Below, one piece after another: positions 1-64,000 of a DNA stretch of 64,000 nt. The notes beneath the pieces were generated by a model. It had not been told where the DNA came from. It searched no databases and saw only the letters and a program-made list of their open reading frames with translations. Positions within the stretch are counted from its first letter, which is position 1; every line of letters starts with the position of its first letter. Where the stretch lies: the NCBI GenBank assembly GCA_051294375.1, contig CM119270.1, positions 12,337,676 through 12,401,675 on the forward strand, written 5' to 3'. The position numbers were made by a program, and so were the translations under genes. This stretch comes from Paraspadella gotoi. Taxonomy: Eukaryota > Animalia > Chaetognatha.

Positions 1-3000
1 AAAAAAATCGCTTAGGAACTAAAACTTAATCTTAAATTACCACATAGTTTACATTTCAATATGATAATCAAGAACAGTAAAGTACAGAAGGAAGAGTCGT
101 GAGTTCGTCAAATCAAATGATATTTCCTATTAAGTTACTGTATTATAGGAGTATTTTTCAGGACTTTACAATACTAAATCTTCAAGTTAAAAAATTTCTC
201 ACTCATTGTAAAAAAACCAAATTTTAATTAATTTTCTTACAGTCTTGTAAGGTAAAGGTGTGCAATTACACATATAACAAATCAAAGAAAACCGAAGTAG
301 TATTGCTAACAATATAAACATGTAAACGGGAATAATGAATTTTCTTAAACACATAAATTCAGTGAATGATTTGACATTTGATAATTTAATCGATGGCATT
401 GAAGTAGGAATTATTAATCTTTGACATTGTCGTCTTCTCTTTGACTTCCGGTTTGTTAGTTTAAACTTGGTCGGTCATCGCACGAGGAGACAATCGACCC
501 ATTTTCGTCTGAAATGAGAGAAGAAAGGCATTATTTTTAGCTTTACATCTACGATAAGAAGATATAACATGCCTCTTCCTTTTAATGGTGCGAAAAAATA
601 TGTTTTCTTTTGAAGCCAAAAGTAAACATACAATTCTGAAAGGTGTTCAGGGAAGTGAGAGTCATTTTGAAAATTATATTTTCAAACTAACAAAGTTGAA
701 AATAAATGAAATTTTCTAGAATTTTAAAAAAAAGTCTTCTTAAATTATTTTATCTCATATTTTTGTCAGGAGCCCCCTATTTTTGTTTTTGAGCCAACGT
801 ATTTGTATTACTGCAGTTTCTTACAAAAAGTATATGAGCGGAAACATTACAGAGTTTGTAAAAATTTTCCGGCATTAATTTGCGCATTGATCTAGTAAAC
901 CACTCAAAGAATTGTATAAAACAGAAACACCAAAGAAGTCGCTTTCTAAACAGTGTTCTTGAAGAATTTTATCCATATTTAGATTCACAAAAATTGAAGG
1001 AATAAAATAAAATTAGCTTTTTTTTCAATACACGTTCAATGTTTTGTGAAAAATTGCTTGTTTTGGCGAATTCATGCAATCATATGCTTTCATGCATTTG
1101 GTTACAGAAATCGGAGCCTCTAGGAAACAATTATGTGAAGTATATTTATATATATTTTTTTTTATTGAGAAATCATTTTTAATAAGCGCCAGTAATAATA
1201 AAAAAACCTTTAAAATTGTGTATTTTCTTATTAACTAGGAAAGTGAAAATTAAGTGAACACTGTAATACAAGTTTTGAGGAATGTTCCAACATTCGCTGT
1301 ACCGTGGCGGTACCAAACTCAAGCCCCATCCTAAATGAGTCCACGGAGGATGAAATGTGTTATATACAACATCAAAGAGCGGAGGGATTTTCTTTAAAGA
1401 AAAAGTTGCAAGTGCAAATAAAGTGAATTGTTCGACATCTTGATTCCTTCATTTGCATTCATTTCTAATTAAAAAAATATTAAAAAATACGAGATATATA
1501 CTAATATAATTAATATAACTATAGTTTCATTTACTCTTATGGGATATATGTGTTTAATTAATAATTTAAGGTTGATATTTATCAACCTATCAAAAATTGC
1601 TACAACCAATTAATGTTACCCAAAGATATCGTACAATTCGCTATTATTCCGGAGTGAACAATTTCTGTTTTCTTTTCTGTTTGCTTTTTGTGCGGCGCCA
1701 AAGAATAAAAATTAGGATCGGCTGAACCATCGATTAAGGGTCTCGGGAAAAAAATATGAATACGTTTTCCAATACATTACCATCCGGGAATTCTTATTCT
1801 CCGGCTGCGCCGAAGAAACGTCCTCAAGGCTGGGGCGAGAGCCGTTTACTGGGGCTGGGCCTTAGGGCCGCAGCGAACCCCGTCAAATCGAAATTGGCCC
1901 CGGCCCGCCGCGGCCGAGGGCGAGGGGGAGGGGAGGAAGGGGTGCTCTTCCTCGGGGAGGGAGCGCTCTTCCGGGGGGAGGGACCAGGGCCCAATTCACG
2001 TGCAATCCGCCGGTGACCGCCCAGTGACCCGCCGTGAGCCGAAGGTTTGGTTCCCGTGATGCCAAGAGTTGAAATATCGGACGCGCCAACTGATTGTGGT
2101 TCGGGGGTTTGGTTGAGCGGAGGCGCGCGTTAAGCGTAGGTGCAGTCATCAAAATGGTAGCGTTTTGTTAAAGTGTTGCATGGCAACGGGAGGGCGCTCC
2201 GGGTGGCAGAGTATTAGCGCCCGCTGTGACGTTTGCCAATGGCGGCCACGGTCCAGGCGTGAATGCGCGAAAAAAAAGACCACCCAATTTCGTTTGTAAC
2301 CTCAAATTTTGATCGAAGGAGCGGAATGGTCAACAAAAAACGGTTATAACAACATGAATATGCCCTTAGACAAGGAGATCCTTATGTGTTTCACCGGATG
2401 CCACAACTATTTTGATTCAAGATTCAAAAATTATTTCATAAATTATTTCAAATAACTAACTAATTCTAAAAAATTATTTAAATTGCTTTGTGGTTAAAGT
2501 GTTGAAATTTCACATAATTTGTTTGTTAAGTGATAAATACTATTTCATCGCTTCAAATTATTTGATACTAAAAAGACCTAAGAAGACTATCCTAATCTAT
2601 GCATTTCTATTAAATCGACAGGGGTAATCCTACTAATATTTTTTTTAGGGTTGTATCTAATAAAAATCCTCAAATCGAATAATATTATAAGATTGAAGAA
2701 AAGATCGTTAAATTCCGTCCACAAAGTTACTTAATATTGCCTTCTAAAAACTACAAGCACAACGAGTAAGTAGCCAATGAGTTGCATTGACGTTATTCGG
2801 TAGGTAAAATGGGATTTCGAAAGCATTGCAAGCATAATATATTTTTTAGAGCAAATGAGACAATTCGAATTTTGAGAGGGCTTTATAACTCATGGTTGTA
2901 CTGGTGTTTTTATTCCAAAGAATGTTTTTACTATTTTATCATCTCTTTTTAATATTGGGCATTTGTAAATGTCGTTGCCCGCCTTTATATATTAAATAAA

Positions 3001-6000
3001 AAAAGAATTTACATATAAATTTAATCTTTATTTTTTTTTTACTAATTACGGTCAAAAATTTCCTTCGAAAGAAATCACATTAAATATCCCGATTTTAAAA
3101 ATCACCCACCTGTCCTTTTTTAAAAAAGAAAATACTTAAAGAAAAGGATTTTAAACCTTGAGGCCGTGAATTGGCCGTATACCAATATTATCTGAGAGGA
3201 TAAAAGAGGTGCACGTCCACACGTCTATACGGTCTGACTTAATATGAAAAGTTATAAAATGAGCATGGTGACTACGAAAACAGACTTTCACTCACCAAAA
3301 TAAATCTTCTCTTCCGTCTGAGAAATGTGAAACTCGCGTCACTATCCATCCTTTGGCAACCATCTCGTTATCATCTTTTCGAGCCCAGCACCCAGCATCA
3401 TTCATCAGTAAAACCTTTCATCGTCGACAAGGTCATCGTCAACATCATTTGTTAAATCCGGTCTTTTCCAATAAATTCCAAACTCATAATCTCTCCATGA
3501 AAAAAACTCTCACCACGAAATCCACTTGCCTTTTTCTTAGATCCGTTGAGAAATTCTCCTAGGTACATATTCGGATTCGTAAGTATCGCGGGTGTAGCTG
3601 TCGTTCTTCATCAGGTTGAAAATGTGCTCCTGTCCAGGGAATGTTATAAAGCAGGTCGATTAACTTAATTAAGAAGATTTGGGCAAATGTGATATGAATG
3701 TGATATGAATATCACCACATCACGAACGACGACCATCACGATATAATAATGTCGTAACCGACTGATATTACCTCCCGACTACAGTTCAAATGGATATTTC
3801 TGACTAATAACCTCAATTTTCACCTGCTTTTATTTATTTTTCTATTATTGCTCTTAACTTTTTCTCTTGAACCGATAAATACTTATTATAGTTGTATTTT
3901 CGTGTAAATGAGTTTCGTTAAATTTTTTATTCAGAAAATTAAATCGATGAACACCTTCTTAAACGTTGCGTCTTATGATTAATTAAATCTTTTTTTTTAT
4001 CTGAGATAAAAGAAAATCATTTGAACAAGTATACAAACGGATAAATAAGCATTGGGAGCTAGACGTAATACACTAATAGCACTTAAAAATAAAACGATAA
4101 TTCCATAAAATTCAACAAATTAGGGATCCACTGTAAATTTGGAAATAAGTAATTAAGGACAAAAATATACCAATGAAATCGGAAAGTAAATATATCATCA
4201 TTATGGCTAACCTAACATTCTTTAACTAGGCCATGCAATTTTTTTAAACGTTCATAGACAGAAATAATGGAAAAAAAAAATTTTTTTTTGAAGCAACCCT
4301 TTATTTTTCTCATATGGAATAATTAAAATCTAATGCTCGTTATACTCGCAGTGCTTTGATGAACGTTTAAAGAACAAAAAACCTGTTTATTACTATTTGA
4401 TTTATGCTTTTTTCTTTTAATCAAGTGTGTGTGTGTTATTAATAATTCATAAAAGTGAGAAATATTGCATTTATTGCTCAAACTGTCTTTTTTTGTCAAC
4501 TAACTCTTAAAACATCGTACATTTCCGAGATATACCTCCACTCTGCGATTGGGTAATTTCTTTCAGTTGGCTTCACCTTGCGGCTTCGTCCGAAAGTGTG
4601 ACGATCCGTCAACTGGTTGTTCCACTTTCCTCATCGGTGATTTCGGCGACGCGTGAATCAACCGTTGATGCGGGGATTGTGCTTGGGGTCCCAAAAACTT
4701 CGCTGGAAGAACAAGAAGAATAAATGAGTTTCGTGCATTACGGATCTTTGGATCCAAACTTGGTTTGTACCCGGCCCGTCACTCCTTATTGTCAAACTTT
4801 GTAATGGGGTGGGTAGAAGTTTTGATTTGGGAACCCTCCCAAATGAAACTTCATTACGTTTCTGAAAAAGCCTTTCATGGACCCCAAAATATTTCTAATC
4901 AATGGCTAAGAAGCACTCAGTATTAATTTTGTTAATACTTTATTTATAGATAGACGAATGTCAAAATATTTTCTTTTTTGAATTTTGTATTTTTTAAAAG
5001 GGCAGACTTCAGATAGCTTTTATAAAAGTTGTCTTTCACACAAGTTATAATTCTTTTTTAAATTATTTTTGATGAAAGTGGGTCCAAATTTCGGGAAAAA
5101 CTTTTTAAAAAAATCAGATCATGGCGTTTTGTTTCATTTGCACTATACCTGGTGGGGGTAAAAAAGGAAATAGAGGGATAGCAAAGACACTAATTTATAA
5201 TAATTATAATAATTAATAATTATTTGGCTGAATAATCAGACCTTACTTATACTATCGTTGCATTGACTGTGGACCCGCCTAAGTCTTTGCTCCGGCCAAC
5301 ATTTAGTTCTTGACCAGGCAACCAAAATCTATGAAAAAGATATGTCAAAATATATTATATGAAAAAAAAACTTCCCCTTCATCATTTACACACTTATTCT
5401 AGTTTATTTAATTTAATATCTATATATCATATCTATTTGACCTGAGATTCTCGCCCAGAAAATCCTTGTCAAGAATTTGCCGAGGGTTTGATCCCTTCCC
5501 TCGGGTGAATCCTGAGGAGCTTCCGTTGAAGAGAAGCTCCCACCGCCTTGACGCGCTCGCTGGGGGATGTCCTTCAGCGTCTTCTCTGCTCCCAAACACT
5601 CGGTGCCTTCGGAGATTCAGGGGTTGGAGGATCCGGGGTTCGTCATGACGGATCGAAGTCCGAGTAATTGTTCGAAGTAGTTGCATCATGCTGAGTGGCG
5701 AGAGTAAGCGATTTGATTTTCAATCATTTGATCGAGTTTTTGACAAATAACAACTTTTCAACTAAATATTCTAAATCAATGTACCGAATTAGATACATTC
5801 AGAATAACTGGATAATTGACAAAACTGACTACTTCGAGCAAATATACCTGCATTCGCATCACCGAGAATAAATTACGTGTATTTTCATTCTCATTACTCT
5901 GGGTGAATTAAATACTACATCGAGTCTACACATGTAGCATACCACCAATTACTTTAGAAACGTATACATGATATACTATCTGCTAAATCTAACTGCATAT

Positions 6001-8520
6001 TGTGTAATTTCGCATGATTACGATTTCATAACAAAACAACCTACTCTCATCGATCCGCGTTCGCGCCATCCTTATTGGAGGACTTTCCACCGCACGCCCC
6101 ATCATGTCGAGACTCCCCTGGAGTTTGATGACTTCGTTCTTGACGTCCCGTCGATGGACGGGGAGGGGATTTTTCCGAGAAGGAGACGGAGGGGAGATTG
6201 CGTTTCCGCCGGGGACTTGGTAGTCGTGATGTCTGGGTGGGAGATGGTCTTGTCGGATGGAAAGAAAGAGGGGACTCGGAACGATTATGTGTATTTGTAA
6301 GAGAGATGAAAGACTTAACCACCCACCATCACCGTTATAAGTCAGGGGCACGTAGCATATGAGGCCAACTTGGATACAATTAACCTTTCCTTTTTTCCTC
6401 TTTCCCTTGCCCTACTTTGTCTAATGACCTTCGACTTCCGATCTGGACAAAGTAAGGAGGAACCGAGGGAAAGTAAGGTCAAGTTGGAGGTATCCGGTTG
6501 TTGATGTATGTGGACCCCTTAAACAACATCACCACTTATTTTCACTTTCCATACATATATTACGTGAATAGATATTTATGTATTAATCGTACCATTTTCC
6601 CGTTAGCTCTCATAATCTCATTCGCAGCTTAGACTCAGCTCTTTGGTGGTAATCAAGGGTTTGTTCCATCTTGCAGGCTTCTTGGATGTCGACCTCGGTC
6701 GTGTTCAGTCATCCGGGTACGGGGCGGGCACGTCCCAATAATCGCTGCCGCTCTTGAGCATATGTCACATCCTTCCGCTCCAACTCGTCGTCGCTTTTTT
6801 GTCGATCCTGGGAGAGTGACAAACGTTCTTTTGCATTATTAAACCACTTTTATTGATCAATGTTTACTGTTTTGAATTAAAATCATAATATTTGCGTACG
6901 AAATACGATTACCGGCATTTTACGTACATATTAAAAATAAATTAACAAAATATAAACATGCTCTATAGTGATATATCTTGGCCTGAGCCCCGCCCGCATA
7001 AAAATGAATTCCCATTTCCGCTCGGAAACATCTTTTGAGTCTGGGCCAGATCTCGGCTCCGTATGTCGACCAATTTCAATCGGCGTTTCTTGTTCTGGCA
7101 TCGTCCCTGCCACAGAACCACGGCTGATCCAGTGATCAGTATTTAAATGGGGAAAGAAAAACGTCGGAAAAAAACTTATAAAACAAAAAATAAAACAGGG
7201 GAAAATTATAAGGTCATGAAAAGATTCCAGTGGATTGTAAACTGCTTTTTTGATTCATTTATCTTACAGGCTGTTGATAAAATATATTCGTGCTATCTCA
7301 TCCGTAATCAATTGTTTTCCGGTTTCCCAGTGATTACTAGCCCAATAATCGGAAGTTTGGAAACCTTGGCAAAGTGCGAACACATACGCGATGATGATTT
7401 TGTAATTTCTACCAATTACAGTTAAATCCAGATCTTTTAGTAAGGTATAATGAATTTTATGTAATAATTCGACCCTGGTAAAAGTGTTGTTCGGTTTTCA
7501 CAGTGAGAACGTTGATCGTCGATGGGAAAGATAGTAGCCATGAGCTGGCCTCATCGAGGTGAGCCAAGTGAAGGGCCTCTTGCTGTGTCCTCGGATGTCC
7601 AGATTTTTCATCATCCAAGGAATCCAAGTCGGTACCTGTTGCTTGAATTTTCGTCAATGTGAAGAAGCATCGGTTCGAGGATCTAAACGTCGCCGTGAGT
7701 GAGGGGAGAATCACCGCTCACCCGTGAAAAACGCTTGGAATTTTCGCGCCATTAAATCTCTTTGGACGTCTCACCGGTGAACTCCTTGACGTTCGTCTTG
7801 CATGCCTCTCACGATTTTCTCCATCTTGTAAATGATTGAAATTACGAAGATTATTACTGGAACAAAAAATTAGATTTTTCACGGCAATTGACGCAGTTTT
7901 CATCGGACGTTTCAACTTTGTTAAAAAAACGAAAGCGTGACTTAAACGGCATTGTATGTTGGTTAATAATCGTTAAAAATTCTCAGCCATAATTACCGAA
8001 AAATTATCTAATGTGTAATGTATAAAATTTGTATATGATAACCGTTGTAAAGAATAATGTCGGAGGAAGGTGATGACGACTTTACGCATGGATTTCGAAC
8101 ACGACTCACCTTGGCGTAGACGAGCAGTGGGCATCTCGCGGGCACATGGGCGCGTTGATCATGGTCCAGACTTGGAGGAGGGGATGGTCGAGCCTGGCGT
8201 TGGGGTCTATACCCGTCGCCTAGGGTGGCGGACATCGTTTGGAAGACAATTGACTGAAGAGGATTTTAAATTAAAACAAATTTACATTAAATGTTAAATC
8301 GAAAAGATTCGCTTTCTTTAAAAATAATCGCGTCCGACATTAATGTTTTTCGTCTGTGGAAAAGGAGAATATCATTCATCTTATAATAAATATATAATAT
8401 AATAATAATACAATAATAATAATAATATAATAATAAAATATATAATAATATAATAATAATAATAGATAAAATAATAAAATAATTATCATCATCATCATCA
8501 ATCATCATATATCATCAATC
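1..8520 (+). repeat. Copy 1 of a >=8.5 kb direct duplication (partner 11269-~19300); indel-rich
   Basis: Position 1 'aaaaaaatcgcttaggaact' recurs at 11269 and the two copies stay colinear to the (AAT)n/(ATC)n tract (~8520 vs ~19300). Copy 1 has many extra single bases, increasing toward its right end. Confidence 0.97.
3295..8255 (-). pseudogene. Frameshifted, 5'-truncated duplicate of the RGS7-like gene (pseudogene or unpolished assembly copy)
   Basis: The exons of the 14.4-19.0 kb gene are recognisable (e.g. [27 protein letters not shown]) but broken by 1-nt indels. No counterpart of coding exon 19759-19903 is present. Confidence 0.85.
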
Positions 8521-8737
8521 TCTCTCTTAAAAAAAAGAGAGAGAGAGAGAGACAAACAGAGAAAGAGAAAGGGAGAGAGAGGGAAAGAAAAAAAAGAAGG
8601 AAAGAATAAAGAACGATAGAAATAAAGAAAGAAAAAAAAGAAAGAAAGAAATAACGAAAGAAAGAAATAAAGAAGGAAAGAAATAACGAAAGAAAAAAAT
8701 AAAGAAGGAAAGAAATAACGAAAGAAAGAAAGAAAAA

Positions 8738-8817
<80 letters not shown>

Positions 8818-8830
8818 AAAAAAGAAAGGA
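8521..8830 (+). repeat. (AG)n/(AAAG)n microsatellite at the duplication junction
   Basis: Directly visible simple repeat; source of the spurious F/L/S-rich ORFs. Confidence 0.95.
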
Positions 8831-8927
8831 AGAGACATGGTGGGTTAGGATAAAGGGGCAGGAGGAAGTCAATCGTATTACGGAAGGATGCGTCAGTTGC
8901 ATCTCCGAGGAGAAAAAGTCATTCATG

Positions 8928-8958
<31 letters not shown>

Positions 8959-10053
8959 GTCCAAAACGGGTTCCGGCTAAAACCGCGAGAAAACTTGGAC
9001 AGATGGCCTTCGATGTCACGATTTCTGGAGCCGTGCGGACTTTGTGGACTCTGTGGACACGGTTTGTGGGCAAAGTCTTTTGTTATGTGGGTTTAGACGT
9101 AACTCGAAAATCATGCGTAATCGAAATTGCGCAATAAGATTCGATGTTTATAATCGAATCTGTGTTGTGAGGAAAACTTTTGCGTTGAAGGCTAGATTTT
9201 CTGTTTCCAAGAGACAATACTCATAATACACCTTTTATCTGCAGTTAAAGAACTGTTCCTAAACTCTAATCTCAGTCTTATGAAATTATGCTAATTACTT
9301 ATTAACCTGGTTTTAAAAACAACTAATCAACGGCAAGATAAGATGAGGTAGGATATAATATTACGACCATAAGTCATACGATGCTTATTTTGCTTATATT
9401 TCATACTAGTGTATTCACGTGATCAACGGGAAATTCGAAAACCACGGTGGCGCAATACTTTGAACTTGCCGGTTCTTGTTATCATAATAATTTTATGGCC
9501 AATTTTTATGAGATTCTTAGGTCTACCATTATTTTCTATAATCATCAATAAAATAATTTACAATTTAAAATATAAAAAAGCTTGGAAGTCTGAAATTATT
9601 TGTTCAAGTGCTCCCACATATCATATAAATTACAAACCATTTTTAAATTGATTTCATCGGGTACTATTAATTTCTTTATATGTATTATTTATTTCAAATG
9701 AGGTTTAATAGTTTTGTGGCCTTTAGAATTAATCTGACTTTATTAGTATTACCGCAAATCTTTTAGACTGAGTAGAATTCCAGTCACTATCGACTGAAAT
9801 CGAGAAAATCGCAAAAGACTGGATTTAACAAAGTAACCAAGAAAAACGCCAATGCGAAGACTCAACGCAAAAAAGCGTCACCAGCTGTGAGCGGCCGGTT
9901 AACTGCGCAGCACTCGTTCAGTCTCAAACCTGCAGTCGATCTTGGAGCCCAGCGCTGCAGGTTCAGCTGCAGCTCTCTCTTCAGTTCAAAGCTTTACCCA
10001 CACAAAATCGGGACTCGTCTCTTCTCTCTCATTTTCTCCTCTCTCTCTTCTCT

Positions 10054-10094
<41 letters not shown>

Positions 10095-10830
10095 CCCCCT
10101 CTTTCCGTTTCCTCCCTTCTCCTCCCCGCTCCCTCTCCTCTGTGCCAAAGGCGAGAAGTGTGACTAGCGTCAGCAAAGAAGAGTGAAGAGAAAAAAAAAA
10201 GAGAAAGAGAAGAAAGAGAAAAAAAGAAGAACGAGTCGGAAGGATATTAAAGAAAGAGAAAATAAGGAATGAAAAGGGAATTTTTATATCACAATATGCA
10301 AGTTTAAAAGTTTTAAATAATTATAAATTGGTACAACCAATATAAAAATTATCCATTCATTTAATTATAAGCTATCTTGCCCCTGACTTTGGACAGAAAG
10401 AGAGGAAAATAAAAAAAAAACCCTTGTAATGGAAAGAAACAAAAGAAAAAAATAAGGGATTTGATGATTGCGGTAAAAAAGCAAAGAGATCGTGATTTTT
10501 ATTTGTTTCTCTTGGGTCCCGAAAAAACCCGGGAAAATGATATGCGTGCGCACAACTCGCTCACCCTTATTATTTTTTTTTTAAAAACCTTTCTGCTTTT
10601 GTTTGGGGAAAAATTTTAGCCGATTCGAGAATTGGTTGTACCATTGCATTGCATTGCCATTGGAGGATCGTCCGTCGTTGTTGTCATTTCTAGACAAGTC
10701 GTGACTTTAAACATCCACTGTGATTGAATTTTTTTAACTGTCTTTATTTAAAAAAAAAAAAATTCTTTCAGTTGTTTTAGTATAGGACCTATATAAGAAA
10801 ATATTTAACATCTCTAATGCTACCAGCTTT

Positions 10831-10885
10831 AGGTCTTGAACCCAAGGTTTCTTGCTAGATTACCCAGCCATTATCAATTGAGCTA
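10831..10885 (-). mobile_element. Degenerate tRNA-derived (SINE-head-like) fragment
   Basis: Minus strand reads TAGCTCAATTGAT (A-box-like) ... GGGTTCAAGACC (B-box-like) at tRNA-like spacing; no complete cloverleaf. Confidence 0.45.
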
Positions 10886-11268
10886 AGAAGTTAAAGAGCG
10901 CATATGTACTGACAGGTGGGAGAATCGTGGGATTCGTCCTTTAATTCAAGAGCAATGCTGTTTTTCGGCGAAAGCAATGATTAAGTTGATATGCAAATTG
11001 ATTTTAATTTTTTTTATTATGAGAATTTCTACTATAGAAAAAAAAAATTTTGAATATAACTAAACTAAATTTGCGTTGAAGTTTATTTTAAGCTAAATTT
11101 TGAAAAACTATTGAATAATCAAATGATAATGGTTTATAATTCTGTCTTTCGGCTTTTAGGCGAAGAAAGTTAAAACTAAATACAACAACATTATAATTTA
11201 AAACTATTCTCAAGAGTACTGTCTAGTATCACCTTAATTGCACCCCAACAAAAAATCAAAATAACCAA

Positions 11269-14200
11269 AAAAAAATCGCTTAGGAACTAAACTTAATCTT
11301 AAATACCACATAGTTTACATTTCAATGATAATCAAGAACAGTAAAGTACAGAAGGAAGAGTCGTGAGTTCGTCAAACAAATGATATTTCCTATTAAGTTA
11401 CTGTATTATAGGAGTATTTTTCAGGACTTACAATACTAAATCTTCAAGTTAAAAAATTTCTCACTCATTGTAAAAAACAAATTTTAATTAATTTCTTACA
11501 GTCTTGTAAGGTAAAGGTGTGCAATTACACATATAACAAATCAAAGAAAACCGAAGTAGTATTGCTAACAATAAACATGTAAACGGGGAATAATGAATTT
11601 TCTTAAACACATAAATTCAGTGAATGATTTGACATTTGATAATTTTAATCGATGCATGAAGTAGAATTATTAATCTTTGACATTGTCGTCTTCTCTTTGA
11701 CTTCCGGTTGTTAGTTAAACTTGGTCGGTCATCGCACGAGAGACAATCGACCCATTTTCGTCTGAAATGAAGAAAGAAAGGCATTATTTTTAGCTTTACA
11801 TCACGATAAGGAAGATATAACATGCTTCTTCCTTTTAATGGTGCGAAAAAATATGTTTTCTTTTGAAGCCAAAAGTAAACATACAATTCTGAAAGGTGTT
11901 CAGGGAAGTGAGAGTCATTTGAAACATTATATTTTCAAACTAACAAAGTTGAAAATAAATGAAATTTTCTAGAATTTAAAAAAAAGTCTTCTTAAATTTA
12001 TTTTATCTCATATTTTTGTCAGGAGCCCCCTATTTTTGTTTTTGAGCCAACGTATTTGTATTACTGCAGTTCTTACAAAAGTATATCAGGAACATACAGA
12101 GTTTGTAAAAATTTTCCGGCATTAATTTGCGCATTGATCTAGTAAACCACTCAAAGAATTGTATAAAACAGAACACCAAAGAAGTCGCTTTCTAAACAGT
12201 GTTCTTGAAGAATTTTATCCATATTGATTCACAAAAATTGAAGGAATAAAATAAAATTAGATTTTTTTTTCAATACACGTTCAATGTTTTGTGAAAAATT
12301 GCTGTTTTGGCGAATTCATGCAATCATATGCTTCATGCATTTGGTTACAGAAATCGGAGCCTCTAGGAAACAATTATGTGAAGTATATTTATATATATTT
12401 TTTTTATTGAGAAAATCATTTTTAATAAGCGCAGTAATAAAAAAAACCTTTAAAATTGTGTATTTTTCTTATTAACTAGAAAGTGAAAATTAAGTGAACA
12501 CTGTAATACAAGTTTTGAGGAATGTTCCAACATTCGCTGATACCGTGGCGGTACCAAACTCAAGCCCCATCCTAAATGAGTCCACGGAGGATGAAATTGT
12601 TATATACAACATCAAAGAGCGGAGGGATTTCTTTAAAGAAAAGTTGCAAGTGCAAATAAAGTGAATTGTTCGACATCTGATTCCTTCATTTGCATTCATT
12701 TCTAATAAAAAAATATAAAAATTAACCGAGATATATACTAATATAATTAATATAACTATAGTTTCATTTACTTTATGGATATATGTGTTAATTAATTATT
12801 AAGGTTGATATTTATCAACTTATCAAAAAAATGTTAATGTTACCCAAAGATATCGTACAATTCGCTATTATTCCGGAGTGAACATTTCTGTTTTCTTTTC
12901 TGTTTGCTTTTGTGCGGCGCCAAAGAATAAAAATTAGGATCGGCTGAACATCGATTAAGGGTCTCGGAAAAAAATATGAATACGTTTTCCAATACATTAC
13001 CATCCGGGAATCTTATTCTCGGCTGCGCCGAAGAAACGTCTCAAGGCTGGGGCGAGAGCCGTTTACTGGGGCTGGGCCTTAGGGCCGCAGCGAACCCCGT
13101 CAAATCGAAATTGGCCCCGGCCGCCGCGGCCGAGGGCGAGGGGGAGGGGGAGGAAGGGGTGCTCTTCCTCGGGGAGGGAGCGCTCTTCCGGGGGGAGGGA
13201 CCCAGGGCCCAATTCACGTGCAATCCGCCGGTGACCGCCAGACCCGCCGTGAGCGAAGGTTTGGTTCCGTGATGCCAAGAGTGGAAATATCGACGCGCCA
13301 ACTGATTGTGGTTCGGGGTTTGGTTGGACGGGAGGGCGGTTAATGGCGTAGGTGCAGTCATAAAATGGTAGCGTGTTTGTAAGTGTTGGCATGGCAACGG
13401 TGAGGGCGCCGCGGTGGCAGAGTATTAGCGCCGCTGTGACTTGCAAGTGGCGCCACGGTCAGAGTGAATGGCGCCGAAAAAAAGAACCACAATCGTTTTA
13501 ACCTCAAATTTTGATCGAAGGAGCGGAAGTCAACAAAAACGGTTATAACAACATGAATATCCCTTAGACAAGGAGATCCTTATGTGTTCACCGGATGTAC
13601 AACTATTTTGATCAAGACTTCAAAATTATTTCATAAATTTTCAAATAAACTAATTCTAAAAAAATTATTAAAATTGCTTGTGGTTAGTTTTGAATATTTC
13701 AATAATTTGTTTGTTAATGTATAAATCTATTTCATCTTCAAATTTATTTTATACTAAAAGACCTAAGAAGACTATCCTAATCTATGCTTCTATTAAATCG
13801 TACAGGGTAATCTATAAATCTTTTTAGGGTTGATCTTAATAAAAAATCCTTCAAATCCGAATAATATTAAAGATGAGAAAATATCGTTAAATCCGTCCAC
13901 AAAGTTACTTAATAATTGCTTCTAAAAACTACAAGCAAACGAAGTAGAGAATGAGTTGCATTGACGTTATCGTAGTAAATGATCGAAAGATTGCAAGCAT
14001 AATATATTTTGAGGCAAATGAGACAATCGAATTTTGAAGAGGGCTTTATAACTCATGGTGTACTGGTGTTTTTTATTCAAATAATGTTTTATCTATTTTA
14101 TCATCTTTTATAATATTGGTGCATTGTAAATGTCGTGCCGCCTTTATATATAAATAAAAGATTTACAGTGATAAATTAATCTTTATTTTTTTTTTAAATT

Positions 14201-17200
14201 AGCGTCAAATTTCCTTCTGATAAGAAATCACATTAAATATCACGATTTAAAATCACACCACTGTCTTTTTTAAAAAAGAAAATACTTAAAGAAAAGGATT
14301 TAAACTTGAGCCGTGAATTGGCGTATACAATATATCTGAGAGATAAAAGAGGTGCACGTCCACACGTCTACGGCTGACTTAATATGAAAAGTATAGAAAT
14401 GAGATGGTGACTACGAAAACAGACTTTCACTCACCAAATAATCTTCTTCTTCGTCTGAGAAATGTGAAAACTCGCGTCACTATCCATCCTTGGCAACATC
14501 ATCGTTATCATTTTCAGCAGCACCAGCATCATCATCAGTAACTTCATCGTCGACATGGTCATCGTCAACATCATTGTAAGAATCGTCTTTTCCAATAAAT
14601 CCAACTCAAAATCTCATGAAAAAACTCTCACCACGAAATCACTTGCCTTTTTCTTAGATCCGTTGAGAAATTCTCGGTACATATCGGATCGTAAGTATCG
14701 GGTGTAGCTGTCGTTCTTCATCAGGTTGAAAATGTGCTCCTGTCCAGGAATGTTAAAGAGGTCGATTAACTTAATAAGAGATTTGGCAATGTGATATGAA
14801 TGTGATATGAATATCACCATCACAAGAACGAGGACAACCATCACGATATATCTGTCGTAACCGACTGATATTACCCGACTAAGTTCAAATGGATATTTGA
14901 CCTAATGAAACTCATTATTTTCACCTTGCTTTTTATTTATTTTTCTATTATTGCTTTCAATTTTTCTCTTGGAACGATAATACTTATTAGTAGTCGTATT
15001 TTCGTGTAAATGAGTTCGTAATTTTTTATTCAGAAAATAAATCGAGACACCGTCTTAAAGTTGCGTCTTATATTAATTAAATCTTTTTTTTTCTGAAATA
15101 AAAGAAACAATTTGACAGTTCAAACGATAAATAAGCATTGAGCTAGACTAATAGCACTAATAGCACTAAAAATAAAACGATAATTCCATAAAATTCAACA
15201 ATTAGGGATCACTGTAAATTGGATAAGTATTAAGTATACCAATGAAAATCAGGAGTAAATATTATCATTATGGTACCTAACATTTAAACTAGGCCATTGG
15301 CAATTTTTTTAAACGTCATAGACAGAAATATATGGAAAAATAAATTTTTTTTGAAGCACCTTATTTCTCATATGGAAAATAAATCTAATGCTCGTTATAC
15401 TCGCAGTGCTTGTGATGACGTTTAAAGAACAAAAAACCTGTTTTACTATTTGATTATGCTTTTTTCTTTTTTAATCAATTTATGAATTTATTAATAATTC
15501 ATAAAAGTTGAGAAATATTGCATTATTTGCTCAAACTTGTTTTTTTTGTCAACTAACTCTTAAACATCGTTAACATTTCCGAGATATACCTCACTCTGCG
15601 ATTGGTAATTTCTTTCAAGGTGACTTCACCTGCGCTTCGTCGAAAGTGTGACGATCCGTCAACTGGTTGTTCACTTTCCTCATCGTGATTTCGGCGACGC
15701 GTGAATCAACGTTGATGGGAGATTGTGCTTGGGGTCCCAAGAACTCGCTGGAAGAACAAGAAGAGTTTCCGTGCATTACGGATCTTTGGATCCACTTGGT
15801 TTGTACCGGCCGGTCACTCTTATGTCAAACTTTGTCAATGGGGTGGGTCAGAAGTTTGATTTGGGAACCCTCCCAAATGAAACTTCATACATTTCTGAAA
15901 AAGCTTTCAATGGACCAAATTTTTCTAAAATGGCTAGAAGCACTAGTAATTAATTTTTTAATATTTATTTATAGATAGGAAATGTCAAAATATTTTTTTT
16001 GAATTTTGTATTTTTAAAAGCAGATTCAGATAGCTTATAAAAAGTTGTCTACACAAAGTATAATTCTTTTTTAAATATTTTGATGATAAGTGGGTCCAAA
16101 TTGGGAAAAACTTTAAAAAATCAGAGATGGGGCGTTTGTTCATTGCACTAATACGGTGGAAAAAAGGAAATAGAGATAGCAAAAACACTAATTTATAATA
16201 ATTTATAATAATTAATAATTTATTGGCTGAATAATCAGACTTACTTATATATTTCATTGACTTTGACCGCCACGTCTTTGCTCGGCAACATTTTTAGTTC
16301 TTGACAGGCAACCCAAAATCTAGGAAAAAAATATTGTCAAAATATATTATATGAAAAAAAAAACTTCCCTTCATCCAAATCTATTTAGTTTACACATTTA
16401 TTTATTTATTTATTAATATCTATATATCATATCTATTTGACCTGAGATTCTCGCCAGAAAATTCCTTGTCAAGGAATTTGGCGAGTTGATCCTTCCCCGC
16501 GGGATCCTTGAGGAGCTCGTTGAAAGAGAAGCCCCACCGCTTGACGCGCCGCTGGGGGATGTCCTTCAGCGTCTTCTCCTGCTCCCAAAACTCGGTGCCT
16601 TCGGAGATCCAGGGGTTGGAGGGATCGGGGGTCGTCATGAACGGATCGAAGTCCGAGTATTGTTCGAAGTAGTTGCACATGCTGAGTGGGAAGGAGAAGC
16701 TATTTGATTCTATCATTGACCGTTTGACAAATAACAACTTTAACTAAATATTAATCAATTGACCGATTGATATTCGATAACTGATAATTAACAACTGATA
16801 TTTGAAAACTGATTCCCGATAAATATTGTTATTCATTATCATTATCTAGGAATATAAAAACATCGAGTTACATGTACTACACAATTTTTAGAAAGATATG
16901 AATATCGAATAATGCATATTGTGTAATTTCGATAATTACGATTTCATAACAACTACTCACGCGTCGGCCACTTTGGAGACTTTCCACCGACGCCGGTCGA
17001 GACTCCCCTGGAGTTTGATGACTTCGTTCTTGACGTCGTCGATGTTGACGGGGAGATCCGAGAAGGAGACGGAGGGGGAGATGCGTCCGCCGGGGACTTG
17101 GTAGGAGGTCTGGGGGGAGGGAGGTGTCGGAGAAAAGAAAGAGGGACTCGGAACGATTAATTAATTGTATCTTTTGTAAGAGAGATGAAAGACTAAACCC

Positions 17201-19157
17201 ACCACGCAAGGTAGCATATTAGGCAACTACAATAACCTTCCTTTTTTCCTCTTTCTCGTGCAAGTCGGTCGCGACGGCCACTTTGCCCTAGCTTTGGCAA
17301 TGACCTTCGACCCGACTGGACAAAGTAAGAGGACCGAGGAAAACGTAAGGTCAAGTTGGTCCCGGTGTTGATGTATGTGGACCCGTAAACAACATCACAC
17401 TATTTTCACTTCGATAACATATTTATTACGTGAATAGATAATTTATGTATTAATCGTACCATTTTCGTTTAGCTCTCATTAATCCATTCGCAGCTTAGAC
17501 TCGCCTTGGTGGTAATCAAGGGTTTGTTCATCTTGCAGGCTTTCTTGATGTCGACCTCGGTCGTGTTCACGCATCCGGGTACGGGGCGGTGCACGTCCCA
17601 AAACGCGCGCTCTTGAGAGTCTAACACCTTCCGCTCCAACTTGTCGCGCTTTTTGTCGATCCTGGGAGAGTGACAAACGTCTTTTGCATTAAAAACCACT
17701 TTATCGATCAATGTTACTGTTTGATCAAAATCTAATATTACGTACGAAATAAATTACCGGCTAATTTTTACGTACAAATTAAAATAAATAACAAAATATA
17801 AACATTGCTCAAGTGATATACTTGGCCTGAGCCTCCGCCTGCATAAAAATGAATTCCCATTTCCGCGAGAACATCTTTTGAAGTCTGGCCAGATTCTCGG
17901 CCTCGTAGTCGACCAATTCTAATCGGGTCTTGTTCTGCATCGTCCTCTTGCACAGATACACGGCTGATCAGTGATCAGTATTTAAATGGGAAAGAAAACG
18001 TTCGGAAAAAAACAAAAACAAAAAAAAACAGGGGAAAATTATAAGGTCATGAAAGATTCAGTGGATGTAAACTGCTTTTTCTTGATTCATTTATCTCAGG
18101 CTGTTGATAAAAATATTCGTGCTATCTCACCGTAATCAATGTTTTCCGGTTCCCAGTGATTACTAGGCCAATAATACGGAGTTTGAAACCTGCAAAGTGC
18201 GAACACATATACACGAATTCTACTATTACAGTTAATCCAGACTTAGTAAGGTATAATGATTATAATTCGACCGGTAAAAAGTGTTGTCGTTTTTCACAGT
18301 GAGAACGTGATCGTCGATGGGAAAGAAGTAGCCATGAGCGGCCATGAGGTGAGCCAAGTGAAGGGCCTCTTGCGTGTCCTCGATGTCCAGATTTTTCATC
18401 ATCCAAGGAATCAAGTCGGTACCTGTTGTGAATTTTCGGTCAATGTGAAGAAGCATCGGTTCGAGGATCTAACGTCGCGTGAGAGGGAGAATCACGCTCA
18501 CCCGTGAAAACGCTTGGAATTTTCGCCATAAAACTCTTGACCGTCTTCACCGGAACTCCTTGACGTTCGTCTTGCATCCTCTTCACGATTTTCTCCATCT
18601 TGAAAAGATGAAATTACGAAGATGTATTACTTTGGAACAAAAAATTAGATTTTTCACGGCAATTGTACCGCAGTTTTCATCGGACGTTTCAACCTTTGTA
18701 AAAAACGAAGCGTGAACTTAAACGGCATTGTAGTTGGTAATAACGTTTAAAAATCTCACCATAAATCGAAAAATTATCTAATGTGTATGTATAAATTGTA
18801 TATGTATAACCGTTGTAAAAGAATAATGTCGGAGAGAAGTGATGACGACTTACGATGGATTTCGAACACGACTCACCTTGGCGTAGACGAGCAGGTTGGG
18901 CATCTCGTCGGGCGACATGGCGCCGTTGATCATGGCGTCAGACTTGGAGGAGGGGATGGTCGAGCCGGCGTTGGGCATACCCGTCGCAGGGTTGGCGGAA
19001 TCGTTGGAAGACAATTGAACTGAAGAGGATTTTAAATTAAACAAATTTACATTAAATGTAAATCGAAAAAAGATTCGCTTTCTTAAAAATAATTTTCGTC
19101 CGACATAATGTTTTTCGCTTTTGGTGGAAAAGGAGAATTATCATCATCATTATAATA

Positions 19158-19247
<90 letters not shown>

Positions 19248-19300
19248 TATCATCATCATCATCAATCATCATCAATCATCATCAATCATCATCATCATCA
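11269..19300 (+). repeat. Copy 2 of the large direct duplication (the cleaner, largely open-reading copy)
   Basis: Colinear with 1-8520; the conserved RGS7 exons are intact here. Confidence 0.97.
13041..13480 (-). CDS. Possible terminal exon of the RGS7-like gene (Pro/Ser-rich C-terminal tail)
   Basis: GC-rich block downstream of the RGS exons; minus frame reads ...GPSPRKSAPSPRKSTPSSPSPSPSAAAAG...LSPQP*. The splice link to 14435 could not be resolved. Confidence 0.4.
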
Positions 19301-19903
19301 TCATCATCGACTTTTTCTTTTCTCTCTCGTTTTTTTTAACAAAGTCTAGAATTGTTTCTCTTTCTTTTTTAATTCTTTCTTTTATTTCTTTTCTCTCGAG
19401 TCACAATGAACGGACGATGAAAAAAAAATCAATTCTTTCGGGAGAGAGAACAGAGAAAGTCGGGCACGCTACTACAGCGGGCTCAATGATTATTACAGAC
19501 GTCATCGGGATATTACATATTCATTTAACAATACCGGTTAGTTATAGTTAACAGAATGATCTTATATATATTTGGGAAAATTTTTTTTAAAAATCCGCAA
19601 TATTTCCAATATTGGTACAACCAATATAAAAAAAATATCCATATAATTAAATAGTAAACGAAAACGAAAAGGTAAAATTTATCACGCTGCCCCCTGCCGA
19701 GCAGTACCAACCTCTGCTAACCAAGCAAGCAAAGCCCCCCTCTCAAATCTTGCCCTACCTAACGACGCCGAATTAGAAATACCCCGTCGAACCGGCGCCG
19801 GACTTTTATCGCCGACGTCGCCCAACGCCTGGGCCTTTTTGTCCGCGCCGCCTATGACGGCGTCGTCGGCGCCGGGACGATTTGGCGCCACCTCTGCGTC
19901 CAT
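14435..19903 (-). CDS. RGS7: Regulator of G-protein signalling, R7 family (RGS7/RGS6/EGL-10-like; DEP-DHEX-GGL-RGS)
   Basis: Exons: 19903-19759, 19019-18877, 18598-18502, 18422-18272, 18189-18131, 17963-17822, 17661-17505, ~17385-17237 (noisy, frame unresolved), 17109-16961, 16681-16442, 16319-16245, 15747-15630, 14739-14647, 14454-14435; phases match at all other junctions. Translation includes [80 protein letters not shown] (GGL), [10 protein letters not shown] and [13 protein letters not shown] (RGS). Confidence 0.95.
19140..19307 (+). repeat. (AAT)n/(ATC)n microsatellite in an RGS7 intron
   Basis: Directly visible. Confidence 0.95.
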
Positions 19904-20519
19904 TTTGATCCGATGAAGGCTGGGTGGAGGATCAAGACGTATTCGTCAGTTACAGTACGGTTATATTGAGCGGTTTTAAAGATTCAACTTCTTTTTTTAA
20001 TAAACGTCATTTAATGTTATTTTTTTAGTTGAAAATACTCGATCTTTTTTCTGTCTTAAGATGAAGATGTTTCGATGAAGCGATTTAAGATAAAAAAAAA
20101 AATTTCAATGTTTTGAAAATCGTTCTGTCATCAACTTTCGTCATATGTTGTATCTAAAGCTGGAGAAATTGGCTGCTGTAGAAGATGAAGGAACAGGCGA
20201 ATATCGAACATATCAAGCTGATTCGAGTACTTTTTTTATCTACTAGTTCTACTAGTTTTATCTGCTTTTATGATTTTAATATGTAGTATGTACAAGATGA
20301 TCGATATGCAACCAGATTATTTGTAACATAAATGTAAAAATAAAATGAATCATTGTAAGGAGATAGCAGCGATTATATTTGCAAGCAAAGATCCAAAAGT
20401 TTTATTGTATCCTTCCTACATTTATTAAAAACTAAGATTCTAAGATTCTTTATTAGCGGCCTGTACTATAGATCAGCGTTGAGACTACTAATTAGTAGTA
20501 AGTGTTAATCCTTCCCTAC

Positions 20520-21050
20520 CTCCGTTACGTAGAAGTCATGCCGAAAATTCCAAGGAATCGAGGGGCGGATCTGAAAACGGCAAGGGCATATCCCTTGGAG
20601 GCTGGACCGAATCTCCAAACGGCGACGGGCTGGTCTCGTTTCCCTTTTTTCGACTCGAACGGAGAAAAACACTTTCTCTCTCTCTCTCTCTCTAGTTTCT
20701 TCTCTTCCTCGTCGCCACACGAGAGCGCGCTCCGCGCCGCGACGGAGGCGGGAGATAGCGGGTGGGTGGCGGCGGCGCGGCGAGGTGGGCGATGACACGC
20801 GGCGGCTGCGGCGCAGTGCGAGGCGGTGTTCGGGCAGCAGAGACGGAGGAAAGGGCTTCGGCTGCGACCGTAGCAGCCGCCAGTAATTCGTCATTCTCGT
20901 TTCGCAGAGAACCGCGCGCGCGCTCTTGACGCAGCGGAGCGGCGGGGAACGTGCGCGAGCGCGGCTGCACCGCTTCATTTGTTTTGTTATTCTGGGCGCG
21001 TGAGTCGACGTCAACAAACTCGCGCGTCTGCAGACTACGGAGATGAAGTC
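20520..21050 (-). promoter_or_regulatory. CpG/GC-rich island; likely promoter and 5'UTR exon of the RGS7-like gene
   Basis: GC-rich island upstream of the ATG, with a candidate donor GAG|gtaggg at ~20520 and an acceptor ccacccag| 16 nt before ATG 19903. Confidence 0.5.
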
Positions 21051-21686
21051 GAAAATCGAAAAAGGAGATCCTTTTTTTTTCATTTTTAGAAACTTTGGTT
21101 TTGGTTTTTGGGAATTATAATGGTTTAATAAGAAATATCTATTCAATTGTGCTGAAATTTTGCACTTTTAAATACAAACTATGATTATATGTAATGGAGC
21201 TTAGTCTTCAGTTCAAATCGTTTGGACATACGACGGAGATGTATAGATAACTATTTAGAGAACCGATGATCAGAATCTAATCTTAATAATTTGTGAGATT
21301 CCGAAAGTTTTTTTATTGTTTAAAATGTGGGTCCCGGCATTTAATATTTATATAAAGTGGTCTGTTGGGGTACCTAATTAAAATTACAAAGGAATATACT
21401 ATTTACTTCAACGAAAAAACAAATGATCATTGTTTAGAAATTTCTCTTCGGAGGTCACGCTCAACGGCAAAAGTTAAACAAAAGGGTACATATTATGTTT
21501 GCGGAATTTTAAGGCTTTTTTCGTTCATGCAATTCAAGTTATTTTAAATATGTCTGAATTTTACTACATTTGGTCATGACATAAAAATCCAGAAATAAAA
21601 TATCTAAACTTATAATACTAAAATCGAATGAGATATGGTTCATTTCGCCAGTTTAATAATATTTTTTGTTTAGAAAGTTGCTGTTA

Positions 21687-21819
21687 CATTATCTTGTAAG
21701 AGAGATGGAGGCCTTAAACCACCAAAGCCTGTCCATTGTCCAGTGTCCAAAGTCAGGGGCAAGATAGCTTATTTATTAAATGAATGGATAATTTTTATAT
21801 TGGTTGTACCAATTTCATA
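21687..21819 (+). mobile_element. Longest copy of a short dispersed repeat family (~9 copies in the window)
   Basis: Shared end ...GGATAATTTTTATATTGGTTGTACCAATTTCAT also at 22149-22204(+), 22846-22914(+), 48499-48520(+), 10326-10394(-), 19612-19640(-), 31202-31315(-), 34169-34212(-), 37710-37732(-); copies are variably truncated at the other end. Confidence 0.85.
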
Positions 21820-23723
21820 TACTAATCGGCTATGTCAAAGTGATAACCGGCAGTCGTAAAAACATGATAAGGTAATTTTTTATAAAACAGGCTATCCTCA
21901 ATGGCAAAACAAAACGTCTTGTTACTTTGTTTGCTTCATCAGTTTTTGCTGCCATCTCGTGTCTGATATCGTACCTCTCTATTGTTATTAAGACAATTGC
22001 ACAGTAGTCCCATCCTTTAGATATAACTTTTCGTTTAAGACGGCATAACTTACATAGTAATTTATAATTAATGCAGCTTTTATAGGATTAAAAGAGTTAT
22101 AAATTTTAAATTATATATAATAGATGACAATAAATGATGACAATAACTAGATAGCTTATTTATTAAATGAATGGATAATTTTTATATTGGTTGTACCAAT
22201 TTCATTTATTTCAAGTCTAACAGTTTCAAACAAAACTTGAAGTTTATTCGTAATTTTTATTTTATTTTAATTAGTCTTAATGTTAAACATGACAATTCAA
22301 TAACTTTCAATGAATATTATTCCCTAGCATCAAATCAGCTAATAAAATAAAACCTATATATAAACAACGAAAACCAAACAAATAATTTGATCGTAGCCTT
22401 TAAAAAAGGTGGGCAATGCGTGACTGGCCTCGTATTGTTTGCTGCCCTCCGAGTCGTAATTGCCTCACGTCAATCAGCCATCGCATGTTCACCGAAGCTC
22501 GCAACGACGTTCACCTCCAGATCACAGATTGTCGAAAGCAGGCGGACCGGCGTGCGATGTGGCCAGGATCGACCCGGTGAGAAAGAAGAAGGGGGGAAGG
22601 GGAGGGAAGGGGAGGGTTGAGAAAAAGGGAAGGAAATAAAGTAACGATTATATTGACAGTAAAATAGTAAAACATAAATGAACAAAAAGAAAGAAAAAAG
22701 ATACAAAACAGGGAAATGAAAAAGAAAAAAAGGGAAAAATGAAGGGGAAGAAAAAAAAAGAAAAAAGGAAGAAAAGAAAAAAGAGAAAAAAAAGGGAAAA
22801 AAGATTAAAAAATAAGAAAATAAAATAAAATAAAAGCCTGTAGCGAGTCAGGGACAAGATAGCTTATTTATTAAATGAATGGATAATTTTTATATTGGTT
22901 TTACCAATTTCATAGAAAAAAGAGAAAAAATAAAAAAAAAAGAAAGAAAGAAAAAAAAGAGGGCAAGAAACAAATCGGATGACAGCAGAGAAAATAAAAA
23001 TAGGGGAAGGAGAAAAAGAAAAGTCCGGGAGAAAAAGATTAAGTAAAGGAAAGAAAAAAAAACATGGAGATATAAAATGGCCCAGTCATCGAAGCAGAAC
23101 GATTTAACCAAAGGAAGGGAATTTGACCGAAGAAAAAGTAGAACCGAAAAAGATTAAAAAAGCATTTGAGCTGCCTGTGAGGCTGTTAGGCTGTGAGGTT
23201 GTGACGGACCAAGCGAAAACCAGCCCTCAAAAAAACAAGAAAAAACTGAGAAATTCTTAAAATTCTTAAATTGAGAGAGTCTGATAAAAGTAAATAGTAG
23301 TCCGGGGAAATGTTGCTAGTAAACTGGGAAAAATTGACAGACCAACATGGCGACTTACCGACTCGCGATGAAGTCAAAATCGGCAGCTGCAGAGGGTATG
23401 CACCTTGAAAATCCAATTTTATCTAGAATCAAAATTCAATGGTGATATATATAGTATTATACACCTTATTACACACATATATCTTACACACACATTTATT
23501 CAACATATTCAAAACATCACCTTTTCATTTTCCATAAAGTAGTGGCTCACGAAATATTCACCAAACAACTCCTTACAATTTGTTTACTTATTTTTCCTTC
23601 TTTTTCGTGTTCCTCTTTTTTACGGTCAAATTCTCGGTTCTACGGTTGACCGAACGTTCCGCCTCAATTATACTGTAAGGACTAAGGACAACGTATTTGG
23701 TTTCATCTTTCCCCATTTTTTTC

Positions 23724-23762
<39 letters not shown>

Positions 23763-23771
23763 CTCTTTCTC

Positions 23772-23819
<48 letters not shown>

Positions 23820-26124
23820 TATTTTTTCCCTTCTTTCTTTCTTTCTTTCTTTTTTCTTTTACTTTTTTCTCGAAATTTTCTAATTTTTCTTTTCTTCCCC
23901 ATTTCCCTTTAATGGAGGTTATAATCGCTTTATCATTTTAAATTAAAGTTATAATTGCTTTTAACCCCCGAAATTCAGTACGAAAAAAAACAACTGAAAA
24001 TGTAAATTGTAGATTAAGATTAAGATTAAATTAAATTACTATTAACCAACCGGGCCAGCGCGGCTCTTAATCTAATAACTTTGCTGCCTGGGATCAGAAC
24101 AAGATTTTTTTCTCATGTGATGGCGAAATTGCAAGGCAATGTCCAATTGACCATCAGTCCGTTCGTCCGTCCGTCAGACAATAATCAATTAGCAAAGATG
24201 CGAGAAAAACTATTAAAGTCACATACTGGTCTTCAAACTCGGAAAAAAATTACTCACAATGTCAAAATTAATTTCATTATAAAATCAACGCAATCGTATA
24301 TATATAGTCTTTATGAAATATTAAAATTTATTTTTATACAATTTTGACTTAATTAAAACCCAATTATTCAAAAAATACATATATTTTAAATGACAGTTTT
24401 AGTTAACATAAAAACGAAGAAAGGAAACAAACGTCGAAGGCTCGTAAAAAAAAAAGCTCGGTCCGGATGAGGAAGAGGGGTTGACGAGGAAAGGATAAAA
24501 AATGAGGAGGAGGAGGAACCGGGATGATGAGGAGGGGGAGGAGGAGGAGGAAAAAGTCTGGCCGTCACCTGCGCTGGCGCCAGGGCTTTTCGAAAATCTG
24601 TGGGAAACACTTGAGTTAGTGTGAGCTAAGTGAAGAAGAGCCGCGAATTTCGGAAACGAAAACAAGGGAACATCTCGAGGGATGGTTCGGTGGTCGGAGC
24701 CTGAAAGCCGATAAAGAGCGACGCCCGGCTGCGGTCGTCGCCTAGTTACAATTAGAGGGCCCGCCAGTTGAATCACGACGAAGAAGCCGAAAATTGCTTT
24801 TTTTTTCTCCCCCCCCCCTTGTTCGTGGAATGGAGAAAGTCGCGCGAGAGTGTAACAGGCTAGGCCTTTCGGGTGTGTTACAAGAACAATTTCTTTTTTT
24901 ACCAGTCGAATCTCGGCGGACTCGGTTAATCAAAGACGATCTCGGGCGATGCGATTGGAGCGATGAGATTAGAGCGATCGAACGCGATCCGAAGAGATTC
25001 AGGTGATCTATCTCGAACGATACAATAGAACTGAAAATATTTTTAGTAATTTTAAAGTATTTAAACCTAATTATAAGTAATAAATGATTCAACCACTTAT
25101 GAATTTTCATAATACTAATTTTTATTTATACTCTATTTATTTAAATAGAATATATAGTCAGATGACAAAAGTGAAAATTCAAAACCACATCTTAAAAATA
25201 AATTTAAAAAAAGCTACAAGCAGAAAAATACGTATTTAAGAAATATATAATTATTTAACAATTATTACTATTACATTCACTAAATTAGAAAAGCAAAAAT
25301 TACTTAAAAATAAATTTTAAACAATAACAAAAAAATTCGCTATCCCTCAGAAATTGGTTTAACTACTTTTTTATTTAATTTTTTTAGATTTAAAAACAAC
25401 AGAATAACGTTACCAAAAAAAAAAAAAAATTAAAAGTATTTTATTATTTCTACTATTATCATTTTCAAATCTATATATAAGTGAACGTAATGATTTTACA
25501 AGAATAAGTTTAAACTTTTTCTTTACTCTTCCTCTTCTTTTTTTCTTCCTCCTCCTCCTCCTCCAAGTTAATTCCATTGTTTTCATGCCTTCGCTCCAGA
25601 CGGGAGGAGACGAGACTGGCGTCAGTCCCCAGATGCGAGTAAACAAAATCCAGCTGCATCAGCATTAAAGCTGCGGCTAAATCCTCCTCTTTCTCCTCCT
25701 CCTCCTCCTCCTCCGCCCTCCACGCTTCTAAAAATTAACGAATATAGAGTATAACGTTCACCTTGCCATCTGCGGTGAAGGATTTACTACTGTAAAATGT
25801 TATTTTTTTCTTTTTCTCAATCTCAAAAGTCTCGTAGTGCCCACCTTCCTCTCCTACCCCCCCCCCGAGTCCTAGCCCCCCCCCGAACAAATCAAAATAA
25901 TAATCGTTGGGATGGTGTTCATTTCTTTACTATCAAGGAAAAAAGTATATAACATTTTTAATAAAGGATATCTATTAGAAAACTTGTTTGATTTAAAAAA
26001 GGTTATAGGCCAAAAAATATTGTTACTTCTAATAAAAATAGAAAATAGGGAAAGAAATGCAACATCAACATCGGGTCTGAAAAGAATTGCGTTAAAGATG
26101 TAGAAAAACATTTTACTGTCATAT

Positions 26125-26330
26125 CTCAATTTGCTGTATGAGAGCATGCCCAAACGAATGCAGGCAGTAGTCGATGCCGAGGAAGGGCAAACCAAATATT
26201 GAGAATGTTTTACCCATGTTTTGTATACTTTTTATTGAATAAATAAATTATGTTATATACTTTTTTCCTAGATAGTATTCGCCAAAATTAATCTCCGTTC
26301 GTCAATACTCTTAATTTTTGTATAGCGATA
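26125..26330 (+). mobile_element. Tc1/mariner transposon 3' remnant
   Basis: 26125-26202 translates LNLLYESMPKRMQAVVDAEEGQTKY*, matching the Tc1-family transposase C-terminal motif SMPxRxxAVxxAxGGxTKY; the rest of the ORF is missing. Confidence 0.8.
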
Positions 26331-27167
26331 TTACTTAAAATAAGCTTATTAATAAATATTAAAAAGATACAGAGGTTCGGCAATTGATTGTCTCGTCATT
26401 GTAAAAGCGTCATCAATTCAATCTGTGCAAAAGCAAAAAAATTTTTTTTGCCAAATATTTCGACATGTGTTTTCATATCATCATCAGTGGCAGACAAATT
26501 TAATCACGCTTACTGTGCTTGTAATGACGTTAAAACAATGTCATCAATTTTATATTTTTTAAGCTTTTAACATAAATTTTTAAAAAAATCTATAAATACA
26601 TTTATTTCATAAAAAGGCAATACAAAAGACGGCAGATAATTTAAACATAATTTTTTAGGCATATAGAATTATCAATTCACATATATTTTACTAGCATTAA
26701 TTCTATTGATCTTATTAAAAATAATTTAGAGCATAAATAAAAATTGGAGAAACACTTGAACAATGAACGTTAACGATTGCCTCATTTACAAACTAATTTA
26801 GTGTCTTACCAGTAAACTTTAATTTCGATATCTCGATATCGAATTCGATTAAAGAAGAAACGGGAAAAGAAAAAAAAACAACAAATGAATAACAAGAAGG
26901 CGGAGCTGTAGAGGCTGCTGGAGCCGCGGCTGTGGCGGCTGCTGGAGCGGCGGCTGGGGCAGGTCGCGGAGCGGGAGGTCGGCTCGCAGATGTCGACTGT
27001 AAATGGCCGCTGGCTCCCCGCCGCCCTGGCGCCAGCGCAGCCGGTCTGGCGTCAAGGAGTCGATAGGAGTAATTGAAAGAGGATGAGGAGGAGGAGGAGG
27101 AAGAGGAGAAGGATGAGGCGGAGGAGGAGGATCGGATCTATCGATCTCAAAAAGAAATAGAGAGAGA

Positions 27168-27204
<37 letters not shown>

Positions 27205-29553
27205 CCCTTAAAAATCCTTTTGAAATGTGAATGTATCTGGAAATAAGGGGGCCTCGCGGAATGTGAATTTTTTTTCCTTTTTGCCCTGGCAGTCTATCAA
27301 ATCTTTTTTTTTCTTGCCCACCTTATTAAGAAATTGGCGAGAAAGCTTTTTTCCTTGATTTGACGGTAATTTCAAATACGTTTATTGATCACAATCATTA
27401 CAAAAATCATAAATAATAGTTATTTTAAATAAAAATAAATAAATAAAATAATAAAAAAAATTGAAATAAATAAATAAATAAATAAATAAATAAAAGAAAA
27501 AAGATAGTGAAACAAGTAATTTTGCAACTTTCATATATAACTAGATAATAATTTAATATATTTAATAATAAAATACAGTATTCTTTTTTAAATTATTATT
27601 TCTAATTACTATTTTACAATTATAGCGATATAATTTTACTTTTATTCATTTTCTATCACTCGTGGAGCAACTTAAGTCATTTTTTGGTTGATCGGTCGGT
27701 ATATCTGTCTGTCCTTTGGTCTATCCTAGTTTAAAAATGCTTATAACTCGATAATACTTTATCAATTTAGTTCATATTTGATATGGAAGCGAGGTACTTT
27801 GGCAGCAAGACTTAAAGCTGCTTCCCTGCTGTCCGTCCTCAGCCTCGTCTCAATGGCTGAGCAGACTAAATCATCTCGTTTCAACCCCGCGAACCAGTAA
27901 TCACAGGCATTCCTCCCATTGCCATAGTACCACCTTTAACGTACATATGTATCATATTTGTATATATATGAGTATCTTAAAAAGCGATTACATTACCCCA
28001 AAATAAATGTGGTTTAAACTTGCTAGCGCTACCTTTTGTTTATAATAAATCGTATAAAGAATAAAAGACAGAATTCCAATATAGTGTATGGTGAACGGTC
28101 ACGGTAGTAAAGTGATTACCCGGAAATAAATATGAAAGAAAGTTATTGTGGTGTAACACCTATTGTAATCACACTTCTTGTTTATTTACCATTTAAAACA
28201 AATATTTGTAGTATACCATGATAGAAAAAAAATTGTCGCGGTTACTTTCCAGCCATTTTTCGGTTTTTTAATGTAAGAATCGAAAAATAAAATTTAGATA
28301 TCAAGAAACTTTAACCTCTTATGATTCATATTAGCTGTATCTTATTTATGTACGACAAAAAATACAAGAGTTCTATGCAAAAGAAAATGAGTTGTCAAAA
28401 AAATGCTTCTTTTTTATCTTTTTCATATCTACACTTTTTATTTTTTATTAATTTCAGGTTCTTTTTTATTACTTTTTAAGTTAAACCATTGATACTGTAG
28501 ATGCTCCAGAATATTTTTTATATTATAATATAATATTATATTATATAATATGAGTAGTACTCTTGATCAAAAAAAGGTGAAAACAATTAGAGTCAACCTC
28601 TTTTGAAAGTAATTGTATGCAATAAATAATTTTATGCTATTGAAAAATAATATTTTTATTCAGTCTTAGGGATGTCATATTATATAATAAAACCTATTAA
28701 GGGCCAAAAAATATATTTGACAATGAAATTGACCGATTTTTCCAAACTGCAGCAATTTTTTTTCCATCATGGTATATATATATATAAATTCCCTTATGTT
28801 TTAGAATTGTTTTTAAAAGTATCCAACCTATTTAAAAAATGATCATTTATAACATCTTTTAAAAATGACTTCAAAATTTTAGCAAGCTTGGATAGTTGTT
28901 ATGACAGTTAGACTTTTTGTGTGATAATCTAAAATAATCGGATCTAAAACAGAATTAAATAAGGGAAAAAATGAATATTTTAAATACTCTGAACAAAATA
29001 TATGTTTAAAGGCTTTAGATAATAACTTTTGTTACAAACAGAAGAAAAATATTTTAATCAGTTTGGTAACTTCGGAGTGCTACTAATATTTTTCTGTCGA
29101 GAACCCGTATATTTTGCCGATAACAATAATAACCAAAAACCGTTCGTAAACACGACAAAATTTTGATTCGAAAATTCAAGCAAATAAGCAAATAAGCAAA
29201 TAAGCTCCAACGACACAAATTCACGCCCTTTTCTTTCGCGGAAATATATCAGTACGAAAAAATGAAAAGGACGAAAATACATCTGTGAGGATATGTCTTG
29301 CAGATGAACGGACGAGCACAGATGGCAGGAAGTGAAGAAAAAGAAAGAGGGGAAAAAAAAGAAGTGAATAAATAATAAGAAAATAAAAGAAAAAAGTCAA
29401 ACACATAATAGAAAAGGGATGATGATGACGAGGGGCTTGGGTTTTTCTTCCCTCTTTCCCACACCTTGGTTTCAGAGGCTGGCGCCATTCCAGGTGGTTC
29501 CCAGACAAGACGACGTCGTCGGCACTTGAGAAGAAATCGAGGCTGACGCCAGC

Positions 29554-29608
<55 letters not shown>

Positions 29609-31689
29609 CGGCGGCGACAAGAATTCGGACGACAGATGCGACGATATCAGGAAGATTTTTTTCGCGACGACGACGACTATGATCTCTGGGCGAAAAATTG
29701 TAACGAGAGTTTGATGGATGTCAGGTGATTTATTACGAAAGTTTAACAAAAGTAAAACAAAACATGTATATACATACAGCACATTAAAATTTCGAAATAA
29801 TACTAAGTAAATTTAAAAGAAAAACCGAATCTATCGTCGAAAAGCATTTAATACAGATCAAAGAAAAAATGTTTCGCATTGTCATTAATGACGAGAATAA
29901 AATTTTAAGCGATAAAGGATGATGATAAAATTTTATTTGGGCAATTATTTTTAAAAAAGAATATTCTTAATCGTTTCCTAATTACACAATGAACGTCGGT
30001 CCTTTTGAGCTGGCTCTTGGTTGAGCATGCTCATCTCCCGGACATTAAGAAAGAAAAAAAGAAAATTCTTTTGCCAAATTATAGGTGTTCGACATCGATT
30101 GTTTTCCCTTTTTTATAATAGATAATAGATAAAGATGCAGAGTCGATTACAAATTTTCACGCGCTACGAAACGGGCGATTTCATTTTGTCATATCTTTCT
30201 TTATTTTTGTATAATGTACATTGTACAATTGTACATATCAACCTTTTCAAATAAACTAATAAAGTCTTTTTAGTCGCGGCTGAAAGCGACTATATAAGAC
30301 GCTCTTCGGCCTGTCTATCAATCACTTCACTTGCTTACATCCTCTGGGTCTTAGTTGCCCTTAAGGTTATCTTCTAAATTTTAAATCTTTGTAATTAATC
30401 TTCTACAACTGTTTTTGTTCTGTTTCCTTAAATAAAAAAATCTTAAAAGAATAGTGATCTCGCCATTCGTTACTATTAAAAAAAATTAGGGAAAAAGTAC
30501 TATAATCTAATTTGCATATTGCAGTAAATCATAATAAAGTGGAAATTCAAACAAAAAATACTTGAATCAATATAAAACAAAAAAATTGACACACATTTCA
30601 ACTGCCTCACTGCTTAACTAATGAAACTTGACAACTACGTACATTATTTAGTAGTTATACCATAAACCTACAAAAAAAAGATAAAAATCGTTTATTATTA
30701 TTGTATGGCTACTTAAGAGAAGTGGCGAGAGATAATAGGAGAGTGGTTCAACCTGGATTATGATATTCATTGATATGATGATAATCATTTATCGATGTAA
30801 TGATTTCTGGTTAAAACTTTGCAGAGAAAACGTGTGCCAGATAGCGCTTTAAATTATGCTAAAAATGGTTAGTTTTTTTTTAGTATGTTAATTATTATGC
30901 TAAATTATCTTTTAGCAAATTTAATGCAAATCTGTTACAAGAGTAAAGAGAAATTATTATTATTAGAGCCTATGAAAAATTATTTAGACAGATAAAAACA
31001 AAAAAAGATAAAAAAAATAATACTTTCTGTGAATTGCTTAATGCTTAAGCGATGAGCCATATAACCAGTCAAGTCATGTAAAAGGTTTTTTGCAGCAGTA
31101 ATTTTCAAACAGACCAACCAACCAACTGACGCTATAGCATTTTACACAAGCATCTCAGAGAAAAATCGGTATTAACCAAATACTTTGGCTTTATTGTATA
31201 CAATTGGTACAACCAATATAAAAATTATCCATTAATTTAATAAATAAGCTATCTTGCCCCTGACTTTGGACAGGCTTTGGTGGTTTAAGGCCCCCATCAC
31301 TCTTACAAGATAATGACATAGCAAGTCCCTGCAAGCTTTCAATCAAGACTCTCTCACAGTCTCATTTATTCACTCCCAGTGTACCTGGCCTCCCTATCAA
31401 TGAAGTGGAAAATATTTCAAAGAATGTTTCAATTGTATTAATTGTATTAATAGCAATCCGTTCCTGGTCTCAAATAATTGTAATAGGAATTAACATGATT
31501 GTTATCAAAGAAAAAAATAATAAAACAAGCAAATAGCATATTTAATACAGATTTGAATTGCCAGAGGAAATGTTTTTCATACTCTGTCCAATGCTGTAGA
31601 TCGAAAAATCTTAAATTTTTTTCACAATTGAATATGCCAGATTGTATGCTGTATGTGTGGATAAGGCGCTACGTAGGCTGAAGATGACT

Positions 31690-31880
31690 GTCCGTAACTT
31701 CTAGAACCCCCTCTTGCAGCCATGGAACAGGTCCCTGGGCTTGAAACCAGGCTTGAGGGTTTACCATTCCCCCAAGGCGGCTTATGGCCCTCACGCTACC
31801 CGCAGGGTAGGTACTGGGTTCAATCCTAACCCGGTACCTAGTGGTCATGAGCTTTTGGCTTTACTCATTAAACGTTATAA
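31690..31880 (-). mobile_element. SINE-like element: degenerate tRNA(Met-like) head followed by a twister-like motif
   Basis: Minus strand ...AATGAGTAAAGCC..CTCATGA (CAT anticodon-loop-like)..AGGTACCGGGTT (variable loop/T-arm-like), immediately followed by the structured motif at 31727-31803. Confidence 0.5.
31727..31803 (-). ncRNA. Putative type-P5 twister ribozyme variant
   Basis: GCGGGU(P5) A GC(P2') GUGA GGGCCA UAA GC C GCC UUGGGGG..CCCUCAA(P3) G CCUGG UUUCAAGC CCAGG(P4/L4) G ACCUGU(P5'). T1 = GA/UC. The conserved A after the catalytic G is U here. Confidence 0.6.
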
Positions 31881-31974
31881 AAGTGTGTATTTTTATTTAT
31901 ATTAAAATTTAGATATAGCTTCTCATCAAAAAGGTCTTTTAAAATCACATGTTTCATATTGATTCAAATATTTT

Positions 31975-32038
31975 TTGAGGAAGACAGAAGTTTTGAAAAT
32001 ATAATACTAAATATTTTCAAAACTTCTGTCTTCCTCAA
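31975..32038. repeat. Perfect 28-bp inverted repeat with 8-nt loop
   Basis: TTGAGGAAGACAGAAGTTTTGAAAATAT / ATATTTTCAAAACTTCTGTCTTCCTCAA. Confidence 0.95.
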
Positions 32039-32109
32039 TGGCGCAAAAAAAAATAATTTCTAAAAAATGTTAAAAGAAACAAATGAACAATGGAAAAAAA
32101 ATTTATATT

Positions 32110-32582
32110 ACTCTGGTGTCTTGAAGATATAAGATTTTTAAAAATATAGATTTAAAATAACAGATGGCTCTATCCCAAATAGCATCAAGGCAACCGCAAA
32201 TTATCTTAAAACTTATCTTTTGTTTGAAAAAAAAACATATCAATCCCATAACACTCTTGGATTATTTTTATCACATGATTGTGAAAGGTGTTCCATAATA
32301 GCAGAATCTTTTAAATTAATATAAAGAATATAATTTTTATGATCATTTAGTCTTATCTTCCATAACCATAAAGTTTTACCATTATAACATTTTGGTACAT
32401 TAAAAAAGACTTTTATATATGATAACAGATTTTTAAAAAATTATTCAAAAGATGCTTTAATTTCTTATAATATCAATAATTAAATAAAAGATTAGTCATT
32501 AACAAGAATTTTGTTTGCTTTAATGCTATTTAAGACAAAGCCATCTGTCATTTTAATTCTGAATCTTAAAAAATACCAGAGG
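32110..32582. mobile_element. Degenerate inverted-repeat (MITE-like) element
   Basis: Left arm CTCTGGT...AAAATAACAGATGGCT...AAATAGCAT...ATCTTTT mirrors right arm AAAAGAT...ATGCTATTT...AGCCATCTGTCATTTT...ACCAGAG. Confidence 0.6.
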
Positions 32583-33490
32583 GATTATTTTTTTTTATTC
32601 TCAATATTTTGCCTTGTATACTTTGTTCTCTGAATTTTTTTGGTAATTATTAATTTTTAAGGTTATTCTCTTTTTTTTATTAATAATAAAAACAGTATTG
32701 ACAGTTCTTCCATTATATTGTTTTTAAATAAAATATATTATGATTATTTAATATTTCTTTTTCTGTTGGTACATAAAGACCAATAAAAAACTGCATATAT
32801 GAATCATATCTTTTCAGAACTTTGAGAAACTACATTATTTTATGATTTATTATTTTACTAAAAATATTATCTTAAAAACATAACTAAAGGTAAAACTTTT
32901 TTATCTATTATAACACATCTAATTGAAAAGAAATATTTTAATATGATAATTATTTTTGTAAGTCGCGACTTTTTGAAAACTAAAAAGCGTTCTTTTTTTT
33001 TAAATTTTGTTTTTCTATTTTTTTCTAGCTTTGTTTTTGTCTCGATTGACGGATATTGCGGAGAGTGGAGGGTCAGGCCTCGAAGGCCTCGAGGAGGGAT
33101 GCCAAATCTCAATGCTGGTCGAGAGTTGCCAACTCAGAGCTGAGGAATGTGTGGCCGAGATAAGGGGGGGTGGCTGCTTTGTTATCGTGTAGTCCGGCCG
33201 TTGGGGAGAGGGGGGTTGGCTCAAGGGATCGTTAAAGAGAGCGTGGGGGTGATGAGAGAGTCGACGAAATCACGATAAGATACGAATGAACGGACGGATT
33301 GACGGACGTATGACGGTACAGATGTAAGTATCCTCACGAAAAGACCGAATTTCTTGATATTTTATCGTCATAGAATTTGTTAAAACTTGACAAAGACCCG
33401 ATTTCATGCACAGGTAATTACAGCTGTTGAATGAATGCAGAGAGATAATTGTTAATTCATATAAAGCTAACGTAACGCATAATTACAGGT

Positions 33491-33549
<59 letters not shown>

Positions 33550-33844
33550 CGCTAGCAGCTGTCGTCTGTTTCAAATCTTCTTTTTCTCCTGGTTAAAGGC
33601 TTAAAGACGCCAGAATCACAGAGGGAGTCAGATGAGAAGCAGAAATTGGAGTTTGGAGGGGGGGAGGAGGAGGAGTAGGAGGAGGAGGAGGAGGATTATT
33701 AGACAAGAAAAAAAACTGATCATTTTGATTTTCATCCCTCCCATTTTCTCTCTCTCTCTTTAGATATTACGCGGGCCAATTCATAGCAGTTTAAACTTTC
33801 GGGGAAGATAACTATAAGTTCACCGCCACTACGCCCTACAGTGG

Positions 33845-34503
33845 GCATTAAGGCATAGTAAAATTCCTAAATTTAACTTTAATTAAAATTCTAAAAGTGA
33901 GGAACGAACAACATTATACTAATGAACATTTATGTAATAAAAAAATTTATAATAAATTTTACAATTAATGCAGTAGGCTCTATTTATACTAGTACTAAAC
34001 CAATAAATGTTAAAATTTCAAAACAGTTTTTTTAAAGATTTTTTTGCAGATTTGGATTCGTCATAAAAAGTTTATAAAAAGAAATATAACTCTTTTTGAA
34101 AAATTCCTTCATTAAGTGGGTCAAAAATTAGAAAAAGCTATAATTTAAGCTGAAAATTAACTTTTTATATGAAATTGGTACAACCAATATAAAAATTATC
34201 CATTCATTTAAATATAGTTTTTTTTATTTTTAACCCACTTAATGAAAGAATTTTTAAAAACGATTTATATTCTCTTTTATCAATTTTTGACGAGGAATTC
34301 AAATCTGCAATCAAAATTAAGAAAAGCCTATTTTGAAATGTTTTGATTTTATAAGGATAGTACTATATATAAATATAGCCTACTGCAAAAATTAAAAGAC
34401 ATAAAATTAATTTTTTTTACAAATTAATGTTCACTGATGGTATGTTGTTCATAATTGACTTTTAGAATTTTTGTATGTAACTTTTCACTACGCCTTAGTG
34501 GGC
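33845..34503. mobile_element. Foldback/MITE-like element with ~300-bp imperfect inverted arms
   Basis: Arm 33845-34148 mirrors 34208-34503 (e.g. TGCAGTAGGCT/AGCCTACTGCA, TTCATTAAGTGGGT/ACCCACTTAATGAA, TGCAGATTTG/CAAATCTGCA). Part of the right arm recurs at ~36150-36330. Confidence 0.8.
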
Positions 34504-37500
34504 ATCGCCGGGGATAAAATGGCCCACTCTCTCTCTCTCTGTCTGTCTCTCTCTCTCTCTCTCTCTCAGAGAGAGTAAATCACGAATTAAAAAAATAAAT
34601 TAACAATTTTTGAAATCCTATTCATATAGATTATAGATTTTAAATTTTTTTCCTCTACACATTTTTATTTTTTTCATTTTCTATCTTCCATGATTTTTTA
34701 ATTTCCTAACTTATTTTTTTTCACTTAATTTTTTTGTCTATTTTCCATTTAATTTTGATTTGTTTCATTGGTATTTAATATTTTTTTAACTAAAACCAAA
34801 AAAAATTACAATCTGTATTATAAAAGATTTAAAAATGATTAAGAAAGAATATTTATTTGCTAACAAAAAAGCTTAAGATTGAATACAAGTGTTTTGCTCG
34901 GGCTTTTGTTTCAGCTTTGCTCCATTCTTGGTATAAAGCGACCTCTCAAAACAATTTGGGGCAAAGGCATTTTTCCCAGACAAAAGATAATGTTAAAAAC
35001 TTTGCTTGACTTTTTTTATAAAAAATATATTTAGGTAATCAAATTAAAATTAAAAGGAAATAAATCAACTAAATGTTTAAGTATTTAAAAAATATTTTGT
35101 TTTTATTTATAGTGTTTAAATTTAAAATTCATAATTAGATGAATTGATTATTAGTAAAAAAAAATTTTGTAAAAAAAAAAAATTACAGTGCCGAAACAAC
35201 TTGAACTTGTTAGTTTCTGTTTTATTTGTTAGTTGCTTTATTTGACATAAGGGCAAACGTTTTCACTTATTTTAATAGTGTTTAATTTTGTGCTCTATTT
35301 TAAATTTTTTTAAGCATTTTTTTGTAAACCAATTTTTATTTTTATTTCCTCATCACCTATTAAATTATTTAATATTAAAAACAGAAAAAGGTTCATGGAT
35401 TTCTCAAATAAAAAATTGGAGACCTGACGTTATTCTTATTACCATAGTATTAATGAAGAAAATCATTACTACAAATTTTTACAGTATAAACAAATTAATA
35501 CTGCAGCATTCACTAACATTTGTGATAATAAAAAATTATTCTGGATATGACCCCCATAGCACTTCATCTAAGCATTTTTAAGGGAAAAATACTATAATAT
35601 TCATAAAAGGGAAAGATAAGGAGTTTTAGTTTCTTTTAACAAAATTAAATTTTTAAAAATTACAAATTTTATCATCAGCAACTTTTGTAGTTAATTAGAT
35701 AAAGAATTTGTACCTTGTGGGACTATTAAAATACCTTGAAAGGAATTCTCAACTAAAAAATTAAATTTCTAGCATAAGCCAAAACTGTATAGCATACAAT
35801 ATAAATCAGTTTATACTTTAAAATTTTATAATTAAAAAAAAATTGAAGCTGCAGTAAGCTGCATTAACTTAAAATACTATACAATTACCGGGATTAAGTC
35901 CCTGACTTATAAACCATCGATCTATGTTATTTATACAATGTAATATACTCAGTTACTAGAATAAAGTAAGATTTCTTTTAATGTAATTTATCCAAATTTT
36001 GGCCTCAGGGCATTTGGCCCCATATAATACAGTATCTAAATTCATTTGGATATTGCAGTATGGGGCGAATTAAATGTAATGCTCAACCATACTTGTAACC
36101 GTAATTTTATCATTCTCGACCCATTATTGAATACACAGTGATACCAAAAATTTTTTAAAATATGTTATATTTTCTTTTATCTACTTTTGACGAGGAATTC
36201 AAATATTTAATCAAAATTAGGAAAAGTCTATTTTGAAATTTTTTTTTTATAAGGATAGTACTATATATAAATAAAGCCTACTGCAAAAATTAAAAAAACA
36301 TAAAATTAAGTTTTTTTTATAAATTAATATTAACTCGCTCTACTGAACATGTAGTAAAATGATCAATCAAATAATTGATAAAACTAATTTTTTTAGATAT
36401 ATCATTAAGTATAAATTATTAAAGGAAATAGTAATTTATATGTATGAAAACAAAAAAGAAAGAGAGGGGTAGACAGAGAGAGAGAAAAAAAGTGAGAGAG
36501 AGATAAAAATAGAAAAAAAGAAAGAGAGTTAGAAAGAGATAGAGATACAAAGAGATAGAGATACAAAGAGAGAGAAAAAGAGAGAGAGAGAGAAAGAGAG
36601 ACAGAGAGGAGAGAGATATGAAAATTAAAAAAGAGAGAATAAGGTAGAAAAAGAGAGAGAGAGAGAGAGAAAGTGAGAGAGTGATAAAAAAAAAAAGAAA
36701 TAGTGAAAAAAAGAGAGAGATAGAGATAGAAAGAGAGAAAGAGAGAAAGAGAAAGGTAGACAGAGAGAGATAAAATAAAATAAAGTGTTTAGGAATGAAT
36801 CTAAATGCAAATAAATTATTTATTTTTAAATTAGGATTGTTAATATTTTTTATGTTTTCAGTTAAAATATTTTTATAACAAGGACTGTTTATAATAAACA
36901 TTTTTTGTGATTAGGGGTGGGGATAGGGCTTTAAATGTCAATCCCCATCAAAAATAGTGGTGGGGATTCCCCAAAACTTAGGAAAAAAAGACGGTTTTTG
37001 AGAACAGAAAGAGGGCGCAGTTGAAACTGTCCCCTTATAGCCCGTTTAAACTGCGCCTTTTTGGACGGCGCAATACTTGTCTCTTTATCATCCTTGTTTT
37101 TACATTTTTTCTAGTTTTTTTGCTTCTTTTCACCGTTTTGCCCAGACCCCTTTTCTGCATTCTGTTTCTCGAACAGTTTCATTAACTTTTTTTAAATTCA
37201 ATATTGTATTCCTATTGATTAACCTTTCTAAAACTTTTCAGTCGTCCCGTTCATCCTCTATCATTCATCCCTCGTTCGGTCACTTAGAGAGTCGTTTAAA
37301 CTTTCTCTTTCAATGGGAAAATTTTAATACAAAAAAAGGATATTTTTTTTACTATCAACGTTCACCAATTTGACATTTGAATGACAAAAGGTTTTACAAC
37401 GTCGGAAATAAAGGCTCAATAGGAGAGAAACTAAATTGAAAGCGGAAGGCTGCTAAAGTGTGTCAAAGTTGGACAAAAAATAAAAGACAAAAGTAAAGGA

Positions 37501-37807
37501 TAAAAAAGTTTTAAGCAGAAGTTTGATCTTTATTTACTTTTACTTTCATTTTACTTTACATTTATTTTACTTTAACAGTTTATCTGCTTCCCAAAGTATA
37601 ATTCTTATAACTTTACTTTAAGGAATCATTAAGTTGAATTGGTGAGGAAATAGTTAAAAATTGAAACGATAATTATTATTTTATTATCTTTAGAGATTGG
37701 CATCTTATCTATGAAATTGGTACAACCAATATTTTAGAATTCCTCCTCCCACGAAATTCCTTTCCGAATGAGATTCTTTTCAAAATCGATTATTAAACCT
37801 GGTAACC

Positions 37808-37927
<120 letters not shown>

Positions 37928-39585
37928 GCGTTCCTCATGATACCTCCGAGTTACCTCCCCACAACGCCTTTGGCCCGTAACTGAGTCTCTCGTTGGGTTT
38001 TAATCACTGAGCAAACTTGGAATTCCAGAGTTTCTTTTCCTTACAATAACTCAAGGTTGAGGCCATTCTGAAAAAAAAAAATCACTAATGTAAAACTAAT
38101 GTTGTCACTGTAAAAGCCCCCGTCCTCCCCCCACTTCCCCCCCACTACCGCGCCAATAACGCCAACTTGTTTATCGAACTTCCGAAATCTGAAAGAAACT
38201 TTCAAAACGAGTCGCGCGAATGAGCAACGTCGCAACTTCACCCAAGAAATTCAAGGTTCCGTCGCCGGGCGAGGTCGCCACCCTTACTACCCTTTCGAGG
38301 GTTCGCGCCCCCCGGGTCGTCGCTACGAGGAGTTGCCCCCATGGCGACCCCATGGGCTCCCCCATCACCGCGAACGACCGTCGCCGCGACAACCGCCCTT
38401 TGTCCTTCTCGAGGTCCTCTGCTTTCATAACTTTTCGTAATTCGAGATTCTCGATCGCTCGGTGACTCTTAGAGAAGGGGGAAGGAAGGGGGGGGGTTCG
38501 CTTTCCTTTTTTTTTTATTCTCGGTCCTTTCATATTCTTTTTTTTTTTTTTAATTGAGGAGCCTTGAGTTCGTGACAAAGGGCGAGGGGGGAAGGCCAAC
38601 AGCTGAGGCCAAACCGCGTTTGGATTTTTTAACTTTTTTTTTTTTTTTCGTTTTACTAATCCGTTTTTTATTGATATAAATATAAATCATTCCTTTTATC
38701 GTGATCGGGTTAATCCGTAAATACGTTAGCAGATATGCTTTACAGATGGAAAATGTTTTAAAGTTATACATGATCCATGATCGACATTTTTTCTCTGGAT
38801 ATTTCCTAATGAATTTATCAGTTGGCCAATTTTCTCTCGGGCTTCTGGTAATACTATTTTTTAAAAGAAGAAAAATATGTAGATGAATAAAAAATGATAA
38901 GAACATGACTTGAAAAAGAACAAAATATCAAATAAAGTTTATATGGGATGTAATATTTGACTGAAGAGAGATTAAACTAAACTAAATATTTCTTTTAATT
39001 CAGTTAGTTACTAATTACAATTGAAAACGTCCAGATAAAAATATTTTTAAAAAAATACAATAATTTTTTTTCCGTTTCAGTTTAATCTCGCCTAAGCGAC
39101 GCCATCGCGTTCCTCAACGTTTTAAATGTTAAAAGCATTAGTTTTTCCAAAGCAGATGTACAAAAAGAGAGAAAAAAAAACCCGATGTTCGCCACCCGTT
39201 CCCTCGCCATCTGACATCTCGCCATCTGAACCGAGCTGCCATCTTGCCCATCCGACATCTCACGATCATTCATGACCCGAATTGAAATCGATCCGACATC
39301 TGTTTGACCGACGACGATTCCAGCGTTACGCTTTCCGTCCGTTGCCGACGCAGACGGACCGGCAGTTGCCGATATCGGCGGCTGCAACCGCCAATTGCCG
39401 GGTCCAGCCGCCGTCGCCGACGATGACAGACATCGGGATGCGCGGCCCTCGTCGTCGACAACGGGTCAAACCCTTGGAGCCGCGGGGATTATGTCGTTGT
39501 CGTCTTTGTCGTCGTCCTCTTTGTCGTCGTCGGGGCGGACCGGTGTAGACGGGTCGACGCCAGCGCAGGTGAGCCGAAGCGGCGA

Positions 39586-39957
39586 GAGACGCCGTTGCAG
39601 GTGAGGGGAGCGACGGGGAACGCCGATGACACAAGAGAGAAAAGAGAGAGACACAGAGAGCTCTAGAGAGAGCGTTTAAAATCAAGGACAGGAAATAACG
39701 GGGTGCGAACTTTGGTTTTTCTCTTTCGTTTTAAAGAATCTCAGATAGCAACGGGTGTGGGAGACGCCGTTGCAGGTGAGGGGAACGACGGGGAACGCCG
39801 ATGACACAAGAGAGAAAAGAGAGAGAGACAAAAAAAAATCAAGGACAGGAAATAACGGGGGGGGGGAACTTTGATTTTTAACCCGATTTTAATCCAAAAG
39901 AAAAAAGAAAAGAAAAGAGTTTTCTCTTTCGTTTGAAAGAATCCCAGATAGCAACGG
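39586..39957 (+). repeat. Local tandem duplication (~175-200 bp x2) upstream of the Id/emc gene
   Basis: GAGACGCCGTTGCAGGTGAGGGG...AAATCAAGGACAGGAAATAACGGGG...AAAGAATCYCAGATAGCAACGG occurs at 39586-39755 and 39761-39957. Confidence 0.9.
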
Positions 39958-40239
39958 ACTTGAAGCCGCTTTCAATCTTGCGATGCAACGTTAACTTTTT
40001 CTTTCTTTCTTTATTTCTTTTTTTTTTTTTTTTAATCTTTGTTATCCTCCCTTTTGGTTCTCACGCTATTTATAACTTCACCAAGTATTCAAAATATCCT
40101 CAGAGAGAATACAGAATAGACCGGTCGTCGTTATCGTCGTCGTCGTCGTCGATGATGATCTTATCGTTCTTTTCCTCGTCTTTTTACAGACCTCAAAAGA
40201 AAAGTTAAAATTTAAATCTCAAACTCTTCCTTCTCCTCG

Positions 40240-40440
40240 TCCGATTAGCCAGCCGCAATTGGTATCGCGATCCGATTGGTCGAAACTTACGAGGGTTTGC
40301 GAAATCGAATTCTCAACTCTCTCGGATCCTTGATTGGTCGACATTGTCGGGATGGTCCTCTCAGTCGTCTCTATTGTCGTCGTCTTGGACGAGCTTTGCC
40401 TTTAAAAGCGCTCGACAAAACTCCGCCGCAAAGATTCGAA
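40240..40440 (+). promoter_or_regulatory. Likely proximal promoter of the Id/emc gene
   Basis: Inverted CCAAT boxes (ATTGG at ~40258, 40275, 40333) and a TATA-like TTTAAAA at 40401, ~220 bp upstream of the ATG. Confidence 0.45.
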
Positions 40441-40620
40441 CTTTCAAGACTCTGGATCGCGTTTGTTAGCACAAATTTAAAAAAAAAAAGTCTGACATCC
40501 GACCATTAATTTCTCTCTGTTGGATATTTACGTCATTCACCACAACTTTTTCCCACGAAAAAAAAAAACTTGCTTTACTCCAACCTCGATTCGAACAAAA
40601 AGAAATCCCTACCACTCGCC

Positions 40621-42146
40621 ATGAAAGCCAACACTATGGTCGCTACCTCCGCCCCTGCCGTCAGCTTCTTGCACAAAATCTCCAAGGCGTCGCATGGGCG
40701 CGTCATCAAGCGGGAGGTCGTCTCCGAGGCGGAAGAGATGCGGGAACTCTTCTCGATGCTGAAGAATCTCGTTCCCGGCCTGGCGCCCACCGCTCAAATC
40801 TCCAAGACGGAGCTTCTCCAGCACGTCATCGACTACATCAGCGAGTTGTCGGCGACGCTGGAGGAGGCCGAACAGCCCGACGAAGATTTCGAAAATAAGG
40901 TAATTTGATCGACAGATTTTTACTAAGTTTTTTTTTTCTTTTTTCCTCACAAGTCGTTTCTATTTTATTAAGAATCAAAAAAAAAAACTTGTTGGTCACC
41001 GGATGTATTTAATTTATCCCATCGTCTCCTCGGTTTCCTGTAAAGTTCATCCGACAACTTTTTTTTTTCACCCTAATTGACGGACCACCCGATTTTCCTA
41101 CTGTTTTTCGATCTCGAAGTCCAACCCTCTCAAGTCCCCGCCCTTTTGCTTGTCCTCCCCCTCTTTGTCCTTCCCTCCCCTCTCCATCTGGATAAATATT
41201 CACTTCCTAATCTGCTTCTCTTTTCTTTTCTATTTTCTTTTCAAATTCGAAAAGATAATATCGTATCGTGGTAACCGAGACGCATTTAACGATTTAACTT
41301 TGACGAAATTCGTTGTTTTTGGTGAGAGTCGTAACCCTCCTTTGCAACGTTACTCCTTCCGCTCATTTTTTGAAAAAAAGTTTGGATTAAGTCCAGGTGT
41401 TGTTCTTTTAAAAACGCGTAGCCTTGCAGCTGCGGTTCGATGAAAAACTAAAAAAAAAAAGTGATTTCAGGGTTTTATTGGATAGGAAAAAGTTGTGAAG
41501 GGGAAAAAAAAACAACTAAATGCAGCATAAATTATGAGTCAGGGGGAGAAAAATGTTTTCATTGATTGAGAAAACAAAAGAGCTTTCCATTTTTAATTTT
41601 TATTCGTCTTAATCATTTGTCACGAAACCTTGTTTTTTTTTCCTTCTTCAAAAATAATAATACATTCTCTAGTAAAATTTTTTCTTCTTAAAAAGAAAAT
41701 ATGCAAATGCTACTGTGAAGAAAGGAGGGGAAGAAAGGGAAACACCTGCAACGGGAGTCTCCAAGAAACACAAATAAAACAGATTAAAACGGATTTGGTC
41801 GCATGAAGCTAATTTAAAAGGATTTTTTTCGTTGCGCAAAGCTAATTTTTCCGTCTTAACCGAATTAAAGACAAACAAGCGACGTCACATCGCGGGACAA
41901 GTGTAAAACAGCACGTGTTTTTCCGAGCGCCAAAATTAAATCATTAAAGATGTGTTTTTAAAAATTAAGAAAAAAGTAGAGAAATAAAAATAGAAACGAC
42001 TTTACGGATTATTATTTCTTATTTTTATTAAAAATTTGTCACTCGGTCATTAAATGTTTTTGCTCATTTGTTTTTTTTCTCAGGAACCGGAACCGGAACC
42101 GACGCCGATTGCCGCCTCCGACGCCGAATCCGACGTCTCCAACTGA
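40621..42146 (+). CDS. emc: Inhibitor of DNA binding / extramacrochaetae-like HLH protein (113 aa)
   Basis: Exon 1 40621-40899 (MKA... start; HLH EEMRELFSMLKNLVPGLAPTAQISKTELLQHVIDYISEL with no basic region), AAG|gtaatt donor; exon 2 42084-42146 after ttctcag (EPEPEPTPIAASDAESDVSN*). Confidence 0.9.
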
Positions 42147-43231
42147 AAGATCTACCGGCGACCGGAAAATCAAACCGGATTCGCCCGGCCGCTTCCCGGC
42201 GGCGGTCGGGCAATGGAGGGAATGAGGGCGGGGGCGTTGGTCAAACTCCCTCGTCACCCAACCGTCGGTCATCACACCTCCGAGCGGATGACCCGAACCT
42301 GACCCGAAGGAGTGACCCTGGACTCGAGCCGGCCGTCCGAGTTCAATCGCGACGCGTCATCGATAGTCGGCGAAAGAAAAGAAGATTCGCCGTCCAAGAA
42401 GATCTTCACACTAAAAAGAAGAATCTCCGAGGAGATCACGACGACGACGACGACGACGACGATGAAGACGATGACGAACTGTAAGCCGGATCGAAGAAGA
42501 ACGGGGAGATCGAAAGGGATTCACCGACGTTCCCCTCCCCTCCCCCATCTCCTCGAAAACGACAGCTGGCGCCCGCCCGTCCGTCCGTCCGTCCGTCCAT
42601 CTCTCTCCTCGGGCCATCTGGCCGGACGACGACGGCGATGAACCTGCCCTTCTCGTCAAACGCGCGACGCAGGCGGAAACACGAATTTCAATTTCCGACC
42701 CACATCTGACTCTCTCTCTGTTAGTTTGGAGAAGAGATAGAGACGGAGACTAAAGAGTGCGTGGGGGGAGAGAGGGAGCGAGAGAGAAAAGAAACACGCG
42801 TTGTCCTCCCAACTACGTGGAGCGCAAAACATGAGGGCGAGAGAGATGGGGGCTGGAAGAGGAGGAGGATGAGGAAGAGGAAGAAGAGGAGGCTCACAAC
42901 GACAGATGCCATACCCCTCATCCCGAGGGGAGAAGATTGACGCAGCCGCTCGACATCTGCTTCGATTGCCGCATCTGCTCCGATTTGGCGCATCTGCACC
43001 GGCAATGGACGACATCTGCGTCGACTGTTAACTTTTGACGTCGGCGATGAGTCAACAGCAAGAACGAAAGGGCTCAGAAAGAAAAAACAACGAAGAAGAA
43101 ACAAAAGACAAAAGCAGTCGTTAATGAATGCTACTTGCTACTAATGCTAGTTAATATTTAGTTAAATTACCTTTAAAGAGGAAAACAGTTTATTTGTTTT
43201 GTTTCAACGAATTTTTTTGGATTTTTTTTCG

Positions 43232-43267
43232 GACATGTTTCGACTCTACAGTTAGAGTCTTCATCAG
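43232..43267 (-). ncRNA. Minimal type-I hammerhead ribozyme core (Penelope-like-element type); helix I not paired
   Basis: Minus strand CUGAUGA A GACUCUA-ACUG-UAGAGUC GAAA CAUG UC: full core, 7-bp helix II, 1-bp helix III capped by palindromic CAUG; AATAAA ~40 nt downstream. Confidence 0.7.
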
Positions 43268-44771
43268 TTAATTTACATTTTTTTGTAAACTTTTTACGTA
43301 CACTTCTAATATGGCTCATATTTAGTTAATTTACCTTTTTTTGTAAATTTTTTACGTACTTTTCAAATATGGCCATTTTCATCAAGTAATAATTGTCATT
43401 TTTGACCGCTTGAAACATTTTGATTTGCAGTTGAATAGAAAATTGATTTTTACTAACTTGTTGTCCTCATTTAAAAATGAATAAAATAGATAAATATAAT
43501 GAATTTTTAGCTTGCCACAGTGCTGCCTCTTAAGCCTAAACTTTTCTCTGTCACATGACAATTTATTTCGGAAATTTGAAATTCCGACGAGGAATCGGTT
43601 TTAGTTATTATGCAATTACGAGGGGAGAAAAACTTCTTGTGACCCTCGCTCTCGTGATTCGTGAATGATTCAACAGCTGCGAGCGATTAAAAGTCGAGAA
43701 CTAATGACGAGGCTGATTAGGTCCGCTGTGAATAATTCCTGTGAGAATTAACCCTTCTTTCGTGACTGAAGACGTCGCATCTGCGGTTTTTGGTTGTGAT
43801 GTGTTGTATTTTTACCATCTGGGTATTTTTCGAGGTTGAAAAACGTCATATGAAGTTTTAAAATTTTGTTTCATTCTTATTGTATGTAGTTAAGAAATAT
43901 GAATGGATGTGCTAATTGACACAAAATACAAAATATAAAATATCAATTTTAAATTACATACATCTTTACATGGCTATTTCTTAAACAATCGAGTTTGCTC
44001 CATCATACAAATTTTACATTTGCCGACTGTAATTGGGGAGAGTTTTGGGGGAGAGGTGGTTACTGGTTAGGGTTAGGGTTAGATTTAGGGTTTAGAGTGA
44101 TAATATTTTTTTAAAAATAAATTTTTTTTTATACGGTGTTTCAAATAAAAGAAAAAAAAAATCCGAAAATTTTATCAATAATTTCTTTCTTCAAAATATT
44201 TTAATTTAAAGAAAAAAGTTTTTTCAAAAGGTAAGGGAAAATAAAGATGCATTCCAAATTGTCACTTTGTTTTCTTTAAAACGAGTCATCACGATCAAGA
44301 CTCCCTACGACCTCTAGCGTTTTTTTTTTCAAGTAAAAAGATAAATGACGGTTTGTTTAGTAGCATGTTTAATTGTTTTTAAACCAGCCCAATTAATCTT
44401 GCTTCTTTAAAATTAAATTCATGCAACCCCATTTTTTACATTTAAGTTTCACACTTTTTATTCATTCAGCTCAATTCCGTTTGGTTACAATGTGAGCGTT
44501 AAAGAAAATCAATTAAAATCAATTAAATCGAATCAACTCTTGCTTTATTCGGGCGTCTCTTACAACTCGTTCTACCAGTTCAGCTCTGCACAGTCGGCCG
44601 GAAAAAAAAGTTATCAGCCTTATTTCGGACTGAAAATGTGTTTCTTCTCATTATCATGACAATGAATAACGCTTCTTGTTTAGAAAATTACATATATGTC
44701 GAAACTGTAACTTGATCTTCAGAATTACAAAAAAACAAAAAACAAAAACAAAGACAAAACAAAACAAAACC

Positions 44772-45297
44772 ATGACTCTTCCACTCAAACGTTTTCTACC
44801 TCGTTCCGGTTCCCCCAAATTCTCTCTCGCTTTTCTCTCGTCCTCATTCGTCCGCCATGTTTCCCCCAACGTCCTCGCCCACTCGTCGTCAGTTTCCAAT
44901 GGGACCGAATCCCATTTCGGGTTCGAGGCTGAGGACATCGCGACGGCCAAACCCTTGGCCTCGATCCCCGGACCTCGGAGTTATCCGGTGGTTGGGTCGT
45001 TGCTCGCCTTCAAGCCCTTCGGGGATCTGGACTTATTCGACGCGATATCCAGGTTTTTTGATTGCTTGATTGCTTGCTTGATTGCTTGATTGATTGATTT
45101 ATGTATTTATATTTATTTACTGATTATTTTACTGATTCGTTCATTGATCCTGATTTTTAGTCGGTGCGTCTGGTAGTCTTTTTGATTGGCTGTCTGTTTA
45201 TCATGCTGTTTGTCAGTTTGTTTGTCTGTGTGTCGGTGAAAGAAAGAAAATTAAAGAGGATTTTATTGTCTGTGTGATCTTTCAAAGGAATTTGGAA

Positions 45298-45381
<84 letters not shown>

Positions 45382-45568
45382 AAAACGTTTGGAAAACAAA
45401 TGAACAGAGAATCCAAGTGAATGATCGCATTTAGTGACATTCCGTACGCTTTTACAGAGTATCATGTATTTTAACACGAAAAACAAAAGACCTCTTTGAC
45501 GTACTAGTTGCTGTCCAGGGGCATGTACTGTTCAATTCAATTCTCTCTCTTTCTCTCTCTCTCTCCCT

Positions 45569-45600
<32 letters not shown>

Positions 45601-48600
45601 CAAAAATTAGAGGATCAAAATTGGAAAACCGCTACGGGAAGATAATTCGAATGCACTTTCCGATTATGGGAATGAAAGACTCTGTATCTTTGCTGGACCC
45701 TCGTGATTTCGCCATCGCTTTTAGAAACGAAGGTACATATAGCAAATTTATGGCCATAGTTATAGTAATAACACGCTTTATTTAATAATAAAAATGTTTT
45801 TTTCGAATAATAACCTACATATTTAGGCAAATATCCTCGCCGCCCCAATTCTAACATTCTCAGGTAGATTAATTAAAAAATATATTAACCTTATCTTTTA
45901 TTTAAAACTCGCATTAAAAATATCAAAGTAAGCGTGGCATACATTCGATAGCCATTTCAATTCACTTAACCCTACGTCAGCGTTTACCGCGAGGAACGGA
46001 AAAAAGGCCTCGGCCTCTTTATGACCAACGGCGAAGAATGGTGGCGCTTTCGTCAGCCGCTTAACAAGACGATGACGCGCGCCAACGCAGCTTATCCTTA
46101 TTTGGATATTCAGTCTTTAGTCGGGGACGAGCTCATCCAGAAAATCGGGATGGAAGTGGAAGGGAAGGACGGAAGGTATCCCGAGATCATGAAGGTGAGG
46201 TCTGAGGACAGATTATAAATATGGTTTAAATATGATTAAAAAATTATGATAAAAAAAAAAATTTAAATGTGCAAATTTTATGAAAATAATTTCATTTTTC
46301 ACCATCTTTTTCGTTAAGTTTTGAGATGAAAGCAAAAAAAAATTTTTGGTACAGAAAACGTTGCGTGTTTGTTAAAAACTTCTTAAAATGATAATTGAAT
46401 TATAGTTACTAACGAGTTTCGTTACGCGAGTCGCCGATCAGATTTCGTTTCTTGAGTTTGATTCCTCTGCGATGAGCTTGTGTAATATTTTTTCTCGGTC
46501 TGAAGAGACAGTAATAATTGTTATGAGTTAGCAACATAACCGTCCCTGAGCTTCGGATAACACCGTATTACAGGCGGGTTAAGCGCCCCGTCCCTCTTAA
46601 CTGCTAGGCGACCACCGAGTTAGAACCCCGGACCTTTGGGTTGGGAGACGAATGACTTACCTCCTGCACCAATAGGCGCTGATGAACTGTTGGTGGATTT
46701 TAGTCAACCATACGTCATTTTTTCGACAGGTCATGTTCCGTTGGGCCTTGGAATCCGTTTGCGCCGTCGTCTTCGATCGTCGCTTAGGATGCATGGACCC
46801 AAATTTGCCTAGCGACGCATGGCAACAAAAGTTTATCGATTCCGTTCACGGCGCCTTCGCTACCATGTTTAAACTCATGTTTAATCCAACGCATAGAATC
46901 GCTTACAATCTCGGATACAAAACGAAGAAATGGAGACAAATGGAGGAATATATGGAGTAAATTACATCGACTGGAAAACAATTGCTAAAACTTTATGCAC
47001 GACAGTTTCATTAAAATACTTATCATAATTTACTTTTTTTTTTAAAGTTATATTGACCAAACTACGTTGGACTTAATGCACGAAACGAAAAAGATACTCG
47101 AAGCGGATACAGACGTTGACCTCAACAAACGCTTCCTCCCACAGTTGTTCGCTGCTGACGACCTCAAATTACCGGTTCTCTATTAACTTTATTAACATCG
47201 CTTGACCATTGACCAATCTGACCAAACGTTCCAAATGAACGCGAGAAATATTTTATTTTTAGGACAAAGTCTCTGTTATTTTTGACATGATGCTCGCGGC
47301 CATCGACACAACTACTTACTCCATGTTCAGAACGTTGTTCTTTCTTGCCAAAAATCCAAATGAACAGGTGAATTTACGTCAGATGTAAATTCTGTCTACG
47401 TATAAAATAAACAATTTCAGTTGCTTGATAGTTGAGCTAATTCAGGAAACGCTTACACGGAACTGAATTCGGTGGTCGGATCGCCTGGTTCGCTCATCAC
47501 TCTACGATACTCTCGAAGCTTCATTATCTAAAGGTAAGTCATTGCCAAAAAGTCCGTGATTATTAATTTGACATTGTTTTTCAAAAACACCCCATTTCTT
47601 TTAAATTAAGTTCATTTTAAGTATAAAAGATAATGATTAAGGTTAGGGTTGGGATTGCTCATTTTTCGCTTCGTCGAAAGCGGGCGAGTTTTTAAGAATT
47701 ATGAATATGTTAAGATTTAGTAACAGAACCGTTCAAATAAGCAGTCCCTGAGCTTCGGGTCAGGGTGTAATACCGTGTTACACTGAACTTACAGGCGGGT
47801 TAAGCACCCCGTCCCTTTTAACTTCTACGGCGACTCCAGACGACCACCGGGCTAGAACCCCGGAACTTTGAATTGGGAGGCGAATGACTTGCTCCTGCAC
47901 CAATGACCTCTGATGATCGGTTGGGGGATTTTAGTCCACCATAGGAATATGGTTTTTGGTTAGAGGTTAGGGTTAAATATTAAAGTTAGAATTAAATTCA
48001 AGAATCAGGAATGGGGTGCTTTCGAATATAAATATATACATAAATTTTCATAGAAAATATTTTTTGGTATATCGTACAGGCGTGCATCCGTGAAAGCCAA
48101 AGAATGAAACCCATCGTGCCCCAAAACAGCAGAGCTCTTCCCATCGACGTCGTCATCAAAGGATATCTCATTCCCAAAGGAACACAAATATTCGTCAATC
48201 ACGAATACGCGTCCATGTCGCTGGAAAACTTTGACGATCCTCATAGGTATGACCAATGGTCATTGACCATGTGAACATTTTTTAGCATTCTTTGAGCAAA
48301 ACGAAAAGTTTAACTATGATTGTATTCATACCGTAAATTTCTTATTCTTAAAATATAAGTAGAAGCGAGTCTGAGTTATCAGGATGTAATAATATTAACT
48401 GATGAACGTGTAGATATTATTTGTACCAAGATTATTATTGCTTTGAAACGTAAGCATGCTTCATGTCAAAGTATATTTTTAGTTTATAAAATAGAATTAT
48501 TGGTTGTACCAATTTCATAGAATCTAATACACGGACTTCAATCTGGAAAGATTCAAAAGCACTTGCAATCTGATCAAAACGAAGAGTGATGGGGGTTTAA

Positions 48601-49473
48601 ATTTGTTTTGTACTGATAAAAACTACTTGATGTATTTTCCCACCAATTCATAAAATTCTGGCCAAGATAGTTTCTATGTTATAAAGATTTTCCCGAGATA
48701 GTAAATTTCTTAAAAAGCAGAATTTTTATTTTGAAAGAGGACCTTATTATTAATCCTTCCTAATATTTTTTAATACTTTACTTTTTTTATTTTATTGATA
48801 AGACACTGCTGTCAATGAATTACAAGTCAGAATAAAAAGATTAAAACCTATTGAAAATAAAATTTCACTTTTGAAAAAAAAATTTAAAAAACGACTTTAT
48901 TGATATTGATATTGTAATTAAGTTAAGACTTGGATAAAGATAAAAATGAAGAAAAGTGACCCGGCGCTGTTAAGAAATTTGATCATTTTCATCATAATCG
49001 TCAACTACTTTTCTAACTAATAAATAATATAAAAATCACTCCAGATTGAAAACCCTGTATTTTAGTATAATTAATTTTGCAATTTTCATAATGATTAAGT
49101 GTTATGTACCTTTAATTATGCATTTATACGATATTTTTAAATAAAGGTTTATGCCTGAGCGTTGGCTTCGCGATAAAGGAAAACGAGAAATGAATGTTCT
49201 TCCCTTTATTGTTCTTCCTTTCGGCTTTGGACCTCGAATGTGCATCGGAAGAAGGTTTGCCGAGCAGGAACTCTACATCGGATTAATCAAGGTGATTGCA
49301 ATGATGTTACTTTTAATTACTTTTGTTATTTTAAAAGCTAGACTAAGAAAAATTCTTTTCTCAAGATTCTACAAAGTTTTCGAGTGGAATACGAAGGCGA
49401 CAAGCTCCCCTTAAAAGCACCGGGAATCGACAAGCATCCCATCCTCTTGGATTTCATCTTTCATAAAAGATAA
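44772..49473 (+). CDS. Mitochondrial-clan cytochrome P450 (CYP12/CYP49/CYP301-like); exon 8 frameshifted in this sequence
   Basis: Exons 44772-45052, 45611-45732, 45827-45863, 45981-46194, 46730-46956, 47048-47174, 47263-47367, 47446-47533, 48080-48246, 49147-49291, 49366-49473. Presequence-like N-terminus, IPGP, WWRFR, WALES, AAIDTT (I helix), ESQR (ExxR), [14 protein letters not shown] haem motif; AATAAA at 49497. Confidence 0.92.
46537..46712 (-). mobile_element. tRNA(Gly-like)-headed SINE with a damaged twister motif (copy a)
   Basis: A box TGGTGCAGGAGG, anticodon-loop-like CTCCCAA, B box GGTTCTAACTC; homologous to 47740-47943 but lacks the 5' strand of P4. Confidence 0.75.
47740..47826 (-). 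ncRNA. Putative type-P5 twister ribozyme variant
   Basis: AGAAGU(P5) UAAAA GG(P2') GACG GGGUGCU UAA CC C GCC UGUAA..UUACA(P3) CCCUGA CCCGAAGC UCAGGG(P4/L4) ACUGCU(P5'). T1 = CG/CG; predicted cut between 47802 and 47801. Confidence 0.72.
47740..47943 (-). mobile_element. tRNA(Gly-like)-headed SINE carrying a twister motif (copy b)
   Basis: A box TGGTGCAGGAG, CTCCCAA, B box GGTTCTAGCCC; shares a ~35-nt leader before the tRNA head with copy a. Confidence 0.75.
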
Positions 49474-51497
49474 TTTAATGCGTTGAAAGTGAGCGCAATA
49501 AAAACGCAAATTTTTCTGGGAGTTTTAACGATTTTCGCTCATTGCACTTTCTGGACCAACCAAAATCTGAGTTAGTTCGTTCATATTGACTAGAGACTTA
49601 GATTTCGAGAAACACTCGGACACTAAGATCACAGTAATTTATTTATGTACAAGCACTAATCCATCAGAGTAATTAAAACATTTTTCTTCAATCTGGTAGG
49701 CAGAAAACTGATTAGTTTCTACCGTTTCAAATCAGTATGGCACAGCACTGATAATTGTTTTTACCATTATAAATCAATATGGCTAATCACTGATAAGTTT
49801 CTGCCATTAGTGAATGGTTACTTGATATTAAAATTTTTTATCTCAAAAGTATAATTATTTTAGGGCGGGTTGATCCAAACTTACATAAAATTTGATTGAA
49901 TTTTATGAGAAATTGAAAGTTTTGAAATAGCGAGTTATAAAAAGTATCGACATTTATGTGTGATATTTTATTAATTCACGCTTTTCCACAATTTTTATGG
50001 AATTTATTAAAGAATGTCAAGGTCATATGAATAAATTTTGTCAACTATAACTTGACAAGTATAACCTATGCTGATCACAATGACATCAGGCAGACAGTGT
50101 TTTACAACAGAATATAATTGTTAAGCTCAAAAGAATAACAATCTTAGGCTTTAGCTACAGCAATACAATAGTTTAGCAGTAAAAAAAAAAACTCGAACAG
50201 GTACAATTTTTGTTTGAAAACTGTAAAACTTAAACTAAAAATATTTGAAAAGAAAATTATGATATGATTTTCTATACGAAAAGCCACAAGCGCCTTATTA
50301 GCACCGCCCAAGAACCATATCAAAATAAATCATGATTATTAAACAGCAGTGAAAGCCAATGAAGAACTGGAATCCAAGTAAAAAGAATGTTTTAAAATAT
50401 TAATAAAGTGTCCTCTGTATTGAAATAGATATTTTAACATTCTAAGCTAGTTTATAAAAAGAAAATCTGAATTACTTTTCAAGCAGATCCAATAAAGTAT
50501 TTGCCATCGTTATAACCTAATCAAAGATTAAATTAAAGTAAGTCTGAGTAGTCCGACGAGCATTTTTTAAACGATCTATCAAGCAAAAATAAAAATCACC
50601 GGTAAAGGCATTACGGACGTTCTGAAACAATATTTAAGCCATTAACAATATTTAATATATTTTATGTTTTCAGGTTGACTAGACTTTTAGTTACTCCAAA
50701 AAATATTCATTAGAAAGCTTATGACGTGAATATCTACCTTAAACTCATAATACACTTTAGTTCAAAAATATTTTCACTACAATAATTTAATAAATCTAGA
50801 ATTTTCCGATGGTCCCCACATAAACAAATTGCTGCTGCCTATTCAAGATGGAAACTGTATCAAACCACTTCCTAAGTATTTCTGGGCATTTAAGTAAAGG
50901 TGACGTCGGGGAAGCGTAAGACGGTTTTAAATAATTGAAACCAAGTATCATGACGGATTTAGTTTGTAATATTAACCCCCAATAAAACCCTAAATAATAA
51001 CGAATTAAAACGAAACCCCATTAACAATTTTTAAAGCAAAACTACAATCTAAGAAAGCAAAAATTATGAACACCACAACTTTTTTTGATAACTTTTAGAA
51101 AAATCGACGTCGTGATACGACCATTGGGAAAATAGATGAGCAAATATTACATGTACCTATTGTCGCCAATTTTTAAGCGAGAAAAAAAAACAAACGATTC
51201 CCATAGACTTCACGAGAGTATTTTTAGGCGAAATTTATACGCATAATTTTAAGGATTGCCATTTTATTTTGGAAAAATCCGATCGACCGCCGGCAGACTG
51301 TGCCAGCGTCATCTACTGGCATCGAAATATGACTACAAGGAATTGGAAATCACCTCTAGTGATGTAATTGCACTTAGATTCATTTAAAAAAAAATAACAC
51401 TAAGAAAAAAAACTGGAAATGAAAAACTGGAAATGAAAAACTGGAAATGAAAAAAAAGGAAATAAAATAAACTGGAACTATAACTATCAAATTCTAT

Positions 51498-54400
51498 TTA
51501 TTCTTTGATTTTTGGATTTCCCACTTGGATCTCTACTTCCACGTCTTCGTCCGCATCTTCCTTGTTTTCTTCCTGCTTTGCCCGATGTTCTTTTGTCGAG
51601 TTTGACGTTGAAGAGGCTGGAATGCAGGGGGCGACGCCGACTTCGATCTCTTCCTCTCGTTCTTCCTCGGATTGCTCTTTTTTCGCTTCGTCGAAAGCGG
51701 GCGAGTTTGTCTGATTATTCGAATCGTCGGATTGATGCGTCGTTTCCATGGATTGATTGACTGACTCGATGGACGACTCATTGGTCGGATTGACGGATCG
51801 ATTGCTTTGGCTTTCCAACGAAGGGGACGTTGACGAACTCACGCCGGCCGAAGATGGCGAAAGCTGATGAAAAAAGATCGCGTTAAAAAAATTGTCACGC
51901 AAAGTTCTTTCCCTCTAGTTACGTTGCGAAATACCTTTGTCAGGTCGTTTTCACTTTTAAGCTTGTTGACTTCTTCCCTTAGACCTTGAACGAGTTGCCA
52001 CAAGGCGTCTCTGTCTTGTTCCACCGTCTGTAGTCTCCTTTCCAATGCTTCGTTTTCCGTCTTTAGCCGTGTGTGACCCTGGATAATTCGCAAAAGGGTA
52101 AACAAATTGCGACTGATACGCGAACATTGAAGAAATGGTTCATGCAGTATGATTATTTGATTAGTCGGATTGATTTGTAAAATTAAAATGGAATTACAAT
52201 AAAACAATCGTCTTGGCTTGCGAATAAATTTGTCCCTGTGACGACGATAGACAATGTTTTGTCTTTACCTTTTTAAGTTCATCCGCGATTTTTTCAAAAG
52301 TATTCGTCTGTGTCTGTAACTGGATCGTCTGCTTCAAGGCATCACCGGTGAATCCAGCGACCTGGGAAAAGAATAAGAATTGAGAATGAATGGACTCACG
52401 CCTTCAACGAGTGAATAGCTCGAAGCTCTCCCCACTCTCACCCCCTCTTGCAGCCTCCGCTCGGCGTGGAGTCTCTTGAACCGCTCCTCGTGCCTCTGTC
52501 GCAAGACGGCGAACTCTTGCAGAAGCCTATGACGGAGACCCGGGTCGACTTTGGACGTGAAGGCGCGTTGGAGGAGAGCCATCTCCGAGTCGTAGGTCGA
52601 TTCATATTCAGAATCGGAGACTGGTGGAAGAGGAGGGAAAGAATGGGGAAGAGAAAAGAGGAAAGAAAAGAGGACAGAAGAGAAAAGAAAAAAAAATAAA
52701 GAGGAAAGAAAATAGGAAATGAATTAAGAGAGGAAGAGAGAAAGGGAGAGAAGTAAAAAAGCAAAGAAGAAGGCGGTGTAGAAGGAGAAAAGGGAAAAAG
52801 AAAAATAACGTGAAACGATTTGTCAAAAAAAAGTTTTGGATTCTGACAGATTTTGTGACTTGGTTGATTTACTTTTCGTATTTTAAATTATTATATTTGG
52901 CTGCGACTTAAGATATTTGTTTTCTTTGTAAGAAGGCGGTCTTTTGTTACAATTTCTTTTGACAAAATTTCAAATTTAAATATTTCTTATATTTTATTCA
53001 CTTTGATAAGTGTTGAAAATGCAAACATTTTTTTGCTAAAAAGATATTCGAAATCGTATTCGAACATCTGCAACTTCTTTCTCACAACATCAAATGACAA
53101 AAATAAAAAGGAATTTTAAACTTACCTTTCCCGCAATTCGAATCGGCGTTTGGCAGTGATTCCGCTTCCATATACTGGCTCTCGTCTTTGGGTGGTTCTT
53201 GCGAGTGGACGAACAGTTTGACATCATCGAGGGACGACTGGCCTTTGGCGGTGACATTGAAAGGAGAGGGGGTGGACGGTTGGGGAGTGGCGGAAGAGGG
53301 GGCGACAGGTGGTGCCAAACCGACGGAGCGGGGTGGGGCAGTGTGGGTCAACGGCGCCAGCGCCACATTGGGCTGGAAATGACGCTCGTATCTAGGAAAG
53401 GAAGAAAAACGCCGCTTTCAATATTTTTTCAAGGAAAGAATAATTGATTATTAGATTTTCTAAGATTAAACGACTTTCCAAGATTAATTAACTTTGTAAA
53501 TTTAGTAATTCGTAAACAAGTGATACTGTAGCTGTCGGTTAACGATAATTGGTACATTGGGGTGTTAAAACAGATATTACTTTCTCCCTTTCTTTCACAC
53601 ACTCATACCTCCCCTGTTCCGAGAAGGGAATAACTCGCTCTGGATTCAAGAGGATGGGCGGACCCGCGCTAAGAAACGCTGGAAGGTCTCGCGACGCGCT
53701 GAAAACAAATACGAAACTAAAAAACTAAAAACAATCAGAATATATGACACTCGTTTAAAAATGTCAATTTACTAATAAGGCCGAAGGGAAATTAAAACAA
53801 AACAAATTCTAGTCTATTTTTACCATCATCTATGAACCTCTTGTGTTAATTAAATTTAATTATAAGAGATTATTACATAGGCGTAAATTGTATTTATACA
53901 TTCCTATACACTAATCAAACGAGTCTACTACATCCCACTTTAAAGTTTTAACAACGAGTCCCAGACAGCATATTTTATAAATTTGTCTCGCGGGGGTCAA
54001 ATCAACTTTCAACCTTTTTAAATCCCCCCTCTCTGTTATCTCTACGTATTACGTTATTTTCACCTCTTGAATTTCTCGTCAGGACCGACGTTCCAAGGCA
54101 TAAAAGCTGATAATTGACTAGCGCCGGAGTCGGCCGAGGGGCAGTCGTTACTGCAATTGCTACAGCTACTAGAGTTGCTGCAGCTTTGATCCGAGGAGCT
54201 GATCTGAATCTTTGGTTTCTTGCTACAGTCGCAGTCCGAAGTCTCCTTCTGCAAAAAATACATTTTAAAGCAAAGACCCGCATGAAAATATGTATTGTAC
54301 TATATAATACGATATTGAAAAAAAAAAAGAACTCTCTCTCTCAACGAGATTAGCGGGTATCTCCCGTCGGTCTCATTTTTTTAATCGCATTTAAAACGAA

Positions 54401-57400
54401 GGAATTTAAAAACTGGGTCAATGTATCTAAAAATATCGGACACATTTTAAGAGTCACACTTTTTTTTCCCCACTTCAACTTCACAATATCACGTGACTTT
54501 GTGTTTTTCTTTCGTTTTCACAATTTTCTCACTTAAAATTCTTGGGATCAAAGTCGACCCGATAGGTGAGACGTCGCGTCGCAGGGCGTTTTAATTCAAT
54601 CGTTACTCTGATCCTCTTCCTAATCTATATCCTCCCCAAAATAAAAGACGTGTGAAAATAAAAAAAAAATCCCATGTTTTCGCCAAATATTTAATCTTTG
54701 GATCTTGGCTAAAGTCCGTTGTTTTGTTTTTTTTTTTAATCCAGATATATCTGAGAATGATTTATGAATTTGACGAATGACTTTTTTTTATTGAAAAAAA
54801 GTGTTGCGTCACAGATGACAATAGATAATCACGTTTTGAATCGCATTATTTTTTTTTTTTTGACCAGGGCCTTCAAACCAATTTGAAATCGTGTGGACGC
54901 CACAAACAAGTCAACAATAGTGAGCTCTTTGACGAAGCGTTGGATTTCATATGTTAAATCCATTTTGAAAATGTGTCACTTCTTATTTTCGCCCCAAACG
55001 AAATGATCACTTAAGTTTATCTTTTAAAAAACCCAGAGAAATTTTAAAGATACGAAAATAAAGGTCAAATCCTCTTTCCGTTTTTTTTTTCTTAAACGTA
55101 TATAAAAAAACAGAAAAAAATAATTTGAGATCAGAATGATAAGATTAATTTTTTTTTCTTAATATATCCACGAATGACAAGCTGCCTTTTAAAGAATATT
55201 AGTAGAAAAAAAACTTGACATCATTTTCGATTTCTTGGGTACAGTACATTGCCTCTGAAATTTTTCATGTACTTTTTGGTGCCATTAGATATTATATAAT
55301 TATTATTATCGTTATCTAATTAGTTCTTCTAATTAATTTAGGTCTGCTCTCGTATGTAAGTAGCCATCCCAATTAAACATTTTTTTTCCTGGTGGGATTC
55401 CATTAATTTTAAGTTCTATTGTTTCTCATCTAGCGTAATATCCCCTGAGAGAATGAAAACTAAAGAAAAGGAATCAGATAAACAGTGTAGAAAAATTACT
55501 ATTATTTCACGAAAATTGTATAAATATTTTGAGGTCAAGCAATCGAGATTCTTTCTCTTAACCTTCGAATCATTTGGAAATTTTCCTGACCTTTCCACTT
55601 ATCCGTCTTTTACCTAACCTCGGTCAACATCTTTCTCTTTTTATATCTTTCTCTCTTTCTCTCTCAGACAGACAGAGACAGACAAAATAAAAGATAAAGA
55701 GAATTGTGGCGGTATATTCACACCGCCTAGCCTCCAGCTTCATTCTGCCAATCTCATTGGCTCAGAGGGAGAACGAACCATCCCAAGAGTTACGTTCCAT
55801 CCACAGTCCTAACCGACTTCCCTGGGTTGGCAAATACGAGACCGTTCTCGGGTAACCGCGCCTGTGGCCGGTGCCGCCACTGAGGGTCGGAAGTTCCTAA
55901 AGCCAATGGGCATCACAGGCAACTGGGCTGTTGCTATAGAAGCAGATAAACAGAGACAAATAAAGATTGAGAGTAAGAGACAGATGGGGAGAAAGAGTGA
56001 CCAATAAATTGTGCTAAAAACTCACCCCACCCGTCCTGAACACTTTCAATTCCAGGATCCCCTCACCTTTCTCTTAATCCTCGTCAAGTTAAACTTCTCC
56101 TTTAAATCGTCCAACGTCGATTGATGCTTCTCTTCATTCTCTTGATCTGGACTCAGCAAAAGGTAAGATCTCCAGTTGGCCGAGTCAAACCCCCAGTGAC
56201 ACGTCTTGTTCTCCGTGGCCCGGTGGGAGTGGACGACGAACTTGTCCGGGCTGAACACCCCCGCGCACTCCAGACACTCGATGGCCCTCGCCGTCGCCGC
56301 CACGTAGAGGTCCGGGTGAAAAATGCCCCGGCATTTGCCGAAACATTCGTGGTACACCTTGAAAAAGTTCTTGAGGTTGGGCGTCTCCCTCAGCGGAAAG
56401 GGCGTCCTGTGCAGCAGGGAGTTGCAGAGTCGCTCCGCGTCCGTCTTGGTGATGAGGCCGCAGGAGGGCGCTGAGACGGGCAACACACCGGTCACCTTGA
56501 GCACGTCCAGCTGGTCCGGAGTGCAACGGGAGCAGTATATGTGCAACTCGTCGCAGACAGAATTGATCTCGGCCAGGGAAAAGTCGCGCAGGACCGTGTT
56601 GAGGATCTGCGGGAGACAGAGGCGTCGCTCGCCGCCGACGTTGAAGCAGGCGATGACCTCGTGCTCGAGAAGAGTCTCTTCCTTGTCGCAGTTGTTGTCC
56701 GGGGGGAGAAAGATGGGGGCGGCTGGGAGGGAAGGGGGATGAGGGGTGGTAGGAGTGGAACAGGGTGGGACGGTAGGGGTCGATGGGTGAGGGGGTTTGA
56801 CGACCATGGGAGGGGCGTGCCAAATCCCCGGAGGGGGCGATCGTTCGTCCTGGACCTTCTCTTGGATGGCGACTGGGGCTGGGGCGTGGTCGAGGGTCGA
56901 CGGGTGATGGAGAGAGACTTTGGGCGGGACGACGGGGACGCTCGGCGGAGGATCGAGTTTGACGACTTGAGCCGCGTGCGCTTGGGAGAGGGCGATCGCC
57001 TGGTGATGGAGGAAGGGGAAGGATTCAGTGATGATGATTGATTGATTGATTGGTTGAAAATTAAGAGATTACTTTTCCGTGATAGAGATATTATGTTTTG
57101 AGTTACACGTATCTTGTTTATAAACTGATTGACAACGAAAGTAAACCTAGATACGTACGACTTAGTTAACTTTTAATTTTAAAAAATAAATTAATAATAG
57201 CGGTTACAAACTCATCATAATTTAAAAAAAGATCAAATCTTCAAAAGTTTAAAACCACCCTAAACGACGCCCATAAATTGGCATTTCCTGCGTATAAATC
57301 TTCAAATATAAAAAAAACCAATAGAGAAAAGATCATAATTATTGCTGATTCTTTTGTTTTAAACAAAAATAAACCGCAGCGACAGAAAAAAAAAGAAAGA

Positions 57401-59057
57401 AGGAGCAATGTCATGAATCTGTAAATGGAACAACAACCTAGAAAAGGAAACGTAATACATTTAAAAACAACAACGAAAAGAGAGATACTGAAGGACGAGA
57501 ACCTTTCTTTTTGCAAGAAGAATCGTTCAGGAACAATGGGAACAATTGACGGAACATGAAACGTCAAGAGGCAATAAAGGAACTTTTATCTCGTATATCT
57601 TTTTATATACTGTTATACTTCAGGTTAGATTTAGTCACTCGGGAGGATTCTTTTAAAACTTCTTTCTTTATTTCACATGAGAAACATAGTGCCTAAAATT
57701 CGTAGCTAATTTACACGAAAATTTTTTTGGGGATCAACTCTTAACCCTCAACCCTTCCGCGTAAAACTTGATACAAAAGGGACATTCATTCATTCATTCA
57801 TTCATTCATTCAAAACATGAAATATATACATATATCTATTTTTAGTATTTTTAAGGGAGACTATACCGAGAGAAAAACATTATATCAACCTTTTAATTAA
57901 AACTTTGTAAAGAAAAAGAAAACTTTTCTTTTCTTGAATATCAACCTCATAAAATTTAGACTTCGAATCAAAATATCATATAGCAATAATTTAACTTGGT
58001 CATGATGATACATTTATTAACTTATACATTGATTTCTAACTAAAGTTATTCAATTCCTCAGATAATTAATCATGAATTCAAAATTGTAATCTTTAATTTC
58101 CAAAAAAAAAGTTGGACCATGAAACTTGAAGCTACGAAAAAAAGATTTTTAATTTCTTCATATACATACAATATATTATACTTATATATCAATTTTAAGA
58201 GAATATTTATCTTAGTAAATTTTCATTTTTAGGGCTCAAGCTTTAGAAGATAGTCATGAGAAATATTTTTTAAAAAATATTTTCCTAGAGCTTAATATAA
58301 TATAATATGACGTTAACCGAAATTTTTATTATACAATAAACGCGGGTTTCTCTTCCTTGAAGCAAATAGGAAGGGTGGAGTCCAAATGAAGGTCAGTTAA
58401 AAATTAAGTCAATTAGTCAGGCATTGGAGCGGAGAAGACTAATGCCTAAACTGATTTAGTGACAATAGCATCAAGGCATAGTATTAAAACATATATAAAA
58501 TAAAAGATTGCAAAAAACTTCGTAGTTTAGCGATAAAATATTCTTTTTAATTATCTAAATGAGAAAGAAAAATGGAAAAGGGAGGAAAGAAAAAAAAAAA
58601 AAAGAAATGATAACGAGACAAAGAATTTGTTTAGTTAAGTCAGTTGGTGACTGAGGAATATGTGAATATGTTGGCAAATTGTAAAAATTGTGACTAATCC
58701 ACTCTTAAATCAATCTTAATTATTTAAAAATACAGCCATATCAGTAAAAACTTTAAATGACAATTGTACTTAATACCTACCTTTCCAGGGTTCTTCCTAC
58801 TCCACAATTTCCCCTCATTTCATCAGATTTAATCAATCCCCTTTAACCCTTACCTTATTGGTCTCGCGCTCCAACGCCTTCTTGTACGCCTCGTACTCGT
58901 ACTCCAGCGGAAACTTGGCGACGGCTGCGGCGGCTGAAGCGGCAGCGGCGATGCGCTTGGCGTTGTAAGAACTAGGTCCGCTGAGCGAAGACGCCGCCGC
59001 CACCTGGTAGCTTTTCAGCACCTTGCGGAGGTGCGGGTGGAAAGGCACAGGCTCCAT
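51498..59057 (-). CDS. SKI: Ski/SnoN family transcriptional co-repressor
   Basis: Exons 59057-58854 ([23 protein letters not shown], the Ski R-Smad-binding motif), 56999-56067 (DHD: [16 protein letters not shown]...[14 protein letters not shown]; SAND: YHECFGKC...[15 protein letters not shown]), 54248-54064, 53698-53609, 53391-53126 (FQPNVALAP), 52620-~52400, 52361-52269, 52078-51935 (coiled coil), 51863-51498. Confidence 0.95.
55705..55945 (+). mobile_element. GC-rich structured interspersed element in a Ski intron (retroposon-like)
   Basis: GC-rich insert in AT/AG-rich flanks, with hairpins GGCGGT/ACCGCC and GCCAAT/ATTGGC, the twister motif, and a 3' end GGGCTGTTGCTATAGAAG reminiscent of RTE-type LINE/SINE tails (from memory). 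Confidence 0.55.
55826..55907 (+). ncRNA. Putative type-P5 twister ribozyme
   Basis: GUUGGC(P5) AAAU ACGA(P2') GACC GUUCUCGGG UAA CCGC GCC U GUGGC..GCCAC(P3) UG AGGG UCGGAAGU UCCU(P4/L4) AAA GCCAAU(P5'). T1 = CC/GG; predicted cut between 55853 and 55854. Confidence 0.72.
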
Positions 59058-60054
59058 AGCGGTGGGAGGGAGAGGGCGTGGTAGAAGCGGGACGTAGGGG
59101 CGTTAGATGACGGGGGAAGGGGGAGTGGCTGAACCGGGACAGACTACGTTGGTTGAGAGGCTAAATGAAGGAGGAGAGAAAAACCATAACTAAAAAATGA
59201 ACACTTCAAGTCTTTATGAACAACCAATCAAAATTTCGATCAATACAGTGAAAAAAAATCCAAAAATAAATCAAAATATGAAAAATAAAATGAACAAAAA
59301 CTAATCGATACATAAAAAAATCAAACAGATTAATAAATCATATAGAATAAATAAATTTTTCCAATAAATACACAAATCAATGACTGAAATCAATAATAAA
59401 ATTAATTAACCAATCAAATTATTAAAATTAATCTAACGAATCAATCAAACAGCGTACGAATCAATCAAACCACGTTTACCCATTCCGTTCATTTCGGCTT
59501 CGGCATATCTTCTCGATTCGACGCTCCACCCTCGGGCTTCGAAGATTCGAATTGTATCCAACGCGTTACATTAATGTCATGTTGATTTTACAGTTGGTTT
59601 TTTTTTTCTTCGAAGTCGAATCCAAAATCGATAATCGCGGTTCAACAATTAAACATAAAATAACAACCTTCGACCGCAAAAAAAAAAAAGAGAAAAAGAA
59701 AAAGATTAAAAATCGATTATTAATTGGTATTCACATCGCGTTTTGATCGCGATTAGTTGGGGTTTTCACATCGCGCTTGGATCGCTTTTCGCTCGCCTGC
59801 GATGTAATCGTCTTTAAAACATGGGGGTTGAGATTTCTCTTTCTCTCTTTCTCTCTTTCTGATCCGCCAACCATACAACCAATGATCTCTCTCTCTCTTT
59901 TTCTCTCTCCACCCGGGAGAAAGCCAAAAAAAAAACACTTGTTTTCTTTTATGTCGTTCTTTTCATTTTCTGTTTCGTTCTTTATTTTTTGCTTTTTTTT
60001 TGTTTTGTCCACCGACGGATTTTTACTTTCGTTTTTATAAAATCGAAGGCGAGA

Positions 60055-60088
<34 letters not shown>

Positions 60089-60158
60089 CGATTTAAGGAG
60101 GCTAGGCTGCAAACTGCTCCGGAGAGAGACGAGAGACGAAAGAGAGAGAGAGAGAGGG

Positions 60159-60200
<42 letters not shown>

Positions 60201-60217
60201 CAGACGGACAGACAGAC

Positions 60218-60290
<73 letters not shown>

Positions 60291-60741
60291 AGGAGAGAGA
60301 GAGAGAGAGAGAGAGAGATGGATGAAAAGGGGATGATGTATTCGAACACTCCGTCGGTTTGATCGTCGTCGTCGTTGTCGTCGTCGCCGTCGTCGTCTTC
60401 GTTCGACCCAACAGACTGTATTTGCTGCAGGCGAGTCTGGTCCTCGTGAGGAGGAGGAGGAAGAGGAAGGAGAAAAGAGGCGAGGGAGAGGAGGAGGTGG
60501 AGGAGGAAAGGCCTCGCCGCCTCGCGGCGCGGCAACGCAGCGGGGCGGCGTTTCTCTCTTGTTACAGGGAGTTCTGCCCAGACTTAGGATTCGGAGTCGG
60601 AAAGTGAGACTGAATGGGATACAGGGTTTTCCCAATCAAAATCTCTTTTCAGGTAAAAAAATATTTTGAACGTAGTCCTAATTTCTAGCAATATATATTT
60701 TTTTTATTATATGATAATCCTTTCTTTTCGTTGTAAATGAT

Positions 60742-60817
60742 TTAGAGAAAAACAAAGTTTTATTAGTTTCAATAAAAACAAATTCGTTGAAACTAATAAA
60801 ACTTTGTTTTTCTCTAA
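60742..60817. repeat. Perfect 31-bp inverted repeat with 14-nt loop
   Basis: TTAGAGAAAAACAAAGTTTTATTAGTTTCAA / TTGAAACTAATAAAACTTTGTTTTTCTCTAA. Confidence 0.95.
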
Positions 60818-61284
60818 TTTTTTTTATTATAATTTTTTCAAATAATTTTCAAACTGTTAAATTCCATTTCATGTTCTTTTAATGTTTATGTTTAAAAAAA
60901 TTATATAATAAAATTTTTAAAAATATTTAGATATATACATATAATTAAAATTAAAATCATAAAATTATAATGAAAAAATATTCTAGATTTATAAGTTTTG
61001 CTATATTTATAAAAACATTTTGAATTCAAACAACGTATTTAATCCGCGCCAGAGACATGAAAATAATATGATTTGGTTTTCACCCCGAGGATTTCAATGA
61101 AAATAATTGTTCAAAAAAAAATAATAACTGCGGAGAAACGTACCCAGAGACGCGACCCTGATAAACAACTGGGTTTAGGATAACCTCGTAGGCCGCTCTC
61201 TCTATGTCTCTCTCTCTCCTTCTCTCTTGCTGAGACGAAAGAGCAGAGCCAAAGGAAAGCGAAAGAAGGGGAGTCTAGGTTTTC

Positions 61285-61328
<44 letters not shown>

Positions 61329-61592
61329 CTCGGCCTTTCGCTGTCTCGGACTGCAGATTTTGTCAGCGTGACTGCGCCGACGTCTCGATGCGTTTCAGTC
61401 TGAGACTCGTTAAAGCCAATGAGAGTGGAACCGGACACGTCGTATTTTTGAGAGTGGAAAGTAGAGCGTCGCCGCTTGTGAGAGAAACGAGATTGGGAAG
61501 AATTTCGTTTTCAAAAAAATGTGCAACTATTTGGTGAATTGAGTACTTATGTCGACAGTTGGTAATATTAGTTACTTTTGAGGCATCCATGC

Positions 61593-61793
61593 ATCAATCA
61601 ATAAATAAATCAATAAATAAATCAATAAATAAATCAATAAATAAATCAATAAATAAATCAATAAATAAATCAATAAATAAATCAATAAATAAATCAATAA
61701 ATAAATCAATAAATAAATCAATAAATAAATCAATAAATAAATCAATAAATAAATCAATAAATAAATCAATAAATAAATCAATAAATAAATCAA

Positions 61794-61884
<91 letters not shown>

Positions 61885-61910
61885 ATCAAATCAATAAATC
61901 AATCAATAAA
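61593..61910 (+). repeat. Compound tandem repeat (AATAAATAAATC)n grading into (AAAT)n
   Basis: Directly visible; source of the SINK/LLIY pseudo-ORFs. Confidence 0.97.
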
Positions 61911-62982
61911 TCTGTGGAAGACGATGCCAATAAATAAATGAAATAAATCAAATATATAAATAAATTTAAAAAAAATTAAAATAAAAAAAGGGTTAAAAAG
62001 CAGTGAATGCTTAGGTATGATAAATAATAATAAAGATACAAGTAGAATTATGTAAAAACTGAATAAAAGTAATATAGCTGTGAATATCTAAAATTGAGGA
62101 AAATGAATTTTATCCTTTCCAAAGTCGACAGTAGCACCTGAGACTTAAACGGGCGAAAGTCTAAAATAGATGCGGTTGGCGATTCTGGAATGCGTGAGTT
62201 GGCTGACCGAAAAAGTGGAATGTGTGACGTTATTTATCTGATTCCACTCTCAATAATGTTTGGTTTGCTAAACTATTTTCCTCGTGAACAACTGAGAAAT
62301 CGGAAGGTAATTTAATATTGTTCATGAGTTTCTAAAACCATCCTAATCACAGACGTGCACGATTAAATATTTTTTTAAAATAATTTTTAATAATTTTTAT
62401 AAAGCTTAAGAATTACGTAGGAACAGCAACACAGACTCAGCCAAACTTTGTCAAGAAAGAAACAGTAATATCAGCATTCCTCAGATAAATTAATTCATGA
62501 TATATTCAGAACTACTTATAGTTAATAGCTATATTTGATTCATTGGAAGGGTATTTTAAACATTTTAAATCCCAAATACGGAAATTTTCGCTATCGTTTG
62601 CGTCAGATGGAATTGTGAGATTTAAAATAACGAAGCGTAGGTTTTCATTTTTTTTTTAACGTTAACGCATTTTCGGTAAAGGCATTTGAGATTTGGATTC
62701 GTGACCCAAACCGCATCACTTCTTATTCAATCAACCGAACCAAAGACGCGGTCCTAAAACCGTTACGCTAAACTGGCAGTTAAGCCTTCGGTCAGACGAT
62801 TTTTCGTTCGATCCAAAATCCGGATTCTCTCTCTCTCTCGCTCTCTCTCTCTCTCCTCGCTCTCTCGCTCTCTTTCTCGCTTTTGCTTTTGCTCTCGCTG
62901 TCTCGGTACGGTAGTGGTCAAACAAACTCGTACCGTCCTGCAGCGGTCGTGCTGACGAACGATCGATTCCTTGTCCCAAAGA

Positions 62983-63054
<72 letters not shown>

Positions 63055-64000
63055 GTGTGAACGTCCTTCCTCACGTCCGGCTGCGGTTTCGGGACGCAGA
63101 GGTTTGACCGTCGTTGATATTTTGGGAATTAGAATTTGTCTTTGTCGACGTCCCTTGTTGTTTTCCGTTGGTAAAAGTCTTTCCACGTCCGACAATCCAA
63201 AGCGTAATTTCGTTTCGTCGGTCTTAGGATTTCATTCGGTTTCGTCCGTTTCTTGATTTTTTTTTCAGTTTTATTAGATTATTACATTTAATAATTTTAA
63301 TTTCACGCGATTCAGTGTTTCTTTGGGAGGGGGGGGGAAATGTTGGCGTTATGCTTTCGTTGAAAATTCTTCACCCTTCCCCCGCATTCAATGTTTCGAA
63401 GGAATGTAATAATTGTAATAATTGCGGCAATCATGTTATGTTATGTTATGTCGCGGGTGTGCAAGGACGCAAAAAAGACTTGATCAGTCTGTACTACCTA
63501 TCGGACTCGAGCTGAGGAACACCCTGACCCATAACCGGAATGAAGACTGTTGTGAGAAAAAAACTGTTTCCAACTCCGATGATTGAAATTGTTGTTGTTC
63601 ATGTTGTTGTTTGAGAAAAGAGTTTAGTTGATCCCGCCCTTTTTTTTTTTATTTTACGGTAAATTAAATTAAGGTTTAAAAGCTGAAAGTTATTTCGTGA
63701 TATTTCATCGTAACTTCTTCTCATCCTGTTAATCATCGTTAATACCCTTCACCGACCTGTTGTTGTTATTAATGTTTCCGAAGAGATAATACTTGTTTAT
63801 TCTTTTGTTTTCTTGTTTTTTTCGCATGTCCTGCGGCTCCGGTCAAAGTGGGAAAGGAAAACGATTTTTTTTTTGGGGACGCCTACTGATCCGTTAATGA
63901 CGACCACGAAGACGACGACGACAGCGACGACGTCAACGACGACCACGCCAGAGACGACGATGATGGAGAGAGAGACATTGGAATCGCATTGCGGGGTCAA

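Follow-up and report, generated by a model that had tools for sequence, protein, structure and literature searches.

Short, high-copy elements with a type-P5 twister-like fold in Paraspadella gotoi, possibly passengers of Naiad that are cut mainly as paired copies

In 64,000 nucleotides of Paraspadella gotoi DNA (the window, meaning the whole stretch analysed), short elements of four kinds, families A, B and D and element C, almost certainly carry a fold of the twister ribozyme class. Of these, A, B and D are small non-coding repeats present in many dispersed copies. The reading preferred here, at a probability of about 0.55, is that A to D are non-autonomous, SINE-like passengers of Naiad whose P5-permuted twister would cleave mainly when two copies are paired. 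A more specific version, in which tRNA-headed SINEs are moved by Naiad and not by LINEs and an obligate-dimer, domain-swapped twister serves as copy-number switch, is rather unlikely.

The four twister cores have the part order of the type-P5 twister, said to have been described by Roth et al. in 2014.

31727 to 31803, minus strand: family A twister core; P5 31803-31799/31731-31727, G-A 31792-31791, T1 31790-31789, U^AA 31784/31783, T2 31778-31777, P3 31776-31752, P4 31751-31747/31738-31734, L4 31746-31739.
47741 to 47825, minus strand: family B twister core; G-A 47813-47812, T1 CG/CG, U^AA 47802/47801, T2 GC/GC, P4 CCUGA/UCAGG, L4 47759-47752.
55827 to 55906, plus strand: element C twister core; G-A 55840-55841, T1 CC/GG, linker 9 nt, U^AA 55853/55854, T2 GC/GU, P4 AGGG/UCCU.
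31250 to 31312, minus strand: family D twister core; P5 8 bp, AAG, G-A 31298-31297, T1 UG/CA, U^AA 31287/31286, T2 AC/GU, P3 with only one C-G pair closing AAA, P4 CCUG/CAGG, L4 31270-31263.

The earlier note had described three of these motifs, in A, B and C, together with a damaged sibling. Their coordinates and strands hold, as do the order P5, P2′, G-A-xy, linker, UAA, P2, GCC, P3, P4 (with its 8-nt loop) and P5′, the three P4 helices and the predicted cuts at 55853/4, 47802/1 and 31784/3. Its claim of several families is supported; a fourth, D (31250-31312, minus strand, with T1 UG/CA and T2 AC/GU), had been overlooked. Of the T1 pairs that it took to covary, CG/CG in B and CC/GG in C stand, but GA/UC in A is out of register (a G-U replacing the G-A), and so is GC/GC as P2 of A. 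At loop position 31744 (minus strand) C makes up 98% of the family A depth in run X4, and T1 of A is therefore GG/CC, with the catalytic G-A at 31792-31791.

The catalytic G-A and U^AA are present in all four cores, and also in a second B copy at 46.5 kb and a D copy at 21.7 kb. T1 is formed by four pairings (GG/CC in the A majority, CG/CG in B, UG/CA in D and CC/GG in C) and T2 by three (GC/GC, AC/GU or GC/GU), both with the 8-nt loop of P4, itself a helix of 4-6 bp; T1, T2 and P4 covary across families. Canonically the base of P3 in twisters is a C-G pair; the G preceding P4 is present in A, C and D and in the majority letters of B. P5 has 4-9 bp, and for A, B and D the fold of lowest energy contains it; the lowest-energy fold of element C differs from the twister fold. 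The majority letters restore the fold where window copies have broken it: in A at loop position 31744 and in P5 at 31729, in the D linker at 31293, and in B at loop position 47759 and at 47765, the G before P4. (The A window copy departs from its majority by one loop mutation and a 3-nt linker deletion.) The family-majority sequences would likely be active twisters.

A strict P5-twister descriptor, tuned after the sites were known, finds 4 window sites; 150 block dinucleotide shuffles of the window yield 0.28 on average and never more than 3. The P5-permuted fold of the earlier note is supported. P5 is needed for the separation from chance, as without it the shuffles reach a mean of 0.57 and a maximum of 5. 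This, the first loose scan (6 observed against 2.2 per shuffle at its lowest cut-off) and the recognition by Rfam of D only, below threshold, are what would be expected if the motifs were chance matches to a loose twister description. With the strict scan at 4 versus 0.28, with 3 of the 4 sites lying within high-copy repeats, and with majority letters giving those three a better fold, that explanation has hardly any probability left. The full pattern had 0 matches in metagenome contigs and 0 in viral contigs. A shorter pattern matched 20 metagenome loci, which were treated as chance, none having P4 and its loop downstream when inspected by eye.

The support that had been looked for from Rfam twister models did not come for A, B or C, which have no match at E up to 10; D alone is matched by Twister-P5 (RF02684), at 26.5 bits under a gathering threshold of 37.6 (searching the entire window gives E 0.22, a piece of 801 nt 0.0027). 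There was no match to the Rfam hammerhead models, and a MAFFT alignment left the four cores out of structural register. With the type-P5 twister (RF02684, clan CL00120) the elements share the part order, G-A before T1, U^AA, T1 and T2, P4 with its 8-nt loop and an open P5. They differ from it in a P1 that is a loopless 6-nt palindrome and not a hairpin, a P2 of 2 bp plus a C mismatch versus 4 bp, an AAG fixed between P5 and P2′ in A (majority), B and D, a best score of 26.5 versus 37.6, and a setting in high-copy animal repeats. The Rfam P5 model misses three of the four families here and, if these are active, one animal genome would contain P5-type twisters by the tens of thousands, all unannotated.

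The elements are some 210-250 nt long and have no ORF. Both ends are defined in B only.

31656 to 31867, minus strand: family A copy; 3′ end near 31656, 5′ end of other copies beyond 31867.
47700 to 47943, minus strand: family B copy with a 33-nt leader, tRNA-like head, twister and shortened tail; antisense, between cytochrome P450 exons at 48044 and 49145.
47839 to 47910, minus strand: tRNA-Gly(CCC)-like head of this B copy; Pol III A box from 47902, plus B box (relaxed ARAGORN at ps85, and the A/B-box pattern).
46501 to 46712, minus strand: second family B copy, both ends defined; tRNA-like head 46607-46679, P4 5′ strand deleted.
55758 to 55802, plus strand: element C head, an A box plus a B-box-like sequence (A/B-box pattern).

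Copy number was read from contig depth in DNA sequencing runs. By this measure A, B and D (the figure covers these three only) stand 10^3-10^4-fold over single-copy depth, and the high genome-wide copy number foreseen in the earlier note is borne out for them. In run X4 the summed contig depth of A reaches up to 1.2 million, unique DNA being at about 214; the second B copy reaches up to 2.49 million versus about 214 in its flank. The 5′ end of B is sharp, at 47943 in three of four runs and 47944 in the remaining one. Loose ends of the second copy fall at 46501 in all four runs and at 46712 in three. B ends show a weak ATAT consensus (agreement 0.42-0.51), and TA does not flank the 46.5-kb copy. 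Possible 7-nt target-site duplications accompany the 47.8-kb and 31.3-kb copies, with none at 46.5 kb. [Two other kinds of element were considered for B. The Helitron end consensus is TC...CTRR, which the B ends lack, and Helitrons were ruled out; so were MITEs, terminal inverted repeats being absent.]

B has Pol III A and B boxes with a tRNA-like head, and the traces in A and C are weaker. The A/B-box pattern has 2 window matches (shuffle mean 0.41), each directly upstream of a twister, in B and in C, and the A majority has B-box-like GGTTCAATCC upstream of P5. Relaxed ARAGORN is noisy, giving 12 hits at ps85 and 36 at ps80; read by hand with majority letters, the B head has an acceptor stem of 7 bp and a T arm of 5 bp. 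A tRNA-like head is what ordinary tRNA-derived SINEs would have, and such SINEs could have captured a twister once, its fold now being inactive or incidental, and have spread by a non-LTR LINE or at the DNA level. The 3′-anchored truncations of D would suit any target-primed reverse transcription, and the cut is internal and matches no element end: the ends listed are 46712, 46501, 31202 and 31276, none at U^AA. This alternative is nevertheless quite improbable, for the catalytic G, UAA and compensating pseudoknot pairs are kept in four unrelated sequence contexts, and the defined B ends have neither a clear poly(A) or simple-repeat tail nor terminal inverted repeats.

Family D reaches a depth of up to 6.8 million in X4, the peak being at its 3′ end.

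31202 to 31438, minus strand: family D copy; 3′ end sharp at 31202, 5′ end uncertain, at 31438 or further.
21678 to 21825, plus strand: family D copy, 5′-truncated right before P5; perfect AGGCCU palindrome, 14-nt insertion in P4.
22833 to 22922, plus strand: family D copy beginning at the P4 foot; loop mutated.
10322 to 10396, minus strand: family D copy beginning within P4.
22149-22201, 34162-34211, 19611-19653, 17413-17464, 48498-48523 and 37715-37732: six family D tail-only matches.

Loose ends at 31202 number 348 in X4 and 228 in X6. Besides the 31.3-kb copy, the window thus has one near-complete copy, two stopped at P4 and six tails. They share a 3′ end and are 5′-truncated, the pattern of retroposed copies, and support the retroposon-like character claimed earlier. 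The commonest truncation among the ends listed, 31276, is 10 nt beyond the predicted cut. One tail-to-copy joint was observed in D; among the joints listed for B (15 of 92) there is no tail-to-head joint. No A or B box was recognisable in D.

The peak of D depth at the 3′ end and the 5′ truncation of its window copies could also arise if A, C and D were solo pseudo-LTRs, 3′ ends left by 5′ truncation of Naiad-like elements that are longer and autonomous, with B alone truly short. Naiads are highly 5′-truncated, and of the loose ends found for A (31656 and 31867) and D, those behind 31867 (agreement 0.74) and 31438 (0.5) correspond to common sequence continuing past the window copies. Against this are the Pol III-like boxes directly upstream of the twister in A and C, the two palindromes, not one, in the Naiad ends inspected, and the sharp end of B, where depth falls from 752,000 to 887. 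Truncated long elements are, on balance, an improbable source, and the reading as short passengers is retained.

The link to Naiad comes from its 3′ end. Of 18 published Naiad consensus ends inspected, 5 showed by eye a P5-AAG-P2′-GA-xy-N-palindrome-(U/C)AA layout; the likeness lies in this layout, and no extended sequence identity was seen. The five (Mgal, Bpla, Mphi, Scon and Mmer) are from bivalves and their palindromes differ and are longer; the Mgal and Bpla ends have P4 and T2 as in family D. The motif was absent from the other 13 of the 18 ends inspected, the Naiad supplement contains no exact copy of the L4-P4 strings of families A, B or D, and among 129 window ORFs (at least 70 aa, low-complexity dropped) there was no match to a reverse transcriptase or GIY-YIG. 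The short elements probably depend on Naiad. Likenesses to Naiad (Craig et al. 2021, PMC8557442) further include 5′ truncation, very high copy number and AT-rich targets, the last weak in the elements here, which differ in being about 210-250 nt and ORF-less, in the tRNA-like head of B and in having one short palindrome between GA-xy and UAA where Naiads have two. Craig et al. report no hammerhead in Naiads, took the absence of a ribozyme as a hint of possible dispensability and do not use the word twister in their main text.

P1 in A, B and D is one base plus a loopless 6-nt palindrome, not an intramolecular hairpin. In A (majority), B and D the 7 nt of the linker consist of one base followed by CGGCCG, GGCGCU or AGGCCU, with predicted self-duplex energies of -10.7, -8.3 and -9.1 kcal/mol respectively, and AGGCCU is intact in the 21.7-kb D copy itself. 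This palindromic P1, the tRNA-like heads and the Naiad match had escaped the earlier note, which had the core fold right. In hammerheads limited to 1 bp and a palindromic tetraloop, dimers cleave better (PMC4209133, PMC7229834). For the twister here, dimer gating is about as probable as its opposite.

If the twister were active as a monomer, the 7-nt linker would be a short connector (1 bp plus a tetraloop) and spread could proceed through re-ligated or circular RNA with any partner. Monomers may cut because P1 is reported to be dispensable in type-P1 twisters, where imperfections in P1 and P2 are tolerated (PMC11662667; that large-scale assay of natural twisters covered type P1 only). Window copies occur singly and dispersed, none of them in tandem, and the 9-nt linker of element C has no clean palindrome. 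However, three families retain three different self-complementary hexamers and five Naiads retain longer loopless palindromes; moreover, a fast internal cut would separate promoter from tail, but B copies that have both are abundant. Monomer cleavage is, for these reasons, fairly unlikely as the main mode.

In the cycle proposed for paired copies, the A and B boxes would let Pol III transcribe B and possibly also A and C. With P1 limited in a lone copy to 1 bp and a 4-nt loop, cleavage would be slow, and the RNA would therefore stay intact long enough to be copied together with its promoter. Where two copies meet, whether in trans or within one tandem read-through transcript, P1 would close as a 6-bp duplex; cutting at U^AA would then give unit-length RNA, possibly circularised. 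The Naiad reverse transcriptase and GIY-YIG endonuclease would recognise the 3′ structure common to the elements, and insertion would follow at AT-rich sites. In the more specific and rather unlikely version, the twister would be a switch for copy number, off in transcripts of a single copy and active in tandem or paired ones.

Close known counterparts are the Schistosoma SINE-like hammerhead repeats and animal non-LTR retrozymes (PMC6765202, PMC7229834, bioRxiv 10.64898/2026.07.22.740005), short non-coding units of similar size in which a Pol III promoter is followed by a ribozyme, for which a Penelope-like partner has been proposed, and whose palindromic minimal helix makes cutting dimer-dependent, a property only predicted for the elements here. 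Theirs are type I hammerheads defined as tandem arrays, unlike the twister-bearing, dispersed monomers of the window. The earlier note had instead invoked twisters that process non-LTR retrotransposon RNA in S. mansoni. The T-variant twisters of Perere-3 in that species (PMC8501958) are of the same class and also in an invertebrate retroelement, but the analogy is not supported: there a coding LINE has the ribozyme at its 5′ end, the target-site duplication completes P1 and the insertion boundary is marked by the cut, whereas here the twister is permuted and its cut internal, with no end at the cut. In the literature consulted no description was found of Naiad-spread, twister-bearing short elements that cut mainly when paired.

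For Penelope-like elements, finding a second class of ribozyme in an equal position with an equal palindromic dimer device would argue that dimer-gated cleavage belongs to the replication cycle. The elements also point to short non-coding partners of Naiad. Should the more specific version with the copy-number switch be true, hammerhead retrozymes would have a counterpart built on the twister, and Naiads the ribozyme that they are reported to lack. Cores of 65-90 nt make dimer gating directly testable.

Two minor observations concern the surroundings. Element C lies antisense to Ski, about 140 nt beyond the large Ski exon; a quick tree of Ski, with a long branch, did not place the host, which was taken for a bilaterian and probably an invertebrate. 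An opposite-strand hammerhead, suggested by TGAAGA close to the 3′ ends in A and B, was ruled out, neither GAAA nor stem III following it.

The four short elements described for this stretch are probably retroposons that carry a predicted variant twister ribozyme and depend on Naiads, which are Penelope-like elements. Motifs in A, B and C, read from the sequence in the earlier note as a P5-permuted twister, were found again at its positions. A strict descriptor written after the sites were known (G-A-xy, 4–12 nt, UAA, P2 of at least 2 bp, T2, P4 of at least 4 bp around NNx′y′AAGN, P5 of at least 4 bp; T1 and T2 are the pseudoknots to the P4 loop) gives four sites in the window, these three and a new one, D, at 31298 (minus strand).

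31727–31803, minus strand, twister core of family A (copy 31656–31867; other copies reach beyond its 5′ end)
46501–46712, minus strand, family B copy (46.5-kb copy)
47700–47943, minus strand, family B copy (47.8-kb copy)
55827–55906, plus strand, core of element C
31250–31312, minus strand, core of family D (copy 31202 to 31438 or beyond)
21678–21825, plus strand, further D copy (21.7-kb copy)
56049–57068, minus strand, Ski exon

Against these four sites, 150 block shuffles averaged 0.28 with at most 3; dropping the P5 requirement raised the mean to 0.57 and the maximum to 5. Across the sites T1 is GG/CC, CG/CG, CC/GG or UG/CA and T2 is GC/GC, GC/GU or AC/GU. P2 consists of 2 bp and then a mismatch involving C, the G just before P4 can pair with the C after T2 in A, C, D and the B majority (the letters with most depth), and the P5–P2′ joint is AAG in A (majority), B and D. 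The GA/UC register proposed for T1 of A fails: because 98% of depth has C at 31744 (minus strand), making the loop UUCCAAGC, T1 is GG/CC and the canonical G-A is at 31792. The lowest-energy fold of element C is not the twister. [In element C (55860–55921) a 7-nt stretch immediately downstream of P5′ is perfectly complementary to the T2 strand and the first part of P3, and could give an alternative, inhibitory fold.]

In the proposed check against Rfam Twister-P5, D matched at 26.5 bits, under the gathering score of 37.6, and A, B and C had no twister match in the Rfam search. Since the predicted P5-type twister scores below that level and lacks a hairpin P1, it is classed as a new variant within the twister class. 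Titles and abstract starts in the literature covered (subscription journals and bioRxiv supplements lay outside its scope) held no P5 twister in animal repeats, SINEs or Penelope-like elements.

The P1 linker of A, B and D has 7 nts, one base and a loopless self-complementary hexamer, as read from the A and D majority letters and the 46.5-kb B copy. In A it is A-CGGCCG (majority; three extra bases are shown by loose ends at 31789), in D G-AGGCCU (from a letter at 99% of depth, and seen directly in the 21.7-kb copy) and in B G-GGCGCU, with no other letter among the rows listed. The linker of element C is 9 nts with no clean palindrome. By itself such a linker can close a tetraloop with 1 bp; between two copies 6 bp can form, with predicted self-duplex energies of −10.7, −9.1 and −8.3 kcal/mol for A, D and B.

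Hammerheads of Penelope-like elements and amphibian retrozymes have 1–2 bp under a palindromic loop and cut better when dimeric (PMC4209133, PMC7229834). In schistosome SINE-like repeats the hammerhead is preceded by a Pol III promoter (PMC6765202), and animal retrozymes have been argued to be non-autonomous Penelope derivatives (2026 preprint, bioRxiv 10.64898/2026.07.22.740005). We infer for the window elements a similar dimer scheme with a twister instead: monomer transcripts would mostly be spared from cutting, paired or tandem copies would be cut to unit length, and the RNA would then be copied by Naiad proteins. Against this stand the reported dispensability of P1 (PMC11662667), the lack of tandem copies of these elements within the window, a TA bias at ends that is weak, and the lack of a defined element end at U^AA, the predicted cut site. 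[In a single contig of sequencing run X4 (31288 to 31202), the D 3′ end is joined to a D copy starting 1–2 nt before the predicted cut.]

Naiads themselves offer a comparison. The last 500–600 nts of 18 of the 54 consensus sequences in File S5 of Craig et al. 2021 (PMC8557442), assigned by file order, were viewed. By eye, five (Mgal, Bpla, Mphi, Scon, Mmer) have a twister-like layout: P5, AAG, three bases, GA-GG, T, palindromes, (U/C)AA, short P2, T2, P3, P4 and a YNCCAAGN loop. It was not seen in the part viewed of the other 13. Mgal and Bpla have CCTG/CAGG and AC/GU as in D. Naiads have two palindromes where the window elements have one. For Naiads, PMC8557442 describes heavy 5′ truncation, tens of thousands of copies, (TA)n bias and no canonical hammerhead; its main text lacks the word 'twister'. 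No RT or GIY-YIG was found among 129 window ORFs scanned. [Nine of the 18 viewed ends, all without the twister (CGi, Sglo, Olur, Tgra, Pmar, Skow-1, Skow-2, Pfla-1, Pfla-2), by eye share another conserved motif immediately past the ORF, in which a helix encloses a ~10-nt loopless palindrome that differs by family and a small covarying pseudoknot follows; this motif is a possible second ribozyme of the dimer type.]

The stretch was found as contigs in nine public runs from three studies, none recorded as RNA; four were aligned to 46350–48150 (B) and two to 31130–31960 (D, A). The anticipated high copy number is borne out for A, B and D by summed contig depth, which is not copy number and gives an order of magnitude only: in X4, up to 2.49 million for B against ~214 in unique flank, up to 6.8 million for D and up to 1.2 million for A. 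The B ratio of like kind in the other three runs is ~2,000- to 34,000-fold. Sharp ends of B lie at 46712/47943 and 46501, and the AT-rich sequence outside them is unrelated. The 3′ end of D, at 31202, is sharp too, and D depth declines toward the 5′ end; within the window two D copies have the whole core, two begin at P4 and six are tail-only matches, and 31276 is a truncation hot spot among the ends listed (44 contigs, run X6). [Further repeats flank D and A (31494–31630, 31886–31941), with high depth in X4 and much lower relative depth in X6. A 40-nt repeat at 47652–47691, just 3′ of a B copy, and 51669–51708 has 97.5% identity.]

The 64 kb, searched on both strands, hold two matches to an A-box/B-box pattern, one upstream of B (47902) and one upstream of C (55758); the shuffle mean is 0.41. 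Both B heads are tRNA-Gly(CCC)-like by relaxed ARAGORN, among 12 matches at ps85 and 36 at ps80, which is weak on its own; the B majority letters, read by hand, give a 7-bp acceptor stem and a 5-bp T arm. No A or B boxes were seen in D. A B-box-like motif lies upstream of P5 in the A majority. [At 31809–31840 family A has a 13-bp inverted repeat whose 7-nt loop is inverted in the window copy relative to the read majority, and the motif is thereby destroyed.] The tRNA-like head of B is preceded 5′ by a conserved 33-nt leader (46680–46712 and 47911–47943, minus strand) with a weak hairpin. Given the Pol III start distance, it is too far upstream for a transcript from its own promoter, and should be absent from the Pol III transcript of the same copy. 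Its source may be a tandem or circular template, or it may correspond to the 30–40-bp extension described for Naiads (PMC8557442).

The setting is animal genomic DNA, with the Ski exon (at most 68% identity to any match listed), an HLH gene, cytochrome P450 exons and RGS-type exons. Positions 1–8517 and 11269–19281 form an 8.5-kb tandem duplication (87% identity), with DEP, DHEX, GGL and RGS exons of a gene of RGS6/7 type in its second copy. Elements of palindromic, MITE-like or hairpin type lie at 33885–34471, 31975–32038 and 60742–60817, and part of the first is repeated at 36146–36335 and 15980–16110.

Follow-up and report, generated by a model that had tools for sequence, protein, structure and literature searches.

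The 64-kb window considered here, that is, the whole stretch of DNA analysed, raises the question of what kind of mobile element would carry a tRNA-like promoter next to a predicted twister ribozyme, and how such an element would move. The window is AT-rich and intron-rich animal DNA, with genes that include an emc/Id HLH gene and a mitochondrial-clan cytochrome P450 (CYP), whose protein had its best named matches among lancelet and gastropod proteins (65-69%). An earlier note on this DNA had reported two homologous copies of the element in different CYP introns. This was confirmed by blastn (80.1% identity across 156 nt, E 9e-37), and both introns (GT-AG, 46195-46729 and 47534-48079) belong to one and the same gene. 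A search of the 64-kb window with nhmmer, using an HMM built from the pair, yielded no third copy. The features of the locus are as follows.

44757..49470 (span approximate), plus strand: mitochondrial-clan CYP host gene, with the element antisense in two of its introns
46501..46712, minus strand: copy 1, whole element, 212 nt, ends TA...CA; left end from a depth step at 46500-46504 and heterogeneous loose ends before 46500/46501, right end from alignment to copy 2 and junction contigs
46680..46712, minus strand: copy 1 leader, 33 nt, hairpin 46691-46710, candidate U3
46607..46679, minus strand: copy 1 tRNA-like domain, with A box 46660-46671, CTCCCAA loop 46641-46647, relaxed B box 46617-46627, acceptor stem 6/7
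46539..46604, minus strand: copy 1 predicted type-P5 twister fold, catalytic G 46592, predicted cut 46581^46580, P4 damaged (3/6)
46501..46538, minus strand: copy 1 tail, candidate U5, ending in CA, without poly(A) or repeat tail, from contig ends
46497..46500, plus strand: GGTC, left copy of the candidate 4-bp TSD of copy 1; right copy CGTC, 46713-46716 (3/4)
47692..47943, minus strand: copy 2, whole element, about 252 nt; sharp end at 47943, left end by alignment to copy 1 (p about 0.02)
47911..47943, minus strand: copy 2 leader, 33 nt, hairpin 47922-47941, sharp contig end
47840..47910, minus strand: copy 2 tRNA-like domain, with loop 47873-47879, relaxed B box 47849-47859, acceptor stem 6/7
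47741..47825, minus strand: copy 2 predicted type-P5 twister fold, catalytic G 47813, predicted cut 47802^47801; T1 3/3, T2 2/2, P4 6/6, P5 4/5
47727..47735, minus strand: 9-nt tail motif of copy 2, complementary to leader nt 22-30 (subterminal inverted repeat, 8/9 pairs); also in the loose-end consensus

Read on the minus strand, both copies consist of a 33-nt leader with a hairpin, a tRNA-like domain, a twister-like domain and a tail. The leader upstream of the tRNA head, noted earlier as shared, was thus present in both. The left boundary, previously placed at 46537, lies 36 nt further, at 46501, as indicated by contig ends, and the element includes a tail that had been missed. Copy 1 has lost 8 nt in P3/P4 and a short segment of its tail, while copy 2 carries two insertions of about 11 nt and has a diverged, approximate left end. 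The left flank of copy 2 is a 40-bp copy of a neighbouring exon. Folding energy (MFE) of the whole element was no better than that of shuffled sequences in either copy (z 0.63 and 0.10).

An A-box-like TGGTGCAGGAG(G) and the CTCCCAA loop were found in both copies, in agreement with the A box and Gly(CCC)-like loop claimed before; the claimed B box was matched in relaxed form only (GTTCTA for GTTCRA). T-stems paired at 5/5 positions in each copy and acceptor stems at 6/7, one base off canonical spacing. ARAGORN called no tRNA, and neither copy contained a TTTT run (T4 terminator). The A box begins at nt 42 of the element, inside it and downstream of the leader. This is past the usual reach of a type 2 Pol III promoter, which would not transcribe the leader.

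The ends of the family were read from contigs of public runs of one organism (nine runs, three studies), of which six were used, four per copy; those at copy 2 contributed 2211, 1667, 585, and 210 contig pieces. Contig depth over the leader was about equal to that over the tRNA-like and twister parts, and cover stopped at 47943, the first base of the leader. Junction contigs continued beyond 47943 into unrelated sequence in three runs (80 in X4, 83 in X3, and 63 in X6) and likewise before 46501/46500 in four (48 + 19 in X4, 47 + 20 in X2, 35 in X5, and 18 + 7 in X9). Loose ends showed an agreement of 0.39-0.52 and a median length of 216-255 nt; for the sequence entered by junction contigs, agreement was 0.41-0.46 at 47943 and 0.39-0.49 before 46501. 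In X4, depth at copy 1 rose from 3,500 to 566,000-723,000 at 46500-46509, a summed depth that does not represent a copy number; distinct junctions numbered at least 80. No variable-length poly(A) or short-repeat tail followed the 3' end, which was fixed at 46501. The repeat is a multi-copy, dispersed element of fixed length (about 250 bp) with two sharp ends, TA...CA in the tRNA sense, and without a tail. Since contigs covered the leader like the rest of the element and stopped sharply at its first base, the leader is family-wide. A local duplication of the two window copies, which had been named as a possible source of the shared leader, was thereby refuted with contigs from four runs. One contig of X9, a putative RNA run, extends 1.4 kb past the leader end at a depth of 536 and may represent a transcript, another repeat or an internal part; the X9 profile resembles that of DNA runs, and none of the runs is recorded as RNA.

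The consensus of the flanks begins with ATATT at 47943 in 3/3 rows and ends with AATAT at 46501 in 4/4 rows, so that the element is framed symmetrically (AATAT...element...ATATT). Most simply, this corresponds to a 4-bp ATAT-type target duplication in a palindromic site, a reading that is suggestive only, because the rows share loci, the DNA is AT-rich, and the TSD length comes from a consensus and not from paired flanks. The flanks of copy 1 agree at three of four positions (p about 0.03; 3% of window 4-mers match as well), and at the read-defined ends of copy 2 no TSD was found (1/4). The earlier statement that the copies lack both poly(A) and TSD stood for poly(A) and was too strong for the TSD, in view of the flank consensus and of GGTC and CGTC beside copy 1. 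A 7-bp GAATATG repeat around copy 2 (null 0.0035) was rejected as a TSD, its left copy aligning within the element's own tail. The ends of copy 1 form almost no terminal inverted repeat, and the 3' end of copy 2 is diverged.

Downstream of the tRNA head, the element presents P5, P2', G-A-CGG, a short linker, U^AA, P2, GC, P3, P4, Y-CCG-AAGC, P4', and P5', which is the order of a type-P5 twister; the layout of twister domains by type is tabulated in PMC8501958, and permuted forms are named in PMC6765202. Both copies carry, in permuted order, U^AA in L1, the catalytic G45-A46, T2 as GC/GC, and L4 with ..AAGC, and in both the T1 pseudoknot has 3/3 Watson-Crick pairs, with CCG/CGG instead of CCC/GGG. 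In copy 1, P5 pairs at 4/5 positions; P4 pairs at only 3/6, owing to the loss of 8 nt that other copies retain. Copy 2 is damaged elsewhere in the domain, by an insertion in P3 and by C for U24. In the contigs, the majority letters supply what single copies had lost, namely U24, P3, and the 5' strand of P4; the only core variant among those listed, at 46590 (about 7% in X4), converts a T1 pair to a G-U wobble. Two departures look family-wide, namely a P2 5' strand of 3 nt for 4 and a nearly absent P1 (0-2 bp). P2 comprises two pairs with a mismatch or bulge, without an indel among the variants listed for contigs at copy 1. Comparable P1/P2 defects are tolerated among natural twisters, according to data from type-P1 forms only (bioRxiv 2024.07.11.603121).

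A type-P5 descriptor in which T1 was allowed to covary matched exactly the two copies on both strands of the 64 kb, in support of the earlier claim of a twister motif after the tRNA head. It matched 0.06 times per window in 100 dinucleotide shuffles, never with P4 of at least 3 bp, and in 0/20000 and 2/20000 shuffles of the elements; these rates are somewhat flattering, since the descriptor was written after the copies had been seen. Rfam gave no twister match, either at gathering threshold or at E<=10. In an exhaustive mutant scan of the rice twister Osa-1-4, four positions (G13, G30, A46, and G48) were intolerant of any change (PMC5113685), and the equivalents of all four are present here. 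The T1 swap of the copies equals the C27G/G47C compensatory change of that scan, for which the supplement, by column count, gives a relative activity of 0.86, with most other entries of the G47C row near 0.05 (PMC5113685). Judged by sequence, the copies appear to fit a twister that departs from consensus in P2 and P1 and has no Rfam score. Young copies are likely to have the predicted twister activity.

Because the start of the element precedes the tRNA head by the 33-nt leader and a variable tail is lacking, the element is not a canonical SINE2. The earlier view that it is no standard SINE thus held, with a family-wide leader and a fixed, tail-less 3' end. Neither a SINE nor a permuted tandem monomer accounts as well as a solo LTR of a Helenus-type TRIM does for a leader before the Pol III promoter, TA...CA ends, the absence of a tail, and what is probably a 4-bp ATAT target. 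Both copies may therefore be solo LTRs of a small non-autonomous LTR retrotransposon of this type, equipped with a tRNA-like Pol III promoter and a predicted type-P5 twister, whose parent would work like an LTR retrozyme; we hold this as a tentative reading, close to an even prospect.

Helenus TRIMs (TRIMp3; Kojima 2024) place a tRNA-like sequence behind a leader inside the LTR, produce TSDs of 4 bp in animals, have a Gypsy-type PBS, and include many solo LTRs (PMC10886601). With these, the element shares A and B boxes in a short fixed-end repeat behind a leader, and its TA...CA ends recall some wasp families: of the LTR consensus sequences in the supplement, eight begin with TA (five from wasps), and one of these reads TA...CA in full (PMC10886601). 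By analogy with Helenus TRIMs, the leader may more simply be the U3 part of an LTR. Several Gypsy clades use palindromic target motifs with an ATAT core and produce 4-bp TSDs, whereas TSDs of non-LTR elements vary (PMC3276498). The likeness to Helenus has its limits. Many of the Helenus LTRs inspected contain a T-run after the tRNA part, where the predicted twister is found here; the wasp LTRs inspected carry terminal inverted repeats of about 8 bp, of which the element has almost none, and no sequence match was obtained with the one tRNA-head word tested. The word 'twister' occurs 0 times in the main text of PMC10886601, and of the twister L4 words, cccaagc occurred once in its supplement, in an internal part, and ccgaagc 0 times, a count in which line-split words could be missed.

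Plant retrozymes provide the second half of the comparison: each of their LTRs contains a ribozyme, their TSDs are 4 bp long, solo LTRs occur, and they pass through a circular intermediate (PMC4918200); in N. benthamiana, only 9 full-length loci were reported among hundreds (PMC9695139). The element resembles them in its predicted self-cleaving ribozyme within a terminal repeat, and theirs are mostly solo LTRs with a proposed mobilisation by Gypsy through circular RNA (PMC4918200, PMC9695139). As described in these sources, however, plant LTR retrozymes use type III hammerheads in LTRs of about 350 bp without a tRNA-derived promoter, whereas the animal element has a type-P5 twister in about 250 bp with Pol III-type boxes. 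A hammerhead was sought in the element itself, and only a plus-strand CTGATGA without a GAAA partner was found, with no hammerhead match in Rfam; the element is thus no hammerhead retrozyme.

A combined cycle, in which an animal LTR retrozyme uses a twister in place of a hammerhead together with its own Pol III promoter, and in which two twisters cut out the RNA of a Helenus-like TRIM for circularisation and a Gypsy helper integrates it, is somewhat unlikely as a complete scheme; a retrozyme-like cycle as such is plausible. In a parent with two LTRs, Pol III transcription would begin at the tRNA-like head within the 5' LTR and, in the absence of a terminator, continue across an internal region with PBS and PPT to reach the 3' LTR. 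Since each LTR would contribute one twister, two cuts would release a unit-length RNA that lacks terminal redundancy; plant LTR retrozymes deal with this situation by circularising (PMC4918200). Gypsy reverse transcriptase and integrase might then copy this RNA, regenerating the untranscribed leader as U3, and insert the product at ATAT-like sites with a 4-bp duplication. Recombination between LTRs, or short cDNAs, would yield solo LTRs such as these two decayed copies. Such a cycle would explain both the leader and the fixed ends, because U3 would be rebuilt from the second LTR and the ends would be fixed by integrase. Counting against the LTR reading are the two window copies, both single and without PBS- or PPT-like sequence beside them, the off-consensus B box, the P2 and P1 departures, and the lack of an Rfam match.

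To our knowledge, no role has been assigned to most of the twister ribozymes found in genomes, and LTR retrozymes have been described only in plants and only with hammerheads. A multi-copy animal element in which a Pol III promoter and a twister are combined inside a terminal repeat would offer a direct test, since cut site, circle junction, and PBS are all predictable. If the animal LTR-retrozyme reading is true, it would unite TRIMp3 and retrozymes, so far described apart, and a genomic type-P5 twister would gain a defined job. If the ribozyme is dead or the element is mobilised as DNA, the repeat would still be an unusual, if minor, family.

Three other origins were weighed against the solo-LTR reading. 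A tRNA-headed SINE with a body derived from the 5' UTR ribozyme of an RTE-type LINE, moved by target-primed reverse transcription, would require the leader to represent an unusually far upstream start, and we regard it as unlikely. Target-primed insertion yields variable tails and TSDs; the 3' end here is fixed, without poly(A) or repeat tail, between symmetric flanks, and the A box lies 42 nt inside the element, past the usual reach of a type 2 promoter. An active internal ribozyme should also truncate a SINE at its 5' end, and no pile of loose ends at the predicted cut site was present among the 24 rows listed of 220 at copy 1. Precedents for the parts exist: SINEs composed of a tRNA head, an RTE 5' UTR, and a 3' UTR are known, one with a tRNA-Gly-like head (PMC5786205), the RTE element Perere-3 has twisters at its 5' end (PMC8501958), and truncated twister forms are reported in RTEs (PMC7761336). 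Perere-3 twisters share a reduced P1 and an invertebrate mobile element as host with the twister described here; they are, however, of type P1 and located at the very 5' end of an autonomous LINE, with the TSD adjoining the cut, whereas the present one is of type P5 and internal, with T1 CCG/CGG and a 3-nt P2 strand (PMC8501958). Helenus itself is proposed to have arisen through insertion of a SINE into an LTR (PMC10886601), so that a SINE composed of a tRNA and an RTE 5' UTR could be the ancestor of the cassette, and the SINE and LTR readings are not fully exclusive in origin.

The reading proposed in the earlier note, by which the element is one permuted monomer from a Pol III-driven replicon, tandem or circular, and the leader would be the end of the preceding unit, found no support and is, in our estimate, quite improbable. 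At each of the two fixed ends, dozens of junction contigs enter unrelated DNA, and each window copy stands alone. A ribozyme-cut monomer would have its ends at the predicted cut site, which is not where they lie here, and if a circle were copied by rolling reverse transcription with no integrase to define the ends, ragged or multimeric copies would be expected. No head-to-tail joint occurred among the 15 listed of 21 joints at copy 2, in tables that count contigs and in which one shared high-depth junction, whether to a tandem neighbour or to an internal PBS/PPT part, could hide; a shared head-to-tail junction is to that extent compatible with the contig data. The leader and tail are partly complementary, and the unit size falls within the 150-450 bp given for metazoan non-LTR retrozymes (PMC7229834). 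Schistosoma Smalpha likewise combines a Pol III promoter with a self-cleaving ribozyme, a hammerhead, in a short, tandemly repeated animal sequence (PMC6765202). Smalpha and metazoan non-LTR retrozymes are nevertheless described as type I hammerheads in tandem arrays without a fixed 4-bp target (PMC6765202, PMC7229834), in contrast to the dispersed single copies with fixed ends found here, and TSDs of metazoan retrozymes, when present, exceed 4 bp (PMC7229834). Mobilisation as DNA, by which a non-autonomous MITE, Helentron/HINE or Crypton-like element would have captured the tRNA-twister cassette and would carry the ribozyme as cargo, also has a low probability, comparable to that of the SINE. 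Fixed ends and a symmetric target would suit TIR transposases too (PMC3276498), although terminal inverted repeats are lacking. The 9-bp subterminal inverted repeat, with a terminal hairpin beside one arm, recalls the anatomy of HINE/DINE-1, non-coding and non-autonomous Helentrons with a subterminal inverted repeat and a hairpin near one end; their 5' subTIRs, however, lie 2-4 nt from the end and their insertions are TT-flanked, without TSD, whereas here the arm lies about 35 nt inside and the junction is T/A (PMC4067079). One end of the element reads TATGG, which CryptonS carries at both termini (PMC3212892). The short P2 and the deviating B box could be decay; yet most of the element consists of the cassette, whose family-majority stems pair almost perfectly, and neutral cargo would have kept such stems only after a recent capture.

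The combination of a tRNA-like promoter with a predicted twister, whichever way it is mobilised, is a real multi-copy one and apparently undescribed. A tRNA-derived promoter and a twister in one element were not found in the open-licence full-text literature searched. The exact twister-core pattern gave 0 matches in metagenome and viral contigs, and the tRNA-head pattern 0 in prokaryote genomes. A relaxed pattern matched 92 metagenome loci (63 distinct matches), which were attributed to chance: 61/63 had a P4 of 0-2 bp and none was similar by blastn at E<=0.01. Patterns of the canonical type-P5 motif matched 11 and 9 loci in viral contigs; inspection by eye revealed no stems there, and the 17/20 loci scanned had no Rfam match. 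Hammerhead, HDV-like, pistol, hatchet, and C/D snoRNA readings of the element were rejected as misfits by eye against consensus motifs, and three Rfam snoRNA matches (E 0.88-5.5) were attributed to chance. A twister with a swapped T1 pair and a short P2 evades Rfam, and similar elements may therefore be annotated as plain SINEs elsewhere.

About eight copies of a second dispersed repeat family, distinct from the tRNA-headed twister element, were detected in the window:

21678-21825, copy of the second family
31191-31324, copy of the second family
10322-10396, copy of the second family
22833-22922, copy of the second family
22146-22214, copy of the second family
34162-34216, copy of the second family
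19611-19653, copy of the second family
~48497-48522, copy of the second family

These copies share a single fixed end, formed by a short hairpin and then TTTCATA, and are truncated to varying extents at their opposite ends. Inspection of the copies by eye revealed no TSDs. The family, which may be LINE-tail or Helitron-like, resembles the twister element in its hairpin-adjacent CATA terminus, as found at the leader end of the latter.

Degenerate GGTTAG-type repeats occur on both sides of copy 2 of the twister element and again at 44 kb:

47639-47651, GGTTAG-type repeats beside copy 2
47950-47990, GGTTAG-type repeats on its other side
44057-44084, further occurrence

Around copy 2, these probably represent an older repeat into which the element inserted. 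Adjoining the 3' end of copy 2 without a gap, and in the same sense, a 40-bp segment (47652-47691) is identical at 39 of 40 positions to 51669-51708, part of an open frame in a neighbouring minus-strand gene 4 kb away. This segment may have arisen by templated insertion or through template switching at integration. At copy 1, because the leader end lies only ~15 nt (46713-46729) from the downstream 3' splice AG of the CYP intron, the element may supply the branch-point region or have displaced it.

A 1485-nt contig from the public sequencing run X9 matched 47841-47944 at a depth of 536, versus 2-53 for the other X9 contigs listed, and carried the tRNA and leader part of the twister element at one end. 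Its other 1.4 kb might represent an internal region, a different repeat or an abundant transcript.

Elsewhere in the window, 1-8517 and 11269-19281 form a tandem 8.5-kb segmental duplication with 87% identity, unless they represent two haplotypes assembled in line. An AT-rich repeat at 34-36 kb, possibly a MITE or foldback element, has both direct and inverted copies:

34246-34435 and 36146-36335, AT-rich repeat pair
33957-34105 and 36149-36297, AT-rich repeat pair

The window also contains a compact HLH gene:

40621-40905, extramacrochaetae/Id-type HLH gene (best match 67%, to an unnamed protein)
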